The notes under the pieces are model-generated. The model ran no database searches, was not told the DNA's origin, and saw nothing but the letters and a program-made list of their open reading frames with translations. From a virus (lineage: Duplodnaviria > Caudoviricetes): DNA of 64,000 nt. Where the stretch lies: IMG/VR virus record IMGVR_UViG_3300029288_000066, positions 32,001 through 96,000 of that record; one strand, 5' to 3'. Positions within the stretch are counted from its first letter, which is position 1. The number at the start of each line of letters is the position of its first letter. Below are positions 1 through 64,000 of this stretch, one piece after another. A program made the translations under genes and the position numbers.

Positions 1-597
1 AAACAAGGAATAATCCAGCACCAAGGTCCCAGACAAGAAAAAACACACCCCACAAAAGCATCAGAAAAATTAAGAGATTTTATAAAAAATGAAGAAGGAT
101 TTAGATTAAAAGCATACGATATCGGTGACGGAATGATAACAGTCGGGTGGGGACATGCAGAAAAGAAAGCTCATTCCCAATTTAGAGTCGGACAAGAAGT
201 TTCAAAAGAAACTGTTGAAAGGTTATTTGAAAAAGATATGAGATGGGCAGAAAGCAACATAAATAGGATGCTGGATAAGTGGAAAAAAGAAGGAATAAAT
301 GTAGAAATCAATCAGGAAATGTATGATGCCATGGTTTCTATGGCTTATGGGATGGGGATTGGAAACTTTTTACGTTCAGACTTTATTCGCCTGGTCAAAC
401 ACAACAAAATGGAAGAAGCGCAAAAAAGAATTTTAACCACAAACGTTTCTTACAAAGGCCACATAAAAAGAAGACAAAAAGAGGCTGAGATATTTGCAAA
501 CGGTCTGGAAAAGTTAAAATCAGCCCAAAGCATTTTATTCAGACACATGCTCCGAGAAAGTATAAAGAAAATCGTAGAGAAGGAATTTAAATATTAA
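1..597 (+). CDS. GH24 (phage lysozyme-like) muramidase, 5'-partial
   Basis: Frame open from base 1; FIKNEEGFRLKAYDIGDGMITVGWGH catalytic E..D..T motif, NQEMYDAMVSMAY, and RRQKEA C-terminal motif. Confidence 0.85.
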   Translation, partial: KQGIIQHQGPRQEKTHPTKASEKLRDFIKNEEGFRLKAYDIGDGMITVGWGHAEKKAHSQFRVGQEVSKETVERLFEKDMRWAESNINRMLDKWKKEGINVEINQEMYDAMVSMAYGMGIGNFLRSDFIRLVKHNKMEEAQKRILTTNVSYKGHIKRRQKEAEIFANGLEKLKSAQSILFRHMLRESIKKIVEKEFKY

Positions 598-650
598 AAG
601 CATTGAATTTCTGTGTCCTTTTTTTTATATTTATTAAAATTCTCTATTTT

Positions 651-782
651 ATGCCAAAAAAAACAAAAAACCTTAGCGTTACAATATCATCTAATGTATA
701 TAAAAAATTAGAAGATGGGAAATATAACAAAAGCAAGCTAATAGTTAGCTTATTAGAAAAATATTTACAAAAAAACAAATAA
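651..782 (+). CDS. Small RHH-like protein A (cassette 1), 43 aa
   Basis: MPKKTKNLSVTISSNVYKKLEDGKYNKSKLIVSLLEKYLQKNK; paralogues at 22887, 33044 and 39152; TATTTATT at 628. Confidence 0.75.
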   Translation: MPKKTKNLSVTISSNVYKKLEDGKYNKSKLIVSLLEKYLQKNK

Positions 783-800
783 ATTTACGTCCACACGCCT

Positions 801-839
801 GTTTTTATTTTTTTCTACTATTTATAATAAACAATTAAA
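801..839 (+). promoter_or_regulatory. Conserved cassette box containing late-type promoter TATTTATA
   Basis: GTTTTTATTTTTTTCTACTATTTATAATAAACAATTAAA; near-identical copies at 23043, 32851 (minus strand) and 39361. Confidence 0.75.
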
Positions 840-850
840 TATTATAAATC

Positions 851-1009
851 ATGGGAAGAAAAAAAATTGCACCTGAAGTCCAGGCAAAAACCGTTAAAGT
901 TCACATTCCAATTGAACTTTATAAAAAATTAGAAGAAAAAAATATTACAAACAAATCCAAGCTGATTAATTGGTTATTGGAACAGCATTTTAATATGATA
1001 GAAAAATAA
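851..1009 (+). CDS. Small RHH-like protein B (cassette 1), 52 aa
   Basis: MGRKKIAPEVQAKTVKVHIPIELYKKLEEKNITNKSKLINWLLEQHFNMIEK; three paralogues; stop codon 2 nt before the nuclease ATG. Confidence 0.8.
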   Translation: MGRKKIAPEVQAKTVKVHIPIELYKKLEEKNITNKSKLINWLLEQHFNMIEK

Positions 1010-1011
1010 AT

Positions 1012-1677
1012 ATGAAAATAGCAGAAGAAAAAAAAGTGGATAAAAAATCTTTAAAAAAAGCTTATGATAAAGCTCGATATAATGCGAATAAAGAATTTTA
1101 TAAAGAATATAGAAAATCTCATAAAAAAGAAATAAAAAAATATTCTGATAGCCACAAAGAACAATTAAAAGAATATAATAAAAAATATCACAAAGCCAAC
1201 AAAAATGAAATAAATCAGCGAAAACGAGCACATCATTTAACACACAAAAAAAACAAAAGTGAGTATGACAAAATTTATCGAAAAAACAATCTTTCTAAAA
1301 TTAATAGGCGCAGCAGGAAGTGGTTTAATGCTAAGTATAAAACAAATGAGTTGTTTAAATTAAAGTGTAATATTAGAAATTTGATTATATCTTCAATTAA
1401 CAATAAGTATGGAAAAAAGACTAAAAGAACAGAACAAATTCTTGGATGTTCTTTCTCTGAGTTTAAGTTGCATTTGGAGTCTAAATTCGAACATTGGATG
1501 TCCTGGGAAAATCACGGCAAATATAACGGAGAATTTAATTTTGGATGGGACATTGACCACATCGTACCTATTTCCACGGCTAAAACCCTAGACGATGTAT
1601 TGATACTTAGTCATTATACCAATTTTCAACCATTAGATAGTAAAATTAATAGATTTATCAAAAAAAATAATGTATAA
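1012..1677 (+). CDS. HNH-type homing endonuclease
   Basis: Lys/Tyr-rich N-terminus; TEQILGCS..F..HLES.F..WMSWEN.G....WDIDHIVP...HYTNFQPL; paralogues at 36254 and 52374. Confidence 0.75.
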   Translation: MKIAEEKKVDKKSLKKAYDKARYNANKEFYKEYRKSHKKEIKKYSDSHKEQLKEYNKKYHKANKNEINQRKRAHHLTHKKNKSEYDKIYRKNNLSKINRRSRKWFNAKYKTNELFKLKCNIRNLIISSINNKYGKKTKRTEQILGCSFSEFKLHLESKFEHWMSWENHGKYNGEFNFGWDIDHIVPISTAKTLDDVLILSHYTNFQPLDSKINRFIKKNNV

Positions 1678-1684
1678 TTAATTG

Positions 1685-2407
1685 TTAGGACATTGGCAAA
1701 TCAAATGTCTCAATAATTGTTCCAGTAAATATATCTCCCCAAATTGGAATTGCCTTCTTTATAATTGGTACCACAACATTCATCATATCACTATAACTTA
1801 TACCAAGGCATCCTTCGCTCCATGGAAGTCTTCCAGGGGCATTAACACTCAAAGGTTCTGCCATTATATGCCAATTGGTACCATATATTTTGTTATCTTG
1901 TTCATTAACTTCATCAACAACATTATCTTTAGTATTGTCACGCCAATAATTAATTCCCCTTACTTGTTGAAAATAAGGGTATCCCCACGGCAATTTTCCG
2001 CTCCCATTGCCCATGGTAAATTTCCAAGAGCTACGGTATTGGTCGGCTTTAATGACTGCTTCTCCTCCAGGAAGAGGATTTAGTGCACCCCCTTGCCCAT
2101 ACAAGCTTGCTTTTGTTGTAGCTTTTAACGAAATTAATTGCTCGGCTCCATTCTCATCACGATAAGCAATGTAAAGAAAATCAGTGAACATATTTGTAAA
2201 GATGTTTGATGTTCTTTCCCAAACAAAATTGAGATTGTACGACCCAGAATCGAAAAAAATAAAATTATTTTTTTCCACTATTGTTTTTAATGTTTGATAA
2301 TCCATAACTATATTAGGTTTAATTGGTTCTACTACTTCTGCTTTTTTGGGAGTTACGTTAATTTTTTTTGCATCTTCTGCCGCCTTGTCTAATGTTTTTT
2401 CGTCCAT
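1685..2407 (-). CDS. Putative YkuD/L,D-transpeptidase-like cell-wall enzyme
   Basis: GTNWH...WSEGC (His...SxGC) motif; likely start MDEKT after TATTTATT at 2427-2434. Confidence 0.45.
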   Translation of the reverse strand: MDEKTLDKAAEDAKKINVTPKKAEVVEPIKPNIVMDYQTLKTIVEKNNFIFFDSGSYNLNFVWERTSNIFTNMFTDFLYIAYRDENGAEQLISLKATTKASLYGQGGALNPLPGGEAVIKADQYRSSWKFTMGNGSGKLPWGYPYFQQVRGINYWRDNTKDNVVDEVNEQDNKIYGTNWHIMAEPLSVNAPGRLPWSEGCLGISYSDMMNVVVPIIKKAIPIWGDIFTGTIIETFDLPMS

Positions 2408-2463
2408 TTTTCTTAATATTTGTATCAATAAATAGGACATAAAAATATTTTTTATAATTCAAA

Positions 2464-2990
2464 ATGCTTGATGAAAGGAAAGGTAAAACTTTTGAGGAAA
2501 TTTATGGAGAGGAAAAGGCCAAGAAATTAAAGAAACTGGGGAGTTTTCGGGCTTCTGGCGAGAAAAACCCAATGTATGGTAAAAAAATGTCAGAAGAAAC
2601 TAAATTAAAAATTTCTAATGCAAACTCTGGTGAAAAAACGAAAATTACGGAAAAATTGTCAAAAGAACATCTTCAAAAATTAATTGATTTTAATACAAAT
2701 AGAGTTGTGTCAAAAGAAACTAGACAAAAACTGAGAGATATAGCCCAAAATAGAAAATTTTCAAAAGAGACAAAATGTCAATCAATTCTTCAAAGGAAAG
2801 TAATGGTGATTTTAAAGGTGTAGTATATCAGTATGATAAAAAATGTAACTTAATAAAAACGTGGAAAGCACTTTACGAAATTGAAGGCGTATATGGCAAA
2901 AAATATTGCAATATATGCAGTTGTATAAATGGAAAAATAAAAAGTGCTTATGGATATGTTTGGACAAGAAACAAAATGAGCCAAGTGTAA
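2464..2990 (+). pseudogene. NUMOD3/NUMOD1 DNA-binding module of a homing endonuclease; frameshifted, no nuclease domain seen
   Basis: GEKNPMYGKKMSEETKLKIS and SKETRQKL repeats, then VYQYDKKCNLIKTW...KSAYGYVW in the next frame; break at an A-run near 2772. Confidence 0.6.
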
Positions 2991-3012
2991 TTGACTCATT
3001 TTAATATGTTTA

Positions 3013-3780
3013 TCACAATTCTGATAAAAGCAACATTTCATCTGACCAAGCCCCAAGAATCTGCCAATAGAATCCAAATGGAGACTGCACTAGGAGAATG
3101 GGGTCTCTCTTCTCGTATGCTTTTTTGAAGTCGTTTTCTTCTGCAATAACATAAAAGACTGGTTTTTTATTACAAAGAGCTTCCATCTTTTTTGTATAAT
3201 CTTTCATCACCTTAATTGCTTCATCTGGAAATTCAGGAACGAAAATATCGGACGTTTTCATAACAAGTTCATATTTTTCCAAAATAACATCAATCTTTTC
3301 TTCCGTTGTGTTTGGAAATTTATCGAAAAACAGCTTGTTTTCTTTGTATTTTTTTCTATTTTCCAATCTTTCAATTAAAGCCTGTACTTCTCTTTTTGCA
3401 TAATACTGAACAATTAATTTTTCCTTGTCTTTTAGTATTTCAACCTTTTCATCAATCAAGGCTAAGGAGAATGGTGTCGGCACCGTTTCCAGTTCCTTAA
3501 GTACATCAACTGGTTTTATTTTTATTTTCTTGGGTGGTTCATATCCACCACCGCCACCAACATCACCATCCATCATAATATTCCTGCCAGAATATCCATT
3601 ATATTGGCTTGAGTAGTTTTTAAAGTCAAAAAGATAATTATCATCCAACTTATTGCTGCCTGGAGCACTATCTATTCTCGAATTATATTCGTCTACTAGT
3701 TTTTTATTCTTTCTACTGAAAACTCTTTTGAACTTTTTGAAGAAGCCGTCTTTTGGGTCTGTTAATTCTATTTGTAACAT
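3013..3780 (-). CDS. Conserved phage hypothetical protein (DPIL family, paralogue of 59716-60666)
   Basis: KRDPILLVQSPFGFYWQILGAW resembles KAKDPILFGLI...YYVGDW. Confidence 0.6.
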   Translation of the reverse strand: MLQIELTDPKDGFFKKFKRVFSRKNKKLVDEYNSRIDSAPGSNKLDDNYLFDFKNYSSQYNGYSGRNIMMDGDVGGGGGYEPPKKIKIKPVDVLKELETVPTPFSLALIDEKVEILKDKEKLIVQYYAKREVQALIERLENRKKYKENKLFFDKFPNTTEEKIDVILEKYELVMKTSDIFVPEFPDEAIKVMKDYTKKMEALCNKKPVFYVIAEENDFKKAYEKRDPILLVQSPFGFYWQILGAWSDEMLLLSEL

Positions 3781-3790
3781 GATTTTTATT

Positions 3791-4111
3791 TTAATTTGTT
3801 TCTAAAGTTTTAATTCTTTTAACCACTAATCCCCATGTATCTTCCAGTCCGCATGCACCATACATGTCAAACCACTGAAAAAGACCATAACAATAATATC
3901 CTTTTTCAAATGGCATTAGGGCTTCCACCACTGGAATAAGAGCGCTCCAAGATTCGTGGAATTTAAATGTTGTATCTAATTCAATTGCGCCTTTTAATCT
4001 CCACACTCTTCCTTTATCGGGGAAAGAGTTATCAATCTTCCATCCCATAAATTTTGCTATGGCAACATTTCCTAATACAATATTGGGTTCTTCATATTCA
4101 ATTTCTTCCAT
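3791..4111 (-). CDS. Hypothetical protein
   Basis: ORF in tightly packed minus-strand operon; N..IAKFMGW...FHESWSALIPVVE. Confidence 0.6.
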   Translation of the reverse strand: MEEIEYEEPNIVLGNVAIAKFMGWKIDNSFPDKGRVWRLKGAIELDTTFKFHESWSALIPVVEALMPFEKGYYCYGLFQWFDMYGACGLEDTWGLVVKRIKTLETN

Positions 4112-4114
4112 GGC

Positions 4115-4465
4115 TTACTTTACAAGTGAATTTATAGCTTTTTTAATTATTACATTCATTTCTGCTTCTTTTTTTTTAATTGTTCTATGTGCCGAAATGA
4201 GAAATCTAATTTCCATTGCATCAGCATTTAATTCGACTTCTTTGCAGCTATCTATATGTTTACTGACCTCAATTTCTAGAACATGTTTTTTAACTTCATC
4301 CAACAACTCTGGGGACAAACACACGCCATACTTTGTGCTTTTAAAGCTTTCTTCTGATTTGTATAAAATAACATTCATCTCAGGAATGTAGAAAATTTTA
4401 TCCGACACCACTTCTGTGGGGTGAACTCCAAATTGTACAAATCTTTTACAAAAAAACGCTTTCAT
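4115..4465 (-). CDS. Hypothetical protein
   Basis: Likely start MKAFF just after the AAA ATPase stop. Confidence 0.5.
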   Translation of the reverse strand: MKAFFCKRFVQFGVHPTEVVSDKIFYIPEMNVILYKSEESFKSTKYGVCLSPELLDEVKKHVLEIEVSKHIDSCKEVELNADAMEIRFLISAHRTIKKKEAEMNVIIKKAINSLVK

Positions 4466-4469
4466 GCTT

Positions 4470-5960
4470 TTAATCTCTAATAACAACTTCTTCTTGTGTG
4501 TCGTAGTCTGGCGGACATTCTCTTTGATAGTCATTCCCTATTATTTCACGTGATTCATCCACTTCATTTTCAAACCCAATTCTTCTTTCTGCGCCAGCGT
4601 TATTCAACCTATCATTAATTTTTTGTTGTGCTTTTATTTTGTCAAGTATTTTTATTTCGGCATCAATTTCATCCAATAACCAATTAACAGTAATGTCAAA
4701 ATTTCTATTCCCACTTTTTATAATCATATCTTGCTTCAGCTTCATCATAGATATACTGTTATATATATGAGCTCCAGTAACCTGACTAGAATGAAACTTG
4801 TTAATTATTTTTGGATTAATAAAGACTTCTACATCTTTTTTCTCAGTTAAGTTGAATTTGTATTTTAATGATTTCAAAATTATTTTCAAAATATTATCTT
4901 TTGATAGCTCATCAAATATCATCACTTTATCGAAACGTCCTGGTCTTTGTGCCGCCAAATCTAAAAGAAACGCAGAGTTTGTTGTTGCAAGGATTCCAAC
5001 ATCTTTTGGAAGCTTGTCTGTGCCGTCTAGTATATCAAGAAAGGTTTGTAACATTTCTGAATATCCGCCGCTATTCCTTGAGCCCAGAGATAAATCCAAA
5101 TCGTCCAATATGAGCAACGAAGGTTTAAGTAAAACAGCAAGGTTTACTTTTTCATTTAAATATCTACATATTGGTGTTTTAATAATGGTCACTCCCCTAT
5201 TCTTGAGCTCATTCATAAGAGTTAAACACGACTCTGTTTTTCCAGTTCCAGGCACCCCAACCAAGAGAAATCTTAGCAATTCTTTGTTGTTGGAGAAAAC
5301 ATTAATAAACATTTTAAGGTCTTCCATTTGAGGATTGGGAAGATAAATATCGTTCATTGTTCTCTTCTCAAGCTCTCTTATTTCCCATTGAAAAACATTT
5401 GGCACCATCGTTATGTATGAACCAGCCAATTCACTTTCTCTTAATGCTCGCTGAAATAGTTCTTTATAAACATATGTGTTTTTGTAATATGTTTTTTCGG
5501 AAGAGGTAAGGGAAATTTCATAAAAAATCTCTCCATTGCTTTTATAAATGGAAAATCCCATTTTTATTGTCAGTCCAAGAAATTTAAACCACACCTCCTT
5601 GGTTCCCAAATAACCATATAAAGAAATAGTATCTACAAATTTTTCATTGACCAATCCAATCATTTCAACCTCATCATTTTCTTGTTTTTTCTTTTCCTGA
5701 TAAATGATGTTAAAATAATCTGAAAATATTTTGAACACGGCCATGTTGAAGTGTTCTGTAAAATTCAATCTATCCTTATACTTGTTCTTTTTTAAGTCCA
5801 CGGAAGATTTTGACTTTTCTTCTTTTTCTTTCTCTGCAGCACTAGTTTTTTCTAAATACGTGTCTACAATTGATTTGTTCCTCGCTTTGTTTGAGCCTTT
5901 CATTCTGTCTTTTTTTTGGAATCCCCTTGATTCAAGGAAATTGATTAGTTCATCTGACAT
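4470..5960 (-). CDS. AAA+ ATPase
   Basis: Walker A GVPGTGKT, Walker B LLILDDLD, ATTN sensor, QRPGRFD arginine finger. Confidence 0.9.
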   Translation of the reverse strand: MSDELINFLESRGFQKKDRMKGSNKARNKSIVDTYLEKTSAAEKEKEEKSKSSVDLKKNKYKDRLNFTEHFNMAVFKIFSDYFNIIYQEKKKQENDEVEMIGLVNEKFVDTISLYGYLGTKEVWFKFLGLTIKMGFSIYKSNGEIFYEISLTSSEKTYYKNTYVYKELFQRALRESELAGSYITMVPNVFQWEIRELEKRTMNDIYLPNPQMEDLKMFINVFSNNKELLRFLLVGVPGTGKTESCLTLMNELKNRGVTIIKTPICRYLNEKVNLAVLLKPSLLILDDLDLSLGSRNSGGYSEMLQTFLDILDGTDKLPKDVGILATTNSAFLLDLAAQRPGRFDKVMIFDELSKDNILKIILKSLKYKFNLTEKKDVEVFINPKIINKFHSSQVTGAHIYNSISMMKLKQDMIIKSGNRNFDITVNWLLDEIDAEIKILDKIKAQQKINDRLNNAGAERRIGFENEVDESREIIGNDYQRECPPDYDTQEEVVIRD

Positions 5961-5963
5961 TCT

Positions 5964-6329
5964 TTATAAAACCAGGTTTTCTTCATTTACAACTATATTC
6001 TGTTTTTCGTCTGGGTTATTGATATACTTCTTATATTCTTTAATCTTTTTAAAGAACATTTTATCTATAAGTCTGTCGTTGGTGAACAAAAGAACACATC
6101 CTTCTCCTTTGTTCCAATATCCAAGCATTGCAAAAGACATTCCTATTTTGGTATCTCTTTTTACATCTTTAATTTCTTTATAAAATTTAAAATGATACTT
6201 TGGATAGTTTTTTACAATTCTTTGAAATGATTCTCCTTCCTTAACGTCTTTGGGGAAGGGGTTTGTTGGGTTTCCTGCTGGAAACAAATTCAACGTCGAG
6301 ATTAAAAACAAAAAGATAATTACTTTCAT
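5964..6329 (-). CDS. Secreted hypothetical protein
   Basis: N-terminal signal-like MKVIIFLFLISTLNLFPA. Confidence 0.5.
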   Translation of the reverse strand: MKVIIFLFLISTLNLFPAGNPTNPFPKDVKEGESFQRIVKNYPKYHFKFYKEIKDVKRDTKIGMSFAMLGYWNKGEGCVLLFTNDRLIDKMFFKKIKEYKKYINNPDEKQNIVVNEENLVL

Positions 6330-6413
6330 GATTTATGGTTTTTTGATTTATGTGACAAAGAAACGAAAAAAAAATGACAATTCATAATAAAAAATACGTT
6401 TTTTTATTTATGA

Positions 6414-6998
6414 CTAAAACAAACATAATTGAACTGGCTTTGCCAATGCTTTTTTTAACTTAGCATGTAGTTTCTCAAGAAATATATCCTCTGGGTGTGC
6501 ATCATGTATAATAAATCTCCATGGTTCAGATTGGGGAAATATGTCTTTAAACAAACATTCCAATTTTTCCCTTTCTCCCCTATCTTGAATTAAGTAAAAA
6601 TTCAATTCAGTGTAAAAGTCCTGCACTCTTCTTATAAATTCATTTTCTTCAACTATCCCTGACTGGAACTCCCTTAATGCCTCTCTAAAATGTTTTTGAA
6701 ACTCCATGTGCTCGTACCATTGGAGTTCACCCTGAAGGCTTTCTTTTATATCTGCCCTTAACCTTGCAAATGTTTTTCGAACATTCATTTTTCCTTTTGT
6801 TCGATGACTGAGTTTTCCAACAAAATAATCACTACCAATCCTTTGAATAAATTGCTTTAGTGTGGTGCTTTCTCCCATTGCACCCCAATAGTAGGAAAAA
6901 TCATAACCACATTCATCGTTTGATATAATTATTTTTCCTTTTCCATCTCCGAATTCATCCAAGATGACATCTGTATGACCTATTCTAATATGTTCCAT
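6414..6998 (-). CDS. Hypothetical protein
   Basis: 194-aa ORF in operon; YDFSYYWGAMG motif. Confidence 0.6.
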   Translation of the reverse strand: MEHIRIGHTDVILDEFGDGKGKIIISNDECGYDFSYYWGAMGESTTLKQFIQRIGSDYFVGKLSHRTKGKMNVRKTFARLRADIKESLQGELQWYEHMEFQKHFREALREFQSGIVEENEFIRRVQDFYTELNFYLIQDRGEREKLECLFKDIFPQSEPWRFIIHDAHPEDIFLEKLHAKLKKALAKPVQLCLF

Positions 6999-7580
6999 TG
7001 TTTATTTTTTTGTTTCTTTATAATCTTCAAGAGGACATTTCTTTGGAATCCCAGGGTCTTTATCATGCCACTCATGATACCCATCAATCACAAGCCCTTT
7101 TTTCTTTTTACAAGACCATTCTTCTGGACGACAAAAAGAATCGGGACATGGTACTGGTTTTGTTTCGAAATACTCACACTTTGTGCACGATGTAAGAACA
7201 CAAACTTTTTTTACTTGTTTTACTTGTTTTGTCATAACTCTAGAGGTTCTTTAAATTGATTTTCGAATATTCTTTTTACATGTTCTTTCGCCACTTTCAA
7301 TATAGCTATGCGTAATAATGTGAGGCTTCATTGGTTTAAATATTTTTCTCTTTTTTTCTCTGACAAACTTGCCAGCCATTGCTGTCTAAGTTTCATACAA
7401 TTGTGCCTGTTCCCTTTGCACTTCAATTTTCCATCTTTTCGTTTTACCCACTTAATCCATTCGCTCCAACCTGCCTGCCCCTCATCGTGACACCATTCTC
7501 CTCCATCATTTGCGTCAAAGTTCACACAATCATAGTCTCCGCCATAATTGTTTTGTTTTTTATCTGGGTCTTTCCTTGGC

Positions 7581-8069
7581 TTATTTTTTCTCATTTTTCT
7601 CAGAAGGTGCCCAACCTAATTCTTTTACAGTGTTTTTAAAAATATTACAAAGCTGGTCTGAAATTTTAAACCGCTCTTTATTTAGCTTTATGCTTTCCTC
7701 CATATTTCCGTTTTCATGTCTTTCTGTGGCAGCCTTCCAGTCAACAAAAAGCTCAACAATATCCAACAAACTCATTCCATCAATTCCATCTTTATAAAAT
7801 TCTGGATGGTGAGAGTTGTTTTTGTAATGATGGTCTAATGCAACCTGCAATTTTTTGAGAGAGTCTTTATAGTCATCAGACCCATAAGTCAACGTTTTCA
7901 GCAAAGGTGTGTATTTGTCAAAATGCTCTTTTTCTGGGTCTTCCAGCTTTGAGTCGTCGTGCTTTACAGCTCTTCTTATTAATTCACCACACACGTCGGC
8001 CATCAATTGACCAACCCTTTTTTTGTGTTCACCAGTATCTTTTCTACTGTCGTATTTTTTTTCTTCCAT
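7581..8069 (-). CDS. HD-like phage protein (DUF5662-like)
   Basis: RAVKHDDSKL...HHYKNNSHHPEFY..GIDGMSLLDIVELFVDWKAA. Confidence 0.7.
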   Translation of the reverse strand: MEEKKYDSRKDTGEHKKRVGQLMADVCGELIRRAVKHDDSKLEDPEKEHFDKYTPLLKTLTYGSDDYKDSLKKLQVALDHHYKNNSHHPEFYKDGIDGMSLLDIVELFVDWKAATERHENGNMEESIKLNKERFKISDQLCNIFKNTVKELGWAPSEKNEKK

Positions 8070-8670
8070 ATTATTTTTTTTGTTTAAATTTCTCTGGCAA
8101 ATATTTATCTACAAATAAATTAAATATTTTTTTACAAAACTTATCTCCCATAAATTCTGAGTCTAACTCAAACTCTCCATCAACCTTGTGGAATGTAAGT
8201 TCTCCAAACCCAACTTTTTTATCACTCCAGAGAATTTTAAATCCTCTGCCTCCTTTAAAAATTCTTACTTCGTCTATTTGCATATCATTGTTTTTTAAAA
8301 AATAAAGTTACAAAAAATAAATTTAATATACAAGTTAATGTTTTTACTTTCTTTTTATTTGCTCTATTCTTTTTTTTATAATTTCTTCAAAACTCATGTT
8401 TTTACCAATATATAAAGCAAAAAACCAGTCCAGAGAATCTGCACTTGATACTCTGCTTATCATTTTCCTTCCTTCTTCTTTATTAAAATAAGAAGCATAC
8501 GCCACAAGATTCCCACCTTTATAAAAAACAACTCTCATATAATCATAAAAATCATTATTGATTCTTACCAGTATTCCGCCATGAGGAAAAGAGTTTTTTG
8601 CTGGCGCAAACCCCTCATCCTTGGCTTTTAACATGATTCTTTCCATTTTTATCTCATCAACTCTTTGCAT

Positions 8671-9528
8671 TTATTTCTGTTTTAATGCAATCTTTGACAT
8701 CAAACAACTATTGTTGTGTTGACAATATCTTGTCTCATAACTATAATAACGCTGATATTTTTGATTTGCTATGTCATAGGGGCATTGGATAATCTTTCCG
8801 CCAATGAAATAGTTTGCAAACTTACATTTGTTTCCGCACTGATTAATTGTACTTTCAAACACCCCACGCTTGCTAACATGTATCTCCATCTCTCCACTAT
8901 AAGAATTCAAGAAATCATGCACCAGTTTTTTATATTCCAACACAGGCATTGTTAAATCAGTGTCTTCAAAGAACTCTTGTGAAGGATTATCAAGTTCTCT
9001 AAGGCTGGATATGAAAAATACTTTACAAAAATAAACAATTTCTAAATAATCAGCAGTCTTTAGAAGTTCTTTAACGGTTGAGTTTTTTGACACCATAAAA
9101 CAAACATCAAAAGGAATGTCAGCTGTTTTTGGCAAGTCATTAAGGCTTTTTGTTTTTCCAGTTTCGCAATAAATAGAGACCCTTATCTTAGCCCCTTGTA
9201 AATCGGCTTTAGAAAAATTTCCCAAGAAATATCCGTTTGTATAGATGGTCGTTTTAAGACCAAACCAATTGTTAAATTGAATCATTTCTTTAATGTCTGG
9301 ATGCAGCAATGGCTCTCCACCAATTAAAGTAATTCTTTGCACACCCCTATTTGCAGCATCTTTTATGGCGCTTTTATATTCATCAAGTTCCATGTGTTTT
9401 TTCTCGCCCATAATTCCTCTAACAAAGCAACCTGTACAATTTAGATTGCAATGAGTAGTAATAAACATTTGAAGCGTGTTTATTCTCCTAACTGGCAATT
9501 CTTCATATTTTTCCCAAGGGAATTTCAT
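8671..9528 (-). CDS. Radical SAM protein
   Basis: CNLNCTGC, GGEPLLHP, YTNG, C-terminal Cys cluster. Confidence 0.85.
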   Translation of the reverse strand: MKFPWEKYEELPVRRINTLQMFITTHCNLNCTGCFVRGIMGEKKHMELDEYKSAIKDAANRGVQRITLIGGEPLLHPDIKEMIQFNNWFGLKTTIYTNGYFLGNFSKADLQGAKIRVSIYCETGKTKSLNDLPKTADIPFDVCFMVSKNSTVKELLKTADYLEIVYFCKVFFISSLRELDNPSQEFFEDTDLTMPVLEYKKLVHDFLNSYSGEMEIHVSKRGVFESTINQCGNKCKFANYFIGGKIIQCPYDIANQKYQRYYSYETRYCQHNNSCLMSKIALKQK

Positions 9529-9853
9529 TATATTATCTCCTCTATTAATTTCACACCATCTGTTTTAATCCTATATGAGTTTTATATAGAACATTTTTTA
9601 TTAACACCTTGAAAATCCTTGTCGGCTCCTGATGTTTATCAAACATATATTTTTTTAATTTCCTGGCATTATAAATCTTTGATACAACCCAAATGCCACC
9701 GCAGTCATTGTTTGAATTGTCAATTCTGTTATTTGGTTCATGTTTCCATGAATTAAGTTTAAATTGCATTATGTTTGGGTTTTTTCTTAGTCCCAAAGAC
9801 TGACAGCTTTCGGTAACGACTTTAAAATATACGTCAGGATTATCCTTAAACAT
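9528..9853 (-). CDS. Hypothetical protein, probable 1-nt frameshift near 9580
   Basis: Adding one A gives ...YKNSYRIKTDGVKLIEEII* ending in a TAATG overlap with the radical SAM start. Confidence 0.5.
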
Positions 9854-10568
9854 ATTTTTTAGCTATTTCACAACACTGAACAACCTTTTCCAAATCAAAC
9901 TCGTTATTGGTTCTCACACCACTTTCCATATCAATCCAAATTTCATTGTCACCAACTACTGCTTCTATTTCCTGAAGCTTCCGCTCTAAGTTTTCTGGAC
10001 TTAATCCGCCTGCATAGCCACAAAAAATGTTTGGAATTAATTGGGGAATTTCAGCAATTTCACTGCCATTTCCGCCTGAGCAATCGAACAGAATGTTAAT
10101 TTTCTTACTTCTTTGAATATATGGAACAATAGCATTTATAAATGATGCATTGTTCTCGTTTTGCTGCAGTATAAAAGAAGTAAAACTTGTTTTTTTGATG
10201 AATCCAAATAAATTAACCAAATCTATATCACAAATTTTAGCATTAAAGTTAAGCTGAACCCTATCAGACACACTCAACATACGAGAAAGAATAGGGTGGT
10301 CAGACCATTCTCTAATTCCACCATCTGCAATAATTTGCCTGCAAATCTCTCCGCATATATGCGCTGCATTTCCTCCGCCACGCAAATGAACAGAAGGACA
10401 TGTTAATTTTTCAATCGTTTTGGCAGACGGATACCGCTGAGTCCCCATTTTTGTTTTAGAAATAAGAAATCCCCACTCGACAAATGGATATTTATTAGAA
10501 ATCTTTTCTAATTCCGACAGGTCTGTTTTATCATCAGCACCAGTAAATGTTACAGTTTTTAGTTTCAT
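9846..10568 (-). CDS. TrpF/PRAI-like TIM-barrel protein
   Basis: LFDCSGGNG, GYAGGLSPEN, WIDMESGVRT. Confidence 0.75.
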   Translation of the reverse strand: MKLKTVTFTGADDKTDLSELEKISNKYPFVEWGFLISKTKMGTQRYPSAKTIEKLTCPSVHLRGGGNAAHICGEICRQIIADGGIREWSDHPILSRMLSVSDRVQLNFNAKICDIDLVNLFGFIKKTSFTSFILQQNENNASFINAIVPYIQRSKKINILFDCSGGNGSEIAEIPQLIPNIFCGYAGGLSPENLERKLQEIEAVVGDNEIWIDMESGVRTNNEFDLEKVVQCCEIAKKYV

Positions 10569-12012
10569 TTCTTTTTGTTTTTTGAAGATTTTATTTTTAT
10601 TTCTAGTGCTTGAATTATCGCCGATTCCTCTATTATTGTTTTAGTCAACGCATCCTGTTGCTTTACGTGCTGCTTGTAATCATCCTCGATGATTTTCTTA
10701 TATTCCTCTATGGTTATTTCTGATGTATTAATTTTGCAGCAGGGACAACGCATCCATTTATCCATATATTCATAACCAGCAACTATATAATTTCCGCAAA
10801 TTGAGCATTTTTTCCAAAGCCTTTCTGTTCTTCCAAGCACATAGCTCCCCTCTGTACCATCGAATTTTGTAAATCGATAAGTGCGAGGTTTGTTCCCGCC
10901 CGTATCATCATACTCAAATAAGTTTTTATCTGGCTTTTTCATAATTTAACTAAATCTAGAAAAAATAAATACGTAGGGGTCTGCAATTTCTTCATTGGCC
11001 TCAAGAAAGAATAATTTTCTATATTTGTTTTTAACTTTTTCTTCATCTAAACCTTCAAAATTCAAAGGAGTAAATCCCCATCCAAGTTCTTCATCTCCTC
11101 CCACAGCCAAAAGCTTTCCAAAAGCAACATCAACATCTCCGCCATCACACCTAACAATTATAAATTCTTCTCCTTCGTGTCCATCAATCATTGAAAGATA
11201 TTTATCATCCCAATAATCAAAATTCTTCCCGTTGGAGTCTTTCATATCATGCGGCAACTTCCACCCGTAAATAATATAATCAGTTCTATCTATACTCATA
11301 TTGTTTAATTTTTACATATTTTTTCACCATAATCAGCATTCACCAACACCATATTAGTCCATGCCTGAGCAATTGCTTTTTTGTTTTTTTCAAAAAAATC
11401 TTTTCCTTTTTCAGAATGAAAAAAGGCATAAAAACCTTCTTTCTCAGAAATTCTTTTCATCTTTTCAATGCTTTCTTTGTCATCATGAAAGTCAATAATT
11501 ATAGAATTTCCGCACTCATATTTTATACCATTAAATATAATATACATGTACATTCCAATAGGCAATTCACTTTCTGATTTTATTTTATAATAAATTTGTT
11601 CAATTGTTTCCACAATACTTCTTTAAAAAGTCCAACTACAGCTTTCGCACTGTCTTACTGAAAAGATTTTGTATTGGCATCCAAGCCTGGGATAGTTTGT
11701 GTATTTACAGAAGTCTGGTTTTACACCGTTATCAACACTGTTCTCAATGCCCATTGGCTTTCTTGCAAGTTGAGCCTCTTTCATTATAATTTTTCTATTC
11801 TTTTTTATTACATCAATTGTCTCATCAAACTTTCTGACCATATGGTTGTCAAAATCGGCTTCGTTTACAAAATCCAAAGTCTCAGGAAATTCTACAGAGA
11901 AACCTTCTTTGCGTAGAAAATCTTTTAATAGGAATAGTAAGCGTGATTTTCCAGAACCCGCTTGTCCTGAAATTGTAATAAATATATTTTCATTTTCCAT
12001 ATTCAAAATTTT

Positions 12013-12312
12013 CTATTCGTTTATTATTTCAATTATTTTACCATATACGTTTTTAGTCCACCCGTTGATATGTCCGTGGTTGTTTCCAATTTGGCACCCT
12101 TTTTTGGGGTCTTTTGCTTTTACTAAGTGGGTGTAACAATTTCCCCTAACCTTCGCATAAACTATATCACCAACTTCTACACTTTCCCAGGTCGCAGGAG
12201 CGATTCTAACAGGTTGTTTTGATTTTAGGATAGGCAGCATGCTATTTCCTGGTTCCTTGCTTATAATCGTTTCCCCTGCAAGTAACTTTTCTATTTTCCA
12301 ATTTTTACTCAT
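12013..12312 (-). CDS. S24/S26 peptidase-like protein
   Basis: GNSMLP, VGDIV and THLVKA motifs; likely start MSKNWK. Confidence 0.6.
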   Translation of the reverse strand: MSKNWKIEKLLAGETIISKEPGNSMLPILKSKQPVRIAPATWESVEVGDIVYAKVRGNCYTHLVKAKDPKKGCQIGNNHGHINGWTKNVYGKIIEIINE

Positions 12313-12727
12313 CTTATGATTTTTTATCAACAAATATATTATCTGCCTCAATGCCAAAATAACTGCAAATTTCAGTCATTTCAAAAGCAAAGTATTTATT
12401 TTTCATAGTACACTTAATCCCGTCATCATCTAGTATGTTGCTTCCCAACAATTCATTGAATTTCTCGATATCCCAAGTGGAAACAAAGGCATAGACTTCT
12501 TCGTTGTGCCAATGATATTCAACTTCGTTATCAGTTATAAATTTATATAATTCTAGTTCTGTCATTTTTTTATTTTCTCCATTTTTTCTTTACACTTATC
12601 GCAATACAAAGGTTCGTCAGAATCCCAGTCTGCTTTTGTTATGCGCTTTGGGTCAACCTCATCTTCTGAAAACCCTTCCTCCACAATTGCAAGACACTTG
12701 TTGCATAAAATGGCTGCTGCTCCATTG

Positions 12728-13252
12728 TTAAACTTCTTTATTCTTGCCATATTTCCCACTTAATATATTGCCAATTCTCATAACTCGTTCTTTAAATTCT
12801 TCAACAGTCCCATTATTGTCAACAACAACATCTGCACATGAAATATCTATATTGAAAGAGTCTGATGGTTCCTTTGGAAGTCTTTTCGACGCATCAACCC
12901 ACACAATTAAATCAAACAGTCCTTGTTTTATACACTCTCGAATTTCTTCTCTATCTCTCATTCCAACATAACAGTCTGCAAGTGCAAGTATTCCCTTTGC
13001 CAATCTTGCTCTATCATCTTTATTGTAATCACAGATTAAATTATACCATTCTGCCCTATGATTAGACCTGTCTTCATAACAGTCTTCTGATGTTTTGTAT
13101 TCATACTTTTCTTTTAACCTATCATATATAAATATGTCAGCTGCGGCTTGTGATGAAGAAATAAAAGCCAGTCCAAACTCATCTCTCAAAATTTCGGCAA
13201 ATGTGTCTTTCCCGTGTCGGCCTGAACCTAGGATTAATAATTTTGGTAGCAT
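12728..13252 (-). CDS. Deoxynucleotide monophosphate kinase-like P-loop protein
   Basis: LILGSGRHGKDT, GMRDREE, DVVVDNNGT; TATATTTG host-type promoter upstream. Confidence 0.7.
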   Translation of the reverse strand: MLPKLLILGSGRHGKDTFAEILRDEFGLAFISSSQAAADIFIYDRLKEKYEYKTSEDCYEDRSNHRAEWYNLICDYNKDDRARLAKGILALADCYVGMRDREEIRECIKQGLFDLIVWVDASKRLPKEPSDSFNIDISCADVVVDNNGTVEEFKERVMRIGNILSGKYGKNKEV

Positions 13253-13283
13253 AGTTTTATTTTTTTTACAAATATAAAAAAAA

Positions 13284-14102
13284 TTATTTAAACTTCCAAA
13301 CAAATCCTTTATAAATTCCTTTGTTTTTTTTAATGGCTTGACTAATTAAACAAGAATTTCCCTTTTTTATCTTCTTATCAAAAACAAAAGAAACAGATTT
13401 GGCAGCTTCTTTTAAACTGTTAAATTCATCAATGAAATTGTTCGACAAATCGAATTTAACAATTTTTTTGCCGCCCAATTTATATCCAGGTGCACCCTTA
13501 TTCCAAGGAACATTTCCTTTTTTGAAGTTTGATGGGTTTTGAACAAATCTCATTTTACTTGCATTATCTACTATTCTCTTCAACTCCTCTTCCCCAATTT
13601 TTGAATATTCTTGTTCGTATAGCCAAATGAAACCACCACAAGTTTTTGTTTTTTTTGACAAAACACTATCAATCCCACGTTTCTTAATACACCTTTCGGC
13701 ATCTAATGTAGATTCAAACGTTTTTACATATAATCCATCCTTATTCAAACAAACAACTTTTTTTCCATTATCTCCCTTTTTAAATGATGTTTGATTTCCG
13801 AAAGTACAGCCGTCTCCGCCTAATGTATAATTTATTAAATTAAACCCCCAAGACTTCATTTGACATATCCAATATGTCTCCCAAAAAACCCACTCATTGA
13901 TTGGGACTATATCTACCACTTCTATAATTGGCTTTAGGCCAATTCTTTTTAAAGATTCTATCCAGTTTCTTTTGTGAATTTGGTGCTTCCTAGCACGATT
14001 TAAGTGAGCACCATATCTTTGCTTTACATTATTGGCTTTCCCAACATATCTCACCTCTTTGGTTACTGGGTCAATAAGAATATAAATGTTTGTTGTTTTC
14101 AT
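13284..14102 (-). CDS. GIY-YIG homing endonuclease with NUMOD1 repeats
   Basis: NIYILIDP..VRYVGKA..R..H; ETYWI; LINYTLGGDG; GFIW/GFVW repeats; TATTTATA at 14117. Confidence 0.85.
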   Translation of the reverse strand: MKTTNIYILIDPVTKEVRYVGKANNVKQRYGAHLNRARKHQIHKRNWIESLKRIGLKPIIEVVDIVPINEWVFWETYWICQMKSWGFNLINYTLGGDGCTFGNQTSFKKGDNGKKVVCLNKDGLYVKTFESTLDAERCIKKRGIDSVLSKKTKTCGGFIWLYEQEYSKIGEEELKRIVDNASKMRFVQNPSNFKKGNVPWNKGAPGYKLGGKKIVKFDLSNNFIDEFNSLKEAAKSVSFVFDKKIKKGNSCLISQAIKKNKGIYKGFVWKFK

Positions 14103-14373
14103 ATATTTATTTTTATTATAAATATATGAAAATATTTATTTTAACAAGCCCACAGCCAATTTTTCCGCAAATACATATTTTTTTTATATTTTCCGAACAT
14201 TATCCCACATAGAACAGCTAATTTCGGTTTCAGTCCCAAAACCTTTTGCTATTGACACACAGATATGTTTTCCATTATCACTTTGGCCAACACTTAATGT
14301 GTACTCTTGATTTTTTATAAATCCGCAACTTAGGTTTTCTCCTTTAAATATTACTTTTACTATATGTGCCATA

Positions 14374-14838
14374 TTATTGAATTTTAACAGCGGCCAATGC
14401 CACCTGGTATGTTTTCGTTTCTGGCGGCCATTCTAAGACGATTCCAGCGCATTTCATCGTTTCTGTGATGTTCACCCCCTCCGCCTCTGGACATTTTGAA
14501 ATATGGTAATCGGAAAATATTTTTTTGAATTTTTTTATCTCTTCTAGCAATGATTTTCTAGCGGACGGCTGCCAATACAAACAACACTTAAGTCGATATT
14601 CTGTCCAAAGAGGATATTTGTTTTTTAAATTGTTTACATGAGTGCCCAGGTCAAATTCATTCCAAATTACATACACGGGTTTTGTTAAATCATACATCTT
14701 GTCAAAAAAACCGACATTTGGTGGGCATCCATCTTTCTTATTGAAGTTTGGGCAACCCTTCTTATGATTATGATAAGGCTTAACACATAAACTTCTCATT
14801 CTATAATCTATTGTCGGTATAACTTGTTGGTAAGGCAT
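14374..14838 (-). CDS. Predicted metal-binding protein (DUF2284-like)
   Basis: LC..PY...KKGCPNFNKKDGCPP; PEAEGVNITETM. Confidence 0.6.
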   Translation of the reverse strand: MPYQQVIPTIDYRMRSLCVKPYHNHKKGCPNFNKKDGCPPNVGFFDKMYDLTKPVYVIWNEFDLGTHVNNLKNKYPLWTEYRLKCCLYWQPSARKSLLEEIKKFKKIFSDYHISKCPEAEGVNITETMKCAGIVLEWPPETKTYQVALAAVKIQ

Positions 14839-15020
14839 TTTTTTAATCTGTATTCCATTCTGGCGCACACAAATCAAACAGTATTCTAGTTTTGCATTTA
14901 TCGCATTGAATTGCTGCAACACAGCAAGAACATCCACGTTTTTTCTCTTCCTCTTTTGTTGTCTCTACTTCATGAAACTCGCCGCCACAAGAGCAGAACG
15001 CTTTGTCTATTTCTCTCCCG

Positions 15021-15580
15021 TTAAATTCTCTCATTATTCAATTCCCTTTTTTCAAATATGTGATATTCCTTTTCATAGCTAGGCGGTTTATATTTTGTGT
15101 CACGAGGCTCAATGTCAATCGTGTCCAAATACATAACACAATTGTGAAAATTAGTTGCATTTGTATGATTCCACCTTGTATATTTATCATGTGTCTTTTG
15201 AAAATACGTTATAAGAAAAGCATTAATATATCCATAATGACGCAGACGAGAATTGCTGGTATAAAAACAAATCTTGTGCCCGTTTATGATAGCATAAGAA
15301 AATTCTATACAAACAGGTAGGGTTTCTTTGTTAAGTTTAACGTTTTTCTTATTGCTTTATGCCTTTTGGCGCACACTTCTACCTCTAAAATCGTGTACGT
15401 TTGACCTAAGCCAACTTCCCCCCAATCAACCGTGAGGGTATTTTCATCGTGTTCACGCCAATCTTTCCACAGTTGATATCTTTCTTCACTTGTAGCTTCA
15501 ACTAGCCATTCTATGTCTTTAAAATAATCATTGCCGAGTGCTAAATGAAGAGTGTTTGTGTTATTAAGTCCTACATCCAT
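15021..15580 (-). CDS. Hypothetical protein, probable 1-nt frameshift near 15345
   Basis: MDVGL... continues in the -1 frame as KETLPVCIEFSYAIINGHKICFY...ERI*, about 100 extra open codons. Confidence 0.5.
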
Positions 15581-15605
15581 AATTTTGATTTTATATGTTT
15601 TTTGA

Positions 15606-16109
15606 TTACAAATTTTTTGTACATGGATTGTTTCCAATTGTCCCATCGGGTTTTAATACTTTATTCGAACAGGCTCCACAGTTTTCTTTGTTCCAATTAC
15701 ATGAATAGTGAATGTCTGGTCTCTTCGCTTCATACTCCTGCTCAACCATTTTAAGAACATGCACTTCATCTGTATTTGGCAGCAAAGGAACATTTGCTTC
15801 AACTCGAACCCCCGCTTTTATATTTGCATTAAACATGATGCAGTCGAATTCATTTGTGTAAACCGCAACAAACCCTGTCCTGGGAGTTACACAATTTTTA
15901 CACATCTTTAAGATTTGATAAAACAATGGGTGAGCCAATGGTTCTCCTCCAGATATGTTAATCCTATCGTAAATTTCATCCCCAAGAAAATCATCTATTT
16001 CATCCATATCCAAAGACAATTTACCTTGTGGTCCTGCATTAGAACTGCAGTAGGCACATTCATTCGGACAGTAATCTGTTATTTCAATTGTTACTTCTTT
16101 CATATGCAA
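15606..16109 (-). CDS. Short radical SAM protein
   Basis: CPNECAYC, ISGGEPLAHP, YTN. Confidence 0.75.
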   Translation of the reverse strand: MHMKEVTIEITDYCPNECAYCSSNAGPQGKLSLDMDEIDDFLGDEIYDRINISGGEPLAHPLFYQILKMCKNCVTPRTGFVAVYTNEFDCIMFNANIKAGVRVEANVPLLPNTDEVHVLKMVEQEYEAKRPDIHYSCNWNKENCGACSNKVLKPDGTIGNNPCTKNL

Positions 16110-16207
16110 AAAATAATTATTTCTTAATATCTCTTATGCCAATTTGAATTTAAAAAAACGAAATCTTTTTAAAATCCTTTAAAATGTAAATTAATTTTTT
16201 CATAATA

Positions 16208-16732
16208 TTATTTTTTCTTTGGCCTCATGAATAAAATCATTTTTTTGCCTTCCATTTTTGGAATAGCTTCTGGAATTCCACAATCTTCTAACGCATCAAT
16301 TAGTTGCGTTAAAATCTCTGCACCCTTACTTTGATAAGCCATTTCTCTTCCTTTAAATACAACGACAATTTTTAGCCTATCGCCTTTTGCAAGAAAGTTT
16401 TTTGCATGACCTAGTTTAAAATTAAAATCATGCTCCCCAGTATTTGGAGTAAACCTTAATTCTTTCATGTCAATCTTATCAGGTTTTTTGGTGTCTTTCT
16501 TTTTGTTGTAAAGAAATTTTTGATAATCCATTATCTTACAGATTGGCGGAGTTTGAGACGCATTAATTTCCACAAGGTCAAGGTTTAATTCGTCGGCAAT
16601 CCTCATTGCCTCAGCTATAGGATACGTATCCATTTTCACATTATCACCAACTAGTTTAACATAGTAGGCTTTTATTTGGTGATTAACATTAAGCCTGTTT
16701 TCTTCTTTCTTTTTAAAATTTTTATTGTTCAT
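16208..16732 (-). CDS. infC: Translation initiation factor IF-3
   Basis: LDLVEINASQTPPICKIMDYQKFLY, KELRFTPNTGEHDFNFK, FKGRE. Confidence 0.95.
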   Translation of the reverse strand: MNNKNFKKKEENRLNVNHQIKAYYVKLVGDNVKMDTYPIAEAMRIADELNLDLVEINASQTPPICKIMDYQKFLYNKKKDTKKPDKIDMKELRFTPNTGEHDFNFKLGHAKNFLAKGDRLKIVVVFKGREMAYQSKGAEILTQLIDALEDCGIPEAIPKMEGKKMILFMRPKKK

Positions 16733-16735
16733 TTA

Positions 16736-17185
16736 TTATAATAAGGGTAAATTTCCTGTGATTTTATCAATTTCTTCTGCCCAGTAAGGACCAATACCAA
16801 CGCAAGTGTTTGTTGGGATTCCTTTAAATTCAGTTAGCCCAGCATCGGTTATTAAAACAGAAGAAATGTTTGCATCTTTTGCTTTCTGAAATATCTCCAA
16901 AAGTTCATTTTCATCTTTGCAATAAACACATATTTTTGTAAAACGTCCATTAAGCCATTTGTCCCATGGAGTGTTTTCTTTATATGCAAAGAACAATGTT
17001 TTATATCCGCACGATTTCATTATCCAGAAAAGAAAACGAGCAATAATAAATATAAATCCTTTAGGAACAATTCTCATCGTATTCAACACAACACCAAGAC
17101 TCGCATGGCTTCCTTGGGCAATTTCTTTCCCACGCCTTACCTTCAGGTCTTTTCTCATCACGATAACTTGTTTTACTGCTTCCAT
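16736..17185 (-). CDS. pth2: Peptidyl-tRNA hydrolase, Pth2 type
   Basis: KQVIVMRKDLK..RGK..AQGSHA; ITDAGLTEF; TCVGIGP; ITGNLPLL. Confidence 0.92.
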   Translation of the reverse strand: MEAVKQVIVMRKDLKVRRGKEIAQGSHASLGVVLNTMRIVPKGFIFIIARFLFWIMKSCGYKTLFFAYKENTPWDKWLNGRFTKICVYCKDENELLEIFQKAKDANISSVLITDAGLTEFKGIPTNTCVGIGPYWAEEIDKITGNLPLL

Positions 17186-17193
17186 ATTGTGTG

Positions 17194-17219
17194 TTATACG
17201 AAAAAGTTATTGTTTTGTT
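17194..17219 (-). promoter_or_regulatory. ECF-type promoter AAC-N16-CGTATAA
   Basis: Exact spacing; upstream of pth2-infC. Confidence 0.7.
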
Positions 17220-18100
17220 TCATTGTTCATTTCTTCAATTTCAACTATCTCAAGTTTTTTCACAACGTATCCCGCCTTAAAAACGAGTTTTGCCAATTCA
17301 AAAAAAGCATTCTTTTTTACAACATCATAATTAGAAGAAACAGATTCAAAGTTTCCTTTATGAGGAGGCATTTCTTTTAACTCTTTGTCATAGAAAACAC
17401 AGTTGAATTTTATTTTGTATCTCTTCACATCTCCAATTAATATTGCATTATCAAGCAGTTCTCCTTTTTCTTTGTACCTTTTAAAGACTTCCGATGCATA
17501 ATATTCATCAACATCTTTAAAATTTAGAACTTTCTTAACCACGTATTCCATTAAATTGTCACGAAATACAGTATCGTTAAAACCATGTTGTACTCCAAGC
17601 GAAGATATCGCTTCTGGGAGTTTTTTCATTAAAACTTCCGTTTCCTGCGCATCCAAATTGAATGGCAAGTCGTCCATATAAATAATGTTATCGCTACTCA
17701 TTCTTTTTCCTTTCCTTTAAAATCTCAATCATTTTTCTCAAACAAGCAAGTTCTGATTCTTCATAACCTCGAACTCCGCTATCGTGCATTGTTTCTTCCC
17801 CAGCACCATTTTCAACCTGGCAATAAAATTCAACACCAGTTATGGCATTGTCTGGATAACAACGCTTGGGTGTTATTGAGTGGAACAAGTCGTGTTTCTC
17901 ACGAAACCAACGAAATGCCTGCTGATAAAGTGGTGCCAACATAAATGTATCTGGATTTTTTGTAATTAACCTGTCAACATAGGAAGCATCAAATATATAA
18001 TAAAATTCACTTTCATGTTGTGGACAAATGGCAATACACGGCTCATCAAATCCAAGCTCTTTTAATTCTTTACATTCTTCGTAAGGAATGAATTCTTTTT

Positions 18101-18580
18101 TCATAGTTGTTTCCCTTTCATTTTTTGTTCAATAGTATAGCCAATCATTTTTTTCTTATATTGCAAAATAATTTTTCTAAACTGTAAATTAAGCTTTTCA
18201 ATTTCATCAATCTTTCTCCGAACTGATACAGAATCTCTCTGTCTACTTGCTTTAGTAGAATCATCGTTTATAAATCCATCCAAACATTTATCAACTATAA
18301 TTTGCAGTTTTTTTATTTTACTAAAAATCTTTTCAATTTCTAATAAATCTTTTCTGAATTTTTTTCTTTTTCTTTCAGTGCAGTCTGGGCAAACATCACC
18401 AAGACGAATCCTTGCATAAATAGTGGCCTGCCAATTACAACCACATTTTTTATTATGACATTTCCACCAATATTGCTTTCTTGAAGTCCTCCTCACAGCA
18501 CTGGGATTAACTTTCCCATTGAGCGTGGGGTGCCAGTCAATAAAAATTTGTGGATGTTCTTTCTTTATACTGCGGGGCAT
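18101..18580 (-). CDS. Zinc-ribbon protein with basic C-terminal helical hairpin
   Basis: WHPTLNG..P.......YWWKC....C..W.A.I..R.....CPDC. Confidence 0.65.
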   Translation of the reverse strand: MPRSIKKEHPQIFIDWHPTLNGKVNPSAVRRTSRKQYWWKCHNKKCGCNWQATIYARIRLGDVCPDCTERKRKKFRKDLLEIEKIFSKIKKLQIIVDKCLDGFINDDSTKASRQRDSVSVRRKIDEIEKLNLQFRKIILQYKKKMIGYTIEQKMKGKQL

Positions 18581-19068
18581 ATTGTTTTTAAATGGGAAAA
18601 TTAATTTGGTTAAGCAAGCTGTTCAAAACATATGTGTAATCGTGGGTTATCTTTTTGATTCTTTTGCTTAAGTTCTTAGCCCATCGGGCAAATTTCTTTT
18701 CTTTCTCTTTGTCAATGTTTTTTGGCATCACCATATGTCCAGCAGTTGCTTTATTTGCTGCATTGAAAAGCTCTCTTGCATCTTTGTCCGTAAACTGTTC
18801 CATAATTTTAGATATTAATTTTTGCTTTATAACTACTGTATTTGCAAGCCATATACACCACTAAAGAGTTCCATCCCACTCAAATTTTACATCTTCTACT
18901 CTATAATCAACATCGTAAATCTCTTTTAACAACTTTACTGCATGTTGTTCATAACTACAATCTTTATTCATTTCTAAATGATATTGATTCCCGTCTACTT
19001 CCATCATCATATATTCGCCCACGAAACTATGACTCTCTATAAATCTTATTTCCATATTTGTGGTATTT

Positions 19069-19512
19069 TTAATAATTATTCTTGGTTTCTTTCTCTAGTT
19101 CTTTAATTTTTAAACTCATCTTTTTATCATATAAATGTTTTCCCTTAGCCAATACAACGACAACTTTTATCAACCCTTTTTCGTTGATGAATATTTTGGA
19201 TGGTACAATAGTAAGCCCTTTAATTTGAGTTTTTTCTCTGAGTTTTTTAATTTCCCTTTTCGTTAGAAGAAGTTTCCTTTCTCTTTTCGGCTCATGTTGA
19301 TTATAACTTGAGTTTTTATATTCAGAGATGTGAAGGTTCTTTAAAAAGATTTCATCGTCTTTTATATAACAATAAGCATCAGTGAAGCTTGCAGCTCCGT
19401 TTCTAATTGATTTTACTTCGGAACCAAAAAGAACAATCCCAGCTATAAATTCCTCTATAAAAGCAAATTCAAACCTGGCCTTGTTGTTTTTTATGCTAAT
19501 GCTATTTTTCAT
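19069..19512 (-). CDS. smpB: SsrA-binding protein SmpB
   Basis: NNKARFEF..AGIVLFGSEVKSIR; HEPKRERKLLL; AKGKHLYDKK. Confidence 0.95.
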   Translation of the reverse strand: MKNSISIKNNKARFEFAFIEEFIAGIVLFGSEVKSIRNGAASFTDAYCYIKDDEIFLKNLHISEYKNSSYNQHEPKRERKLLLTKREIKKLREKTQIKGLTIVPSKIFINEKGLIKVVVVLAKGKHLYDKKMSLKIKELEKETKNNY

Positions 19513-20341
19513 CCTTTTCTAGCGTTTTCTCATACATTTCGTATAAATAGTCCACAGGATGTTTTTTTTCAGCACAGGAAAAGTTTAATGCCTTTTTCAT
19601 CATCATGTCAATTATCAAAGCATGCTTTTCTTTGGGATAAACTGTGTCAAAAGAATCAGCTATTCTTTCTGGAAGGTGAAGCACGCATAATTCAAACCAA
19701 TGAATCTTTGTAGTTTGAGAAATGTTAAGAAAAGAACAAAATTCGTCAGACAAATCAATGTGGATAAGTTCCGCTTCGTACTCTGGGAACAAATCATAAC
19801 ACATTTTTAATAACTTTTCTCTTTGGTCTTTTGATAGTGCTAGTCTTTCCATTATTCTTCTTTTTCTTCGTGGGTTTTTAATATTAGGTTTGCAATCTCC
19901 ATGCTTTGGTCAAACTTGTCTTCTATAAGGGCGAATTTTTCTTTAAGCTTAAATCGTATGGGCTCCTTGAACTGCTCTTTGCTGAGCACAATCATTAGAT
20001 GGTCGATGATTTTTTTATTTAATTCATTCCTCATAGCCTGCTCCACTCTGTCTTCATCATTCTCTTTTATTATTTTAGAATACTCAGAACGAGTCAAAAA
20101 TAGCTTTTCATAATCCACGCTTTTTTCTAAAGAGTTTTTTGTAATTTCTATTATCTTTTTACAAAACTCATCATACCCATAAGCTTGAATTTCTGGGTCA
20201 ATATAGTTTATTACAGCGTTAACTGATTTTAATTTGCCCTGCCACTCCTCGAAATTCTCAACAAATCTTTCCAATAAAGATTCTTCAATAGAATCCTTCA
20301 ACCCAGCGACCATTCTCGCCTTCATAGCCCCAATCTCTTTT

Positions 20342-21067
20342 TTATTCATCACCCGCTTGTGTTATTTTGTTAATTAATTCTTTTTTTAAAATTTCTGAAA
20401 ATTTTGATAATACTTCTTGAAATATTATTACAAATATTATAAACAATATCATTTCGACAGACATGTTTAATGATATAATTATATAATAAAAAGACCACCA
20501 TAAGAGTGCTATACTAATAAAAGAAGGTATTAAAACATAAAAAAGTGATTTTTTTAGAAGACAACTTAACAGTTTGTTTTCTTCTAAAAGGAGAAGGAAA
20601 GATTTATTAATATTGGAACTGTCTTTTCTGTGTTCTTCACTTACATCTTTTGTCCTTTTTAAAACACTTATTAATTTTGGCAACAAAATATTTGCCATTA
20701 GCAGTCTTACAAATGAAAGCCCACAAGAAATAATAGCAAGTAATATGACAAATATTCCTATATGTACGCAAAAGAATAAATATAAAACTATAGACCAAAA
20801 AACAAAGAAATTATAAAAAGAACATATAAAAATTTCTTTTTTTGTGTTGGACTCTCCAAGGCTAGTTATTAACTTATCTTCAAACATACTTAAACACACT
20901 ATAAAAACAACGCCAACAAAAGCAGCTAAAATTAAAGGCCAACTGAAGCTAACAAGATAAAGGAACCATAACAGCACCGCATAAGAAAGAATTGCTGATG
21001 TGCCATTAAGAATAGCCCTGACTACAGGAATATTCTCTTTTTCTATTTTTTTAAGGAAACTAAACAT
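20342..21067 (-). CDS. Multi-pass membrane protein
   Basis: About 6 hydrophobic segments. Confidence 0.55.
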   Translation of the reverse strand: MFSFLKKIEKENIPVVRAILNGTSAILSYAVLLWFLYLVSFSWPLILAAFVGVVFIVCLSMFEDKLITSLGESNTKKEIFICSFYNFFVFWSIVLYLFFCVHIGIFVILLAIISCGLSFVRLLMANILLPKLISVLKRTKDVSEEHRKDSSNINKSFLLLLEENKLLSCLLKKSLFYVLIPSFISIALLWWSFYYIIISLNMSVEMILFIIFVIIFQEVLSKFSEILKKELINKITQAGDE

Positions 21068-21086
21068 TTTTTCTATTTTAGATTGT

Positions 21087-22493
21087 TTATGCCAAACCTT
21101 TGGCCATGTTTTGAATCTGTTTTATTGAGTCTAAGGAGTCGCAAGTATTCTTGTCATCACGTAGTTCTTTAAATACTGGATGAAGCAATGAATAATTTCC
21201 AGTAGAGTCCTGAGAAAGACCACTACACTTAACCTCTAATATTGTATTCAGAAGTTTGTCTTGATTTTCTGTAATATAAAGCATCATCTTTTCATCAATT
21301 CCCGTTGGCTTCGTATTAACTACCCCATCAGAAGATGTTGCATTCACAGAAGAAATAACCTTTTCGTTTTTACCAGTTCCATAATTGAACCCTGTAATTC
21401 TAAGGTCAACGTCCATTTCAAGTTTACATTTACATTGCCAATTGGGTTTACCATCCTTCCAAGCCCCATCCTCAGCCTTGACAATTGTTCCTTCTTCTCC
21501 TCTATTGAGCATTTCTTGAAAATGCTCCATAGCTTCTTCAAAAGAACTGACCATCTTACTCTCTATTAATTTAACCCTTTGCAGAGGATTTTTATTCTCT
21601 GTAGGATTTGTATCAAAAGAAAGAATGTCTTGTAAATCTAATCGTCTAGTTATATACGATGTTGATGATTTTGCAGCAAGGTATTCCTCATTTGAAATGG
21701 TGTCCCACACGGTGTAAACTATAGAATCCAATGCACAATAATAATCCATATTATGCTCCGATTCAAATTTGATTATTTCTTTATCAACGCTTTTTCCTTC
21801 TTTTGACTTCTTCCCAATGCTTATCAGTGAAGCAATAATTCCATTACTTTCATATCGGGAAATCCCAGGAATAGTGAGTTCTCCGTTTAACACACAATCG
21901 CCTAATCGTTCCAATTCCTTCATAAACAATGGTAATACAGAAAAAACAGTTGGTTCACCCTGGCGACTTTCAAGCTCGGCATAATGTTTTTTAATAATTG
22001 CGTTGCAGTATCTTCCATCCATCTTCACGTCACTATACGCCTTTTTGCCTTTTTCAAACAACTTCTTTATAAGCACTGGGTCATATGGTTTAGCTCCCAT
22101 ATATGGAGGGTCTTCAATAAGTTTCGGAAAAATCTTGTTAATGTTTGACGTGCCCATTCCAATTTTCGGGTCTTTGTCAATAATGCGCTCAATAATATAA
22201 GCATCATCTTTTGATGTTCCTTCCAATAGGGCTTTAAGGTAATTTATTGCGGCATTTCCAGTAATTTCTCTGGTTGAGAATGCTTCTAATTTTATTACAG
22301 CCTGTTCAAGAGAATAATTAACAAATGACTGTTTATATTCTGGAATTTGCTTTATGTAAAACTTTATTCGTTTGGAGCATGCTTTATAAAGCACTTCTTT
22401 CAGCAACTCGTTGTCTTTGTAGGACGCCAAGATTTCCATTTTTTTATTAGTCGAACTTTCGGCTGCTATTTCATCAAATATTTTCTTAATCAT
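21087..22493 (-). CDS. ATP-dependent DNA ligase
   Basis: KMDGR adenylation motif, LNGEL, EEGTIVK, SLLHPVF..LRDDK. Confidence 0.92.
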   Translation of the reverse strand: MIKKIFDEIAAESSTNKKMEILASYKDNELLKEVLYKACSKRIKFYIKQIPEYKQSFVNYSLEQAVIKLEAFSTREITGNAAINYLKALLEGTSKDDAYIIERIIDKDPKIGMGTSNINKIFPKLIEDPPYMGAKPYDPVLIKKLFEKGKKAYSDVKMDGRYCNAIIKKHYAELESRQGEPTVFSVLPLFMKELERLGDCVLNGELTIPGISRYESNGIIASLISIGKKSKEGKSVDKEIIKFESEHNMDYYCALDSIVYTVWDTISNEEYLAAKSSTSYITRRLDLQDILSFDTNPTENKNPLQRVKLIESKMVSSFEEAMEHFQEMLNRGEEGTIVKAEDGAWKDGKPNWQCKCKLEMDVDLRITGFNYGTGKNEKVISSVNATSSDGVVNTKPTGIDEKMMLYITENQDKLLNTILEVKCSGLSQDSTGNYSLLHPVFKELRDDKNTCDSLDSIKQIQNMAKGLA

Positions 22494-22510
22494 AATAAGT
22501 GTTTTCTAAT

Positions 22511-22536
22511 TTATACGTAAATTTAGCTAAAAAGTT
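22511..22536 (-). promoter_or_regulatory. ECF-type promoter GGAAC-N16-CGTATAA
   Basis: Upstream of the ligase. Confidence 0.7.
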
Positions 22537-22886
22537 CCATAAGCCTTGTCGAAACAGTCATATTTTATTTCAATTTCTAATTCACCTGCACTTTTTAAAT
22601 TATCATTGGAAACAATTCTTGATAACTTTAAGTTTTTGAATCTATATCCAGGGAAATACAAAAGTTCAGTCCAAAGGCTTTTTATTTTTTCTTCTTTATC
22701 ATTCGTAAAAATAAAGAAATGTTCACTTTCTTTTCGTGCCATAGCACAAAGTTCATCCAAAGCAGCCTTTTCTTCTTGTGTTTTATAGTCAAGAGAAATT
22801 ACAAAAATAGTCTTTGTTTTCCCAATTTTTATATCCATGTTGATTTTTTTGTAAAAATAGCCTATATTTATGAAAAATCAAAATTT

Positions 22887-23027
22887 ATGGCAAAAAAAGA
22901 AACAAAGAAAATATCAATAGCGATTACCCCAGAAGTAGAAGAAAAATTAAGCAAAGGAAGTTTTAATTGCAATAAGCTTGTAAATCAACTTCTTAGGGAA
23001 TTTCTAAACAAAAACAACAAAAAATAA
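22887..23027 (+). CDS. Small RHH-like protein A (cassette 2), 46 aa
   Basis: MAKKETKKISIAITPEVEEKLSKGSFNCNKLVNQLLREFL; TATTTATG at 22865. Confidence 0.75.
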   Translation: MAKKETKKISIAITPEVEEKLSKGSFNCNKLVNQLLREFLNKNNKK

Positions 23028-23042
23028 TTATGGATTTCCATA

Positions 23043-23080
23043 ATTTTACTTTTTTCTACTATTTATAATAAACAATTAGA
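23043..23080 (+). promoter_or_regulatory. Conserved cassette box (copy 2)
   Basis: 29 nt identical to copy 1 (TTTTTTCTACTATTTATAATAAACAATTA). Confidence 0.75.
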
Positions 23081-23156
23081 GTTTTCCTTCTTTTTTAAAA
23101 GATTGCTTTATATAGTTTTGTAAAGTTAGAGAAAAACGAACCAAATTATAAACCAC

Positions 23157-23333
23157 ATGGGAAGGAAAAAAATTAAACCAGAAAATAAGAAGAAAATCCT
23201 TACAATTAATATTGAATCTGATTCATATGAAAGATTCGAAAGACTAGGTATTAAAAATAAATCTAAATTCTTTAATTGGCTCTTGGAACAGCATTTTAAC
23301 GAATTAAAGTGCGAAGGGAATAGCTATGTCTAA
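23157..23333 (+). CDS. Small RHH-like protein B (cassette 2), 58 aa
   Basis: MGRKKIKPENKKKILTINIESDSYERFERLGIKNKSKFFNWLLEQHFNE...; overlaps the nuclease ATG by 8 nt. Confidence 0.8.
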   Translation: MGRKKIKPENKKKILTINIESDSYERFERLGIKNKSKFFNWLLEQHFNELKCEGNSYV

Positions 23334-24327
23334 GAAACTAACAACAGAAGAGTTTGTTCAAAAGGCAAGAGCTGTGCATGGAAACAAATACGATTATTCA
23401 AATATCGTGTATATTAATGCCGTTACAAAAATAAAAATTAAATGTTTTATGCACGGAAATTTTAAACAATTGCCTTATGTTCATTTAAAAGGAAGCGGAT
23501 GCACTAAATGCGAAAATGATAAGAAAAAATCAACAACAAATGAATTTATAAAGAAAGCAAAAAATACTCATGGCGACAAATATGATTATTCACAGGTAAA
23601 CTATAAAAGCGCACATGCAAAAGTTAAAATAATTTGCCCTAAACATGGAGAATTTGAACAGGTCGCCAATTTGCACATTCGTGGCCATGAATGCATGCAG
23701 TGTTCTGTTAAAAAAAGGTCAACTTTAAGAGCAAAAGACTTAAAAAACTTTATTCGTGATGCAAAGAAAATTCATAGCGATAAATATGATTATTCAATTT
23801 CTATCTATAAAAACAGTGCAACCAAATTAAAGATACTATGCAAAAAACATGGTGTTTTCGAACAACGACCAGCAGACCATTTAAAAGGATGTGGCTGCCC
23901 AAAGTGTAAATCATCAAAAGGAGAAATAAAAATATTTAACATTTTTGTAAAAAACAATATTAATTTTAAATCAGAACATCACTTAAAAAATTGTAATTAC
24001 AAAAAAAAATTGTTTTTCGATTTTTATGCCATTGACACTAAGTGCTGCCTTGAAATCAACGGAATACAACACTTTAAACCAGTTGAATTCTTTGGTGGCA
24101 CGAAAGTTTTTGAAGATAATCTAAAAAGAGATTCAATAAAAGAAAATTTTTGTTTGAGACATAAACTCCCATTAATTATCTTTTGGGAAACAGGAGAAAA
24201 AACAAATAAGTGGAATTTTGTAGATTTGTTCGAAAATTGCCCATCAAAAATAAAATTTCTGTTGTTAAAAGAAAGATTTGTAGAAAAAACAAATAGTGAG
24301 TACAAAGATTTTAAATCATCTTTTTAA
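23326..24327 (+). CDS. Homing-type endonuclease: HG.KYDYS zinc-finger repeats (DUF723-like) plus PD-(D/E)XK/Vsr-like domain
   Basis: Three HGDKYDYS...IIC.KHG.F.Q...H..G.GC..C repeats; SKGE; FDFY...LEINGIQHF. Confidence 0.8.
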   Translation: MSKKLTTEEFVQKARAVHGNKYDYSNIVYINAVTKIKIKCFMHGNFKQLPYVHLKGSGCTKCENDKKKSTTNEFIKKAKNTHGDKYDYSQVNYKSAHAKVKIICPKHGEFEQVANLHIRGHECMQCSVKKRSTLRAKDLKNFIRDAKKIHSDKYDYSISIYKNSATKLKILCKKHGVFEQRPADHLKGCGCPKCKSSKGEIKIFNIFVKNNINFKSEHHLKNCNYKKKLFFDFYAIDTKCCLEINGIQHFKPVEFFGGTKVFEDNLKRDSIKENFCLRHKLPLIIFWETGEKTNKWNFVDLFENCPSKIKFLLLKERFVEKTNSEYKDFKSSF

Positions 24328-25536
24328 TTATTTCTACAATCTTTTCTATCATTTCTTTCTTGTCAGAAATCGGTTTAAATTTTTCATCTATTGATTTTAA
24401 TCTGCTTCCAATATATTCAAATCCTTCGAATCCATTTTCACGTCCCATAATCATTGTAAATCCTGGAATTGTTTGTCCCTTCGCAAACCACTCTCCAGCC
24501 TCAAATCTACTTGTTCTTGCGAAACTTCTTCCAGGAATTTTCTCTGTTTCTTTGGCAAACCAAAAAACTACACACCCATGCTTGCTTGATTTATTTAAAT
24601 ATTTCGTTTCCCAATCTACTTGCTGCTCATAAATAAAATCTTTTGGTTTTTCTAATCTTCTTGGAGAACAAATGACAATGTTCCTGTTCGTTTTTATATC
24701 TTTTAACTCTTTCTTTATTTTTTCTATAAATTCTTCTTGCCAATTTTCGCAACCAGAAGCAGGCCCTGCAAGAAATAAAAATATACTTTCATTTAATTCT
24801 GAGTCAACAAATTCATACTCTTCTGGAGCTCTCAAAACTACAATTTCTCCTTTTCTATTTGCTACGTTTGCAATCGCTTCTCCAATGAACACATTAGCAT
24901 CATAGAATTTTTTTATTGCGTTATGCAAGAACAATATTTTCTCTTCGCTTAAAGGAATAAAATTATTTGCATCTGCCGAAATATTTATAATATTCCTTTG
25001 AACCAAAAAAAGTTTGTGAATGTGCCCGCATATATTGAACACGTTTGTTTTTGCATTAGTTGGAAAATGGTTAATGTAAAAAATTTTTCCATCTATTTTT
25101 ACTTCTAATTCATCGACAATCTTTTCGAAATACCTTGATAATATTTTATCATTTATTTCATATTTTGCTGTGCCTTTGCCGCTCTCATCATTTATGTTTA
25201 TATCATAATTGCCCTTCACAAGCCATTTTTCTCCATTACACTCGTTTAACATTGATAATCCGTCTAAAGTCATAGAAACATCTCCAGCCACTATGACTAA
25301 ATCTTGCTTCCCCACTGTTTTGTTCCACATTTTCACAATATATTCATTAACTTCTTTTGAGTTTTTGAATAATTCTTCACGAAAATACAAATTTAATCTT
25401 TCATCATCAAAATGCAAATCTGATATAAAAAACCTTTTTCTTTTTTTCTTTTTTTCTTTTCTGATTCTTCAATAATCATTTTCTCACGAATTTGACTTTT
25501 TACAATTTCTACAATTTGTTCTACTTTTTGTTCCAT
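24311..25536 (-). CDS. Metallophosphoesterase fused to nucleoside 2-deoxyribosyltransferase-like domain; frameshift in A-rich tract 25441-25460
   Basis: FISDLHF, AGDV, KGNYD, CGHIH; C-domain IFLAGP...WQ...QVDWE...TSRFEAGEW; only upstream ATGs (25536, 25479) are one base out of frame. Confidence 0.75.
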
Positions 25537-26363
25537 ATATTATCCTTTTATGTATTTAACTTCCTGGACTTTGCTTATTTCTCCATGAATTCCTTTTGGT
25601 ATTTTATTTACATGGTATCCCATATATAAGTTAGTTATAGGGCATTTAACCGAACTTAACCGACCAAGTTTTTTCAGCACCTATATTTGGATTCTTTGAC
25701 ATTTTCCATATTATTAATCTTGGATATTTAGAAAAATGTTTTGACCTTGTAATCCAAATCGTATATCTGAAAATTGAGAATACTAAATAATCAATTTCCA
25801 TTCCTTCGTTTCGCTTTCTGTTGATAATCATAATTTTAAGTTTTAATTTTTTAAAAGCAACAATGTATTTGCGCCCATTTAATCTTCATCAAAAAAATCA
25901 TTAATAAGGGGCGTCCACTTATCAATTTTTCCATTTTCATCGACATCCATAATAATATAATCTCCGTACCCATTTTCTTTTGGACACATAATACTAGGAA
26001 CATAGCCATCTATTTCCTTTACGAGATTGTTATTATCATCGTATAAGGAATAAATTCCGCAGTCACAAACTTTATAATGTATTTTCGCCGTTTTCCCCTT
26101 TTCCCAGTTGATAATTATCCCACTGTCAATATCAATAACAGGACACCACACTTCTCCGATTTTACAAGGAATCAAAGTGCCACCGACATCTTCTATGCCA
26201 TTCACATCAGCATCTTCATAGTAACGAATTTTTGCTTTTACTATAAGCGTTTTAATTTCAACTTCTTTTTCGACTCTAATTATTGCTTTCATAATTTAAA
26301 ATAAAAATGCCCATAACTTTTAATTATGAGCAAAGGTATTAAAAAAAAATGTAATATACAAAT

Positions 26364-28310
26364 TTATCTGCCGATATTTGACGCCGTTCTCGCCGCTGAA
26401 CGTTTTACTAATCCGAACCACTTCTGAATGGGCACCAATTTCATAGCCTGCTCTTTGGTAACATCGATTCCAAAGTTCGTTCTTAACAAACTCAAAAGTC
26501 TTTCTATTCCATAGAAATTTGGGTTGTCAACAAAAGATGTAACAACCTTTTTAACAAAATCATTATATATTGGTTCTCCCACTGTATCAATAATTTCTTC
26601 TTTTGTTAAGTTTGTTCTTTTGTTAATCGGGTCTTCAGCTGTAACATCTAAAATTCTGCTAATGTACTGCACATATTTGTCATAGCCAAGCTCGTCAATA
26701 ATGACATCTTTACTTACATCCAATTTGTTTTCAAATGGACTAATCATTGCTTTATCATAAAGGTCTTTTATGTATTTTTCAAACTTGTAATCACCAATTA
26801 TTTCCTTAAGCTGCTGAGCCGTTAAATCAACATCATAGTTCGATTTTAAGATTGCCAAAACACCATTTACCCCCGAAACATTATCAGAATTAATCAATTT
26901 TTCTATTATATTGATTATAAAGGCATCATATTTTTCTTTTCCTATTGTCTCTATGACCTCTTCTTTGCTTAGGTTAAGCTTTTTGTTTGAGGGGTCTTCG
27001 GAAAGTTTTTCTAATATTTTTTCAACATATTCAACATAGCTTTGTAACCCAAGCTCATCAACAATTTCCTGTTTTGTTACCTCTAATCTGTTCAGGACTG
27101 GGTTTTCCATTGCCTTGTCCAAAAGAGCTCTTATATATTCTTTATACTTTTCATCTCCAACAAACGTTTTAAGCTCTTGCTGTGTCAAATGAATATCATA
27201 GTTATCTCTTAGTTTTTGTAAAACACTTCCAAGGCTGTGAATATTATCGCTCTCTAACAATTTTTGAACTAATGCTGTCACAAACTTTTTGTGATTTTCT
27301 TCTCCAATAACTCTTTTAATTTCTTCTTGAGAAACGTTTAATCTGTTATAGGCTGGATTTTCCAACACTTTGCCCAATTGTTTATATATATATTTTTTAT
27401 ATAATTCTTCTCCAATGATTTTTTTTGCTTCATCCATGCTTATTTCCAATTTACTGTAAGATGTGTTGTCAAGATTTTTAATAAGCATATTATAAACATA
27501 CTCTTTGAATTTTTCTCCGACAAAGATGTTTTTAATCTGTTCCAGATTCAAGTCATTAGAATAACGCCAATTAAATCCTTTTAATGTTCCTTTATTTGCC
27601 ATATCTCTAAGAAAATCGTACACAAATGGTATATATTTTTCAACTGGTGGCTGATTTCTTTTACCTTTTACCTGGGTAACATATAATTTATCGGGTTCTC
27701 CATTATATGCAATGGTTACGTGTGGTTCTTTGTTTTTGTCTCTTAAAGAAAAAAGAGTTGTCGCCGAACTATCTACCCCACAATGTCCCATTGCCGCAGC
27801 CTCAACACTTGAGTTGTTTGTATGCAAATCAATCCAATAATCATTGTCTGGATACGTTTTTAATATAGTACCAGATTCATCTTCGATTTTTCCTTTCGCC
27901 TCCTTAGAAGAATTCCATTCATTTGCGTTTTCTACGGCTTCTGACAAACTATCAATTTGCCTAAGGTCTACTGGCTGCCCTGATACATTAGCGTCTTTTA
28001 TCCACTCTAAAACATAGTTTAGCTCACCCACTTTTGACCTTGAATAAGCCACCAACTCTTCCTGGTCTAACATTGGAAGGATATTCTTTATATGACCTCC
28101 CCCAGAGCCTTTTTCTTTAGCAAATTCCTTCGTAAGTATATTGCCCAAAAAAACAGAATATTTTTTATTAAACTCAAGCAAAAAATTTGACATGCCATCT
28201 GAAAAACCAAGCCCCCTCAATTTGTCTGTATCATTCTCAGTTAGCAACTCACTCTCCGAAAGTAAACCAGCCAATTTTTGGATTCTTGATTTATACTCCT
28301 CTGAAATCAT
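26364..28310 (-). CDS. Late protein with PcfJ-like domain and C-terminal helical repeats
   Basis: EAAAMGHCG..LFSLRD...PHVTI...QVKGKRNQPP; about 9 repeats; TATTTATA at 28328. Confidence 0.65.
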   Translation of the reverse strand: MISEEYKSRIQKLAGLLSESELLTENDTDKLRGLGFSDGMSNFLLEFNKKYSVFLGNILTKEFAKEKGSGGGHIKNILPMLDQEELVAYSRSKVGELNYVLEWIKDANVSGQPVDLRQIDSLSEAVENANEWNSSKEAKGKIEDESGTILKTYPDNDYWIDLHTNNSSVEAAAMGHCGVDSSATTLFSLRDKNKEPHVTIAYNGEPDKLYVTQVKGKRNQPPVEKYIPFVYDFLRDMANKGTLKGFNWRYSNDLNLEQIKNIFVGEKFKEYVYNMLIKNLDNTSYSKLEISMDEAKKIIGEELYKKYIYKQLGKVLENPAYNRLNVSQEEIKRVIGEENHKKFVTALVQKLLESDNIHSLGSVLQKLRDNYDIHLTQQELKTFVGDEKYKEYIRALLDKAMENPVLNRLEVTKQEIVDELGLQSYVEYVEKILEKLSEDPSNKKLNLSKEEVIETIGKEKYDAFIINIIEKLINSDNVSGVNGVLAILKSNYDVDLTAQQLKEIIGDYKFEKYIKDLYDKAMISPFENKLDVSKDVIIDELGYDKYVQYISRILDVTAEDPINKRTNLTKEEIIDTVGEPIYNDFVKKVVTSFVDNPNFYGIERLLSLLRTNFGIDVTKEQAMKLVPIQKWFGLVKRSAARTASNIGR

Positions 28311-28378
28311 TTTTTTTGTATTTTCTCTATAAATAACCTAAATTTTTCCATATTTATTAAAAACCAAATTTTTATTAT

Positions 28379-29929
28379 ATGAAAAAGGCAGAAAAAATTA
28401 AAAAACTCCTAGAGGAAAAGTTTAATTCACCCCCCCAATCTCTGGAAGAAGATATTAAGATAAAGAAATTAAATCCAGAAGTAGACGGTTCATACTATAT
28501 TTTCGCAACATCCGACTCAATAGACCCCAAAACAAGAACCATGGAAACGGGGAACTTTGGAAACTTATCAAACGTTGCAAAAAGTGCGCAGCACAAGTGG
28601 GGTCACGATTTTACAATGCCTGTAAATGTAAAATATAAAGATAAATTCGGTTGGGGATATAAGATAACCCCAGGAATGAGCTCAGAAGAAGCGTCCAGGC
28701 TTCTTGACCAACTAAAAAAATTGGTTGATGAGTATAATGTAATGAAGAAACGTCCAATAGACCCAGAAACTGCCAGCCTTTCATCTCCAGAACAAGTAAG
28801 TGCAATATCACAAATAGCAGATATGGTTGAAAAAGCTATAGAAGACAATACAAATCCTAAAATAAAAGAAAACCTTGAACATTATCTAGATGAGCTTGAA
28901 AACGCTATTCAAACCGATGAAGTATACCAATTTTTAATTGAGTCGTATGAGAAGACTAGCAATTTCCAGAAAAGAAACCTTTTGTTCTATCGTTATTCTT
29001 TTGGAAATGCTCTTATAATCAGATATGCTGACCCAGAGGCAACATTTGCCGCATCAAAAAAAGGTTGGGAAGATAAAGGATATAGAATAAAACCAGAATT
29101 TTCACAAGGTATTACCATATTCAAAAAAGGGCTGCAAAACACCACTCTTAAAAACGCCAAATGGTTCGAAAGGAACCCAGAAGAATGGAGACAATATAAA
29201 GACACATTTGATATTCCTTTTGGAATGACTGTTGAAAAATATTTAGAAGGCTCAAAAAAAGGGTCAATAGATTGGAAAAAGGCAAGACAATTAGCCACAT
29301 TCGGATTAAACAACAGGTTTTTTACCAATTATACCCCAGCTGGCGGTGATATGATACCAATTAGTACATACACAGACACTATGATTGAACCTATTCCAGG
29401 AGTTGAGCAGGTTCCCCTAGATTCATCAGAATTCTATGCAAAGGAAGACCCAATACAATCAATGGATATTAAAAAGAAAGTTGAGGTTCTTTTTGACGCT
29501 GTTCAAAAAATAGCAGATAAAATGAATGTTAATACCATTGGTATAAAAAAAGGAGACGGAGGCATAAATCAGTTTAATAGACTTTTATCTTTGGTCGCAT
29601 TGGAAAGAATTTACAAGAGGTTTGGAAAACAAATGCTTCAAGATAAATCAAAAACTGTAGAAAACGAAGAGCTTCTGAAAGGATACGCAGAAGTTGTCTC
29701 TCATATTGTAAGAAAAAACTATGGTTTGCCAGCAGAATCTAGCAAGTACAATATTACGAACCTTGGCGCTGACAGAGAAGCCATCAAAGCAAGAAGTAAA
29801 GACATTCTTTCAATAGCACATTATATGATTGAAGATATTGACTTGGCAATGGGTAAGACTCTAGAAGCAATTCAAGAAGCAAGAAAAGCAATTAGAAACA
29901 TTTTATTTGAACATTTCCTTAACAAATAA
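28379..29929 (+). CDS. ArdC-like (ssDNA-binding N-domain plus degenerate zincin) protein
   Basis: YRYSFGNALIIRYADPEATFAASKKGWEDKGYRIK; YAEVVSHIVRKNYGL...SKYNI. Confidence 0.6.
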   Translation: MKKAEKIKKLLEEKFNSPPQSLEEDIKIKKLNPEVDGSYYIFATSDSIDPKTRTMETGNFGNLSNVAKSAQHKWGHDFTMPVNVKYKDKFGWGYKITPGMSSEEASRLLDQLKKLVDEYNVMKKRPIDPETASLSSPEQVSAISQIADMVEKAIEDNTNPKIKENLEHYLDELENAIQTDEVYQFLIESYEKTSNFQKRNLLFYRYSFGNALIIRYADPEATFAASKKGWEDKGYRIKPEFSQGITIFKKGLQNTTLKNAKWFERNPEEWRQYKDTFDIPFGMTVEKYLEGSKKGSIDWKKARQLATFGLNNRFFTNYTPAGGDMIPISTYTDTMIEPIPGVEQVPLDSSEFYAKEDPIQSMDIKKKVEVLFDAVQKIADKMNVNTIGIKKGDGGINQFNRLLSLVALERIYKRFGKQMLQDKSKTVENEELLKGYAEVVSHIVRKNYGLPAESSKYNITNLGADREAIKARSKDILSIAHYMIEDIDLAMGKTLEAIQEARKAIRNILFEHFLNK

Positions 29930-29931
29930 TT

Positions 29932-31596
29932 ATGAACTCAAAAAAAGAATTAAAAGAATTTTTGCTTAAAATATTAAGTGAGATTACCAACTCTGGTGGA
30001 GGAAGACCCCAAACGGCTCCTACTGTTGAACCTGATATAAAAACAAAACCTTCTACATCTCCTCCTGCGCCAACTCAAGAGCCAAACAGAAGAAGAAAGT
30101 TAACCCCAGATAGATGGCCAGAAGAAACCCCAGGTCCTAAGCCTAAAGCCGAAGGAAAAGAAGTAAGCATAGAGGAAGTTATTAAAGAAATGAAAATAAT
30201 TGAAGAATTAACAAGAATGAAAACGTTAATTTCTGAAAACAGACAAATAGCACAAGAAATGGCAATGAACATAGAAGACCCCGAATATGAAACTCCAAAT
30301 CCATCAGTACGAACGGGGATAGAAGGCGGTAAAAAGACTGCATTCAGCGATTCTGAGTTTTTCAAGGGGGGAACACCAGATTATTCTACATTAGAAAAAA
30401 TAGGGAGCGAAGAGTTTAACCAAATAATAAAAGATGTTAAACCATTTGGAAAAATGAACATGCAAGAATTTATGCAAGCATTTCAATTAATGTCATCTAT
30501 AGAAATGCCAAACAAAGAAGCATTAGAAGCGCTTGCTATAAGAAAGATTAAAGAACAATTTGGACTTCCAGATGAAGTTTCCGATAAATTAGAAGCAAAA
30601 TTGGTAAGACAGGTTAATAAACCTGACGAAGATACCGATAATTTAGAACAAGAAGTTGAAAAGGATTTACAGTTTACCGATGAAGAAAAGGAAATTATAA
30701 GGCAGCATGTAGAGAAGAGGAAGCTTCAAAATGCGCTCATGATGGGAGCGGGGTTTCGAGCCCATTCTGCATTCAGGTCAATAAAAAACGATTTAGACGC
30801 TATTGACCCAAGGCTACATCCTTTGTATGAAAAAACAATGCCCAACGTTGCTTTATTTATGTGGCAATATCCGTTGGAAGATATGATGGGGGGGGTAACA
30901 ATGATGGGACTTTCTAAGCTCAAAAAAGACGAGAATAACAATGTTAAAGCAGAAGCCCAGGCAACTATATTTCCGATACTCCTACACGAAACAGCCAAGG
31001 CTGCAATAGAACTTCTTTTTGCATACTACTTAATTGACCTTACTGAAAAATATGGCAAAAATGTATCTTCAGAAATCATAAAACAATCTGATGTTTTTGA
31101 AGAAGAAATTTGGCATAAGAGAATAGGACCAAAACTCTGGAAATACCTACACGACGTAATTGATTATGTTATTGTTCACGATAAAGAAAGCAATTACACT
31201 TTGGTTTCTTATTTGTTACACGACATATCAATGATGGAGCCTGCTGAGTTTGTGAATTTTATGACTAATATTGTTTATAATGGTGAAAAATCAATAGAAA
31301 TTGTAAGTCAAATGGTTGATGTCATTGAACATGATTTAGAAAGGTCTGGAGAGGCCGACCAAACAGAAACAGAAACAAATGATGAAAATCTACTAAGAAC
31401 AGCGAATAGAGTTGGAGACACATTGGCAAAACTAACTCAATCGGCAAGCGAAAAGCAGCAATCACAAGAAAATGTCGCAAAGGATTTTGTGGGAATGAGT
31501 GTGGAAGAACTACAGATTGAATTGCAGGACGCTATTGATACGGAGCGCTATGAAGATGCGGCAAAAATAACAAAAATAATTAAAAGCAAAATTTAA
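29932..31596 (+). CDS. Late/virion-type protein with HE motif and C-terminal UVR domain
   Basis: Pro-rich linker; FPILLHETAK; ELQIELQDAIDTERYEDAAKI. Confidence 0.6.
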   Translation: MNSKKELKEFLLKILSEITNSGGGRPQTAPTVEPDIKTKPSTSPPAPTQEPNRRRKLTPDRWPEETPGPKPKAEGKEVSIEEVIKEMKIIEELTRMKTLISENRQIAQEMAMNIEDPEYETPNPSVRTGIEGGKKTAFSDSEFFKGGTPDYSTLEKIGSEEFNQIIKDVKPFGKMNMQEFMQAFQLMSSIEMPNKEALEALAIRKIKEQFGLPDEVSDKLEAKLVRQVNKPDEDTDNLEQEVEKDLQFTDEEKEIIRQHVEKRKLQNALMMGAGFRAHSAFRSIKNDLDAIDPRLHPLYEKTMPNVALFMWQYPLEDMMGGVTMMGLSKLKKDENNNVKAEAQATIFPILLHETAKAAIELLFAYYLIDLTEKYGKNVSSEIIKQSDVFEEEIWHKRIGPKLWKYLHDVIDYVIVHDKESNYTLVSYLLHDISMMEPAEFVNFMTNIVYNGEKSIEIVSQMVDVIEHDLERSGEADQTETETNDENLLRTANRVGDTLAKLTQSASEKQQSQENVAKDFVGMSVEELQIELQDAIDTERYEDAAKITKIIKSKI

Positions 31597-32672
31597 GCAA
31601 AAATTTTTCTAAATTCATCATAGTTTTTATCAATTATAAAAATAAAACTATATCCTTGACTTAAACATGTTCTTTGTTTTGTCAAGTTCTTGTCTAAATA
31701 TTTTTTGTACGTATAGGTTGATTTTATTTCAATTATTAAATTTTTACTTTCCAAGTAAAAATCAGAAAAGTAAATTCTTTTTTTACCTTCGAAAAAATAT
31801 TGTATCGTTTTACCGCCTTTTATCGGAACTTTATTGTCAAAACAAAAATCCAAAAAATGCTTTTCATATGTTCCACGGTAATATAATCCAGTTTTCTTGT
31901 GTGTTTTTCTTTTAAACCCACTCTTTTGTTGTTTTTCGTGTATTTCTTTGTTTTGTGTGGCGTGCTCTACTCCATATTTTTTTAAACAAACACTTTTTAT
32001 TTTTTTCAGTATATTCTTGCTTTGAAATACGTTTTCTACTCCATATTTTTCCATACAGGTTTTTTTCTTTTTATTCTTTACACTTTCATTTTGACTAGGA
32101 TTTTCAACACCAAAGTTTTTTAAACATGTTATTTTCTTCTTGTTTTTCACGTCCTCACTTTTATTTGGAGAATTAACCCCATATTTTTTTAAACTTGTTT
32201 TTTTTGATTTTTTTGCCACTTTTTTATTCTGCATTGGATTCTCTGCTCCATATTTTTCCATACAAGTTTTTTTCTTTTTAATCTTTACATCTTCGTTTTG
32301 ATTTGGGTTCTCAACGCCAAAGTTTTTCAGACATGTTTCCTTTACTTTGTTTTTTATTATTTCACTTTGACTTATATTGTTAACTCCATATAACCTTAAA
32401 TAAGTTTGTTCTTTTTTCCCCATAGAACATTTAGAGCTACAGCAATACCACCCCTGATTCTCAAAATTTATAGCATATACATAATAACGAAGACTTTTTT
32501 CTTTTCCGCAAATATCACATTTTGCACGAATAATCGCACTACTTTTTCTCTTTAAATGTTTCACGGGTACCAACATTTTTTTCCCAACAAACAAATTTTC
32601 GTATCCCAAATTTTTAAAATGCTTAAAATTAGAAGTGGCGACAATTATTTCAACCTCTTTAGTTAGTATCAT
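31593..32672 (-). CDS. Homing-type endonuclease: KYGVEN repeats plus PD-(D/E)XK domain (cassette 3)
   Basis: CDICG, TC..KYGV.NP.Q repeats; YRGTYE..F; YFSDFY...LIIEIKS.YT; paralogue of 39558. Confidence 0.8.
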   Translation of the reverse strand: MILTKEVEIIVATSNFKHFKNLGYENLFVGKKMLVPVKHLKRKSSAIIRAKCDICGKEKSLRYYVYAINFENQGWYCCSSKCSMGKKEQTYLRLYGVNNISQSEIIKNKVKETCLKNFGVENPNQNEDVKIKKKKTCMEKYGAENPMQNKKVAKKSKKTSLKKYGVNSPNKSEDVKNKKKITCLKNFGVENPSQNESVKNKKKKTCMEKYGVENVFQSKNILKKIKSVCLKKYGVEHATQNKEIHEKQQKSGFKRKTHKKTGLYYRGTYEKHFLDFCFDNKVPIKGGKTIQYFFEGKKRIYFSDFYLESKNLIIEIKSTYTYKKYLDKNLTKQRTCLSQGYSFIFIIDKNYDEFRKIFA

Positions 32673-32839
32673 AGAGATTCCTCCTTACTAAAAACATCAA
32701 GATGCTCTTTTAATAACCAATTAAAAAATTTGGATTTATTCTTCACGCCTAAATTTTCCAATCTCTTATATAGTTCTATTTCTATATTAAGAGTCAGATT
32801 CTTCTTTTTCTTTTCTGATTCAATTTTCTTGCGTCCCAT
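32669..32839 (-). CDS. Small RHH-like protein B (cassette 3), 56 aa
   Basis: MGRKKIESEKKKKNLTLNIEIELYKRLENLGVKNKSKFFNWLLKEHLDVFSKEESL; ATGA overlap with the nuclease. Confidence 0.8.
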   Translation of the reverse strand: MGRKKIESEKKKKNLTLNIEIELYKRLENLGVKNKSKFFNWLLKEHLDVFSKEESL

Positions 32840-32850
32840 ATCTATAAGTT

Positions 32851-32890
32851 TTTAATGTTTCTTATAAATATGCAGAAAAAAAGTAAAAAC
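32851..32890 (-). promoter_or_regulatory. Conserved cassette box (copy 3)
   Basis: GTTTTTACTTTTTTTCTGCATATTTATAAGAAACATTAAA on the minus strand. Confidence 0.7.
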
Positions 32891-32906
32891 AAGGATTTTC
32901 TCGTGT

Positions 32907-33044
32907 TTATTTTTCTTTTTTTTCTAAATATTTTTTAAGTAATTGATTTACAAGCTTATTGCTATTAAACCCTCCTTCATTTAATTTTTTATAAATTTCT
33001 GGGTCAATTACTATGGTGAGTTTTTTAGTTTCTTTTTTTGCCAT
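32907..33044 (-). CDS. Small RHH-like protein A (cassette 3), 45 aa
   Basis: MAKKETKKLTIVIDPEIYKKLNEGGFNSNKLVNQLLKKYLEKKEK; TATTTATA at 33060. Confidence 0.75.
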   Translation of the reverse strand: MAKKETKKLTIVIDPEIYKKLNEGGFNSNKLVNQLLKKYLEKKEK

Positions 33045-33137
33045 GATTTATAATTTTTATATAAATATAATACAATTTTTCTTTAATTTTCAAGTAGGAT
33101 TTTTCTTTTTTTATACGAAAATAATGCAGGGAAAAGT

Positions 33138-33449
33138 TTAAACAGAAGGAATAGTCACACTCACATTTACTGTAAACCAGACAGTACTTTTTGCCAATTT
33201 TATTAAAGTATCTGCATCTCTGTACATAGTGTCATATATATCACAACGATATTCTTTACCTGTCTTTAAATCTTTTAATATAGCATTAATTCTGTCATCA
33301 CACAAAGTTAACGTGTGCGCTTTAAATTTTATATCACTTCTTAATTTATAAAAACAATCCAGCGCTATTCTACGACTCCTTTCTGGAGATAGGGGTCTCT
33401 TCATTCGAATTACTCGGCCATACTTATCATCTATTGTAATTGTTTTCAT
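33138..33449 (-). CDS. Hypothetical protein (tandem paralogue 1)
   Basis: FYKLRSDIKF...LTLCDD.IN.ILKDLKTGKEY shared with 33459-33692. Confidence 0.65.
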   Translation of the reverse strand: MKTITIDDKYGRVIRMKRPLSPERSRRIALDCFYKLRSDIKFKAHTLTLCDDRINAILKDLKTGKEYRCDIYDTMYRDADTLIKLAKSTVWFTVNVSVTIPSV

Positions 33450-33458
33450 TGTTTAAAG

Positions 33459-33692
33459 TTAAAAATCAAAAAAACTACCATCAAATTTACATGTCGTCCT
33501 TTTTATAAAATCTTCTGCACTTGTAAATGGGGTGTTGTATATACTTGATTGATATTCTTTCCCAGTTTTTAAATCCTTTAAAACAATATTAACTTTGTCA
33601 TCACACAATGTCAATTGATAATGCGTAAACTTGATGTCGCTTCTTAAATTATAAAAAGAATCAAGATAATTTATTTTATTTCTCTTTTTCAT
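33459..33692 (-). CDS. Hypothetical protein (tandem paralogue 2)
   Basis: FYNLRSDIKF...LTLCDDKVNIVLKDLKTGKEY. Confidence 0.65.
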   Translation of the reverse strand: MKKRNKINYLDSFYNLRSDIKFTHYQLTLCDDKVNIVLKDLKTGKEYQSSIYNTPFTSAEDFIKRTTCKFDGSFFDF

Positions 33693-33907
33693 TTACACTG
33701 TCTATTCCTTCTTTAACCGTTAGCCTAACAAGAGCTTCCCAATTCCAAATCCAATCATAATTTACATTTCCAGCAACTCCAATATAATACCATCCATCCC
33801 TTACAGTCCTTTCCATTTGATATCCTTTAAACTTTAATTCAGTTTTTAAATTCATTAATTGGAGCGCTGTTCTACTACAATTATGACTATAATAATAATA
33901 TTTCTTT

Positions 33908-36157
33908 TTACGCATCATATTGTTTCATTTGCAACAATTCAATCAATGATGTTTGTCTCTTCGTTTGTCTTATGTTCTTTACAGCCCTGGAGAGCGAGCC
34001 TCTCTGCCCAACAAAAACACAAAGTTTTTTCGCTCTTGTAAGTCCAGTGTAAATCAGATTGCGATATAGCATATTGTAATGCTGATTCATTAGCGGAATT
34101 ATGATGGCATCAAATTCGCTTCCTTGACTTTTGTGAATTGTTATGCAATATGCAAGTTTTAACTCAAGCAATTGGTCTCTTTTGTATAAGACACTTCTGT
34201 TTTCAGTTCCAAATTCAATTAAACATTCCTTTTCTGGAGGATTGACCATAGTAATTTTTCCGATATCCCCATTGAAAACACCCAAATCATAATTGTTGAC
34301 GATTTGAATAACCCTATCTCCTTGTCTTAAAATCCTATTTTTAAGCTTAATTTCGAACTTTCCTGGTGCGGGTGGATTAACGGCATCTTGTAAAATTTCG
34401 TTGATTTTAATCGCTCCTACGTCCCCCACATTCATCGGGCATAAAATTTGTACTTCTATATCTTTCCCGTAATATTTATTTACGGTTTCCATATAAAGCT
34501 TTTTAATCATTCCAATGGCATCAATTCCATAATACAAAGTTGACCAATCTGGATAATCAGTATAATCTTTATAAGGGTCTCCAAGTTCGGAGTCCACAAA
34601 GAGACAATCCGTTTTTTGGTTCCACAAATCTGGGTCAATTAGCGGGCTATAAATTTCTGGTTCTATTCCGCTGTTAATGCCATGAGCAAATCTAATAATA
34701 TCTGAACCTTCTCCTTGTCTAAATATTTTATTTAAAACATAAGTTTTTACAAATCCGCTATTAATTAAATCTTTAAAAAACGCCCCTGGTCCTACTGGTG
34801 GCAGCTGGTCAACATCACCAATAAAAAGAATTTGACAATCTTGGGGAATAGCTCTCAATAGAGATGCTGCCAAATGTATATCCACCATGGATGTTTCGTC
34901 GACAATTATAAATTCACTATTAAGTTGAGTTTTTTCATTATGCTTAAAGCATCCTCTCACGTGGTCCCATCCCAATAGTCTGTGGATAGTCTGTGCTTGA
35001 ACGCCTATGACTTCTGTCATTCTTTGTGCTGCTCGGCCTGTTGGTGCTGCGAGTAAATAAGTAAAATTTAATACATCTAAAAGATTAATTAAATATTTGA
35101 GCTCAGTTGTCTTTCCACACCCAGGACCACCTGTAAGAACAGAGACTCCGTTGGAAACTATTTCTTTGATACTTATTAATTGCTCTTCACTTAACTGCAC
35201 TTCCTCTTCCTTTAGAGACTCTTCCCATTTGCTTATTAAAGATTCATCGGCTGGCCTTCCTGCAGTTTTCAATATATCAATCTTCTGTGCACAAAATCTT
35301 TCATCGTAAAACACCTGAACAGAATAATACCGTTTCTCTTCGGATATTGTTGATAGTTTTATTGTGTTGTCATCAACCAACTCGTCTAAAATAGCGTCAA
35401 TTTTTTCTTGAATTCTTACTTCGAGAATTTCTGTGGATTTCTTTAATATCTGATGATGCAGCAAATAGCAATGTCCATCATTTTCACCCTCAGTTAATAT
35501 ATAAATAATTCCAGCGGCAATTCTTTCTTTGCAATCTCTGGCAAACCCCATATCAAGAGCAATGTTATCCGCATATTTGAATCCTATTCCCCGAATGTCA
35601 TTTGCCATTCTATAAGGATTCTGACGAATTTGATTAATACAATCTCTTCCGTATGTTTCATATATTTTTGTTGCAAATAAAGTGCTTATGTTATAGCTCT
35701 GAAGAAAAACCATTATCTCATTAATCTCAGAATTTTGTATCCAGGAATTTTTTATTGTCTCCAACTTCTTCCTGGAAACGCCTGGCACCTCAACCAACTT
35801 ATCAATTTCGTTTTTTAAAACATTAAGCGTGTTTTCTCCAAAGTGCTGGACTATTTTTTTTGCTATTATTGGTCCTATTCCTTTAAAGAAAGTTGAGGAA
35901 AGATATTTTACCATTGCCTCTCTGGTTTCTGGTGCAATCTCAATAGCCTTGTCCGCTTTAAATTGATTTCCGTATCTTGGATTTGAAACCCACTGCCCAT
36001 GGAACTCCATGGTTAATCCTTCGTGGATTTTTAGCTGGTTCGTTGTTACTGTACACTCTTTTCCTTTGTCCTTAAGCAAAACACTCAGCACATGGTAGCC
36101 ATTTTCTTGATTAGAGTATATAATACGCTCTACACTTCCAATTATCTTTTCATCCAT
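33908..36157 (-). CDS. recD2: RecD2-type SF1B helicase
   Basis: HhH N-region, GGPGCGKTT, APTGRAA, VDETSM, GDVDQLP, TIHKSQGSE, YTGLTRAK. Confidence 0.95.
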   Translation of the reverse strand: MDEKIIGSVERIIYSNQENGYHVLSVLLKDKGKECTVTTNQLKIHEGLTMEFHGQWVSNPRYGNQFKADKAIEIAPETREAMVKYLSSTFFKGIGPIIAKKIVQHFGENTLNVLKNEIDKLVEVPGVSRKKLETIKNSWIQNSEINEIMVFLQSYNISTLFATKIYETYGRDCINQIRQNPYRMANDIRGIGFKYADNIALDMGFARDCKERIAAGIIYILTEGENDGHCYLLHHQILKKSTEILEVRIQEKIDAILDELVDDNTIKLSTISEEKRYYSVQVFYDERFCAQKIDILKTAGRPADESLISKWEESLKEEEVQLSEEQLISIKEIVSNGVSVLTGGPGCGKTTELKYLINLLDVLNFTYLLAAPTGRAAQRMTEVIGVQAQTIHRLLGWDHVRGCFKHNEKTQLNSEFIIVDETSMVDIHLAASLLRAIPQDCQILFIGDVDQLPPVGPGAFFKDLINSGFVKTYVLNKIFRQGEGSDIIRFAHGINSGIEPEIYSPLIDPDLWNQKTDCLFVDSELGDPYKDYTDYPDWSTLYYGIDAIGMIKKLYMETVNKYYGKDIEVQILCPMNVGDVGAIKINEILQDAVNPPAPGKFEIKLKNRILRQGDRVIQIVNNYDLGVFNGDIGKITMVNPPEKECLIEFGTENRSVLYKRDQLLELKLAYCITIHKSQGSEFDAIIIPLMNQHYNMLYRNLIYTGLTRAKKLCVFVGQRGSLSRAVKNIRQTKRQTSLIELLQMKQYDA

Positions 36158-36253
36158 TCTTAAATCATTTATGCAAATATACTAATTTTTTTTAAAAAAT
36201 TAACCATTTTGTTTTTTTTTTGTTATATTTATATAAACGAAGAGAATTTTTTT

Positions 36254-36880
36254 ATGAAAACAGCGGAACAAAGAAAAGAGTATAGAAAGAATTATTATAA
36301 TTTTAACAAGGAAAAAATGTTAAAAAGTCAAAAAGAATATTATAATAAAAATAGTGAAAAGTTAAAAAAATCATCAAAAGAATACAGAGACAACAACAAA
36401 GAAAAAGTGTTAAAAAACAAAAAAGAATATTGTGCTTCTAATTCTGAAAAAATAAAAAAAAACAAACGAAGATATTATATTAAGAATAAAAAAGAAATTA
36501 TAGAAAAAAATAGAATTCGTGCCATAAAAAAAAGAAAAGAAGACCCATTGTATAAATTAAAGGGAAATGTAAAATGTTTGATTTATCAAAGTTTTAAAAG
36601 AAACAAATACATTAAAAAAAACAGAACAGAACAAATTTTGGGATGTTCCATAGGACAATTTAGGATGTATTTAGAAAGCAAATTTGAATCATGGATGACG
36701 TGGGAAAATTATGGATTATATAATGGACAATTAAACTTTGGATGGGATATTGACCATATAACCCCACTCTCAAAAGCAAAAACTGAAGATGATGTTATAG
36801 AACTTAATCACTATACGAATCTACAACCACTTTGTAGTAAAATTAACAGAAATGTTAAAAAAGACAATTGTATTTTTTAA
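36254..36880 (+). CDS. HNH-type homing endonuclease (no RHH pair)
   Basis: TEQILGCS, WMTWENYG, WDIDHITP, HYTNLQPLC; own TATTTATA at 36226; antisense to neighbours. Confidence 0.75.
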   Translation: MKTAEQRKEYRKNYYNFNKEKMLKSQKEYYNKNSEKLKKSSKEYRDNNKEKVLKNKKEYCASNSEKIKKNKRRYYIKNKKEIIEKNRIRAIKKRKEDPLYKLKGNVKCLIYQSFKRNKYIKKNRTEQILGCSIGQFRMYLESKFESWMTWENYGLYNGQLNFGWDIDHITPLSKAKTEDDVIELNHYTNLQPLCSKINRNVKKDNCIF

Positions 36881-36890
36881 AGAACTCTTT

Positions 36891-37412
36891 TTACAATTTT
36901 GTTTTATTAACATAAGCATCTCCTGCACACCCCGCTCTACCGCAGTATTCACATTTATGTCTTATGTGTGCCCAGCAGCTTTTGTGTGCCCAGCAGCTTT
37001 TGTGTGTGCAAGGTACTCCTGCAGGATAAAACTCATAATCTACAATTTTTAAATCCATCCATTTTGTCGCCCTTATCCAGGTTATCGCCTCTTCTATAGT
37101 TTTGCAACAAAAGACAGCACCTTTGGTTTGCATTCCCCATTGGTATTTATTTTCTTTCTCGTTAATAAGAATATAAGGCTTCTTTAATGCATGAGCCATA
37201 CCCATTTCAAATGTTGAACCGAATCCAGAAGGGTTGTCTTTTGTAATACATGCAATCATTGCGTCACTTTCTGCAACCTTTTGCACTTCCATTTCAAACC
37301 AATCTAGGTTGTTGTGAAAGTCTCTGGGGTCATGCCAGACACAATTATCAATCAGTCGTCTGACCGTATCCCTCCACTCACTCCAACCTCCAGCTAAATA
37401 GATTTTCTTCAT
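36891..37412 (-). CDS. Nucleoside 2-deoxyribosyltransferase-like protein with Cys/His tail
   Basis: KIYLAGG..WR; GSTFEMGMAHALKKP. Confidence 0.75.
   Translation of the reverse strand: MKKIYLAGGWSEWRDTVRRLIDNCVWHDPRDFHNNLDWFEMEVQKVAESDAMIACITKDNPSGFGSTFEMGMAHALKKPYILINEKENKYQWGMQTKGAVFCCKTIEEAITWIRATKWMDLKIVDYEFYPAGVPCTHKSCWAHKSCWAHIRHKCEYCGRAGCAGDAYVNKTKL
36965..37006. repeat. Perfect 18-bp tandem duplication (in-frame HKSCWA x2)
   Basis: TGTGTGCCCAGCAGCTTT x2 plus TGTGTG. Confidence 0.9.
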
Positions 37413-37780
37413 ATTTTCTTTTGTTTCCTCAATTTTTCTTCAATTCTTTCTCTTACAATATTAGCATCATCTTTCGTTGGATGGTAATCGTTCATTAATT
37501 CTTTTGGAATGTTTTCCCACGCAGAGCCATAATATTGAACGTTGAAATTTCTTGTCTTACATTCTTTGTATAATTCATCGTACCTTTTCTTAAGATAACC
37601 TAATTTGTCATAAAAGAATTTAACGTGTCCCTTACCCAAAACAAACTCACATGGTTGGTCTTTTAATGAATATCTTCCTTTTAAAACACAATTTGGGACC
37701 CTTTTGATTTCCCTATGTTCTGCAATGAGATGTTTGTGCGATAATTCAGAAGGGAGTATTCCACAATTAATTCTTGTCAT
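37409..37780 (-). CDS. denV: Pyrimidine-dimer DNA glycosylase (T4 endonuclease V family)
   Basis: MTRIN...L..KHLIAEHREIKR; LGKGHVKFFYDKL.YL..RY. Confidence 0.9.
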   Translation of the reverse strand: MTRINCGILPSELSHKHLIAEHREIKRVPNCVLKGRYSLKDQPCEFVLGKGHVKFFYDKLGYLKKRYDELYKECKTRNFNVQYYGSAWENIPKELMNDYHPTKDDANIVRERIEEKLRKQKKI

Positions 37781-38485
37781 TATTCCTCTGTTGTATAAAC
37801 CATCCATCTATCATTATCCCAATCCCAGTGCCTGTTATCATAAGTGTCAAAAATGAAATATAGTCCGAATATTTCTATTTCAAAGCGAAACCCTGCATGG
37901 TCTGTGTGTCTGCTCCAGCTTGTAGAGATATTAAAATAACTCCAATTCTGCCAAATGCCAGACTGTAATTCTAATGATTTATTTTTGGAGAGTTTTTTGG
38001 TTGGGTTAAAAAAAAGTCTTTCTTTCATATCTGTTTTCTTTTAAAAAACAAATATAAAGAAAAAAGAGTAAATAACCAAATTATTTACTCCTCTTCTACA
38101 GATTCTAATTCTTTTACTTTAAGAATGCCTGACAATTCAAGATTTGCTACATAAACATTAACTAACTCCTTAACCTTTTCGAAGTCTTTTTTAGATTCGA
38201 CTTCAACCTGTAGTCTGATTTCTTTTTCCATTTTTTATTCTATAAGTATTAAAAAAAAAATGAAAATTTGATTACATGCCTAATATATTTTTCTTTGCCC
38301 ATTCTACTGAAATAGTTATCTTTTCATGTAGATGTTTTTCCAAATCTTCAACCTTCTTTTTTAACTCTTCTAATTTTTTTTCTTCTATTCCCGTAAGAAG
38401 AAATTTGAGGAATTCATCCTTTTCTTTTTCATCTAACTCTAAATAAAGAGATTTGATGTTTTCTAGTTTAGATTCTGGCATAATT

Positions 38486-39043
38486 TTATTCTCCTATTTT
38501 TATGATTTTAATAATATCAGTAATTTTTTCTATTCTGTTTTTTATCGTAATTTCTTGGTTCCAGTCCCTGTTCATTAAAAAAAAGTTCTCTCCTGGGTTA
38601 CCATTAGAAATCCAATTGTCGTAATTGTGTGGGGCATCATCAATTAAATAATCCAATCCCAAACTTCCCTTGTCTTTCGTAATAAAAAGCTCATCAAACA
38701 CTAAATTGTATTTTCCGAGCCAAAGATATGTCATTGCAACCAAGTGTGGCTCCTGTGTCGTCGCACACACTAATTTCATACCATTTCGGTTAGTCCAATC
38801 CTTTAAAATTTTAAACTGAGCTACCGTTCCAGGATAAGGCTTGGTTTTAAAAAAAATGTCTTCTGGGTATTCGTTAAAGATAATGTGAAACTTATCCTTT
38901 AAAGGCATTTTGATGTGGGGGAAATCGTAATTATATGCGATGTCACTAACGATATGTTCAGGATAGTGAGTCTTAAATACCTTATTAACTCCTGACATTA
39001 AATCTCTAAGCACACCGTCTACGTCCAAACCAATTTTCTGCAT
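38486..39043 (-). CDS. HAD 5'(3')-deoxyribonucleotidase-like protein
   Basis: IGLDVDGVL; LIDDAPHN; WNQ. Confidence 0.8.
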   Translation of the reverse strand: MQKIGLDVDGVLRDLMSGVNKVFKTHYPEHIVSDIAYNYDFPHIKMPLKDKFHIIFNEYPEDIFFKTKPYPGTVAQFKILKDWTNRNGMKLVCATTQEPHLVAMTYLWLGKYNLVFDELFITKDKGSLGLDYLIDDAPHNYDNWISNGNPGENFFLMNRDWNQEITIKNRIEKITDIIKIIKIGE

Positions 39044-39062
39044 TTTATAAGTAATTTTGAGT

Positions 39063-39088
39063 TTATACGTAAAATTGTAGTTTTTGTT
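39063..39088 (-). promoter_or_regulatory. ECF-type promoter GAAAC-N16-CGTATAA
   Basis: Exact spacing. Confidence 0.7.
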
Positions 39089-39151
39089 TCATTATACTAC
39101 AAATATTTTGATTTATTAAACTTATTTTCTATATTTATTAAAAAACAGAAT

Positions 39152-39292
39152 ATGAAAAGCAATAAAGAATATAAGGCAATTTCTTTAAGTATAGACAAAG
39201 ATTTAAGAGATAAAATGGATGAAGCGCACATTAATAAAAGCCGCCTCATAAATGATTTAATCAAGAAACAGATTAAAAAGAAAAAAAAATAA
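39152..39292 (+). CDS. Small RHH-like protein A (cassette 4), 46 aa
   Basis: MKSNKEYKAISLSIDKDLRDKMDEAHINKSRLINDLIKKQI; TATTTATT at 39132. Confidence 0.75.
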   Translation: MKSNKEYKAISLSIDKDLRDKMDEAHINKSRLINDLIKKQIKKKKK

Positions 39293-39360
39293 ATAAAATT
39301 ATTCTTCCTCATTTACAACAAATTATAAAATATTTTTATTTTTATTAACACTATTATAGT

Positions 39361-39397
39361 GTTTTTACTTTTTTGTACTATTTATAATAAAATTAAA
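39361..39397 (+). promoter_or_regulatory. Conserved cassette box (copy 4)
   Basis: GTTTTTACTTTTTTGTACTATTTATAATAAAATTAAA. Confidence 0.75.
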
Positions 39398-39400
39398 GTT

Positions 39401-39553
39401 ATGGGAAGAAATAAAAAAGAAAACAAGAAGGTTAAAGTGTCAATCACTTTAGAAAAAGAATGCATTGAATTCATAGAAGAAAAAAGCATTAAAAGTAAAT
39501 CTGATTTTGTTAATTGGCTTATTCGTGAACATTTTAATAACTTAAACAAATAA
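39401..39553 (+). CDS. Small RHH-like protein B (cassette 4), 50 aa
   Basis: MGRNKKENKKVKVSITLEKECIEFIEEKSIKSKSDFVNWLIREHFNNLNK. Confidence 0.8.
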   Translation: MGRNKKENKKVKVSITLEKECIEFIEEKSIKSKSDFVNWLIREHFNNLNK

Positions 39554-39557
39554 TATC

Positions 39558-40640
39558 ATGATATTAAGCACTGAAGTTGAGGTCACCATTAATACCAGCA
39601 ATTTTAAACATTACAAAGAGGCTGGGTATAAAAACATAAGGGTTAAACAAAAAATAGTTGTTCCAATAAATAAAGTTTACCACAATGGATATAATCTAAT
39701 TGAGGTTAAGTGCGATGTTTGCGGGCACATTAAAACCATAAAAATAAATAGATATTTTATTAATTTAGGCAAATGGAATATCTATGCCTGCTCTCCCAAA
39801 TGTGGTACAATCAAAACCAAAATGACTAGCATGGAAATTTATGGAGAAACATCTGCTCAAAAAAACAAAATTGTCAAAGAAAAAAAAGAAAGAACTAACA
39901 TCGAAAGATATGGTGGGACTTCTCCGAGTTGTTCAGATGTGGTTAAAAAGAAGATAAAGTGTACAAACTTAAAAAGATATGGCGTAGATAATGTCATGAA
40001 AAACAATGAATTTAAAAATAAGCAGAACAATTCTTTAATGGTAAATTATGGAGTAAAAACCCCCATACAAAATGCACATATAAGAAAAAAAATAGAAAGG
40101 ACGAACATAGAAAGATACGGTTCAAAGTCTCCTTTAGAATCAAGTGAAATAAAAGAGAAAATAAAAAAACACAATCTTAATGTTCATGGGGTTGACTATC
40201 CGTTTCAATCAAAATCCTTTAGGGACAACGCAGAAGAAGAAACCTTGTTAAGATATGGAACAAAATATGTAGCACAAATAGAAAGATTCTTTCTAAAACA
40301 ACAAAAAAATTCGTTTAATTTAAAACTACATAAGAAAACAAGACTTTTTTATAGAGGAACGTATGAAAAAGATTTTTTAGATTTTTGTTATAATAATAAA
40401 ATATATATAACAAAGGGAAAGGTTATCAAATACCATTTTCAAAATAAAACAAAAACATATTTTTCTGATTTTTACATGGAAAATATAAATTTGATAATAG
40501 AAATAAAATCAAATTATACATACAAAAGAGATTTGAAGAAAAATCTATCCAAACAAAAAGCGTGTATTAAACAAAATTATAAGTTTATTTTTATAATTGA
40601 TAAAAATTACAAAGATTTTTTAGATGCTATTAAACTATAA
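39558..40640 (+). CDS. Homing-type endonuclease: RYG repeats plus PD-(D/E)XK domain (cassette 4)
   Basis: CDVCG; TN.ERYG repeats; YRGTYEKDF; YFSDFY...LIIEIKSNYT. Confidence 0.8.
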   Translation: MILSTEVEVTINTSNFKHYKEAGYKNIRVKQKIVVPINKVYHNGYNLIEVKCDVCGHIKTIKINRYFINLGKWNIYACSPKCGTIKTKMTSMEIYGETSAQKNKIVKEKKERTNIERYGGTSPSCSDVVKKKIKCTNLKRYGVDNVMKNNEFKNKQNNSLMVNYGVKTPIQNAHIRKKIERTNIERYGSKSPLESSEIKEKIKKHNLNVHGVDYPFQSKSFRDNAEEETLLRYGTKYVAQIERFFLKQQKNSFNLKLHKKTRLFYRGTYEKDFLDFCYNNKIYITKGKVIKYHFQNKTKTYFSDFYMENINLIIEIKSNYTYKRDLKKNLSKQKACIKQNYKFIFIIDKNYKDFLDAIKL

Positions 40641-40641
40641 A

Positions 40642-41583
40642 TTATTTTTCTTTTAGCTTAGTCATCAAATCTTCTATGTGGTAAACGTACTCACTAAATT
40701 TTTTCTCTCTTTTTGTCAAACTATTTCTTTCTAATGGCAAGTCTATTTTTATATTTTCAATAACTCGCCCTGGCCTTGAATCCATCACATATACTTTATC
40801 AGCCAAATAAACTGCTTCCTGTAGATTGTGTGTTACCATAACAAAGGTGGCATCTACTTTTTTACATAGTTCCACCCATACTTTACAAAGCAAATCATCT
40901 ATTTCAATTCCAGTCCTTACATCAAGCCCGCTTGAAATTTCATCCAATAACATAATTTTATCTCCAGAAACCAAGTTCCTTGCTATAGACACCCTTTGTA
41001 GTTGGCCGCCACTTAAAATTGGGTATTGAGCGTATTTATCCTCATGCCCTTCTAATCCAACTAATTTAATCATTTCCATGGCACGTTCTATTCTCTCTGC
41101 TTTAGAAATACCTTTTAATTCTAGCGGAATACATACGTTTCTTAGAACCGTTAACCACGGCAAAGAAGAATATTGTTGAAATACCATTCCAACTCTGTCT
41201 TTACTTGTTTGAAGCTTACCATCAATAAGAACTTCCCCAGATGTTGGTGATTGCAGTCCAGCAAAATATCTTAATATTGTTGATTTTCCGCAGCCGCTTG
41301 CCCCAACTATTACAACAAATTGCCCAGCCCCAACAACATCTTTTATTTTAAAATTCAAACCGTCAAAAACAATTTCTTTTTTTCCACTTTTGTCTGTATA
41401 AGTTTGGGAAACATTTCTAAGTTCTAAAATATCAGTTGCCCCATAATTTCCAACATCATTGAATATGTCTTTTTTTGACACAATTCTATCTTCCAAATCA
41501 GTATGTTTTTTTTCTGAATCATCCTTTACGATACCAGCAAAAACCCCTTCTTTTTTTTCTTCTTTATTAAAATAATCAGACAT
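40642..41583 (-). CDS. ABC transporter ATPase (TauB/SsuB-like)
   Basis: GASGCGKST, LSGGQLQR, LLDE, MVTH. Confidence 0.92.
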   Translation of the reverse strand: MSDYFNKEEKKEGVFAGIVKDDSEKKHTDLEDRIVSKKDIFNDVGNYGATDILELRNVSQTYTDKSGKKEIVFDGLNFKIKDVVGAGQFVVIVGASGCGKSTILRYFAGLQSPTSGEVLIDGKLQTSKDRVGMVFQQYSSLPWLTVLRNVCIPLELKGISKAERIERAMEMIKLVGLEGHEDKYAQYPILSGGQLQRVSIARNLVSGDKIMLLDEISSGLDVRTGIEIDDLLCKVWVELCKKVDATFVMVTHNLQEAVYLADKVYVMDSRPGRVIENIKIDLPLERNSLTKREKKFSEYVYHIEDLMTKLKEK

Positions 41584-41584
41584 A

Positions 41585-42391
41585 TTATGCGTATTTAAAT
41601 TTAAAGATTTTTTTATCTAACCACTTGAAAAGAATGTCTTGCAAAAATCCAATAACTATTATTATAACAATAATCGCAAAAATTTTATCTAACCTACTTT
41701 GTTTTGCAGATGTGTAAATCATTGCACCAATTCCCCCTTCATTGTTTACCATTTCTGCTACAATAATATATGTATAGGATATGGCAGTGATTACCCTAAT
41801 ATCAGAAAACAACTTTGACATAACAGAAGGCCAATACACCTTCGCAAAGGTTTGCCAGCTGTTGGCACCCAAAGTATAAATTGTATCAAGGTGGATTTTT
41901 TCCGTTTCAAAAACACGCTGAACTACCATGGGCAATAAATAAACTATAATACCAAATGCTAAAAAATTCACTTTCATTCCAGTGGAAATTCCATACCAAG
42001 CAATAAATACACCTACAAGTCCAGTAAGAGGAACATATCTTAATGCGTCAATGTATTTACTGAACATACTTCTAAAAAATGGTATCAGTGCAATTAAAAA
42101 CCCAACTGGTATAGCTAAAGCAATGGCTTTAATATATCCACCAACATTCAACTTTATAGAATATATGACGTTTGCAATTAGATTGTCTTTACTAAAAAGC
42201 TCGCCAAAAGACAATATAACGCTTTCTGGACTCGGAATTGTTTGCGGCTTAACCAAACCAGTTCCCGTAGTTATTGTATACCAGATAGCCATTAAAACAC
42301 CAAATCCAACGATTCCCACTACCAGTGAAAGGCTATCAGATATTTTTCCGCCTGATTTAAAAAGTGATTTAAGAGTTTTCATTTTTTTCAC
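41585..42391 (-). CDS. ABC transporter permease (TauC/SsuC-like)
   Basis: Multiple TM helices; PSPESV; YTLGANSWQ; IIVAEM. Confidence 0.88.
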   Translation of the reverse strand: MKKMKTLKSLFKSGGKISDSLSLVVGIVGFGVLMAIWYTITTGTGLVKPQTIPSPESVILSFGELFSKDNLIANVIYSIKLNVGGYIKAIALAIPVGFLIALIPFFRSMFSKYIDALRYVPLTGLVGVFIAWYGISTGMKVNFLAFGIIVYLLPMVVQRVFETEKIHLDTIYTLGANSWQTFAKVYWPSVMSKLFSDIRVITAISYTYIIVAEMVNNEGGIGAMIYTSAKQSRLDKIFAIIVIIIVIGFLQDILFKWLDKKIFKFKYA

Positions 42392-42403
42392 TTAAAGGAT
42401 TAA

Positions 42404-42433
42404 AAAAAGCGCTCAAGTCTTTGAGCGCTTTTT
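42404..42433 (-). terminator. Intrinsic terminator/stabilising hairpin between binding protein and permease
   Basis: AAAAAGCGCTCAA-GTCT-TTGAGCGCTTTTT. Confidence 0.8.
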
Positions 42434-42448
42434 CACATTCAAAATTAA

Positions 42449-43969
42449 TTAGTCTTTAACAAGTTGGAAGTCGGTGGTTCTGTAATTTTCATCACTACCG
42501 AATGAACCTGCAGCAATGGCATGCTTTGACCCATTACCCGTTACAATGATTCTGTTTTTATCAAAACCGTACATCATAATTAAATAATCGGCAACAGCCT
42601 GGGCTCTTTCTTGAGATAATGTTATATTATATGCGGCATTTCCTGTATTATCAGTGTTACCTTCGATGCGGATTCTCGCTCCAGCATTTGTTTTGGCAAT
42701 GTCAGCAAATTCCTTAGTAATTGTTGCCTTGGATTGTCCAGTTAGGGTAAATGAGTTAGTCGGGAAATTAATTACAACTTTCTTAGTTGAATATGCTGTT
42801 TTGGTCTTCATTTCGTCGGTAGCAACATCAAATTTCTTTGACACTTCTGCTAATTGTCCGTTTCCAGTGAGAGTACATGCTTTAACAAAAGTCATATCAG
42901 AAACATCTTTCCACGACAAAGGATTATCGGCTTTTTTAATTTTTTGGTATTCACCAGACATTGATGTATAGAGCATATCTCCTGTTACGGCTTTGTTGTC
43001 TCCGATGCCAAAGAAGTTTTTATTATCGCCAGCATTTGTATATCTTACGTTATCCATTGAGGCCAGAGCATCTGCTTCTGACATTTGAAATTTATCGGCG
43101 AGTATTTTAGCGGCTTTAGCTCTTGCTCCATCCTTGTCGGCATTAAGCTCGGCAGCTCCAACCATCCATCCGTCATAAAGCTTCTGCAGCTTTTCGGAAT
43201 TCTTTTTAATATATTCTTCTTTTGCAATAAAACAGTCGGCAATAATATACATAGCCTCTTTTGTGCTTGTTAATATTTTTGCACCAGTTACTTTTTTAAC
43301 ACAGTCAATATCGTCTGGAGACCAAACAACAGCTGCGGCAACTGCACCCTGTTTAAATGTACTTGCAGCATCAATAGCATTAGGAACGGCTTTTACCTGA
43401 ATATCATCAATTGTCATTTGGTTCGCTTTTAACATATTAATTAAAAACGAATGACTTGGAGTTCCTTCAGCAACGGCCACAGATTTACCTTTAAGGTCGG
43501 AGAACTTTTCTATTGATTGGTCTACAACAATGGCATCACCACCACGAGACCAGTCTGCTTGGAATAAAATTTTAGGATTAGATAAGGCCATAGTGCCCTG
43601 TCTACTCATTTCTGTCGGAAGAGCATCCACAGTACACCACAAAAGGTCTACTTCACCAGATTCAAAGGCTTTTCTTGAAGCTACGAAATCATCGAGCAAA
43701 ACAAATTGCACCTGAATACCATATTCTTTGTAATAACGGCACTCCATGTTTGGTTCAAAGCCGTTATTCATATACTGACCTGCAGCATACCCTGGCCATG
43801 TTACCACACCGATTTTAATTACTTCTCCGCTTACTGTTTTTCCAGCAAATGAGTTGATTTTGTCCTTGAAGGAGAAATACAGTACTCCAAGAACCACTAC
43901 TACTAAGACGGCAATTACAAACCCACCTCTTGTTGTTAAGCCACCAGTTTTTGTTGTTGTTGTGTTCAT
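42449..43969 (-). CDS. Membrane-anchored NMT1/TauA-like substrate-binding protein fused to OmpA-C peptidoglycan-binding domain
   Basis: TWPGY, DWSRGGDAIV, DLKGKSVAV; IEGNTDNTG..YN..LSQERAQAV..YL. Confidence 0.88.
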   Translation of the reverse strand: MNTTTTKTGGLTTRGGFVIAVLVVVVLGVLYFSFKDKINSFAGKTVSGEVIKIGVVTWPGYAAGQYMNNGFEPNMECRYYKEYGIQVQFVLLDDFVASRKAFESGEVDLLWCTVDALPTEMSRQGTMALSNPKILFQADWSRGGDAIVVDQSIEKFSDLKGKSVAVAEGTPSHSFLINMLKANQMTIDDIQVKAVPNAIDAASTFKQGAVAAAVVWSPDDIDCVKKVTGAKILTSTKEAMYIIADCFIAKEEYIKKNSEKLQKLYDGWMVGAAELNADKDGARAKAAKILADKFQMSEADALASMDNVRYTNAGDNKNFFGIGDNKAVTGDMLYTSMSGEYQKIKKADNPLSWKDVSDMTFVKACTLTGNGQLAEVSKKFDVATDEMKTKTAYSTKKVVINFPTNSFTLTGQSKATITKEFADIAKTNAGARIRIEGNTDNTGNAAYNITLSQERAQAVADYLIMMYGFDKNRIIVTGNGSKHAIAAGSFGSDENYRTTDFQLVKD

Positions 43970-44023
43970 TTTCTTAATTTTTGTTTTTAATTAAAAGTTA
44001 ATAATTTTTGTTTTTACGGTAAT

Positions 44024-44049
44024 CTATACGCAAAAAAACTTAAAAAGTT
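44024..44049 (-). promoter_or_regulatory. ECF-type promoter AAC-N16-CGTATA
   Basis: Upstream of the SBP-OmpA gene. Confidence 0.65.
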
Positions 44050-44792
44050 ACACCAAATGTCAGATAAAATTTTTCCATTTGAGGGTTAACGCACAATTGT
44101 GTCACCATTGGAAGACTGTATTGGTCATTGAATTTAATCTTATAATTATAAGCTGCGCCTACATTTACGATTCCAAACCCATCCACATTGTTCAGATAGA
44201 AATCACTTTGTCCAGTAAGCGCTCCAACATACAACTCCCAACTTTCTTTATAATACCTGGCTTCAAAATACGAAGTAAATTTTTTCTCACCAGTGTTATA
44301 TAAATCCCAACCACTATGTAATATGGTAGAGGCCGTTAGTTTTACAGGAAATCTTTTTGAACATAGCCACATTGCATCTGCCACAATATGATGAGAAACG
44401 GCTGTATCAGAATAGTTAAAATAGCTCTGAGAATTCGCAGCTCCAGATAAATCAATATAAAAATCAGTAACAGCAAACTTTAATCGGTTAAAAAATGTGT
44501 ATGATGCATACAAATCTGCTTCATAATAATTATTAAGAGTACTCAAAGAGCCTACTGTTCCAATTTCAAAATTACCAATTGTTAATCCTAAAATAGGCTG
44601 TAAATTTGGTTTGTTGTCGAGCATAGTGCCTCTCCACACGTATTGGCTTACTACACCAACATTTGCAAACGGTTCCACTTTAACTTTACAGGTATCAACT
44701 TTAGTTGAATCTGTTGTTGCGGCTGAGGATTGGTACACCAAGAATAGTGTCAGACCAACCATTAATGATATAAAAATTATAAATCTTTTCAT
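44040..44792 (-). CDS. Outer-membrane beta-barrel (porin-like)
   Basis: Signal peptide, VSQYVWRG, EADLYASY, alternating strands, terminal Phe (FGVTF). Confidence 0.7.
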   Translation of the reverse strand: MKRFIIFISLMVGLTLFLVYQSSAATTDSTKVDTCKVKVEPFANVGVVSQYVWRGTMLDNKPNLQPILGLTIGNFEIGTVGSLSTLNNYYEADLYASYTFFNRLKFAVTDFYIDLSGAANSQSYFNYSDTAVSHHIVADAMWLCSKRFPVKLTASTILHSGWDLYNTGEKKFTSYFEARYYKESWELYVGALTGQSDFYLNNVDGFGIVNVGAAYNYKIKFNDQYSLPMVTQLCVNPQMEKFYLTFGVTF

Positions 44793-44838
44793 TTTAAATC
44801 TTCTTTTAAAATATTGCATGACTTTCTTTTTTTATTAA

Positions 44839-45846
44839 TTAAAAATATTTACCTGTTGATTCGTCTTTCTTTAAGGTTTTTATCCCTTCGGCAGATTTTT
44901 TTGATACTGGTATTAACACAGGTTCTTTGTCTGAACTAAAATCACTAAAGAACGAGTCAAATCCACCATTTTCATATTCTTCCAACATTTTCATTCCATC
45001 TTCTGCAAAAATACCCTGTTCGATGTCAATGCTTGACACAAGACTTGCAGACATGTCCATAAATCTGTCCATGGTTCCAAGTTTCTGAGAAACTTCTTCT
45101 TCCATCTTATCCAAGGCCAATTCAAACATAGCCCTGTCATTAGGATTTCCGTTTAATATAGACATGCTTGCAGTTAAAGCTGCATAAGCCTGTCTAATTG
45201 TTTTGTATTCAATTTCCTTCTGTTCTACATCATCTTTCAAATCTTCAATGACGAACCCTGAAACTTCATACATTTTTTTAAGGACAGTATAAATCTTTTG
45301 AATTTTCGAAAGAAGGTCTGTCAATTTAATAGTTCCATCTTTTCTTCTGCCAGCTTTTCTCGCTTCAATCCATGCCTGACCCTTCTGTTCTTGTTCTTTT
45401 GCGCTGGAAGCAATTCTTAAACTTTTTTCGATATCGTTTTTATTATCAGATATCTTTCTTTCCAAACCACGAATTTCACCAGAAAGCCTGGCAATGTGGT
45501 CATTCATTACCACATGGTTCTTTTCCAAATTTTCAATGTGAATTTTAATTATTGCTATTGGATTAAGTTCTACGAATACACCAGTGATGTATCTCATAAA
45601 CATTTTAAATCCAAAGGAAGCAAGATTTTGCACCTTCTTGCTTGTCACAACAAAAATTAACAAAAATAAAGCTCCGAGAAGCAACAATGCATGAAGCGTG
45701 TTGGTTAGAAGAATTATGATATAAGGGAGTAACATGTACAACCCAATGGCTGCACCAATTCCCATTAACCACAAAAAGACTTTTCCCACTTTACCTTCTG
45801 GTTTTTGAAAGAAACCTTTAACTCCTTTTTCTAAGTTGTTTTCCAT
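44839..45846 (-). CDS. Two-TM protein with PspA-like coiled coil
   Basis: Two N-terminal TM helices followed by a long coiled coil. Confidence 0.55.
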   Translation of the reverse strand: MENNLEKGVKGFFQKPEGKVGKVFLWLMGIGAAIGLYMLLPYIIILLTNTLHALLLLGALFLLIFVVTSKKVQNLASFGFKMFMRYITGVFVELNPIAIIKIHIENLEKNHVVMNDHIARLSGEIRGLERKISDNKNDIEKSLRIASSAKEQEQKGQAWIEARKAGRRKDGTIKLTDLLSKIQKIYTVLKKMYEVSGFVIEDLKDDVEQKEIEYKTIRQAYAALTASMSILNGNPNDRAMFELALDKMEEEVSQKLGTMDRFMDMSASLVSSIDIEQGIFAEDGMKMLEEYENGGFDSFFSDFSSDKEPVLIPVSKKSAEGIKTLKKDESTGKYF

Positions 45847-45870
45847 TTTTTTGTTTTTAAAGTAAATAAA

Positions 45871-46578
45871 TTATTGAATATGTTGTTCGATTTTTGTTTT
45901 GTAATCAAGGATTTGAGCCTGCAATTGTGCAACCGTAACTTCAAAATCTGCCTGTTTCTGTTCAATGAAAATTTTTGAATTGGATGATTCTGTTTTTGCA
46001 ACTGCAATTTCGTCGCTGATTTTCTGAATTTCCTCCGTCAGCTTTTGAATTTGTTCGTTCTTTTCTTTTGCAGATGTAGATAGCTGCTCAACATAAGCAT
46101 CCTTTTGTTCTACCTCTTCTGAAAGTTTCCTTTGCATTTCTTTTTGGAACCCTTTTCTTTCGGATTCAATTACATTCAAATAATGGTCAATTGATTTTAC
46201 CAAATGGTCTTTAGTCATTCCATCCGAAGTGGAAAGAGTTGCAAAGACCATATTCATCTTATCTTTCTCTGCAGCTGATACGCTTGACATTTTTGTTAAA
46301 GACTGCATGAACTCCAAAAAATCGTTGCCAGGAAGATTGTTTTCCTCAATAGCAGATGACAGCTTTTCGAAAATGTCATTGTCAACGTTGCCGACCACTT
46401 GGCCAGATACTGTATTAGCTAATGGTGCAAAAGAAAGTTTTGACTTTTTAACTTCTTGCGCTGGAGCTGGAGTTTGTTTTTCTTCAGTGTTTTTCACAGA
46501 AGAGTTTTTTTCAGTAGTTTGTTCTTCTACTTCTTCGGGGGCTGCATTTACAAGACCCATTTTAGCAAAAAAATTCAT
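45871..46578 (-). CDS. Coiled-coil hypothetical protein heading the ABC/OmpA operon
   Basis: NLPGNDFLEF, long heptad C-terminus. Confidence 0.6.
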   Translation of the reverse strand: MNFFAKMGLVNAAPEEVEEQTTEKNSSVKNTEEKQTPAPAQEVKKSKLSFAPLANTVSGQVVGNVDNDIFEKLSSAIEENNLPGNDFLEFMQSLTKMSSVSAAEKDKMNMVFATLSTSDGMTKDHLVKSIDHYLNVIESERKGFQKEMQRKLSEEVEQKDAYVEQLSTSAKEKNEQIQKLTEEIQKISDEIAVAKTESSNSKIFIEQKQADFEVTVAQLQAQILDYKTKIEQHIQ

Positions 46579-46611
46579 AGTTTTTTAAATTAATTTTTTT
46601 TATTTGTTGAC

Positions 46612-46637
46612 TTATACGAGAAAAAATGAAATTTGTT
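46612..46637 (-). promoter_or_regulatory. ECF-type promoter AAC-N16-CGTATAA
   Basis: Exact spacing. Confidence 0.7.
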
Positions 46638-47559
46638 ATACATAAAGTTTGTTTCTCATAATATATTCAAAAACATCATGAGTGATAACCTTTAACAATG
46701 ACTCTTTTATTTCAACATAAGAAAGAGAAGGATAAGGTCTTGTTTCCTCTTTTAGCATTACAAACAACTTCCTTGCTTGAGTGGAAGATGCAGCAGAAAC
46801 TGAATTGCCCCCTTCGTCCTGTATATAAATGTGAGGTGGCTGCAAATACCAATTAATCCAATCGTCTCTTTTTATACCATTTCTTGGAGACACAATAAAA
46901 GGAACATCCATCTTTAACAATTCATCAGAATTATACCAATCTTTTATTGTATTTGCCCTATCAATTCCTATAACAAAAGCAAACCGATAATTGTCATATT
47001 CCTTATCGTGAATTAATTTATTCAAAAGATGATATGTCTCTCCATGCAATTGATGTTTTATTTCATAATCACACACCTTAATTCTTCCATCATTTTTGGT
47101 TGCAATTTTAAGCATTTCCAACCTATGCTCTGGGGAGACCATTTCTTTGCCATCCATATGTTGATATACTGGCATCATCCATACTTCGTCAGCCCACTTG
47201 CTTACTTTTAAAACAAGCTCAGCAAGCTCTATGTGAGCTACGGTAACTGGGTCAAAAGCGCCTCCAAGTATTGCTACCTGAGTTTTTCTCCCCCTACCTT
47301 TGTATTGAAGCATTCTGCTGTGAATCTTTGCACTATTGTCTCTAATAAGTTCTGCAAAGTCCCAACCACTTTCGTTACAAAGCTGAATTAAACTAGCAAG
47401 CAAATCACCAGTCTCTTCCTTAAGGTTGGCAAGGTTTGTATAGTTACAAAGCTCTCTACACTCGCCTGCAATATCCTCCAACCTTTTTGTCAAAGGTGTA
47501 TGAATAAAGGCTTCTGTAAATACCTTATCTACTATTTCCTGTATTTTCTTGTGGTCCAA
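46636..47559 (-). CDS. MazG-like pyrophosphatase fused to NadD-like nicotinate/nicotinamide nucleotide adenylyltransferase
   Basis: GECREL...LKEETGDLL; GGAFDPVTVAH, HRLEML, FVIGID..W, ASSTQAR. Confidence 0.82.
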   Translation of the reverse strand: MDHKKIQEIVDKVFTEAFIHTPLTKRLEDIAGECRELCNYTNLANLKEETGDLLASLIQLCNESGWDFAELIRDNSAKIHSRMLQYKGRGRKTQVAILGGAFDPVTVAHIELAELVLKVSKWADEVWMMPVYQHMDGKEMVSPEHRLEMLKIATKNDGRIKVCDYEIKHQLHGETYHLLNKLIHDKEYDNYRFAFVIGIDRANTIKDWYNSDELLKMDVPFIVSPRNGIKRDDWINWYLQPPHIYIQDEGGNSVSAASSTQARKLFVMLKEETRPYPSLSYVEIKESLLKVITHDVFEYIMRNKLYV

Positions 47560-47783
47560 CTTTATTCGCTTTCATTTAGCAACTGCTTCTTGCTTTTATA
47601 TGGAAAGAATCTTCCAATAACAATACCAAGAGCGAAAATAATAACTGCTACGAGTCCCAACATAAGCTTAAAGAGAAAAACTCCAAGCGCAAGAACATAA
47701 GAACCAATAAGGCATGCAATAACAATTAATGCGATAACTAATAAGATAATTAAATACTTGTTCATAGTAAAAATTTTTTTAGG

Positions 47784-47809
47784 TTATACGTACAAAATTA
47801 AAAAAAGTT
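47784..47809 (-). promoter_or_regulatory. ECF-type promoter GAAAC-N16-CGTATAA
   Basis: Exact spacing. Confidence 0.7.
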
Positions 47810-49042
47810 TCTTAGATTAAGAATATAAAGGTCACAATGTCCGTTATATTGTCCCTTATGTTGCTTTTTTGAAAAAGTTATCGGACATTTATAGGACATG
47901 TCCGATATTATTTTTTATCAAGAACCCATTTGCCTTTTATCCAAACTCTGTATTTTTTTAAATCATAATCATAATCCACCCACCTTTGGCAGTCATTACA
48001 AAAGTGACAATCGTGTAAGGGAGCCCAAGATGTGTTAACATGCTTACAGGGTTCTTTTTTATCTGATGTTTCCATTTTTTTTACTTATTACTGAATTACA
48101 TAGCACAAAACAATTAATGCATGGTCGTCTTCTTTATAATGTTTTTTACATCCTTCCCCTGACTTACATCCCTGGTCACAAAAATATTTATGTGTAGACA
48201 TTACATCATGAATTAAAAAATATTTAGTTTTTTTGTTAGATATCATGGCTATCTCATCGCTTAATGTGCCACGCAGTTTTATGGGCTTTACGCTCCAACA
48301 ATATAGTTTCCCATCAATTAATTGTGGGTCTTTTGTGTTTTCGTCTTGAATTGGGTTGTCTACAAATATTACTTGCATTATTATATATTTTTAATGACTA
48401 AAAATGTTAACATCCCCATTTAAATCTATTTTCAATCGCTTGTTGTCTTTAATAGATTCAAATTTATTTTCGAACTTTTCAGCGAATTTTTGCCAATTAT
48501 TTATATCATTAAATTTTTCGTTTTTCTCAAACAACTCAACCTGTCTGTTATATCCTATTTTTATTGACACCCAAGATGTGTGATATTGGTCTACGTCTTC
48601 AAATAGTTCCAGAGTATAATCAACATCTTTTAAATGCTTATCAATCCACTTGCTGAAAACAGATTTAATTCTATCGAAGAAAATCAGCATTTCAACATGA
48701 GTGCTCAATAAATATAATTCCTTGATAAATTTAGATTCCATCTCCATCATATAGTTTATCTATGTGACCACATTTTTTACATGGTATCATTATTGTTTCT
48801 GCTTTATGAACAATTGGCATTTGTTGACCTTCCTCAACACCATGAGCACGCTCTCTTTGCATCATTAACTTTAAATACGATTCTGAATAATATAAACTAC
48901 CATCAGCATATTCAATACAGTCTGCGTTCTTTCTTCCTTTGTTCTCTTTCAAATAATTTTCAACAAATTCAATCTGTACAGAATCCAATTTAATAGACTC
49001 CAACATACTTTTAAATTCTTCGGTTATCATTTTTGCTTGTTT

Positions 49043-49561
49043 TTAAATCAATTTCTTTGGCAATCCATTTATGGCCAGATGAAAATTGCTATAGGTGCTG
49101 TCCTCTGTTACTTCTCTCCCAAACCAAGCTGGGGGGACAAAGGCATCGCACTCTTCTTCGGTGTTGAATTCGACCTCAATTGAATATAGCCCTTCCAATT
49201 TGTTTTTGTAAACATCCAAGTCGGCCTTTCTCTTACTGTCATCCAAAAACACTTCATATCTATGTTTGTGAACTGTAAGATGGTCGCATAACGGCCACAA
49301 AACACCAAATTGCGGCTTCAATATTTCTATTTCAAACTCTTCTCTTTTCTTATTTCCAAATCCCTTTATTGTTTGAAAGTATCTGTCTCCAATGCTGTAC
49401 TGGTCTTGCGTCATATAAATAACCTGCCTTAACCTATACAGATAGCTGCTTCCTATGTTTTGAATGTACCCCTGAGTTGTGTCCCCATAGATATAGTGTG
49501 ACAAATCTGGCAGGTTTTCTTTGCTAAGCAAAAACTTTCTTTCAATTTCTGTATTTTTCAT
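49043..49561 (-). CDS. CYTH-domain triphosphate tunnel enzyme
   Basis: EIERKFL, QGY, EVEF, PPAWFGREVT.D..YSN..LA. Confidence 0.88.
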   Translation of the reverse strand: MKNTEIERKFLLSKENLPDLSHYIYGDTTQGYIQNIGSSYLYRLRQVIYMTQDQYSIGDRYFQTIKGFGNKKREEFEIEILKPQFGVLWPLCDHLTVHKHRYEVFLDDSKRKADLDVYKNKLEGLYSIEVEFNTEEECDAFVPPAWFGREVTEDSTYSNFHLAINGLPKKLI

Positions 49562-50093
49562 ATGCTAAAGTTTTTATCATTTCCTTTGCCTGAGTGTAGT
49601 TAAACTTAGACACATCTTCTGATATATTTAGTTTTTCGGAAATTTCTTTATGAGTATATTCTTCAATGGCATGCATATTAAAAACAAACCTGAAGCCAGG
49701 CGTTAGTCTCTTAATAATTTCCATTAACTCTACCGCAGGCACCTCGCATAAGCACTCACAATCATCTATGTTGTCTTGTAATCCTGTGGAATCTGAAACG
49801 CTGGAAAACGAAACGTGAAACTCTTTCTTTTTCCTCATGTATTCTATGGCAATATCAACCATAAATTTTTTAGCCCACTTTTCGAAGCTTTCAGAAAAAT
49901 CAAATTTGTGCAAACTGTTAAAAAGATTAATAAATGCATTTTGCAAGACAATTTCTGCTTCTTCCTTGCTTCCAATATATCTAATAAGTAAACCGAAAAA
50001 TTTTGTGCTAAATTTCGAATACAGCTCTCGCTGCGCACTCCTTTTTCCTTTCAGGCATTTTTCTATTAATAATCTTTCATCCATTGCACTCAT
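49542..50093 (-). CDS. ECF-type sigma-70 factor
   Basis: LIEKCLKGKRSAQRELY; LQNAFI; L..GFRFVFNMHAIEEYTHKEISEKLNIS (Bacteroidota ECF style). Confidence 0.88.
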   Translation of the reverse strand: MSAMDERLLIEKCLKGKRSAQRELYSKFSTKFFGLLIRYIGSKEEAEIVLQNAFINLFNSLHKFDFSESFEKWAKKFMVDIAIEYMRKKKEFHVSFSSVSDSTGLQDNIDDCECLCEVPAVELMEIIKRLTPGFRFVFNMHAIEEYTHKEISEKLNISEDVSKFNYTQAKEMIKTLAYEKYRN

Positions 50094-50119
50094 TTATACG
50101 CAAGAAAATTAAAAAAGTT
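50094..50119 (-). promoter_or_regulatory. ECF-type promoter in front of the ECF sigma gene itself
   Basis: TAAC-N16-CGTATAA immediately upstream of the ORF. Confidence 0.72.
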
Positions 50120-50505
50120 ATTTCTCTGGCAATAACATTTCTCCAAAAAGTTTTCGCAATTGCTTTTCAGTCAACCTTCTCTTTTTCTTTGGAACATATT
50201 CTTTGAAGTCATCAGACTTTCTTATCTCTTCAACATATTTCCACAAATCCTCCACGTTGGTTAAATCTACCACTTCCTCTCCCTTTTCATCAAACACAAT
50301 TCTTTTTACATCTTCCCACAACCACCAACTTATCCAATCTTCACCCGCTTCTGAATAATGAGATTTTAAAAGAATTGTTATAACATCATGCAAACCTTCT
50401 TTAAGATTTAAATCATCAAATCCAAACTTATAAAGTTTCATGCTTTTATCAGAATCTTTCTTGAGCAGCAAAATAATTTGTTGAAACGCCTCGAATGTCA
50501 TATTG

Positions 50506-51117
50506 TTAAATTTTATCGTATTTATTTCTTAACACTTGAATCACGTCCCATGCGTCTTCCACCGCAGTATGGGTTACGCCTTTTTCTATTCCAGCTCTTT
50601 TTAAACACTCATCTAAAGATGGTAACACTTCGTCTTTTCTCCAATCAACGTATAGGGTTGAGGGGTCGATTATTCTTCGACTGAAGAGCGGCGCTACCAA
50701 TTCTTTCCATCCTGGAACGTTTACCAAGAATCTTCCGTCAAAAGATGCATAGTTTTTGCCAGCAATGTTGTTTTTTTTAGAATACTTATTTTTTTCTACC
50801 AAACACACTGTTAGCCACTGCTCAAACTTTTCAGCCAATTGCCATTCTTTTATAATATTGAACTCCTTTGTCATCCTAGCTCTTTCTTCACCATCTGCTG
50901 TAGAAAAATCAGACAATATCTTTATTATTCTTTGATTCATATTTAAAGCAAAAACACTTCCAGAAAGAACTCCTCGCTCTATTATACAATTGAACTTTGG
51001 AACATCTTCGTAATTTAAAAGGCTTTCAGTGTCTTCTACAACAGCACCAAACTCTAATATTAGGTCTGTTTCTGGATTAACTCCAGTTGTTTCTAAATCT
51101 ATGCTTATTATAATCAT
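50506..51117 (-). CDS. DEDDh 3'-5' exonuclease
   Basis: SIDLETTG, GKNYASFD, THTAVEDAWD. Confidence 0.85.
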   Translation of the reverse strand: MIIISIDLETTGVNPETDLILEFGAVVEDTESLLNYEDVPKFNCIIERGVLSGSVFALNMNQRIIKILSDFSTADGEERARMTKEFNIIKEWQLAEKFEQWLTVCLVEKNKYSKKNNIAGKNYASFDGRFLVNVPGWKELVAPLFSRRIIDPSTLYVDWRKDEVLPSLDECLKRAGIEKGVTHTAVEDAWDVIQVLRNKYDKI

Positions 51118-51208
51118 AACTTTTAATTTAAAACATTTAAATGCAATAATAAGAATAAAAAACGAAACTGCAAAAAAAATCCCCACTTTTTTATGGTGGG
51201 GACTAATA

Positions 51209-51988
51209 TTAAGTTTTTTTTATGTTTATAATTGTTTTTAATCTATCCAGTTCTCTTTTGGCCACCGCAGCCTTTTCAAAATCATCATCTTCTATATATT
51301 TTTTCAATTGAATGTTTAAAATTTCTATTTTATTTTTATTCATTTGCTCGTTATTTTGATTTTTCCTGATTTTCAACCTTTCCTCTTCCGTTTTATAATA
51401 AGCTATCTCAAACAATATGCAACGAATGGCCTCATATAAAGTTATCCTAGTTGCAGCGTCAAAAAAAGAAATGAGATTCTCATCATCCATGCTTTCGCAC
51501 CCCTCATGATAATTATCCCTGTAAACTTCTACTAAATTGTTTTGCGATATTTTTATATTTTTTAATTCATTAACTGAACAAATACTTATAGGTATAAACA
51601 AATCAAACCCATCACTTGTTTTACCCATTCCCACAAATACAGGAAATAAGTCAATCGTACTTACTTTGTCAAAAGTAAGAAGCTCAAAAATCTTTGATAT
51701 TTCTAAAAAATCCAACTTAAAATCACCTTCATCGACCAAATCTTCGTCCAACATCTTTCCAAATTCTCCCAACTTCCTTCCATTTAATTCTTGACAGAAA
51801 ACAACATCAAATACATCTTTATCTCCAACAATCAACTTAAAGAAAGTACCAAATGTTACATCCTCATCAATCTCCACTTCACAAGACAAATAGTTTTTTA
51901 AACCTTTTACAGCACTAATCTTAACATCCTTGTCTACAGTTTCTTCCAGAAAGATTTTTCCGCTTTTTTTTATTTTTATTATTTTCAT
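51209..51988 (-). CDS. Hypothetical protein with C-terminal UVR domain
   Basis: LNIQLKKYIEDDDFEKAAVAKRELDRL; TATTTATA at 52005. Confidence 0.6.
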   Translation of the reverse strand: MKIIKIKKSGKIFLEETVDKDVKISAVKGLKNYLSCEVEIDEDVTFGTFFKLIVGDKDVFDVVFCQELNGRKLGEFGKMLDEDLVDEGDFKLDFLEISKIFELLTFDKVSTIDLFPVFVGMGKTSDGFDLFIPISICSVNELKNIKISQNNLVEVYRDNYHEGCESMDDENLISFFDAATRITLYEAIRCILFEIAYYKTEEERLKIRKNQNNEQMNKNKIEILNIQLKKYIEDDDFEKAAVAKRELDRLKTIINIKKT

Positions 51989-52252
51989 ATCTAGTCAGAT
52001 TTTATATAAATAACTAAACATTTTCTAAATTTAGAAAAATTTTTTTCTTTTTTCAATCATTAAATTTTGTTGTTTTGTTTTTTTTTTATATATTTACAAA
52101 TAGTTAACGTTCGTTTGTATTTTTATTGGCATATCAAATGACATGGGTTCAAATCCCATATACTCCACTAAGACATTAATTACAAAAGGGGTATGAAGGC
52201 ATTAGAATTTGATAGAGTGGGTAAAGAGAGAGTGTTAGCAAAAGCTTTAAAC

Positions 52253-52333
52253 GGCGAAAATTTTATAAAAGAAGCTATGGCTCTAGCCAAAATGAGTTAC
52301 AGCCAAGCACCTGTTAACACCCTTGCGGCGTAA
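52253..52333 (+). other. tmRNA tag reading frame (A)GENFIKEAMALAKMSYSQAPVNTLAA*
   Basis: TAAAC then GGC resume codon, C-terminal LAA degron. Confidence 0.8.
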
Positions 52334-52342
52334 ATAGGTATA

Positions 52343-52375
52343 AAAGCCCTCTCTCCTTTAGGTTTGAGGGTTTTT
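52343..52375 (+). terminator. Terminator hairpin after tmRNA, abutting the convergent HNH stop
   Basis: AAAGCCCTC...GAGGGTTTTT. Confidence 0.6.
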
Positions 52376-53132
52376 ACATCTTATTCCTTTTGGTTATACA
52401 GTTATCAAAAGCATCTAAAGGTTGAAAATTTGTGTAATGATTTAGTCTATATATTTCTTCTTCTTCTGTTTTTGCAGATGATATTGGAATTATATGGTCT
52501 AGTTGCCAGAATTTATTCTTTATCATTTTTTCATTTTTAAATCTTCCAACGTTATTCCAACACATCCAAGGCTCAAATTTGCTTTCCAAATACAATTTAA
52601 ACTCCTCAAAAGAACATCCAAGTATTTGTTCAGTCTTTGTGTTTTTTTTAAAACCACTTGTTCTTAACGAGCTACTTATTAAGCTTCTAATGTTGCCGCT
52701 CAATTTATATAGCGGGTCTTCATTTCTCTTCCGCTTGTTAAAACTATTAAGGTAAGATGGGTTCTTTATTTTCCACAACTTATCATATTCTTTTTTATAT
52801 TCTGGATGAGTTATTTTAAACTTTATTGTTCTTTGTTTTATTTTATCTCTGTTCTTTTCTCTTGATGCTTTTGCTTTCTTTTTAGAACATAATATGCAAA
52901 AACAATGAAGCCCATCTTTCTTAGATTTGCTTTTCCAAAATTCTTCAATTGGGCTTTCTACTTTACAACAGGGGCATATTTTAAATCCACGTTTTGCTTT
53001 TTTTCTAATTAAACCACCTTCTCCTTTACATTTCTTACATACAGATGCATATCCGTCTTTTTTAGTTCTATTTCTATAAAACCATTTAACATCTTTTTCA
53101 ACACAGCAACATTTACAAAATTTTGTTTCCAT
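52374..53132 (-). CDS. HNH-type homing endonuclease with two zinc fingers
   Basis: CKCC..K....F...KDG....CK.C x2; TEQILGCS; WQLDHIIP; HYTNFQPL. Confidence 0.78.
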   Translation of the reverse strand: METKFCKCCCVEKDVKWFYRNRTKKDGYASVCKKCKGEGGLIRKKAKRGFKICPCCKVESPIEEFWKSKSKKDGLHCFCILCSKKKAKASREKNRDKIKQRTIKFKITHPEYKKEYDKLWKIKNPSYLNSFNKRKRNEDPLYKLSGNIRSLISSSLRTSGFKKNTKTEQILGCSFEEFKLYLESKFEPWMCWNNVGRFKNEKMIKNKFWQLDHIIPISSAKTEEEEIYRLNHYTNFQPLDAFDNCITKRNKM

Positions 53133-53134
53133 TT

Positions 53135-53485
53135 TTAGTCTGTTATAAAACACCTTATTTCATTTGGCAAATTAGAACCCTGCAGGTACAAATATATTTT
53201 TTTATACTTATTCTCTTCAATAAAATCAATAAAGGTAAATTTTTTAGAAAATCTAAAGGCTTGAGTTAAATCGGGGCAATTAACAATGTGAATATTATAT
53301 CCAAACAACTTTATAAGCTCTTCTATCTGTGATTCTATCAGAATAATCTTTTTAGCTTTCACATCTTCACCTATGAAAAAATGAATTTTGTTTGACATAT
53401 CAGTTTTTTCATGCTCACATATTTCCTGAAATTCTCTCTTTAGTTCAGAGTCAATCCTTATTGTGATATTTTCTTCTTTTTTCAT
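53135..53485 (-). CDS. RHH (RelB/CopG-like) protein coupled to the HNH gene
   Basis: NITIRIDSELKREFQEICEHEKTDMSNKI; TATTTATG at 53528. Confidence 0.7.
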   Translation of the reverse strand: MKKEENITIRIDSELKREFQEICEHEKTDMSNKIHFFIGEDVKAKKIILIESQIEELIKLFGYNIHIVNCPDLTQAFRFSKKFTFIDFIEENKYKKIYLYLQGSNLPNEIRCFITD

Positions 53486-53599
53486 AATTTATGTTTTAAT
53501 TGTTACAATGTTATAACAATGTTTATACATAAATATATAAAAAAAAATTAAAAAATCAAAATTTTAAAAATATTACAGCAAGAACTTCTATAACCCTGT

Positions 53600-53625
53600 A
53601 ACCTTTTTACTTTTTTATCGTAATA
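53600..53625 (+). promoter_or_regulatory. ECF-type promoter AAC-N16-CGTAATA
   Basis: Upstream of the RpoD-like sigma gene. Confidence 0.6.
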
Positions 53626-53664
53626 GTTAAAAAACCTAACCTAACACGAATTAAACTACCGCCT

Positions 53665-54564
53665 ATGAGAGCTCTGAAAATTTCCCAACAGATTACAAAA
53701 AGACAGTCAGAATCATTTCAAAGATATTTAAATGAGATTGCAAGAATAAGCAAAGCAAAGACGCTGACAGGAGAAGAAGAAGTAGAACTAGCAGAAAGAA
53801 TTAAACTCGGAGACAAAAAAGCAGAAACTGAATTAATAGAAAGAAACTTAAGATTTGTTGTAAGTGTAGCAAAACAATACCAAAACGAATTTTGCCCACT
53901 AGAAGATTTGGTAAGTGAAGGCAACATAGGACTTATAAAAGCAGCTAAAAAATTCGACCCAGCAAGAGGATTTAAGTTCATATCATACGCTGTGTGGTGG
54001 ATTAGACAGTCAATTTTGTGTTATTTAAGCGATTGTTCAAGAACAATAAGAATTCCTCTCAATAAAATAAATCAAATAAATAAAATTAAAAAAATTCAAG
54101 AGTCATTTGAGCAAGAATATAGCAGAAAGCCAACCACGGATGAAATTGTTGACATTTTGGACTACGAGATTGATTCGGAAGAGTTAGAAAGGTTATTTTC
54201 AATTGACGGTGGTCTTCAATCATTAAACGCTGAGATTGTAAGTAATAAATCAAAAAAAACCGATGGTAGTGGAACAACTCTTGAGGGTCTATTGATTGAT
54301 TACACTGCCAGAAATACAGATGAAAATTTGGAGGACGAAGATTTAAAAAGAATCGTTAAGGAAATATTGAGTAAAATGCCTTATAAGCATAGAACTGTCA
54401 TTGAATTGTATTATGGATTAACTGGACAAGAGCCTAAAACCCTTGATGAAATTGGGAGGCACCTTGATTTGACCAGGGAAAGAATCAGGCAAGTTAAAAA
54501 TGCTGCGATAAGATATTTGGGAAATTCGAAAAACACCAAACTTATGAGTCCATATATGAAATAA
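53665..54564 (+). CDS. RpoD/SigA-like sigma-70 factor (Bacteroidota type, no region 1.1)
   Basis: MRALKISQQIT.R..ESF..YL.EI; NLRFVVSVAKQY; GFKFISYAVWWIRQSI; LTRERIRQ. Confidence 0.93.
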   Translation: MRALKISQQITKRQSESFQRYLNEIARISKAKTLTGEEEVELAERIKLGDKKAETELIERNLRFVVSVAKQYQNEFCPLEDLVSEGNIGLIKAAKKFDPARGFKFISYAVWWIRQSILCYLSDCSRTIRIPLNKINQINKIKKIQESFEQEYSRKPTTDEIVDILDYEIDSEELERLFSIDGGLQSLNAEIVSNKSKKTDGSGTTLEGLLIDYTARNTDENLEDEDLKRIVKEILSKMPYKHRTVIELYYGLTGQEPKTLDEIGRHLDLTRERIRQVKNAAIRYLGNSKNTKLMSPYMK

Positions 54565-54585
54565 TAGAAATATATTAAAAAAAGT

Positions 54586-54617
54586 AAAGCCAAGTTTTTT
54601 TAAGACTTGGCTTTTTT
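54586..54617 (+). terminator. Intrinsic terminator
   Basis: AAAGCCAAGTTTT...AAGACTTGGCTTTTTT. Confidence 0.8.
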
Positions 54618-54650
54618 GTTTATCTTTCCTATATTTAAAATAAAAATTAT

Positions 54651-55352
54651 ATGGAAAAAGACGTTTTTAAAAATTTGCTAACCGATTTATATAACATTTA
54701 CAACCCAGCCAATATTCAATACGTTGAGGATTTGGTTGAAAGTTATAACAGACAAGAGTTCGATGCTCTGAAAAACATTTTTATTAAATACAACAGAAAG
54801 TCTGCTCCCTATTACGACCCAGAAATTGGAACCGATAAATACGTGCTGGATTTAATTAAAGAATACAACTCAGGACTGAGAAGCTTGGAAAACGTAGACC
54901 TGAAAGAAAAACATCAAGAAAAAACAGAAATTCTTGAACAAAAAACAAAAGAGGATGAAACCAAAAAGATTGAAAACCTTCAAAATGAAGTAAAGGAAAA
55001 AGTCACTGGAGAAGTAGATAAAAAACTTGAAGCTATTGCGAAAACTTTCTCTGACAAAGAAGATGCTTTTAAAAAACAATTAGAGACGATTTACAGCGAC
55101 TTTGAAAAAAAGATGGGAACACTTAAAGAAAGCAACGATGATGTCACCATTCGAATCTTTTCCACGTATTCTAACTCAGAACTAGACCTGCCTAACAAAA
55201 AAATAATAGCTGGACTTGGAAAGGGCTCCAGGTTAATCATAAAAGACAAGGGGGGGAAAACTATCGGATTAGAAATTGTTGATATAACTTATGATGGTGT
55301 TTCTGAATTAAGCGGAAAACCCCTTGTGGAAATATTTGTAGAGAAGGTTTAA
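54651..55352 (+). CDS. Hypothetical protein with central coiled coil
   Basis: 233-aa ORF; TATTTAAA upstream. Confidence 0.6.
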   Translation: MEKDVFKNLLTDLYNIYNPANIQYVEDLVESYNRQEFDALKNIFIKYNRKSAPYYDPEIGTDKYVLDLIKEYNSGLRSLENVDLKEKHQEKTEILEQKTKEDETKKIENLQNEVKEKVTGEVDKKLEAIAKTFSDKEDAFKKQLETIYSDFEKKMGTLKESNDDVTIRIFSTYSNSELDLPNKKIIAGLGKGSRLIIKDKGGKTIGLEIVDITYDGVSELSGKPLVEIFVEKV

Positions 55353-55746
55353 TTCTTGTTTTTCAATCTTTCTTTTAACAATCTATCTTTACACCTTCCT
55401 TGGTAAAACCCTGTTGTGCCCTGCTTAAGAAAGCAAGCTCCTCCCAACTTCTTTTCTATTTTATTCATTAATTCATGAACGTCTTTCCATTCCTCATTGA
55501 CCCTAAACAAAATCAACCCATCTTCAGTACAATAATTAATGATTTCATTTCCCAGGTCTGCAATAAGCAAAACTCCGTCTAAAAAAACATCACTTGTTGG
55601 GGCTATATATCCAATTAACAAAGTATCGCTATGTAACGAATCTTTTTTTTGAGCAACAGCCACAGTGCTTAAAAAAAACAAAAAAATAATAAAGAGTTTT
55701 CTCATTTTTGTCTTTATTATAAATAGTGTTTTTTTTAATCTTTATG

Positions 55747-56226
55747 TCAGCTGTTTTTTAGTTCGTCACGCAGTTTTGTTAAAACTTTTCCAAGAAGATT
55801 CTGCCCTGGCCAATCTTTGGAGTCTGTCTTCTTCGCATCATCCTCATTCAATCCGATGCCCCAAATTCGGTCAAATGGTGATGCTTCACAGATTTTTTTA
55901 TCCCCAGTAGCAAGCAAAACCTTTTTAAGAACCTCGTTCTGTGTAAACTTTGCTTTGCACCCAACGGTCATAACATCAAACTTAACCTTATCCCAAAGAG
56001 TTGAATTGAATGGTGTCACTTGTTTTCCCAGCTTCTTTATTTCATGAGGGTCAGAAATTTTCATAATTTTATCTGCCGTTGTAAAATCAGCCATTAATGT
56101 GGCCTTAGCCCACATCATATACTGTTCAGAGTTTTCAAACTTTTGTCCATCCACTTCAAACTTTGCTGGATGCCAGTTGGAAAACGGAGAATTTGATTTC
56201 CAAAAAAATTCGTATTTATTTTCCAT
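55747..56226 (-). CDS. NADAR (YbiA) family hydrolase
   Basis: FSNW, SEQYMM..KA, KFTQN, EASPFDRIWGIG, GQNLLGKVL. Confidence 0.93.
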   Translation of the reverse strand: MENKYEFFWKSNSPFSNWHPAKFEVDGQKFENSEQYMMWAKATLMADFTTADKIMKISDPHEIKKLGKQVTPFNSTLWDKVKFDVMTVGCKAKFTQNEVLKKVLLATGDKKICEASPFDRIWGIGLNEDDAKKTDSKDWPGQNLLGKVLTKLRDELKNS

Positions 56227-56240
56227 TTCTTTTTATTTTT

Positions 56241-56978
56241 TTAATCGTGTAATTCATACGACGGTGGCTCTATTATAGATTTCATATCTTCCATCCTTTT
56301 ATACTTATAACTTCTACTCGCATCACCACCATCATCAATAAGACTAAGATATTCAGAAATTTTCTTGGCATATATTTCACCGTCAATATATGCAACGTTT
56401 CTTCGTTGAGTTATCATAGGCGCATCAGGAGACTCATCTTCAAAATAAATCACATATTCTCTCTTCATCTTTTCGTTCATACTTTCGACTATCCCTGGTC
56501 TAACCCCATTATTCCAAGCCTTCTCTGGCTTCATTATGTATTCGCTGGCGGAACCTTCCTGTATTTTCTCCATTGCTCTAACCATAGAGGATGAAACATG
56601 CTCATATCTTCTGTCGCATGGAATGAACACCATCTTAATTCTTGGGTCCTGGTCTTCCATTACCCTGAGCTGGTTTACTTCAAAGTCAAGGTCGGCACCG
56701 TTTCTTAATCCCCTCACGACTGTAACGTCATATCCTTCCTCCACCTTCTTATTGACATAATCAACAAGAAATCCTTTAAATTCTTCTACTTTTTTATTGG
56801 GGGGCAATTGACGTTTCAGCGTTTCTAATCTGCTGATTTTTTCGTCAACTTTCTTTTCTGGGTTAACGCCTATGGCTATTATAACCTCGTCAAAGATTGC
56901 TTCAGCCTTTTCCAAAATTGACAGATGCCCAATTGTCATTGGGTTGAAGCTTCCTGGATATATTGCTAATCTCTTCAT
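56241..56978 (-). CDS. coaD: Phosphopantetheine adenylyltransferase with C-terminal extension
   Basis: AIYPGSFNPMTIGH, VRGLRNGADLDFE, VSSSMVR. Confidence 0.9.
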   Translation of the reverse strand: MKRLAIYPGSFNPMTIGHLSILEKAEAIFDEVIIAIGVNPEKKVDEKISRLETLKRQLPPNKKVEEFKGFLVDYVNKKVEEGYDVTVVRGLRNGADLDFEVNQLRVMEDQDPRIKMVFIPCDRRYEHVSSSMVRAMEKIQEGSASEYIMKPEKAWNNGVRPGIVESMNEKMKREYVIYFEDESPDAPMITQRRNVAYIDGEIYAKKISEYLSLIDDGGDASRSYKYKRMEDMKSIIEPPSYELHD

Positions 56979-56992
56979 GGTGTTTTTTTCTT

Positions 56993-57018
56993 TTATACGA
57001 AAAAATTCAAAATAAGTT
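56993..57018 (-). promoter_or_regulatory. ECF-type promoter AAAC-N16-CGTATAA
   Basis: Exact spacing. Confidence 0.7.
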
Positions 57019-57059
57019 TTTTTCTACATATTTATGTAATACAATAATACAAAAAAAAT

Positions 57060-57917
57060 ATGAAAAAACAAAATTCAGACCTTATTAAATTTGCAAAAGA
57101 ATTTGCATATGCCTATAGTCCACACACAAACAGAATAGATAAATTGACTTTGTTCGACTATCAAAAGAAAATGCTAGAGTCACTTGAGAAGAATAAATTC
57201 ACTATCATTAAACATAGCAGACAAGTTGGAGTTGATACAGCCGTGGCCATAGATATTGCTCATTTTGTTGTGAAAAATGGCAACAAAAGAGCTCTTGTCA
57301 TTTCTACTAATGCAGACTGTGCTATACATTTTTTGGAAAAAATAAAAACAATTCTTTATCATGCAAATGAAACTCCTGTTATAAACAACAAGAAAAGTGT
57401 TGAATTAAAAAACAACAGCAAAATAACAGTAACTGGATACGACCCATGTTCCACAAAGGGGTTTAATTGTGATTTAATTTATATAAACAATTTCGAATGG
57501 TTAAATGACCCACAACAGGTTTTTTTAACATCAACCATGTTGTTAAAAAGTAGCGTTGGTAGACTTATAATATCATCTACTCCCCAATATAAAGAAGACT
57601 TCTTTTATAGATTGTGGACTAATTCAGCAAAAAAAATAAACGATTTTAAACAAATAAATGTTACATGGAAGCAATGTCCATATTTTGATGCTGCCTGGTA
57701 TGAAAAAATGTGCAAAATGTATAATCACGACCCAGACAAAATAGCAACAGAAATAGAAGGAAAATTTATAGACAAAAAAGAGAAGAAGAAAAAAGTAGCA
57801 ATTAATATAAGATTAGACAAACAAAAGAAGGAGAAAATTCTAATCAAAATGAAACAAAAAAACATAAGCTCCATAACGGATTACATCATGGAGCTTATTG
57901 ATAGGGATTTAGGATAA
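57060..57917 (+). CDS. Degenerate terminase-large-subunit ATPase domain fused to C-terminal RHH
   Basis: LFDYQK, KHSRQVGVDT, LKNNSKI, LIYINNF, ISSTP; tail AINIRLDKQKKEKI...SITDYIMELIDRDL. Confidence 0.7.
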   Translation: MKKQNSDLIKFAKEFAYAYSPHTNRIDKLTLFDYQKKMLESLEKNKFTIIKHSRQVGVDTAVAIDIAHFVVKNGNKRALVISTNADCAIHFLEKIKTILYHANETPVINNKKSVELKNNSKITVTGYDPCSTKGFNCDLIYINNFEWLNDPQQVFLTSTMLLKSSVGRLIISSTPQYKEDFFYRLWTNSAKKINDFKQINVTWKQCPYFDAAWYEKMCKMYNHDPDKIATEIEGKFIDKKEKKKKVAINIRLDKQKKEKILIKMKQKNISSITDYIMELIDRDLG

Positions 57918-57918
57918 A

Positions 57919-58632
57919 TTATTTTTTCTTCTTTTCAAGAATGTTATCAATCAAATGATATTCTTTTGCTTCAACAGCGCTCATCCAGCAATCACGGTCT
58001 GAATCTTTTTCAACCTTTTTAAATGGTTGTTTTGAATGGAGGGCAATAATGTCATAAAGTTCTTTCTTCATCTTGTTAATTTCTGCCGCTGCAATCTCTA
58101 TATCAGAAGCCTGCCCATAAGCTCCGCCCATTGGCTGATGAATTAATGTTCTTGAGTGTTTTAATGCACTTCTGTGTCCTTCAGCGCCAGCACATAGCAG
58201 AACAGCTGCCATTGATGCTGCTATCCCAGTATTCACCGTTACAATTCTTGGAGCAACATATTGCATTAAATCATAAATACCAAGTCCTGCATATACCGAG
58301 CCGCCTGGAGAATTTAGATATATATTAATGTCCGCATCTTTGTCTACTGATTCTAAAAACAGCAATTGGGCATTAACAATGTTGGCAATCATATCGTCGA
58401 TAGGAAGACCAAGAAAAATGATTCTGTCAGCCATAAGCCTCGAAAATACGTCCATCGAAATTGCATTCATTTTTCTCTCCTCAATAATGTTGGGGGTCAT
58501 TGCAACAGGTCCTGCCGCATTAACTCCAAGAGTAGTTCTCTTGTTTATTGCAGAATGATAGTTGTGTAAAGTCATGCTACTAATTCCCCTATGCCCCATG
58601 GCATATTTTTCAAATTCACTTCTGTTCTTCAT
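57919..58632 (-). CDS. clpP: Clp protease proteolytic subunit
   Basis: MDVFSRLMADRIIFLG, YLNSPGGSV, AASMAA, IHQP, DSDRD. Confidence 0.95.
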   Translation of the reverse strand: MKNRSEFEKYAMGHRGISSMTLHNYHSAINKRTTLGVNAAGPVAMTPNIIEERKMNAISMDVFSRLMADRIIFLGLPIDDMIANIVNAQLLFLESVDKDADINIYLNSPGGSVYAGLGIYDLMQYVAPRIVTVNTGIAASMAAVLLCAGAEGHRSALKHSRTLIHQPMGGAYGQASDIEIAAAEINKMKKELYDIIALHSKQPFKKVEKDSDRDCWMSAVEAKEYHLIDNILEKKKK

Positions 58633-58664
58633 GTTAGATTTATTTTTAGTTGGTTATTTTAATT

Positions 58665-59672
58665 TTACAATCCCATTTCTTCTTGAATGATTAATTCGTT
58701 CCCTATGTTGTTTAAATCTTTAGTTTTTAAAGAAACTCTTTCTAGGTCTTCTGTGAATTCCTCTTTTAAAACTTTCGCCTGCACCCTTAATCTCTCTTGG
58801 TTTTCATATTTTTTAACCAAAGATAGTTTTTTGTTTAAATCTGAATCAATAGCTTTCTTTATTGCACCCAATTTTGTGTTTGAATCTCTCATTTCTTTGA
58901 ATACCTTCTTTGTTTCTTCTAAGCTGTGATGGTAAAGATATATGTTGGGAAAAACTTCTGCAACTTTCTCTAGTTTTTGATATTCACAATGAGGATAAAG
59001 CGGCGGATAAGCCGTTGCTGTTGATTCGTGGAAAATAAAAACATTCTCTGGTGATTTAGCTATAGATTCGTATAGTGCTGGATTCGTTTCGCTAATTATT
59101 TCAGTAATTGGAACATTGATATCTCCACTATAAATCAGAAATAAATCTTCACCACCCTTTTTGAAATTAAAAACAAACCCCGCAGATGGGAAGTCTTTAT
59201 AATGGTGACTTGTCGTTTCTACTTTATGAATTATCATATTCAAATTGTCATATAAAACACCAGGATTCGAATTGATTTCATAACTATCTTCGCTGTGACC
59301 ACAAACATCTCTCAGGTATTTTTCAAGATTCGGCTTTAAAGAAGGAATACATTCTATTTTCACAGGTTTCTTTTGTACAAAATATTTGTGATAAACAAGA
59401 GTGGACAAACTTCCTATATGGTCTTCGTGACAATGGGTGATGAACACACAATCAATGCCATCAACTAAATCTTTTTCTCTCAGCTCCGTATATACCGTGG
59501 AACCACAATCAACCAAAATGGTTCCCACAGCCGTTCTTATAATGGCACTTGAATTCTTTTCTTTTAAATCAAAAGCGCCGCCCGTTCCCAAAAAGCTTAT
59601 TTCAACTATTGGAGATTTTCCTGTATTCCTAAGTAAAGAATTTATTTTCGATTTTAATATAAACTTTGCCAT
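58665..59672 (-). CDS. MBL-fold hydrolase (RNase Z/BN-like)
   Basis: FLGTGGA, LVDCG, THCHEDH, YSGD, HEST, LYH. Confidence 0.8.
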   Translation of the reverse strand: MAKFILKSKINSLLRNTGKSPIVEISFLGTGGAFDLKEKNSSAIIRTAVGTILVDCGSTVYTELREKDLVDGIDCVFITHCHEDHIGSLSTLVYHKYFVQKKPVKIECIPSLKPNLEKYLRDVCGHSEDSYEINSNPGVLYDNLNMIIHKVETTSHHYKDFPSAGFVFNFKKGGEDLFLIYSGDINVPITEIISETNPALYESIAKSPENVFIFHESTATAYPPLYPHCEYQKLEKVAEVFPNIYLYHHSLEETKKVFKEMRDSNTKLGAIKKAIDSDLNKKLSLVKKYENQERLRVQAKVLKEEFTEDLERVSLKTKDLNNIGNELIIQEEMGL

Positions 59673-59689
59673 TACACCTTTTTCTTATA

Positions 59690-59715
59690 TTATACGAAAA
59701 AATATGTTTTTTGTT
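59690..59715 (-). promoter_or_regulatory. ECF-type promoter AAAC-N16-CGTATAA
   Basis: Exact spacing. Confidence 0.7.
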
Positions 59716-60666
59716 TTATATTTTATCTAGGTTTAGTAATGTTTTCTTAATCGTAGTCTTGGTTAACTCTTTTGCCTTTTTTATTTCTAAAGTTTTAAGC
59801 AATTTGTTTAAAGTAAGGTCGCAGTACTCATCAATCCAATCTCCAACATAATACAACTTTCTGCTCCCAGCAATCAGTCCAAATAAAATTGGGTCTTTTG
59901 CCTTTTCCTTTTGAGCTTTGGTCAATTCTGTTGAGTCTCCAATTTTGTCAAAATGTAACACAACATAGTTATCAAACGCTCCATGCTCATCAAGTTTGTT
60001 CTTTATTTCCACCACTTCGGAAGGAATAATACGAACAAAATTCCTCAAATAAGTCAATTTTAAAACTTTACCTGGAACTTTTGAGAGTTCGAAAAATTTT
60101 ACAACATCCTCCTCGTCAACATATTTTATTTTATCCAATTTTAATAAATGCAATTGTCTTAGAATGACGTTTCTTTTCGAAGCCAGAATTTCTACCAATG
60201 CTGTTTGATTGTTTTCCGATGCTGTTTTTATTGCATCTATGTAAAATTCCACAGACTCTGGTTTAACATCAAGCTCTTTAATAGAGTCATGAATGTTTTT
60301 GAAGAACAAATCTATATCTTGATATTTTACGGCTCCTGCTTTAATTTTGTTTGGATTCCCAGACGTTATTAACTTAACAAATTTAAGTTTTGCCCAATTA
60401 ATTATGGTGCGATTCTGAGAATATACATAATCTGCATATGCACGCAATGTTACATCTTCACCTCTCACATTCGTAGAAGAAGATTGTAAAAAACCTCTCA
60501 ATGTTTCTCCGCCCATATTAACGGTAGAAGGCATGAACAACCTGCCATCTGGAAGAGTAACTATGTTGCTACCTTCAACATTATTTGAGTCCTCAGTGTT
60601 TTTTTTCTTTAAGCCTTTATCAATCCAGAAACTTTCAAAAATTTCTAATCTACCTTGGTTTATCAT
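59716..60666 (-). CDS. Conserved phage hypothetical protein (DPIL family)
   Basis: NFVRIIP; FDNYVVLH; KDPILFG...LYYVGDWIDEYCDLT. Confidence 0.65.
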   Translation of the reverse strand: MINQGRLEIFESFWIDKGLKKKNTEDSNNVEGSNIVTLPDGRLFMPSTVNMGGETLRGFLQSSSTNVRGEDVTLRAYADYVYSQNRTIINWAKLKFVKLITSGNPNKIKAGAVKYQDIDLFFKNIHDSIKELDVKPESVEFYIDAIKTASENNQTALVEILASKRNVILRQLHLLKLDKIKYVDEEDVVKFFELSKVPGKVLKLTYLRNFVRIIPSEVVEIKNKLDEHGAFDNYVVLHFDKIGDSTELTKAQKEKAKDPILFGLIAGSRKLYYVGDWIDEYCDLTLNKLLKTLEIKKAKELTKTTIKKTLLNLDKI

Positions 60667-60950
60667 AATTTACTTTTTAATTTATATTATTACCAATCTG
60701 AACCATGAAAACTAATGTCACAAAAACACGTAGATTTCATTAGTCTTCTTTTAAATTCTTCTTTAGTGATTTTCTCTTCGTGAAAAGAAAACTGATAGTT
60801 TTTTCTATCCCATCCGTCTGGGTCAAATATTTTCAACTTATATTTTTTTGGCACTAATTCATACCACTCCTGAGAGTTCTTTAGTTCAGCGTCTTTTTCT
60901 TCCATTGTTTTTAATTTATACGCAAATGTACAAAAAAGTTTTTTAATATC

Positions 60951-61457
60951 CTAACAATTTCTTCCACAATTTTGATACATTCTCCAAACAGCATAATTTC
61001 TTTCGAGATAAATCGGTGTCGGCATCCCCAACGTTAAATGAAGCCCCCACTTTCCATCTCTGGAATAGCCCATTTGCTCTCTCAGGTCTTTTAATTCATC
61101 ACATCTCACCCTAAACCATACATGCTTACCATTTGTCCTGGGAGACATCTCATAAATGAATTTAATATCTTTGTTGTGATATAATCCTTTAAATTTTTCC
61201 CAATTGTCTTTATCGGTTTCTTCTCCATTAATTACGCTAATGTGAGAACCAAATGCTGGGCGCTGCAGCTTTATTCCATGCTGCCTTTCATAGAACCATG
61301 AATAATATGCACCAAATTCGTTGTCTGCCCCTAAAGAAACAATAACCCACCAGGGTTTGAACATTTTACCCGATGGGTCGCATATGGCTTTGGGGTCAAA
61401 TACAATCTTCCCCTGATATTCTACCAATTGTTCATTTTCAAAATCAAGGCTGTACAT
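60951..61457 (-). CDS. 2H phosphoesterase-like protein
   Basis: Two Hx(S/T)h motifs: SHISV and LHLTL. Confidence 0.65.
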   Translation of the reverse strand: MYSLDFENEQLVEYQGKIVFDPKAICDPSGKMFKPWWVIVSLGADNEFGAYYSWFYERQHGIKLQRPAFGSHISVINGEETDKDNWEKFKGLYHNKDIKFIYEMSPRTNGKHVWFRVRCDELKDLREQMGYSRDGKWGLHLTLGMPTPIYLERNYAVWRMYQNCGRNC

Positions 61458-61908
61458 TTTTGTTTAACTTCTCTTTTACAATTTGAGAAACAATTTTTCC
61501 ATCGGCCTGACCTGCATATTTTGAATTAAAAGCTCCCATTACACTACCCATTTCTTTCATAGATGTAGCTCCAATTTCTAAAATTAAAGAATCGACAATC
61601 TTCTCAACATCTTCTTTGCTCATTTGAGCTGGCAGATAAGTGTTAAGGATTTCAATTTCCTTCAAAATGTCTTCTGGGACTTCACGCCCTGCAGCTTCGC
61701 ACTCTGTTTTAGTAACCTCATGGTTCTTTTTGAGTTTCTTTAAAACTGCCAAAATTCCATCATCGTTTAAATGAAATCCCACGGCACCACGACCATCTTC
61801 CAGTGCCACTTCTCCCAAAATAACTTGAATTAAGCTTCTTTTTACAATGTCTCTTGACATCAAGGCTTTTTTCAAATCTTCTTTTAATTTTTCTTTAAGT
61901 GTTTGCAT
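61444..61908 (-). CDS. GatB/YqeY domain protein
   Basis: LK.DLKKAL; EIEILNTYLPAQMS; MKEMGSVMG; ADGKIVSQIVKEKL. Confidence 0.9.
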   Translation of the reverse strand: MQTLKEKLKEDLKKALMSRDIVKRSLIQVILGEVALEDGRGAVGFHLNDDGILAVLKKLKKNHEVTKTECEAAGREVPEDILKEIEILNTYLPAQMSKEDVEKIVDSLILEIGATSMKEMGSVMGAFNSKYAGQADGKIVSQIVKEKLNKNVQP

Positions 61909-61918
61909 AATTGTTTTT

Positions 61919-62353
61919 TTAACAAAATTCTAATTCCTTTTTATTTTTAACACAATATTCCATTCCTTCAGCCAGCTTTAATGCCTGTATTTTGTCATAG
62001 TCTTCATCATTCCAATCTTTGATTAGCTCTCTTAATCTGGGCGCAATCTTTTTACATTGACCTGCTGTTAAATGTCCCTCACAATCACTATGATTTAATA
62101 AATCAACTATGGGGTCTTGTATTTTGTCCCATTTTAAAGGCCCTTTTGGAAGCCAACTGAAGCTTTCGTCAATGACTTTTGTTCCAACAGTCTTTATAGT
62201 TTTTTCTACCTTTGAATATTCATCATATCCAGGAATCCAAAACCCTTCCATTAAACTAAGGCAAATCCCAATTTCCATTGCCAGTCGCTCTCTAAAAATA
62301 TCAAATCCAGAATAAGCCCACTGTGCATCTGCATGATTAAAACCTAAACCCAT
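61919..62353 (-). CDS. Hypothetical protein
   Basis: WAYSGF..FR; LLNHSDCEG motif. Confidence 0.6.
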   Translation of the reverse strand: MGLGFNHADAQWAYSGFDIFRERLAMEIGICLSLMEGFWIPGYDEYSKVEKTIKTVGTKVIDESFSWLPKGPLKWDKIQDPIVDLLNHSDCEGHLTAGQCKKIAPRLRELIKDWNDEDYDKIQALKLAEGMEYCVKNKKELEFC

Positions 62354-62633
62354 AAAATTATTTTTAAATTAATTAAATAAAATTCTCTCTGAACCAAGCT
62401 TTTGGAACGTTTTCGTCAATCCACTTCAAAGCTTCTGGCTTAACAAATGTAAACAAAAAATCGTACATTTCTTCCTCATAGATTTCACAATCAGAGTCCC
62501 AAGATATTTGATATTCGTCCGATATTCCGTCTATTGTTGGCATAGCTATATCCATCACCTTTTGAGCTTGTTGCTCAAACATTCCAAGATGAACCAGAGC
62601 ATTCTCTATTTTTTGCCTGACAGTCATAACGGT

Positions 62634-62659
62634 GTATACGAATAAAACTAAATAAAGTT
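62634..62659 (-). promoter_or_regulatory. ECF-type promoter TAAC-N16-CGTATA
   Basis: Exact spacing. Confidence 0.65.
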
Positions 62660-62709
62660 ATAAAAAAAAGAAAAAAATTCAATATTTATATAAAACAAAC
62701 CATAAAACC

Positions 62710-63051
62710 ATGAAAAAAAAAGAAGTTGTATTAAAAGAGTTAAGAAAAATCGTCAGAAAGGTAATTGATGAAAATAGTGTCATAAAAAATATAAACGCTA
62801 CAAAAAGACCTTTCACTGTTAGATATGTAAGCCCAAACAAAGATAGAGGAAACGCATTGTACTATACAACGTATGCATCAAATGAAGCTGATGCAAAAAG
62901 ACAAGCGATGGCAAATCCAAAATTTACAAAGTATATGGAATTTGAAATAAGAACTAAGTCTTTTAGAAGAAGGGATTTATATGCTTACATTACTAAAAAT
63001 CTCCAAGACATAGGAAAAGTTCAATTCTTCGAAGGCGACCCCCGTGACTAG
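62710..63051 (+). CDS. Late-type hypothetical protein
   Basis: TATTTATA at 62683; LKELRKIVRKVIDE leader. Confidence 0.6.
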   Translation: MKKKEVVLKELRKIVRKVIDENSVIKNINATKRPFTVRYVSPNKDRGNALYYTTYASNEADAKRQAMANPKFTKYMEFEIRTKSFRRRDLYAYITKNLQDIGKVQFFEGDPRD

Positions 63052-64000
63052 TAAACTGTGCTCTTTTACAATTAAGATTCTGAATAGATATCAAAAAGTA
63101 CATTGTTATATGACAATGCTGTGTTTTTTAATTTTTCAACAAGCACATCTAGTTGTTTGTGCGTTAAATGTTCAAATTTAACTTCCCATCTTTTAAAGAA
63201 AAAATTCTCACCATAATCTTCAATACATCTCACAACTGTTTCATGGTCGAAATCATTTCTAGTATCATGAAACTCTAACCACACTTCAACACCGTTTAAT
63301 TCAACATTAGACTCTATGTGCTTAAGGAGTATTTCCAAACACTCTTTGCTAATTTCATGTGAAATATCACTATCTTCCACATACGCATATGTTTCTTGTA
63401 TTTTACCATCTGGAATATAATCATCTTCATAAAAATCGTCCCAAATATTGATTGGGATTCTCTCTGTATTTTCTATAATATTAATTTAAATTATCCACTT
63501 AGCAATACGATTATCAAGAGAAAAAAGACAGTCCCTTTCTTCAACTTCTTCTTCAAGGATGTACTTTTTAAAATTCATGTAATACAAATTCCCTGGGCAC
63601 CCGAACAATGTTTTGTATGCTTGGAAAATTGTTTCATTTACATAAAAGAAAATCGTTTTTACATATATTCCTTTCGAGATTTTATTCATTTTAAAAATGG
63701 TTGGTTTAACCTCCATCCAAGTTTCATTGCTCATACGGCTCAATTGTATTTTTTGAACCACTTCAAGAATTTGCAGCATTCTTTCTCTTGCAGCAGATTC
63801 TTCATCTCCCAGATTCATTACAAGTTCATCATGAGAAACAAAAATAATATTATCTGGAGGAAGAATCTTTTCCAAATCTTCAACCAATTTCAAGATGTGA
63901 TAATGCTGAATATGTTGAAATCTCTTTGGGTTTAAGTTTCCAAAGACAACCTGCCTGAAACTTTTGCTGAATGAGACTACTGGATGAATTTTTAAATCAG

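Follow-up and report, generated by a model that had tools for sequence, protein, structure and literature searches.

We asked what a pair of tiny ribbon-helix-helix (RHH) genes does in front of nuclease genes that change from one copy to the next in the genome of an uncultured phage (~229 kb; record IMGVR_UViG_3300029288_000066, 228,886 bp). The genome holds seven cassettes of a head and a nuclease, four inside the window (the whole stretch analysed, 64,000 nucleotides, positions 32,001-96,000 of the record) and three outside it, at genome positions 110493, 130399 and 206699, one of which has a TnpB RNA-guided nuclease. The head, ~450 bp long, consists of two tiny RHH genes and two promoters in the order promoter P_A, gene A, terminator-like hairpin with a T-run, promoter P_B, gene B, and is joined to a different nuclease each time. 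With a probability of about 0.6, we propose that it is a portable head on free-standing homing nucleases, in which A and B would exert self-limiting repression. A preliminary description had located the four cassettes of the window, and every open reading frame that it listed was present as described (window coordinates):

626..634, plus strand: P_A of cassette 1, promoter-like motif (T-run + TATATTTAT), 25 nt before the A1 start codon
651..782, plus strand: A1, 43-aa RHH microprotein, weak CcdA match, paralog of B
800..838, plus strand: box of cassette 1, T-run and promoter-like core CTACTATTTATAATAAAC (P_B)
851..1009, plus strand: B1, 52-aa RHH microprotein of the MGRKK...NKSKLINWLL family
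1012..1677, plus strand: cargo 1, HNH-type nuclease, 221 aa, start 2 nt past the B1 stop
22863..22871, plus strand: P_A motif of cassette 2
22887..23027, plus strand: A2, 46-aa RHH microprotein, weak Arc-like phrog_582 match
23026..23079, plus strand: hairpin TTATGGAtttcCCATAA and T-run of cassette 2, then P_B core (-6.6 kcal/mol, z -3.3)
23080..23156, plus strand: extra leader of cassette 2, ~70 nt from P_B to B2, common to cassette 7
23157..23333, plus strand: B2, 58-aa RHH microprotein
23326..24327, plus strand: cargo 2, DUF723/DUF4379 zinc-module array and Vsr-like nuclease domain, 333 aa, 8-nt overlap with B2
31593..32672, minus strand: cargo 3, DUF7487 / TnsA-like PD-(D/E)XK homing nuclease, 359 aa, 4-nt overlap with B3
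32669..32839, minus strand: B3, 56-aa RHH microprotein
32852..32892, minus strand: box of cassette 3, T-run and P_B core, the core complementary to the B3 start region
32907..33044, minus strand: A3, 45-aa RHH microprotein, phrog_3180 Arc-like (E 5e-4)
33061..33069, minus strand: P_A motif of cassette 3
39130..39138, plus strand: P_A motif of cassette 4
39152..39292, plus strand: A4, 46-aa RHH microprotein, Pfam CcdA 26.6 bits (cutoff 22.4), phrog_3180
39347..39396, plus strand: hairpin CACTATtaTAGTG and T-run of cassette 4, then P_B core (z -2.9)
39401..39553, plus strand: B4, 50-aa RHH microprotein, weak RHH_1 match
39558..40640, plus strand: cargo 4, DUF7487 PD-(D/E)XK homing nuclease, 360 aa, start 4 nt past the B4 stop

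The motif TATATTTAT lies 22-25 nt 5' of all four A start codons in the window, in keeping with the conservation claimed for it. The close B-nuclease junctions were also recovered (gap of 2, overlap of 8, overlap of 4 and gap of 4 nt in cassettes 1-4), and this coupling is wider, with ~38 distinct cassettes whose nuclease start lies at most a few bases from the B stop. Because the nuclease start falls within the B tail or a few bases past it, translation of the nuclease would be coupled to B translation. The island character of cassettes 2 and 4 was confirmed, both being plus-strand units flanked by minus-strand genes; the 3' end of cargo 3 overlaps a convergent gene (29932-31596) and the end of cargo 4 abuts a convergent ABC-ATPase gene (40642-41583). 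Antisense orientation to the downstream neighbour was found in 7/7 cassettes of this genome and in 23/27 from IMG/VR (~30/34), in a genome that has 228 of its 283 genes on the other strand.

What kind of proteins are A and B? A has 43-51 aa and B 50-58 aa, with an invariant MGR(K)K arm in B. Their earlier assignment as RHH-like agrees with profile matches in Pfam, PHROG and PDB, with the B model and with ESM-Atlas neighbours (CopG/Arc/CcdA-like). In Pfam, A4 scored above the CcdA cutoff and the remaining A copies matched CcdA or RHH weakly, and PHROG gave Arc-like repressor matches for A copies. The RHH assignment of B is based on sub-threshold scores, the best PDB matches of its profile being CopG (E 0.03) and CcdA. 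The B structure model has an extended N-terminus followed by two helices; Foldseek with this monomer model returned no match, and the nearest ESM-Atlas clusters were all CcdA/CopG/RHH. Within the genome, tblastn aligned B copies with each other at E 1e-8 to 1e-19, A copies at 1e-5 to 1e-16 and A with B at ~1e-4, so that the recurrence of the cassette is not due to chance. Given also the alignment of the A profile with the B profile (hhalign probability 98.4%, E 8e-15), A and B are paralogs. The B family comprises 161 clusters at E<=1e-3, nearly all of them stand-alone proteins of 46-75 aa, and all are metagenomic (phage contigs only) and without annotation; judged by these matches, B founds a family that has so far lacked annotation.

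The differing architectures ascribed to the four cargos (HNH, DUF723-like plus Vsr-like, and PD-(D/E)XK twice) all hold up. Cargo 1 displays a DIDH...N...N motif and is homologous to phrog_1035-type HNH/EndoVII cargos; its paralog at 36254-36877 has a weak PF01844 match. Cargo 2 contains DUF4379/DUF723 modules (phrog_559, phrog_9084) and a C-terminal domain whose model matched best Vsr (1cw0/1vsr, probability 0.99) and I-Bth0305I (3r3p, 0.97), while cargos 3 and 4 share a DUF7487 match and a weak TnsA-like match. As expected from the proposed association, a recognisable nuclease accompanied B in 7/7 cassettes of this genome and in 29 of 30 distinct B-bearing IMG/VR cassettes, its start falling from 29 nt ahead of the B stop to 6 nt past it. 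Across cassettes the cargo is HNH, Vsr-like, PD-(D/E)XK, GIY-YIG, LAGLIDADG or TnpB-like; additional cases are a GIY-YIG cargo and a 547-aa TnpB-like RuvC protein (L092), and in cassette 7 the head sits directly on tnpB.

The idea of a modular unit was borne out: a discrete head, from ~25-60 nt 5' of A to about residue 47 of B, is followed by interchangeable nucleases. The head recombines as a single unit, and the nucleases attached to it belong to at least six unrelated families, TnpB among them. On the B tree the cargo type requires 16 changes, compared to a minimum of 6 and a shuffled mean of 18.3, consistent with the suggested swapping. Among heads whose DNA is 85-96% identical, the cargo can differ (Vsr-like in one and HNH in the other, or HNH and GIY-YIG), and the flanks are unrelated. 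A tnpB 92% identical to the cargo of cassette 7 occurs in an unrelated jumbo phage, where tnpA precedes it, and the homology between the two loci begins 4 nt before the tnpB start codon; the head of cassette 7 took the place of tnpA together with the left end of an IS605. Related phages differ in the presence of entire cassettes. The site of cassette 3 is empty in the relative L005 and extra cassettes occur reciprocally in relatives, in line with the predicted mobility; the relatives have 0-4 B-profile matches each, from no cassette to few, as the profile also catches A copies.

Next, does the conserved box between A and B represent a dedicated operator, as had been proposed? Within the window the box core occurs inside cassettes only. 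However, the box is mostly a short, weak terminator-like hairpin and T-run followed by a general phage promoter motif. This promoter class (T-run + TATTTAT) precedes A, B and many other genes, and in this genome 18 genes for products of 80 aa or more have it 10-60 nt upstream, compared to 1.6 expected; by their motif, P_A and P_B are predicted to be the ordinary promoter type of the phage. In 3/7 cassettes of this genome the hairpin that follows A is weak or missing, an identical copy of TTATGGAtttcCCATAA is found in L022, and the extra leader of cassette 2 showed no significant fold. No operator could be defined in the head, the conserved box being largely accounted for by the general promoter and T-run, and no convincing co-variation was seen between β-strand residues of A or B and promoter bases. 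In many heads the P_B core can pair with the start region of B, and this complementarity (mean -7.4 kcal/mol) is stronger than that of further promoters in the class (mean -4.9 kcal/mol; Mann-Whitney p 8e-4). In cassette 1 the core ATTTATAATA forms a 10-nt inverted repeat with TATTATAAAT, directly 5' of the B1 start codon (-9.5 kcal/mol, z -3.2), and the duplex of cassette 3 reaches -13.1 kcal/mol (z -5.3) with one G.U pair; complementarity of the core to the start codon is lacking in heads c4, c7, L007, L008 and L092. This feature could be an operator dyad or, by analogy, a T4-style hairpin silencing read-through transcripts.

Taken by analogy with characterized circuits, the head most likely keeps the nucleases switched down. 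B, encoded on the nuclease transcript, would bind at or near P_B and shut off its own operon after a short pulse, in the way that Arc controls ant in P22 and tnpB/tnpA in IS605. A, from a separate transcript, would repress independently as a further layer, much as Mnt does in P22, and it is this likeness that would explain two RHH genes instead of one. As seven P_B regions in one genome are near-identical, every cassette may be subject to A and B in trans. Lying antisense, the nuclease gene would be shielded from read-through of phage operons, leaving the RHH-controlled promoter as its only driver.

Could A and B instead form an obligate heterodimer, with one asymmetric operator that needs both and shut-off only after both promoters have fired? 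We regard this as possible though unlikely. The two genes are paired in at least 28 of 31 IMG/VR heads and in 7/7 heads of this genome, inherited as one unit. In a complex prediction, weakly in favour of the earlier suggestion of a heterodimer, A+B reached an ipSAE of 0.34 compared to 0.00 for the best control, with a partner pLDDT of at least 67 and runs that agreed in at least 90% of contacts. Nevertheless, scores of 0.60 or below comprised, in calibration, only 7/80 solved complexes together with both mismatched pairs that passed, and resemblance to solved homodimers would yield a dimer for any pair of RHH paralogs in such modelling, which leaves the prediction weak and non-discriminating. 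Moreover, A and B lie in separate transcription units, a poor fit for stoichiometric pairing, cassettes 2 and 7 have P_B and B in common but different A genes, meaning that the pair is not strictly co-inherited, and two heads (L030, L031) have a single RHH gene.

Somewhat less probable still, the head might mainly be a platform for recombination and expression, with A and B acting chiefly as architectural or accessory DNA-binding factors in recombination or homing and not as repressors. TraY and NikA are accessory DNA-binding factors of this sort at oriT. Conserved head DNA would supply promoters and homology for gene conversion and cargo capture; heads resemble one another far more than their cargo or flanks do, the homology ending abruptly, mosaicism occurs within the head, P0060 is a natural A/B recombinant fusion, and the exchange at the IS605 fits as well. 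Yet near-identical heads differ mainly by synonymous changes, which indicates selection on the A and B proteins as such, an accessory function is unlikely to be specific to nucleases of six unrelated chemistries, and RHH proteins adjoining mobile nucleases have proved to be repressors where tested.

We find it improbable that A and B are genome-wide timing regulators of the T-run + TATTTAT promoters, incidentally carried beside nucleases: a protein that reads a core common to at least 18 other promoters would act genome-wide, but 14/14 A and B genes of the genome lie in nuclease cassettes, and relatives with the same backbone carry none or few, as essential timing factors would not. A direct neutralisation of the nuclease protein, as in type II toxin-antitoxin systems, is very improbable, because in spite of CcdA, an RHH antitoxin, being the best Pfam match, of similar Atlas clusters and of the toxin-antitoxin-like order of a small RHH gene and an overlapping toxic-enzyme gene, A and B (43-58 aa) are an RHH domain only, without a toxin-binding tail, the variable B tail simply tracks the overlapping cargo start, and one head serves HNH, Vsr-like, PD-(D/E)XK, GIY-YIG, LAGLIDADG and TnpB proteins that offer no common surface.

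Finally, we compared the putatively repressing two-RHH head with known systems, of which the nearest are Arc in IS605, mnt-arc-ant of P22 and I-TevI autorepression. The preliminary description knew of no equivalent, but Arc binds and represses IS605-element promoters, and Arc homologs also occur beside homing endonucleases (Moon, Zedaveinyte, Wiegand & Sternberg, bioRxiv, Oct 2026, 10.64898/2026.09.24.754181); Arc-like RHH proteins in IS605-family (TnpA/TnpB) transposons were first noted in PMC10690162. A tiny RHH gene beside a mobile nuclease gene is the analogous arrangement, and heads sit here on tnpB (cassette 7) and on the TnpB-like protein of L092. In contrast to IS605, the RHH genes here are two tandem paralogs, co-directional with the nuclease and driven by a promoter apiece, and translation of the cargo is coupled to that of B. 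The heads occur in uncultured jumbo phages, the cargo is mostly classical homing endonucleases, and the head of cassette 7, replacing tnpA and the left end, is not inside a complete IS.

In P22, Arc is encoded by the first gene of the operon that it represses, which yields a self-limiting pulse, and Mnt has its own promoter. This immI region (mnt-arc-ant) is a classic two-RHH circuit (PMC8022706). Two paralogous RHH repressors over one potentially harmful gene would be the shared principle, and immI too is a variable island inside a late operon; however, mnt is divergent whereas A is co-directional, the P22 cargo is an antirepressor and not a nuclease, and immI does not form a mobile, multi-copy cassette whose cargo can be exchanged. 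T4 homing endonucleases are controlled by I-TevI autorepression and by hairpins that sequester start sites (Edgell et al. 2010, PMC2988022). There, free-standing or intron-borne nuclease genes are held low by an operator overlapping their own promoter, and a promoter-containing RNA hairpin silences read-through, many heads here having similar complementarity between core and start codon. In T4, though, the nuclease itself is the repressor, while separate dedicated RHH genes are present here, and most T4 nuclease genes are co-oriented with their neighbours whereas these cassettes are antisense islands. The C proteins of restriction-modification systems are small DNA-binding proteins that set the timing and level of the endonuclease on entry into a new cell. 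They differ in being helix-turn-helix proteins, mainly activators and repressors of a single promoter, and in travelling with a methyltransferase, whereas the cassettes carry no methylase; what they have in common with the head is a DNA-binding gene upstream of, and co-transcribed with, a dangerous endonuclease gene.

We re-examined the window sequence and found the four cassettes exactly where the preliminary description had placed them, with the architecture that it had given them. In each cassette the motif TATATTTAT lies ∼22-25 nt 5' of the start of gene A (an ORF of 43-46 aa) and is followed by A, an intergenic box, gene B (an ORF of 50-58 aa with the N-terminus MGR(K/N)K) and a nuclease gene, the cargo, which starts between 8 nt inside B and 4 nt past it. 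We call everything before the cargo the head: the promoter P_A, gene A, a hairpin with a T-run, the promoter P_B, whose core lies in the box, and gene B. When B was used as a query against the entire record, three A-B pairs outside the window came to light, and all A and B genes of the genome (14/14) belong to nuclease cassettes:

Cassette 1, window 651-1677 (+), HNH cargo
Cassette 2, window 22887-24327 (+), Vsr-like cargo
Cassette 3, window 31593-33044 (-)
Cassette 4, window 39152-40640 (+)
Cassette 5, A-B pair at genome (whole-record) position 110493, zinc-ribbon HNH nuclease
Cassette 6, A-B pair at genome 130399, HNH nuclease resembling the cargo of cassette 1
Cassette 7, A-B pair at genome 206699, 397-aa TnpB (PF07282 and PF01385)

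The record (228,886 bp, of which the window is bases 32001-96000; 33% G+C, estimated completeness 82%) is that of a jumbo phage with genes mostly on one strand, the minus strand carrying 228 of the 283 ORFs of ≥80 aa. A Shine-Dalgarno-like 4-mer was present 5' of only 35 of these 283 long ORFs and before none of the A or B genes, a scarcity that is consistent with a host making little use of Shine-Dalgarno sequences, such as a member of the Bacteroidota.

By profile similarity and predicted fold, A and B belong to the ribbon-helix-helix (RHH) superfamily (CopG/Arc/MetJ/CcdA). The copies of each can be aligned over their full length, and the A and B profiles matched one another with an hhalign probability of 98.4% (E 8e-15), indicating that the two are paralogs. 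The A protein of cassette 4 (A4) scored 26.6 bits against Pfam CcdA, exceeding the cutoff of 22.4; A1 and A3 gave weak scores for CcdA or RHH_9, and A2-A4 matched PHROG families annotated as Arc-like repressors. For B, the best PDB matches of an 81-sequence profile were CopG (1b01/2cpg, E 0.03) and CcdA (E 0.07), with alignments that ran across the whole domain, from the strand through the two helices. AlphaFold (pLDDT 78) predicted B to be extended over residues 1-20 and helical over 21-29 and 35-47, which is the RHH topology, and the closest named ESM-Atlas clusters were CcdA/CopG/RHH without exception. Since B by itself stays below curated thresholds, the assignment of B rests on its kinship to A together with these concordant weak matches. 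Foldseek with the monomer model of B gave no meaningful match; the RHH strand forms only in the dimer. The predicted A+B complex scored 0.34 versus 0.00 for the control, a weak value that cannot tell a heterodimer from likeness to RHH homodimers. A weak B-like tblastn match (E 0.007) was also seen at about window position 57735 (+), inside a 285-aa ORF (57060-57917), and may be either an RHH-like segment of this larger protein or noise.

We also considered that A and B might form a type II toxin-antitoxin pair. At 43-58 aa, A and B consist of the RHH domain alone, with no added tail that could serve as a toxin-binding extension, and a single type of head is joined to six nuclease folds that are unrelated to one another; we therefore rejected such a pair, and a direct antitoxin role is unlikely because A and B have no extra domain and the cargos no common fold. 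The idea that A and B are chance ORFs was ruled out by their strong family conservation and by the mostly synonymous differences between near-identical heads.

The RHH pair is almost always followed by a nuclease. Two scans of IMG/VR yielded 62 loci, corresponding to 31 distinct sequences and 30 B-bearing cassettes; at one locus (L084) the match is itself an A-like gene. A lies upstream of B in at least 28 of the distinct IMG/VR sequences, and all 30 cassettes have a long ORF whose start falls in the range from 29 nt ahead of the B stop to 6 nt beyond it. Cargo classes were assigned via Pfam, PHROG and homology:

Cargo classes of the 30 IMG/VR cassettes
Zinc-ribbon HNH/EndoVII-like: 12 of 30
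DUF723/DUF4379 plus Vsr-like: 9 of 30 (including L009, L027 and L029)
GIY-YIG: 7 of 30
LAGLIDADG: 1 of 30 (L007)
127-aa protein without a class, then a Vsr-type nuclease: 1 of 30 (L008)

The homing-nuclease families among the cargos are DUF7487/TnsA-like, DUF723 plus Vsr-like, HNH/EndoVII-like, GIY-YIG and LAGLIDADG. For the C-terminal domain model of the cassette 2 cargo, the best matches were Vsr (probability 0.99) and the catalytic domain of I-Bth0305I (0.97), with E values of just 0.01-0.1. In two further contexts, A-B is followed by a 180-aa gene and then GIY-YIG, or by a 547-aa protein without a family match. The latter (L092:2667-4307, behind an A-B head on a 540-kb groundwater contig) matched neither Pfam nor PHROG; we read by eye the motifs AIDTNP, VLESL, PQYTS and DPINASIEIGRRG and no obvious zinc finger, and the protein may be TnpB/RuvC-like, a divergent RNA-guided nuclease. 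The head is also a practical search handle for unannotated genes behind A-B; new nucleases or accessory factors may be encoded by such candidates as this TnpB-like gene, the 127-aa gene of L008 and the 180-aa gene of L089.

The preliminary description had proposed that cargo is exchanged on a modular head, and this was borne out by near-identical heads with different nucleases and by cargo changes on the B tree. In pairwise comparisons, DNA similarity between cassettes begins 25-60 nt 5' of the A start and ends at about residue 47 of B, directly past WLLEQHF; the tail of B overlaps the cargo start and therefore varies with the cargo. Two IMG/VR loci, L079 and L081, have heads ∼94-96% identical over ∼450 bp, with mostly synonymous differences, unrelated flanks, and a Vsr-like cargo in one and an HNH cargo in the other; the similar heads of L086/L087 (85%) and L064/L062 (88%) behave in the same way. 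Cassette 2 and a cassette of the relative L022 share 83% identity in B and an identical hairpin after A, and their cargos are Vsr-like and GIY-YIG, respectively. Cassettes 1, 5 and 7 have common heads and carry HNH, zinc-ribbon HNH and TnpB, respectively. Cassettes 2 and 7 have P_B, a 70-nt leader and B in common and differ in A, so exchange also occurs inside the head. On the B tree, which is poorly resolved with its 47 columns, cargo type required 16 changes (minimum 6, shuffled mean 18.3, as low in 20 of 200 shuffles), indicating that cargo is almost random relative to the head.

Cassettes were present or absent at intergenic sites between syntenic relatives. L005 has 28 nt and a terminator hairpin where the window has the 1541-nt cassette 3, and this empty site, an allele of the kind that the preliminary description had called for, is flanked by homologs of 29932-31596 (75% identity) and 33138-33449. 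In the same relative, a Vsr-type cassette lies between homologs of 33676-33918 and 33908-36157, which are overlapping genes in the window. L022 carries a GIY-YIG cassette between homologs of 54651-55352 and 55747-56226, and L032 an HNH cassette between homologs of 42449-43969 and 41585-42391; the window has none at either site. L006 has an orthologous cassette 2 adjoining the homolog of 24311-25417. The backbone relatives have 0-4 B-profile matches each, and because the profile also catches A copies this corresponds to anything from no cassette to a few. For cassette 2, a search for a clean empty site with its 368-aa flank returned no relatives; for cassette 4 no clean empty site was found, and L033 has two unrelated small genes at that position.

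In cassette 7 the B7 stop lies 7 nt 5' of the TnpB gene, and an unrelated 291-kb phage (G006) has a tnpB that is 92% identical at the protein level and is preceded by a Y1 tnpA. DNA homology between the two runs from 4 nt before the tnpB start to 43 nt past its stop, ending just beyond a strong right-end hairpin; between the two hairpins there is a compensatory G-C to A-U change. These borders indicate that tnpA and the left end were displaced by the head. Cassette 7 does not have the full set of IS parts (both ends plus a Y1 transposase), and its TnpB retains the RuvC D/E/D and zinc-finger motifs, as read by eye. In this cassette a TnpB has been separated from its transposase and put in place as a homing cargo like any other. 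G006 was ruled out as a backbone relative, having none of the backbone genes tested.

Antisense placement, noted in the preliminary description for two of the cassettes, proved to be the usual arrangement. In this genome every one of the seven cassettes converges with its downstream gene; six are on the minority strand, and the remaining one adjoins plus-strand genes. Among the IMG/VR cassettes, 23 of 27 are convergent with the downstream neighbour and 22 of 28 divergent from the upstream one. Overall, 30 of 34 are convergent with the downstream gene (two-sided coin p ∼3e-6, for loci that are partly non-independent). The nuclease stop abuts or overlaps the stop of the neighbour, so that a terminator would not fit between them.

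The box itself turned out not to be the dedicated operator that it had been taken for, as the T-run plus TATTTA(T/C) is found 51 times in the genome and upstream of other genes too. Eighteen of the 51 motifs lie 10-60 nt 5' of a same-strand gene of ≥80 aa, versus 1.6 expected, and most of the others precede A and B. This enrichment indicates that the motif is the phage's own promoter type, of which both P_A and P_B are members. The T-run makes up the first half of the box and is preceded by a short, sequence-variable hairpin just past the A stop; this hairpin is significant in cassettes 2 and 4 (z ∼-3), less pronounced in 3 and 5, and without significance in 1, 6 and 7. Its stems differ across loci yet persist, with G.U pairs, and the hairpin and T-run together look like a weak intrinsic terminator. 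The cassette-specific conservation is AAAC(A)ATTA, 3' of the promoter core. Neither co-variation of A/B β-strand residues with box bases nor a palindromic box operator was detected beyond the AT-rich expectation. The extra ∼70-nt leader that separates P_B from the B start in cassettes 2 (23080-23156) and 7 (genome 206895-206977) opens with a small GAG..CTC hairpin and a T-run, and no significant fold was found for the leader.

Many heads have a promoter core that is complementary to a short stretch comprising the B start codon and the bases immediately 5' of it; the inverted repeat is perfect over 10 nt in cassette 1 and has 9 bp with one G.U in cassette 3, and the complementarity is absent in several heads. 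The mean duplex energy was -7.4 kcal/mol in 33 heads versus -4.9 in 24 other promoters of the same class (Mann-Whitney p 8e-4), and the mean shuffle z was -1.4 versus -0.5 (p 0.03). We used this per-sequence test because the arms are out of register, which explains why RNAalifold found no consensus structure in the P_B-to-start-codon region of 32 heads. Two readings of the complementarity are possible: an operator dyad, or a T4-like hairpin that would keep read-through RNA from being translated (cf. PMC2988022).

The same promoter type also precedes nuclease genes without a head. In the window these are a GIY-YIG/NUMOD1 gene (13287-14102, -) and two HNH paralogs of the cassette 1 cargo (36254-36880, + and 52374-53153, -), each behind a T-run and TATATTTAT (14126-, 36224+ and 53537-, respectively). 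A 116-aa ORF (53135-53485, -) with an RHH-like N-terminus and weak RHH_1 and Arc-like PHROG matches overlaps the start of the last HNH gene by 19 nt, and is a third, different RHH-nuclease pairing in the genome. Promoters of this type at genome 139267, 192069, 116814 and 114057 have strong core/start complementarity (z -2 to -4), and the N-termini of some of the genes behind them resemble those of homing nucleases. Judging from these sequences, nuclease genes of this phage may commonly have a start-site hairpin in the style of T4. We also noticed a paralogous family with the N-terminus M..K.IRKLIRE(V/S)(L/I) directly behind a T-run + TATTTAT promoter (genome 25085, 114057, 135457, 159067, 190628, 198668 and 221598).

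In a search of 1.84 billion representatives with the seven-copy B profile, 161 clusters (50% identity) matched at E≤1e-3, 43 of them at ≤1e-10, and nearly all are stand-alone proteins of 46-75 aa. In a 5.8-billion-protein collection all B matches are metagenomic and 'hypothetical', a precomputed Pfam domain being absent from all except two weak ones, and several lie on contigs of 290-540 kb; most metagenome contigs with B homologs are too short for gene context. B had no match in a scan of bacterial and archaeal genomes (one per prokaryote species). The tblastn search of 50,697 GenBank phage records with B1, a second B-family member and A3 also gave no match, a weak negative for short queries against 2.3 Gb. 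A and B are microproteins that ordinary annotation misses. Two B-family matches have unusual forms: P0060 (69 aa) reads as an N-terminal A part joined to two B helices, probably a recombinant of both genes, and P0142 (145 aa) combines a B-like RHH with a GIY-YIG-like domain in one protein.

We propose that the message from P_B would encode both B and the nuclease, and that B, as an RHH dimer with a basic arm, would bind near P_B and turn the operon down, so that the nuclease is produced only in a pulse. A second layer of control would come from A, which would have a short transcript to itself. As the P_B regions are nearly alike in the seven cassettes, control may be shared among them. The antisense placement would fit transcription initiation as the sole valve, because no read-through from the phage operons could arrive at the nuclease; a further effect of repression would be to curb antisense transcription into the neighbouring gene. 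A bolder form of this proposal, which we hold to be rather doubtful (about three chances in ten), is that the 450-bp head itself is an evolving selfish unit, a regulatory platform that spreads horizontally, captures any DNA cutter, from HNH to TnpB with its transposase displaced, and makes it tolerable to the phage. A and B would then switch all heads of the cell in trans, in two layers or as a heterodimer, and so give a guild of nucleases a shared immunity.

In phage P22, Mnt and Arc control ant, and arc is the first gene in the ant operon. With these two RHH proteins, P22 immI (PMC8022706) is a precedent for our model, as is I-TevI, which represses its own promoter (PMC2988022). Outside T4, the restraint of free-standing homing endonucleases in the carrier phage is poorly understood (PMC2988022), and a portable two-gene repressor head that suits any type of nuclease would offer a general solution for a large group of uncultured jumbo phages. 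The Arc protein of IS605 binds and represses the transposon promoter (10.64898/2026.09.24.754181), and Arc homologs have been noted beside homing endonucleases (10.64898/2026.09.24.754181; PMC10690162). The earlier statement that no described equivalent was known for free-standing phage homing endonucleases needs qualifying: a small RHH regulator beside a mobile nuclease is published for IS605, and for phage homing endonuclease genes our literature search found no such paper. Cassette 7 resembles the IS605 Arc system in that an RHH gene adjoins tnpB; unlike Arc-regulated IS605 it is no complete IS, as tnpA and the left end have been replaced by the head. The head in this way links classical homing endonucleases with the recently described control of TnpB transposons by Arc. 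Compared with these systems, the new features are the tandem two-RHH head with two promoters, the unannotated B family, the sharp borders of the head, a very promiscuous cargo that includes TnpB with its transposase displaced, and the strong antisense bias.

Follow-up and report, generated by a model that had tools for sequence, protein, structure and literature searches.

The segment 52100–52375 (+) is very probably a functional, circularly permuted (two-piece) tmRNA gene, one that is fixed across a clade of large phages infecting Bacteroidota. The window in which it lies, the whole 64,000-nt stretch analysed here, corresponds to positions 32001–96000 of the 228,886-bp IMG/VR record IMGVR_UViG_3300029288_000066, whose completeness is estimated at ~82%. 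The original prediction, made from the letters of the window, had described a permuted tmRNA with a 26-residue tag; ARAGORN, run independently, reports a permuted tmRNA whose tag is identical, and inspection of the sequence finds every element where it had been placed (Table 1). Permuted tmRNAs of Bacteroidota phages are already present in public annotation, namely that of crAss-like phages, where they are left undiscussed. What is new is the long tag shared by the whole clade, the lack of room for pseudoknots and a family that falls below Rfam thresholds.

Table 1. Features of the permuted tmRNA gene and of associated genes (window coordinates)
Feature	Position	Strand	Evidence and remarks
Promoter-like region	52066..52096	+	Sequence; block kept across homologue alignment
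Acceptor piece (~70 nt after CCA completion)	52100..52168	+	ARAGORN, MFE fold, covariation, per-sequence acceptor check
Outer P2 strand of acceptor piece	52103-52112	+	Pairs with 52230-52239
Invariant internal loop of acceptor piece	52113-52119	+	
Middle P2 strands	52120-52126 and 52221-52227	+	
Inner P2 strand of acceptor piece	52132-52139	+	Pairs with 52207-52214
T arm	52143-52159	+	
Acceptor 3' strand	52160-52166	+	Discriminator A (A73) at 52167
Intervening spacer, predicted to be removed in maturation	52168..52187	+	20 nt
5' part of coding piece	52188..52252	+	ARAGORN, MFE fold, covariation, acceptor check
Acceptor 5' strand	52188-52194	+	G3 pairs with U70
D-loop analogue	52195-52206	+	
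13-nt linker with conserved resume context	Between outer P2 strand (ends 52239) and 52253	+	
Tag reading frame	52253..52333	+	GGC resume codon, 26 codons GENFIKEAMALAKMSYSQAPVNTLAA, TAA 52331-52333; ARAGORN, codon analysis
P5-like hairpin holding last tag codons and stop	52309-52339	+	MFE fold, RNAalifold
Intrinsic terminator hairpin and T run	52342..52375	+	MFE fold; predicted 3' end of coding piece (~190 nt)
SmpB gene, 147 aa, complete	19069..19512	-	Pfam SmpB 168 bits; ORF
ClpP proteolytic subunit	57919..58632	-	Pfam CLP_protease 240 bits; NCBIfam ClpP subfamily model above cutoff
Conserved gene divergent from tmRNA	51209..51988	-	~30 homologues, 37-61% identity; synteny

An Rfam scan at gathering thresholds gives no match at the tmRNA locus. 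Under relaxed thresholds, the merged permuted-tmRNA model RF04321 aligns along its whole length with 37.7 bits against a cutoff of 47 (E = 5.5e-6), and two homologues score 35.2 and 33.4 bits, also under 47. Among the lineage-specific models RF01849, RF01850 and RF01851, the best is beta_tmRNA with a partial match of 17.8 bits (cutoff 84), and the other two score lower. The ~82%-complete, 229-kb record contains no one-piece tmRNA detectable by RF00023, which returns only partial, tRNA-level matches of at most 18.4 bits. ARAGORN reports a tmRNA in only 4 of the 11 homologues. With the family under the Rfam cutoff and ARAGORN calling only some of its members, such genes are consequently missed or mis-typed in the annotation of phages and MAGs.

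Folded without constraints, the region 52095–52378 is more stable than its shuffled versions (z = -3.26; 0/200 shuffles fold as well). The minimum free energy (MFE) structure consists of the acceptor stem, the T arm and, in place of an anticodon arm, a composite P2 of ~25 bp; one hairpin forms within the tag, and the P5-like hairpin and the terminator hairpin with its T run come after it. The acceptor stem and inter-piece helices of the original prediction are thus recovered. The D-loop analogue deviates from the usual UUCGAC-like motif. As had been noted, CCA is not encoded, A73 being followed by C-T-A.

Further evidence for this structure comes from comparison with related metagenomic phage contigs, which provided 10 homologues and thus 11 distinct tmRNA sequences including that of the window. 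The tmRNA is detected by nhmmer in all fetched syntenic contigs, each time in a gene-poor gap between the neighbour gene and a divergent sigma-70 factor gene. In a structure-aware alignment built with a purpose-made covariance model, compensatory double changes are seen in 17 of the 37 pairs, and 94.8% of the cells are base-paired, compared with 84.7% in shuffles and 43–53% when the partners are slid by 1–3 columns; 0/500 shuffles reach the observed value on any measure. Within P2, double changes affect 4/10 pairs of the outer and 6/8 of the inner helix and none of the middle one, and three of the five T-stem pairs covary. This alignment slips register in three sequences. Examined directly, sequence by sequence, all 11 members have 7/7 acceptor pairs, G3:U70 and A73, written with four different stem sequences. 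The structure covaries across the 11 homologues and is far beyond chance. Three members that have one acceptor stem sequence in common (L076, L079 and L080) combine a 5-bp T stem with a T loop of 6 rather than 7 nt. The spacer measures 16–22 nt in ten members and 71 nt in L089 (L089:2015-2356, minus strand), where it carries a hairpin of its own; its poor conservation in the homologue alignment is as expected of discarded sequence.

The same comparison bears on the idea that a tmRNA gene was once captured here and is now decaying and inactive. The sub-threshold Rfam score and the loss of pseudoknots would fit such a relic. However, homologues that have diverged by up to ~40% keep every helix by compensatory changes, together with the open tag frame, the promoter and the terminator, and we give inactivity almost no weight. 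When the locus was compared by blastn with 50,697 phage records, nothing matched. GTDB species genomes, scanned with a two-block pattern, gave no match either and therefore offer no sign of a bacterial or prophage copy. An exact-pattern scan of IMG/VR (T arm + acceptor + GGGG) returned only a one-piece tmRNA followed by a terminator.

The pseudoknots that flank the tag frame are typical of tmRNA without being universal, and PK1 is usually considered important. Here, the 13 nt between the outer P2 strand and the resume codon leave no room for PK1, and 3' of the stop codon there are only the P5-like hairpin and the terminator. The flanking pseudoknots are absent, the RNA has room for neither PK1 nor PK2, and its description as a minimal, pseudoknot-poor phage tmRNA holds. 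Two other contacts were considered and dropped. The terminator loop could form a pseudoknot with the purine-rich P2 strand, but in the window only, and this pairing is not conserved. A block of the acceptor piece (52110–52119) that includes the invariant internal loop (52113–52119) is complementary to 52249–52253 in the resume context, where the first G of the resume codon follows four linker bases. Both blocks are invariant, and this pairing is unsupported, as the two changes in L086/L087 do not compensate. If the RNA works, nothing beyond a tRNA-like domain, a single long helix, the tag frame and one hairpin is needed to do the job of a tmRNA. Such a minimal layout would be useful to those who model the threading of tmRNA through the ribosome and to the question of which purpose the pseudoknots serve.

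The tag frame is open in 11/11 homologues, with a length of 25–26 codons. Across them, variable sites at codon positions 1, 2 and 3 number 14, 11 and 21, and of the ten invariant residues eight are written with 2–4 synonymous codons. By this coding-type substitution pattern, the tag is selected as a peptide and evolves in the manner of coding sequence, and the conservation of the frame that the original prediction would lead one to look for is indeed found. The frame lacks a start codon, the resume codon GGC is invariant, and the linker block before it is invariant in 9 of the 11 sequences. It might be argued that a conventional small protein gene or leader peptide simply lies beside a tRNA-like element: the peptide is conserved, it has an internal ATG at codon 9, and ARAGORN once chose a shorter frame (L087). 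We find this highly improbable, because conservation starts at the GGC and not at the internal ATG, because the start-less frame opens with an invariant GGC after a tmRNA-type resume context, and because a split, permuted tRNA-like half with G3:U70 and A73 pairs with the segment immediately 5' of that frame.

An RNA that binds SmpB, EF-Tu or ribosomes as a decoy, blocking host trans-translation without any tagging, would be compatible with the absent pseudoknots and the unusual D-loop analogue, which could mean impaired function. There is also a precedent of a kind in the tmRNA-like RNA of mycobacteriophage DS6A, which has no CDS and is cited, in the tmRNA database paper, as inhibiting endogenous tmRNA in E. 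coli. A decoy would, however, have little use for a tag frame kept intact in 11/11 homologues with coding-type substitutions and synonymous changes at invariant residues, or for a conserved resume context, and the phage brings its own SmpB, which is needless for a pure decoy of the host system. We consider this explanation improbable, if somewhat less so than a small protein gene or a relic. Coding-type selection on the tag in itself excludes a relic and leaves a pure decoy improbable.

How a functional permuted tmRNA would be produced can be outlined from the sequence, from which we infer where the RNA is cut, how it is charged and used for tagging, and what becomes of the proteins that carry the tag. 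The promoter-like block consists of a TTTG box (52066–52069), a 19-nt spacer and a -7-like box (52089–52096); the latter fits TAnnTTTG, the -7 promoter consensus of Bacteroidota known from Bacteroides promoters, in 7/8 positions. The transcript is predicted to start near 52100. At the other end, the terminator stem shows compensatory changes across homologues (RNAalifold on the full-length alignment, columns 312–342); a simple terminator scan missed it because its loop is long. The conserved promoter would thus start a precursor of ~275 nt near 52100, and the intrinsic terminator would end it near 52375. RNase P would cut 5' of the G at 52188, the 20-nt spacer would be trimmed back to A73 or C74, and the CCA-adding enzyme of the host would complete the end; nothing more should be required by way of processing. 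The expected products are an acceptor RNA of ~70 nt and a coding RNA of ~190 nt, joined by the 7-bp acceptor stem and ~25 bp of P2. Two separate mature pieces are expected because a free 3' CCA end is needed. The missing CCA is normal for this genome, as 47 of the 53 tRNA genes that ARAGORN identifies in the phage record also lack an encoded CCA; the record itself has no detectable CCA-adding enzyme. Charging by the host alanyl-tRNA synthetase would then rely on G3:U70 and A73, the SmpB encoded by the phage would escort the charged RNA into stalled ribosomes, and translation would resume at GGC 52253, adding the 26-residue tag.

The phage SmpB has ~50 homologues with 63–81% identity, and in at least four relatives its gene is on the same contig as the permuted tmRNA. 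Its nearest named cellular counterparts are SmpBs of Bacteroidota (50–56% identity), and outside the clade the nearest phage SmpBs belong to Prevotella Lak megaphages and other huge phages (44–54%). A C-terminal sorting domain of type IX secretion, the sorting tail being a hallmark of Bacteroidota, is found in a phage protein at record positions 162617–162790, outside the window, and in a relative (L078:1-3816). The sorting tail and the Bacteroidota-like SmpB make the Bacteroidota host of the original prediction probable, and the sorting domain points to a host with type IX secretion. The record further encodes a tRNA with a CTA anticodon (TAG suppressor type; record positions 196604–196678, outside the window). 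Recoding of TAG was rejected, as reading through TAG adds next to nothing to the stop-free coverage of frames.

The ClpP gene is located 5.5 kb from the tmRNA in the window; among relatives, it adjoins the tmRNA's neighbour gene in L080 and lies ~4 kb from that gene in L079. Its assignment as a head-maturation protease was rejected, the NCBIfam model of that kind scoring below cutoff. We regard the phage ClpP as a candidate downstream protease component for tagged proteins. As to the neighbour gene itself (51209–51988), its AlphaFold model (pLDDT 86) has a beta-rich N domain and a UVR-like C-terminal helical hairpin; Pfam and NCBIfam give a weak UVR/McsA-tail match only. Foldseek finds nothing at E <= 0.001, the beta-rich N-terminal domain having no PDB match, and VIA-align covers the C-terminal helical hairpin only, with a Z of ~8, which is the background level for helices. 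In most relatives a gene for a DEDDh/RNase T-like 3'-5' exonuclease (50506–51186, minus strand, in the window) adjoins the neighbour gene; that this enzyme might trim the 3' trailer of the acceptor piece is pure speculation. On the other side, between the tmRNA and the sigma-factor gene, 52374–53485 (-) holds a 259-aa ORF without a family and a 116-aa ORF with a weak RelB/DinJ antitoxin match. No viral relatives were found for the first of them (52374–53153), and the two ORFs are an insertion specific to the window phage. L089 and L090 also have two ORFs, alike in size, between the tmRNA and the sigma gene. Elsewhere among the relatives no gene separates the tmRNA from the sigma gene, except in L076, where an IS605 TnpB gene takes this place.

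The tag itself is best conserved in an internal stretch around M-S-Y-S-Q-A-P. Its Ala-rich, hydrophobic C-terminus varies (LAA, LVA, AAA or ANA, then TAA), which weakens a simple reading as a ClpX degron. It is probably the conserved inner block, and not the Ala-Ala end alone, that sets the adaptor or protease for tagged proteins. A published precedent is the 27-aa ssrA tag of Mycoplasma, which is read by Lon (PMC8403727). It is likewise unusually long, and internal residues rather than the C-terminal pair alone hold its recognition signal (PMC8403727). The two tags have no sequence similarity, however, and the Mycoplasma tmRNA is one-piece. The Mycoplasma switch is explained by the loss of ClpXP (PMC8403727), whereas the window phage brings its own ClpP. 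In the light of this precedent, the original prediction that a long tag could redirect the choice of adaptor or protease is reasonable. The inner block, the variable C-terminus and the phage ClpP together suggest a phage-directed route for tagged proteins. Given that SmpB and ClpP are both encoded and that the inner block is better conserved than the C-terminus, it may be that large phages, while infecting, tag and degrade proteins by a route of their own.

The background to the original prediction had named only bacterial groups as the classical sources of two-piece tmRNAs. Phage cases have been published for the OM43 phage Melnitz, pelagimyophages and cyanophages, and 53 of 133 distinct isolate-phage tmRNAs are two-piece forms according to ARAGORN (PMC9004378). 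Like the window gene, those of Melnitz, pelagimyophages and cyanophages are phage-encoded, circularly permuted ssrA genes (PMC9004378). Unlike it, the tmRNAs of these marine T4-like phages group with alphaproteobacterial or cyanobacterial lineages and their hosts are Proteobacteria or Cyanobacteria (PMC9004378); Melnitz carries a glutamine riboswitch, and within the phage collection none of these tmRNAs has blastn similarity to the window gene. With the two-piece tmRNAs of alphaproteobacteria, betaproteobacteria and cyanobacteria the window gene shares the permuted order, the acceptor and coding pieces joined by pairing, and a maturation presumed to depend on RNase P and a nuclease acting at the 3' end (PMC3985003). 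Known two-piece coding pieces, however, typically keep PK1 and PK2 (PMC3985003).

Huge phages with both tmRNA and SmpB are also known (Al-Shayeb 2020, PMC7162821). The Lak megaphages, LR756504 and a 310-kb IMG/VR phage resemble the window phage in being huge, in their large tRNA sets and in encoding both components. Their tmRNAs, in contrast, are standard one-piece molecules of 350–410 nt, long enough to accommodate pseudoknots, and they exceed the RF00023 cutoff. A permuted copy was sought in the Lak phages (Lak-A2, Lak-B5), the LR7565xx records and the 310-kb phage, all of which have one-piece genes only. The tmRNA of the 310-kb phage has an acceptor stem identical to that of the window gene, a similar resume context and a 20-residue tag.

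It is against this background that the origin of the permutation has to be judged. The original prediction took it for an independent event in the window phage; as a one-off it does not stand, the permuted gene being a clade trait (11 homologues) that is related to the crAss-like copies. A permutation independent of the alpha, beta and cyano lineages is plausible, if rather doubtful. It is made plausible by the Bacteroidota-type SmpB, by huge phages with related SmpBs and one-piece tmRNAs, by the host-like tag ends and by the fact that no lineage model fits. The case is weakened by a gradient of scores to the beta model across phage tmRNAs and by the alignable tRNA-like core, which at ~65 nt is too short for a tree. 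It is tempting to go one step further and to view the compact, pseudoknot-free permuted tmRNAs of Bacteroidota phages as a fourth origin, from a one-piece form of Bacteroidota type, with the 12-codon block gained by the tag in the window branch handing tagged host or phage proteins to an adaptor or protease of the phage's choosing. We put this forward as a tentative proposal only. Under it, the permutation would have arisen inside phages, in the window family together with the crAss-like group, and the host default would be replaced by the phage ClpP working with a host unfoldase, or by Lon.

Of the 47 viral contigs that a loose layout pattern retrieves from IMG/VR, 27 have a permuted tmRNA according to ARAGORN. 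When 11 loci were scanned against Rfam, nine permuted tmRNAs exceeded the RF04321 cutoff and only two fitted a lineage-specific model; on RF04321, permuted tmRNAs of phages outside the window family range from 39 to 117 bits, mostly above cutoff. The 2025 tmRNA database, with roughly 12,000 permuted sequences, lists, uncommented, 48 permuted genes under Bacteroidota genomes, and these may include binned phage contigs. Our literature search found no paper on the window tmRNA family, on the long tag or on permutation in crAss-like phages.

The nearest outgroup of the window tmRNA family is a group with G-N-N-F-V tags of 13–14 residues, found on contigs of ~50–200 kb and 72–81% identical to the tmRNAs of cr50_1, cr10_1 and cr55_1. 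The tmRNA of the uncultured crAss-like phage cr50_1 (MT774375, Suoliviridae) is annotated as 'transfer-messenger RNA, SsrA'. The tmRNAs of these crAss-like phages, which are of roughly 100 kb, are detected by the window-family model (nhmmer E = 1.5e-7, 50–54 bits). On RF04321, the two copies tested score 39.3 and 47.5 bits, near the cutoff of 47. The host phylum is the same, the order is permuted and the spacer is short in most copies, that of cr50_1 measuring ~210 nt. The resume codon lies ~170 nt into the ARAGORN call, hence PK1 has no room there either, and motifs outside the universal tRNA-like core are common to both, as are the first tag codons G-x-N-F. The outer P2 is different, and the crAss-like copies end at a downstream tRNA and not at a terminator. 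A tRNA gene directly follows the permuted tmRNA in L096 (MT774375 39374–39869), L038, L063 and L069, so that in crAss-like phages RNase P could also make the 3' end of the coding piece; a RAGATH-22 RNA occurs near the tmRNA in L038 and L063. The two also differ in tag length, 13–14 residues in crAss-like phages versus 25–26 in the window family. Where the original prediction had counted about 17 extra residues, alignment of the two tags looks like an insertion of 12 codons instead, and it suggests that the long tag is a crAss-type frame into which these codons have been inserted before the final Ala-Ala.

What the first reader, a model, noticed from the sequence alone, without database searches (positions are those of the whole stretch)
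57029..57917. Catalytically dead terminase ATPase domain fused to an RHH: possible decoy or regulator
Seen: a gp17-like ATPase scaffold (YQ adenine motif, SRQxG, N.S.I, ISSTP) with Walker A GVDT and Walker B INN instead of IDE, and no nuclease domain. In its place is a C-terminal RHH-like segment. A tandem TAATACAA x2 (57037-57052) sits between promoter and ATG. Known: Avs/STAND defence proteins sense the terminase ATPase fold. Inference: an autoregulated pseudo-terminase acting as an immune decoy, a dominant-negative packaging modulator, or a nucleotide-sensing transcription factor.
Basis: partly seen in the sequence, partly recalled or inferred. Interest (0 to 1): 0.7.

Follow-up and report, generated by a model that had tools for sequence, protein, structure and literature searches.

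The report
Dead terminase ATPase fused to RHH
A huge uncultured phage carries a conserved, self-regulating DNA-binding protein built from the ATPase half of the DNA-packaging enzyme, with its catalytic residues lost; it belongs to a large family that databases simply label "terminase large subunit".

Summary
ORF 57060-57917 (+, 285 aa) is a T4 gp17-type large-terminase (TerL) ATPase domain with no nuclease domain. It ends in a ribbon-helix-helix (RHH) DNA-binding domain.

All four key catalytic positions are replaced: both possible Walker A lysines, the P-loop Ser/Thr, and the Walker B Asp-Glu.

It is not a one-off. At least 64 clusters (50% identity) of 241-334 aa proteins share the architecture. 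They form one lineage separate from full-length TerLs. Only 2 of 64 keep a full catalytic set, against 63 of 63 full-length relatives that keep Walker B Asp-Glu.

The RHH is the best-conserved part, and dN/dS is about 0.25-0.34.

The tandem repeat is a real cis-element. About 20 distinct loci (25-60% protein identity) show TATTTAT, then two GTAATACA/GTATGACA boxes, then the ATG. The boxes are essentially confined to this gene, which points to autoregulation through the RHH.

What the pseudo-ATPase domain does is inferred. I favour a non-catalytic, DNA-anchored partner of the packaging motor, similar to a small terminase (TerS).

No record that I could search holds both this gene and a full TerL, and all such records are fragments. 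The decoy idea has no support.

I found no description of the family in the papers searched. Earlier notes from this scan showed nothing similar on other DNA.

The parts
57029..57035 (+). TATTTAT promoter-like motif, 31 nt upstream of the ATG
   Evidence: Read directly. The same motif, usually TATTTATA, lies 14-30 nt upstream of about 45-50 genes in the 229-kb record. It also precedes the homologous gene in about 20 other loci. Promoter function is inferred.
57036..57043 (+). Box 1, GTAATACA. With the preceding T it reads TGTAATACA, a TGTA-n-TACA near-palindrome. Putative RHH operator half-site.
   Evidence: Conserved as GTAATACA or GTATGACA directly after TATTTAT in distant homologues. After my correction of the script counts (two family genes mis-sorted, three hits sharing the same intergenic region), 12 of 13 family genes carry a box, against about 5 of 277 other genes in the same loci.
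57044..57051 (+). Box 2, ATAATACA, in tandem with box 1 (8-nt centre spacing)
   Evidence: A second box is present in nearly all homologous loci, at a centre spacing of 8-9 or about 21 nt. This is the only tandem occurrence in the 228,886-bp record.
57060..57917 (+). ORF of 285 aa (stop codon included): TerL-derived pseudo-ATPase fused to an RHH
57060..57779 (+). Residues 1-240: T4 gp17-type ATPase-domain fold, corresponding to roughly gp17 residues 136-360. It lacks the gp17 N-terminal ~135 residues and the nuclease domain.
   Evidence: Terminase_6N covers residues 50-240. The gp17 alignment is, and the Foldseek TM by query is 0.73 to 2o0j.
57210..57239 (+). Walker A equivalent, residues 51-60 (K-H-S-R-Q-V-G-V-D-T). 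Neither the canonical lysine (V58) nor the deviant upstream lysine (H52) is present, and D59 replaces the P-loop Ser/Thr. R54 and Q55 are retained.
   Evidence: Motif tables; alignment to gp17.
57474..57497 (+). Walker B equivalent, residues 139-146 (L-I-Y-I-N-N-F-E). Asp-Glu is replaced by Asn-Asn. E146 is invariant in the close clade.
57795..57914 (+). Residues 246-285: RHH domain (strand A-I-N-I-R-L, helix 254-267, helix 272-284). It is the most conserved part of the protein.

Best explanation
What it is (shown): a stand-alone gene for a 285-aa protein. Its first ~240 residues are a T4-type large-terminase ATPase domain without the catalytic residues or the nuclease domain. Its last ~40 residues are a ribbon-helix-helix DNA-binding domain. 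It belongs to an old, single-origin and widespread family in large uncultured phages. That family is distinct from the true TerLs.

How it is controlled (strongly inferred): the gene is read from a phage-specific TATTTAT-type promoter. RHH dimers of its own product bind the two GTAATACA boxes between promoter and start codon. The protein therefore represses its own synthesis when it is free.

What it does (inferred, my preferred reading): the pseudo-ATPase domain keeps the TerL surface and the R-Q, N-G-S and S-T-P signature motifs. It acts as a non-catalytic partner of the real packaging ATPase. In this reading it is a DNA-anchored, small-terminase-like adaptor or regulator that ties a specific DNA site to the motor. 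Its level is set by titration: protein engaged in packaging complexes no longer represses its gene.

My odds: architecture and pseudo-enzyme status about 0.9; autoregulation through the boxes about 0.7; a packaging-partner role about 0.35.
For: Fold and homology:
- establish the TerL ATPase homology and fold.

Degenerate catalytic set:
- Of the nearest full-length relatives, 40 of 40 canonical and 23 of 23 deviant-Walker-A TerLs keep Walker B Asp-Glu.
- The 23 deviant TerLs all keep a lysine at position 52.
- Only 2 of 64 short RHH-bearing proteins keep a complete set, and this one keeps none.

Single origin:
- In a tree of the ATPase part alone, all 64 RHH-bearing proteins lie on one side of one branch (SH-aLRT 100; quick tree, midpoint root for drawing only).

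Constraint:
- dN/dS is 0.24-0.34.
- RHH identity in the close clade is 71%, against 40-57% for the other segments.
- R54 and Q55 are kept in 63 and 62 of 64 members. N118 and S173 are among the positions at least 90% conserved across the family.

RHH:
- Searches support the fold; a JGI annotation calls one member a CopG/RHH protein.

Operator:
- TATTTAT plus two boxes is conserved in about 20 distinct loci down to about 25% protein identity.
- Boxes occur at 12 of 13 family genes against about 5 of 277 other genes. These are my corrected counts; the script itself scored 10 of 11 against 10 of 279, Fisher p about 2e-12.
- The tandem is unique in the 229-kb record.
- Box spacing is 8-9 or about 21 nt, so sites are adjacent or two helical turns apart.
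- Members whose ribbon reads R-x-N-x-R have GTATGACA boxes, while the others have GTAATACA.

Promoter class:
-.

Precedent for a TerL-ATPase paralogue beside a full TerL:
- T4 vs.8 (PMC13601566; hhalign probability 82%).

Conserved-gene behaviour:
- It is a lone opposite-strand gene in every context examined in the huge-phage relatives (in L130, it is co-directional with its neighbours).
- A GIY-YIG homing-endonuclease gene is often inserted right after it.
Against: - No binding, oligomerisation or expression data exist.
- No record that I could search holds both this gene and a full-length TerL, so coexistence is not shown. The records with this gene are G000 (229 kb), G001 (91 kb), G002 (169 kb) and smaller ones.
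- The gene never lies in a recognisable packaging module. Its neighbours are NAD, RNA-repair, protease or replication genes.
- There is no homology to any TerS family (best is phrog_5601 at E 0.2).
- The ribbon/box covariation probably rests on one evolutionary event.
- Some family members keep Lys52 and Asp-Glu. They replace the P-loop glycine with His or Tyr, so residual nucleotide chemistry in parts of the family cannot be excluded.
Confidence: 0.5

Rival explanations
1. A pure transcription factor. The RHH is the business end, and the dead ATPase domain is only a ligand-sensing or oligomerisation module (compare NikR, MetJ and PutA). It would regulate its own gene and perhaps sites in the unsampled part of the genome, with no role in packaging.
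For: The conserved operator lies at its own promoter. The adenine-contact Y-Q and the R-Q of the P-loop are retained in this clade, so a nucleotide could still bind. The gene sits among non-structural genes.
Against: The tandem boxes occur only once in 229 kb, so no regulon is visible. A regulator with only itself as a target needs another function. TerL-specific motifs (N-G-S, S-T-P) stay conserved without an obvious reason.
Confidence: 0.22
2. The working ATPase subunit of a split terminase, with the nuclease encoded elsewhere or not needed.
For: It is the only TerL-like sequence in the 229-kb and 169-kb records. It is conserved like a core gene, and homing endonucleases are inserted next to it.
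Against: Both lysine options, the P-loop Ser/Thr and Walker B Asp-Glu are lost here. Catalytic positions vary freely across the family (DE, DN, NN, GN, SE, PE), while 63 of 63 full-length relatives keep Asp-Glu. The records are fragments that also lack T4-type capsid and portal matches. The same family sits on 364-540 kb contigs. More distantly related huge phages that share RlaP but are not syntenic with this window have a normal full-length TerL.
Confidence: 0.07
3. An anti-defence decoy or sponge for terminase-sensing immune proteins (Avs1-3, Upx).
For: The TerL ATPase domain is the part sensed by EcAvs2 and Upx, and the T4 paralogue vs.8 triggers EcAvs2 (PMC13601566). Neighbouring genes look like counter-defence functions: NADAR, and a metallo-beta-lactamase-fold protein with sub-threshold Apyc1 similarity.
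Against: A TerL look-alike would be expected to trigger such sensors, not blunt them. EcAvs2 contacts the ATP and Mg site that this protein has lost. A conserved DNA-binding domain and operator are unexplained by this reading. No sensor data exist for these hosts.
Confidence: 0.05
4. A dominant-negative poison of packaging motors, for example against co-infecting rival phages, kept at a safe dose by tight autorepression.
For: A catalytically dead subunit of a ring ATPase is a classic poison. Strong autoregulation fits a dose-sensitive protein.
Against: It would also threaten the phage's own motor. Deep conservation across very different phages suits a housekeeping role better than an arms-race weapon. 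There is no direct evidence.
Confidence: 0.06

Closest known systems
T4 gp17 large terminase, N-terminal ATPase domain (PDB 2o0h/2o0j, 3cpe; Pfam Terminase_6N)
   Same: Same fold and clear sequence homology over about 210 residues. The Y-Q adenine motif, the S-R-Q part of Walker A, the N-G-S motif and the S/T-T-P coupling motif are shared.
   Different: The N-terminal ~135 residues of gp17 are missing, as is the RNase-H-like nuclease domain. The Walker A lysine and threonine and the Walker B Asp-Glu are replaced. A C-terminal RHH is added.
Full-length TerLs with a deviant Walker A (K-x-R-Q-x-G-[ILVM]-S-T), including those of 330-370 kb uncultured phages
   Same: They are the nearest full-length relatives by profile score (A2 gives 182 bits to the G012 TerL against 154 to T4 gp17). 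They also have a hydrophobic residue at the classical lysine position.
   Different: They keep the upstream lysine (23 of 23), Asp-Glu (23 of 23) and the nuclease domain, and they have no RHH.
T4 vs.8 (219 aa), an uncharacterised TerL-ATPase-like paralogue that activates EcAvs2 (PMC13601566)
   Same: It is a short stand-alone paralogue of the TerL ATPase domain, encoded beside a full TerL outside the packaging module. Homology to this family is weak but detectable (hhalign probability 82%, E 1e-5).
   Different: vs.8 keeps canonical R-Q-S-G-K-S and I-I-D-E motifs and has no RHH. The family profile does not find it in the T4 genome. It is not the same family.
RHH regulators and centromere-binding proteins (ParG, omega, Arc, CopG, MetJ, NikR, PutA)
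   Same: A 40-residue ribbon-helix-helix domain, with repeated short boxes at its own promoter. As in PutA and NikR, the RHH is fused to a larger non-DNA-binding domain. As with ParG and omega, the RHH protein would work with a P-loop ATPase.
   Different: The RHH here is C-terminal and is fused to a terminase-derived pseudo-ATPase. I found that combination described nowhere.
Small terminase (TerS)
   Same: This is a functional analogy only: a sequence-specific DNA-binding module joined to a module that could dock on TerL, with binding sites at its own gene, as with the pac sites of several phages (my own knowledge).
   Different: There is no sequence or fold relation to any TerS family, no adjacency to a TerL gene, and the oligomeric state is unknown.

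Membership tests
Large terminase TerL (T4 type) | ATPase-domain homology and fold | tested here: met
   Terminase_6N 1.9e-8; gp17 1.5e-43 with the family profile; Foldseek 2.4e-18.
Large terminase TerL (T4 type) | Walker A lysine, either G-K-[ST] or the deviant lysine five residues before the glycine | tested here: not met
   V58 and H52 occupy the two positions. All 63 full-length relatives have one or the other lysine.
Large terminase TerL (T4 type) | Walker B Asp and catalytic Glu | tested here: not met
   N143-N144 are present instead. Asp-Glu is kept in 63 of 63 full-length relatives.
Large terminase TerL (T4 type) | C-terminal RNase-H-like nuclease domain | tested here: not met
   There is no Terminase_6C or TerL_nuclease match in the ORF or anywhere in the record. 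The ORF ends after the RHH.
Ribbon-helix-helix (CopG/Arc/MetJ) superfamily | Strand-helix-helix unit of about 40 residues with the typical sequence pattern | tested here: met
   The models show an extended segment and two helices. The Foldseek hits are nearly all RHH proteins, with TM 0.65-0.79 and non-significant E-values. Pfam RHH families are hit by 9 of 10 tails, one above the cut-off. PDB sequence hits 2kke, ArtA, HP0222, KacA and NikA score 0.02-0.8.
Ribbon-helix-helix (CopG/Arc/MetJ) superfamily | Dimer formed through an antiparallel two-stranded ribbon | not testable with these tools
Ribbon-helix-helix (CopG/Arc/MetJ) superfamily | Specific binding to repeated operator boxes | not testable with these tools
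   Evidence is indirect only: conserved paired boxes at the gene's own promoter, and ribbon/box covariation.
Small terminase TerS | Homology to a TerS family | tested here: not met
   The only hit is phrog_5601 at E 0.2.
Small terminase TerS | Gene next to the TerL gene | tested here: not met
   No TerL lies within 10 kb in any of the contexts examined.
T4 vs.8-like TerL-ATPase paralogues | Sequence family membership | tested here: inconclusive
   hhalign gives probability 82% and E 1e-5, but the family profile does not detect vs.8 in T4. The motifs differ.

The most novel reading that the evidence does not exclude
In a large clade of huge phages the site-recognition subunit of the packaging machine is not a classical small terminase. 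It is instead a TerL-derived pseudo-ATPase with an RHH. It would dock into or onto the TerL ring through like-with-like ATPase-domain contacts, perhaps supplying its conserved arginine in trans. It would bring the motor to the GTAATACA boxes at its own gene, which would then act both as operator and as packaging start site.
Probability: 0.25. Interest if true: 0.8.

Novelty: new variant of a known kind. Interest (0 to 1): 0.6.

Why it matters
- **Annotation and phylogeny.** These proteins are labelled "terminase large subunit" by PHROGs, Pfam and the ESM Atlas. TerL is the standard marker for phage phylogeny, completeness and defence-trigger studies. A paralogous, inactive family can therefore mislead all three.
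- **Biology.** This is a clear case of a core viral motor enzyme being turned into a pseudo-enzyme fused to a DNA-binding domain. It is maintained over a depth of divergence comparable to that of TerL itself.
- **Open question in huge phages.** Small terminases and packaging start sites are mostly unknown in huge phages. If this protein partners the packaging motor, it offers a concrete, testable candidate together with its DNA site.
- **Testable cis-element.** The conserved promoter-operator module gives a ready-made handle on gene regulation in an uncultured phage group.

Tried and rejected
- **A second TerL in the same genome.** Terminase_6N, Terminase_6C, phrog_2, TerL_nuclease and TerL_ATPase, plus the TerL of a related 368-kb phage, were searched over G000, G001 and G002. 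Only this gene was found. tblastn with the Chryseobacterium phage MA9V-1 TerL gave one weak nuclease-region hit, which turned out to be a lipoprotein-like ORF.
- **Scans of other ORFs in the record.** PHROG and Pfam scans of the 22 largest ORFs and of all unannotated P-loop ORFs found no TerL, portal or capsid protein. T4 capsid and portal Pfam models also found nothing. The record is therefore uninformative on this point.
- **Larger contigs.** The 540-kb and 364-kb contigs that carry family members could not be scanned. Looking for a TerL with those contig lengths among homologue lists failed.
- **Records sharing RlaP.** Seven of 15 hold a full-length TerL and none holds the short gene. The one checked, G012, is not syntenic with this window, so this does not show a complementary distribution.
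- **Cultured phages.** No record in the phage collection shows the short RHH form.
- **RNA evidence.** No RNA holder was listed; the DNA comes from a landfill metagenome.
- **False leads.**
  - The RHH near a TerL in L034 is in an unrelated GC-rich phage.
  - The second "TerL-like" hit in G007 is a PhoH-like ATPase.
  - The G024 hit is a different RHH fusion.
- **Literature.** Three searches found no description of this architecture.
- **Earlier notes of this scan.** Searches by sequence and by words found nothing.
Full report
**The object.**
The window is part of a 228,886-bp viral record (G000, positions 32001-96000) assembled from a landfill metagenome. It is AT-rich (33% G+C).

The ORF at 57060-57917 (+) encodes 285 aa. 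It is the only + strand gene in a run of - strand genes. On one side are a NADAR protein and a cytidylyltransferase-like protein. On the other are a convergent ClpP, a metallo-beta-lactamase-fold protein and further small genes. A sigma-70-type factor lies 2.5 kb upstream.

**The ATPase part.**
Pfam Terminase_6N matches residues 50-240 (1.9e-8, above the cut-off), and PHROG phrog_2 matches at 9.5e-19. A profile of 67 family members matches the T4/RB49 gp17 structures at 1.5e-43 over about 210 residues. An AlphaFold2 model built with that alignment has mean pLDDT 95.3, and its best PDB matches are the T4 gp17 ATPase domain (2o0j, E 2.4e-18, TM 0.73), then other phage TerLs.

The alignment to gp17 gives these equivalences:

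| gp17 motif | This protein |
|---|---|
| L-R-D-Y-Q | L-F-D-Y-Q |
| S-R-Q-L-G-K-T-T | S-R-Q-V-G-V-D-T |
| M-I-Y-I-D-E | L-I-Y-I-N-N |
| T-T-T-P-N | S-S-T-P-Q |

There is no nuclease domain. Nothing in the ORF or in the whole record matches Terminase_6C or TerL_nuclease.

**Is it really dead?**
Loss of the G-K-T lysine alone proves little. I tabulated the nearest full-length relatives from the exhaustive search:

- 40 have G-K-[ST].
- 23 have a hydrophobic residue at that position. All 23 then carry a lysine five residues before the glycine (K-S-R-Q-x-G-[ILM]-S-T). This is the deviant Walker A known from other terminases (my own knowledge of the literature).
- All 63 keep Walker B Asp-Glu.

The TerLs of 233-369-kb phages that share the RlaP gene with this phage (G012-G014) are of the deviant type.

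In the present protein the deviant position is His52, the classical position is Val58, the P-loop Ser/Thr is Asp59, and Walker B is Asn-Asn. Every option is therefore closed.

**The family.**
The word-indexed search found 14 full-length proteins of 283-305 aa at 46-60% identity, plus two shorter partial ones. The exhaustive search added dozens of 50%-identity cluster representatives of 241-334 aa that align over the whole length, tail included.

I counted 64 representatives with the RHH tail. Only 2 of them keep the full deviant-type set (Lys52, Gly57, Ser/Thr59, Asp, Glu). The rest fall into subgroups:

- Lys52 with His, Tyr or Phe in place of the P-loop glycine, plus Asp-Glu, and usually F-E instead of Y-Q.
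- His or Ser at 52, with Gly57 and Asp-Asn.
- This clade: Gln or His at 52, with Gly57-x-Asp59 and Asn-Asn followed by an invariant Glu146.

In contrast, R54, Q55, N118, S173, F182, W213 and E231 are at least 90% conserved across the family.

A tree of the ATPase part alone (tail excluded) puts all 64 on one side of a single branch with SH-aLRT 100. Internal branch lengths are similar to those among true TerLs (quick tree, midpoint root for drawing only). This is an old paralogous lineage, not a set of truncations.

Among close relatives dN/dS is 0.24-0.34, with dS near saturation.

The ESM Atlas holds several clusters of 50-170 short Terminase_6N-only viral proteins, although some of these are labelled as fragments. 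No record in the cultured-phage collection shows the short RHH form.

One variant of 553 aa (L037) has about 200 extra residues between the ATPase part and the RHH. No other long form ends in an RHH.

**The tail.**
Residues 246-285 are the best-conserved segment: 71% mean identity in the close clade against 40-57% elsewhere, and 37% against 23-31% in the whole family. The pattern is x-I-N-I-R-L, a helix, a short S-x-S turn, then D-Y-I-x-x-L-I-x-K-D-L.

The evidence that this is an RHH:

- The models give an extended segment and two helices.
- The tails of 9 of 10 members hit RHH Pfam families (NikA-like, CopG_antitoxin, RHH_1, ParG, HicB, RHH_5, Arc, RelB). One hit is above the curated cut-off.
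- A tail profile finds the RHH proteins 2kke, ArtA, HP0222, KacA and NikA in the PDB at E 0.02-0.8.
- The Foldseek list for the 48-aa model is almost entirely RHH proteins, at TM 0.65-0.79 and rmsd about 1-1.7 A, though no E-value is significant for so small a domain.
- JGI annotates one member as a CopG/RHH protein.

Dimer formation could not be tested.

**The upstream element.**
This is the most telling new result. In the window the sequence reads TATTTAT (57029-35), GTAATACA (57036-43), ATAATACA (57044-51), eight A-rich bases, then ATG.

The same layout precedes the homologous gene in about 20 distinct loci from different samples, whose proteins are as little as about 25% identical. The layout is TATTTAT, 0-9 nt, a GTAATACA or GTATGACA box, a second box at a centre distance of 8-9 or about 21 nt, 2-8 nt, then ATG. 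With the preceding T each box is a TGTA-n-TACA near-palindrome, which suits a dimer.

On specificity, after correcting two mis-sorted family genes and three divergent neighbours that share the same intergenic region, 12 of 13 family genes in the loci carry a box within 70 nt. Only about 5 of 277 other genes do. The script's own uncorrected counts were 10 of 11 against 10 of 279, Fisher p about 2e-12.

In the 229-kb record GTAATACA occurs 8 times on both strands, against about 18 expected from base composition by my hand calculation. It is tandem only here.

Members whose ribbon reads R-x-N-x-R have two GTATGACA boxes (L026, L033/L141/L143, L142). Those with A/T/L/V-x-N/S/Q-x-R have GTAATACA. 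This fits direct read-out by the ribbon, but it probably reflects a single evolutionary change.

TATTTAT(A) itself is a promoter-like class. It lies 14-30 nt before the start codon of about 45-50 genes in the record, including most of the large unannotated ORFs. Only this gene has the boxes inserted after it.

**Context elsewhere.**
In relatives at 28-60% identity the gene is again a lone opposite-strand gene among NADAR, cytidylyltransferase-like, ClpP, lactamase-fold, YqeY, RlaP and sigma-factor genes. In more distant lineages it lies among SbcCD-like, exonuclease, primase, polymerase and RNA-ligase genes.

It is never seen beside a terminase, portal or capsid gene. A GIY-YIG homing-endonuclease gene is inserted just downstream on the same strand in three of the close relatives. 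Such insertions are typical next to highly conserved phage genes.

**Is there a real TerL as well?**
This is unresolved.

- No second TerL-like sequence exists in G000 (229 kb), G001 (91 kb) or G002 (169 kb).
- G000 also lacks any T4-type capsid or portal match and any other candidate packaging ATPase.
- The same family sits on contigs of 540, 364 and 210 kb. These records are therefore fragments, and the 82% completeness estimate for G000 may be too high.
- Phages that share RlaP at 41-58% identity have ordinary full-length TerLs and no short RHH gene. The one checked, the 368-kb G012, is not syntenic with this window, so no complementary distribution can be claimed.
- T4 shows that a stand-alone TerL-ATPase paralogue (vs.8) can coexist with gp17.

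**Interpretation.**
*Shown:*
- A TerL-derived domain with degenerate catalytic positions.
- A C-terminal RHH.
- A single old family under constraint.
- A conserved promoter-plus-paired-box element specific to the gene.

*Strongly inferred:*
- The RHH binds the boxes and the gene is autoregulated.

*Inferred:*
- The pseudo-ATPase domain works with the true packaging ATPase as a DNA-anchored, non-catalytic partner, analogous to a small terminase or to the ParG/omega class of RHH partners of P-loop ATPases.
- Autorepression would set its dose.

The main rival is a pure regulator whose dead ATPase domain senses a nucleotide. The split-terminase, decoy and poison readings are less likely, for the reasons given under the rival explanations.

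**Novelty.**
I found no paper describing a terminase ATPase-RHH fusion or a catalytically inactive TerL paralogue family. Earlier notes of this scan contain nothing similar. Existing resources file the family under "terminase large subunit".

Noticed in passing
G000 whole record; examples in the window at 26364-28310 (-) / 28379-29929 (+) and 62710: A promoter-like motif, (C/A)TATTTATA preceded by a T-run, lies 14-30 nt before the start codon of about 45-50 genes. These include most of the large ORFs with no family match. It is probably one phage-specific transcription class, perhaps read by the phage's own sigma-70-type factor (window 53665-54564).
   Followed up: partly
L131:10909-11805, L022:11707-12741, and the ERZ1426829 contig at 5071-6336: In three close relatives a free-standing GIY-YIG homing-endonuclease gene sits immediately downstream of the pseudo-terminase gene, on the same strand. 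It is absent from this window. This is an insertion polymorphism of the kind seen next to conserved phage genes.
   Followed up: no
window 55747-56978 (-), 57919-58632 (-), 58665-59672 (-): The neighbours are a NADAR protein (6.7e-52), a cytidylyltransferase-like (NMNAT-like) protein, ClpP (2e-71), and a metallo-beta-lactamase-fold protein with sub-threshold similarity to anti-Pycsar Apyc1 (39.5 bits against a cut-off of 50). This block is conserved across relatives and looks like NAD/nucleotide-signal counter-defence.
   Followed up: partly
L129:6844-7248 (-): In one distant relative the gene next to the pseudo-terminase is a 134-aa ORF that matches a short stretch of the T4-type major head protein (phrog_138 3.6e-8; Pfam Gp23 on record). 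This is another fragment-like paralogue of a core virion protein.
   Followed up: no
L037:2891-4552 (-): A 553-aa family variant has an N-terminal extension and about 200 extra residues of unknown nature between the ATPase-like part and the RHH. Two GTATTAC(A/G) boxes lie upstream of one candidate start.
   Followed up: partly
Full-length TerLs P0051-P0164 and L189-L191 (G012-G014): About a third of the nearest full-length TerLs, including those of 233-369-kb uncultured phages, have no G-K-T lysine. Instead they have an invariant lysine five residues before the P-loop glycine (K-x-R-Q-x-G-[ILVM]-S-T). Motif-based 'dead ATPase' calls on terminases need to check this position.
   Followed up: yes
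G000 as a whole: The record has no match to T4-type capsid, portal or nuclease-domain models, and no DNA polymerase turned up among the large ORFs scanned. Relatives with the same gene family reach 364-540 kb, so the CheckV estimate of 82% completeness is probably too high.
   Followed up: partly
L221:4575-5093 (+) (G024): A 172-aa ORF has a hydrophobic N-terminus and a C-terminal RHH-like tail resembling the one studied here (E 6e-8 to the tail part of the family profile). It is a different RHH fusion in a related phage.
   Followed up: no
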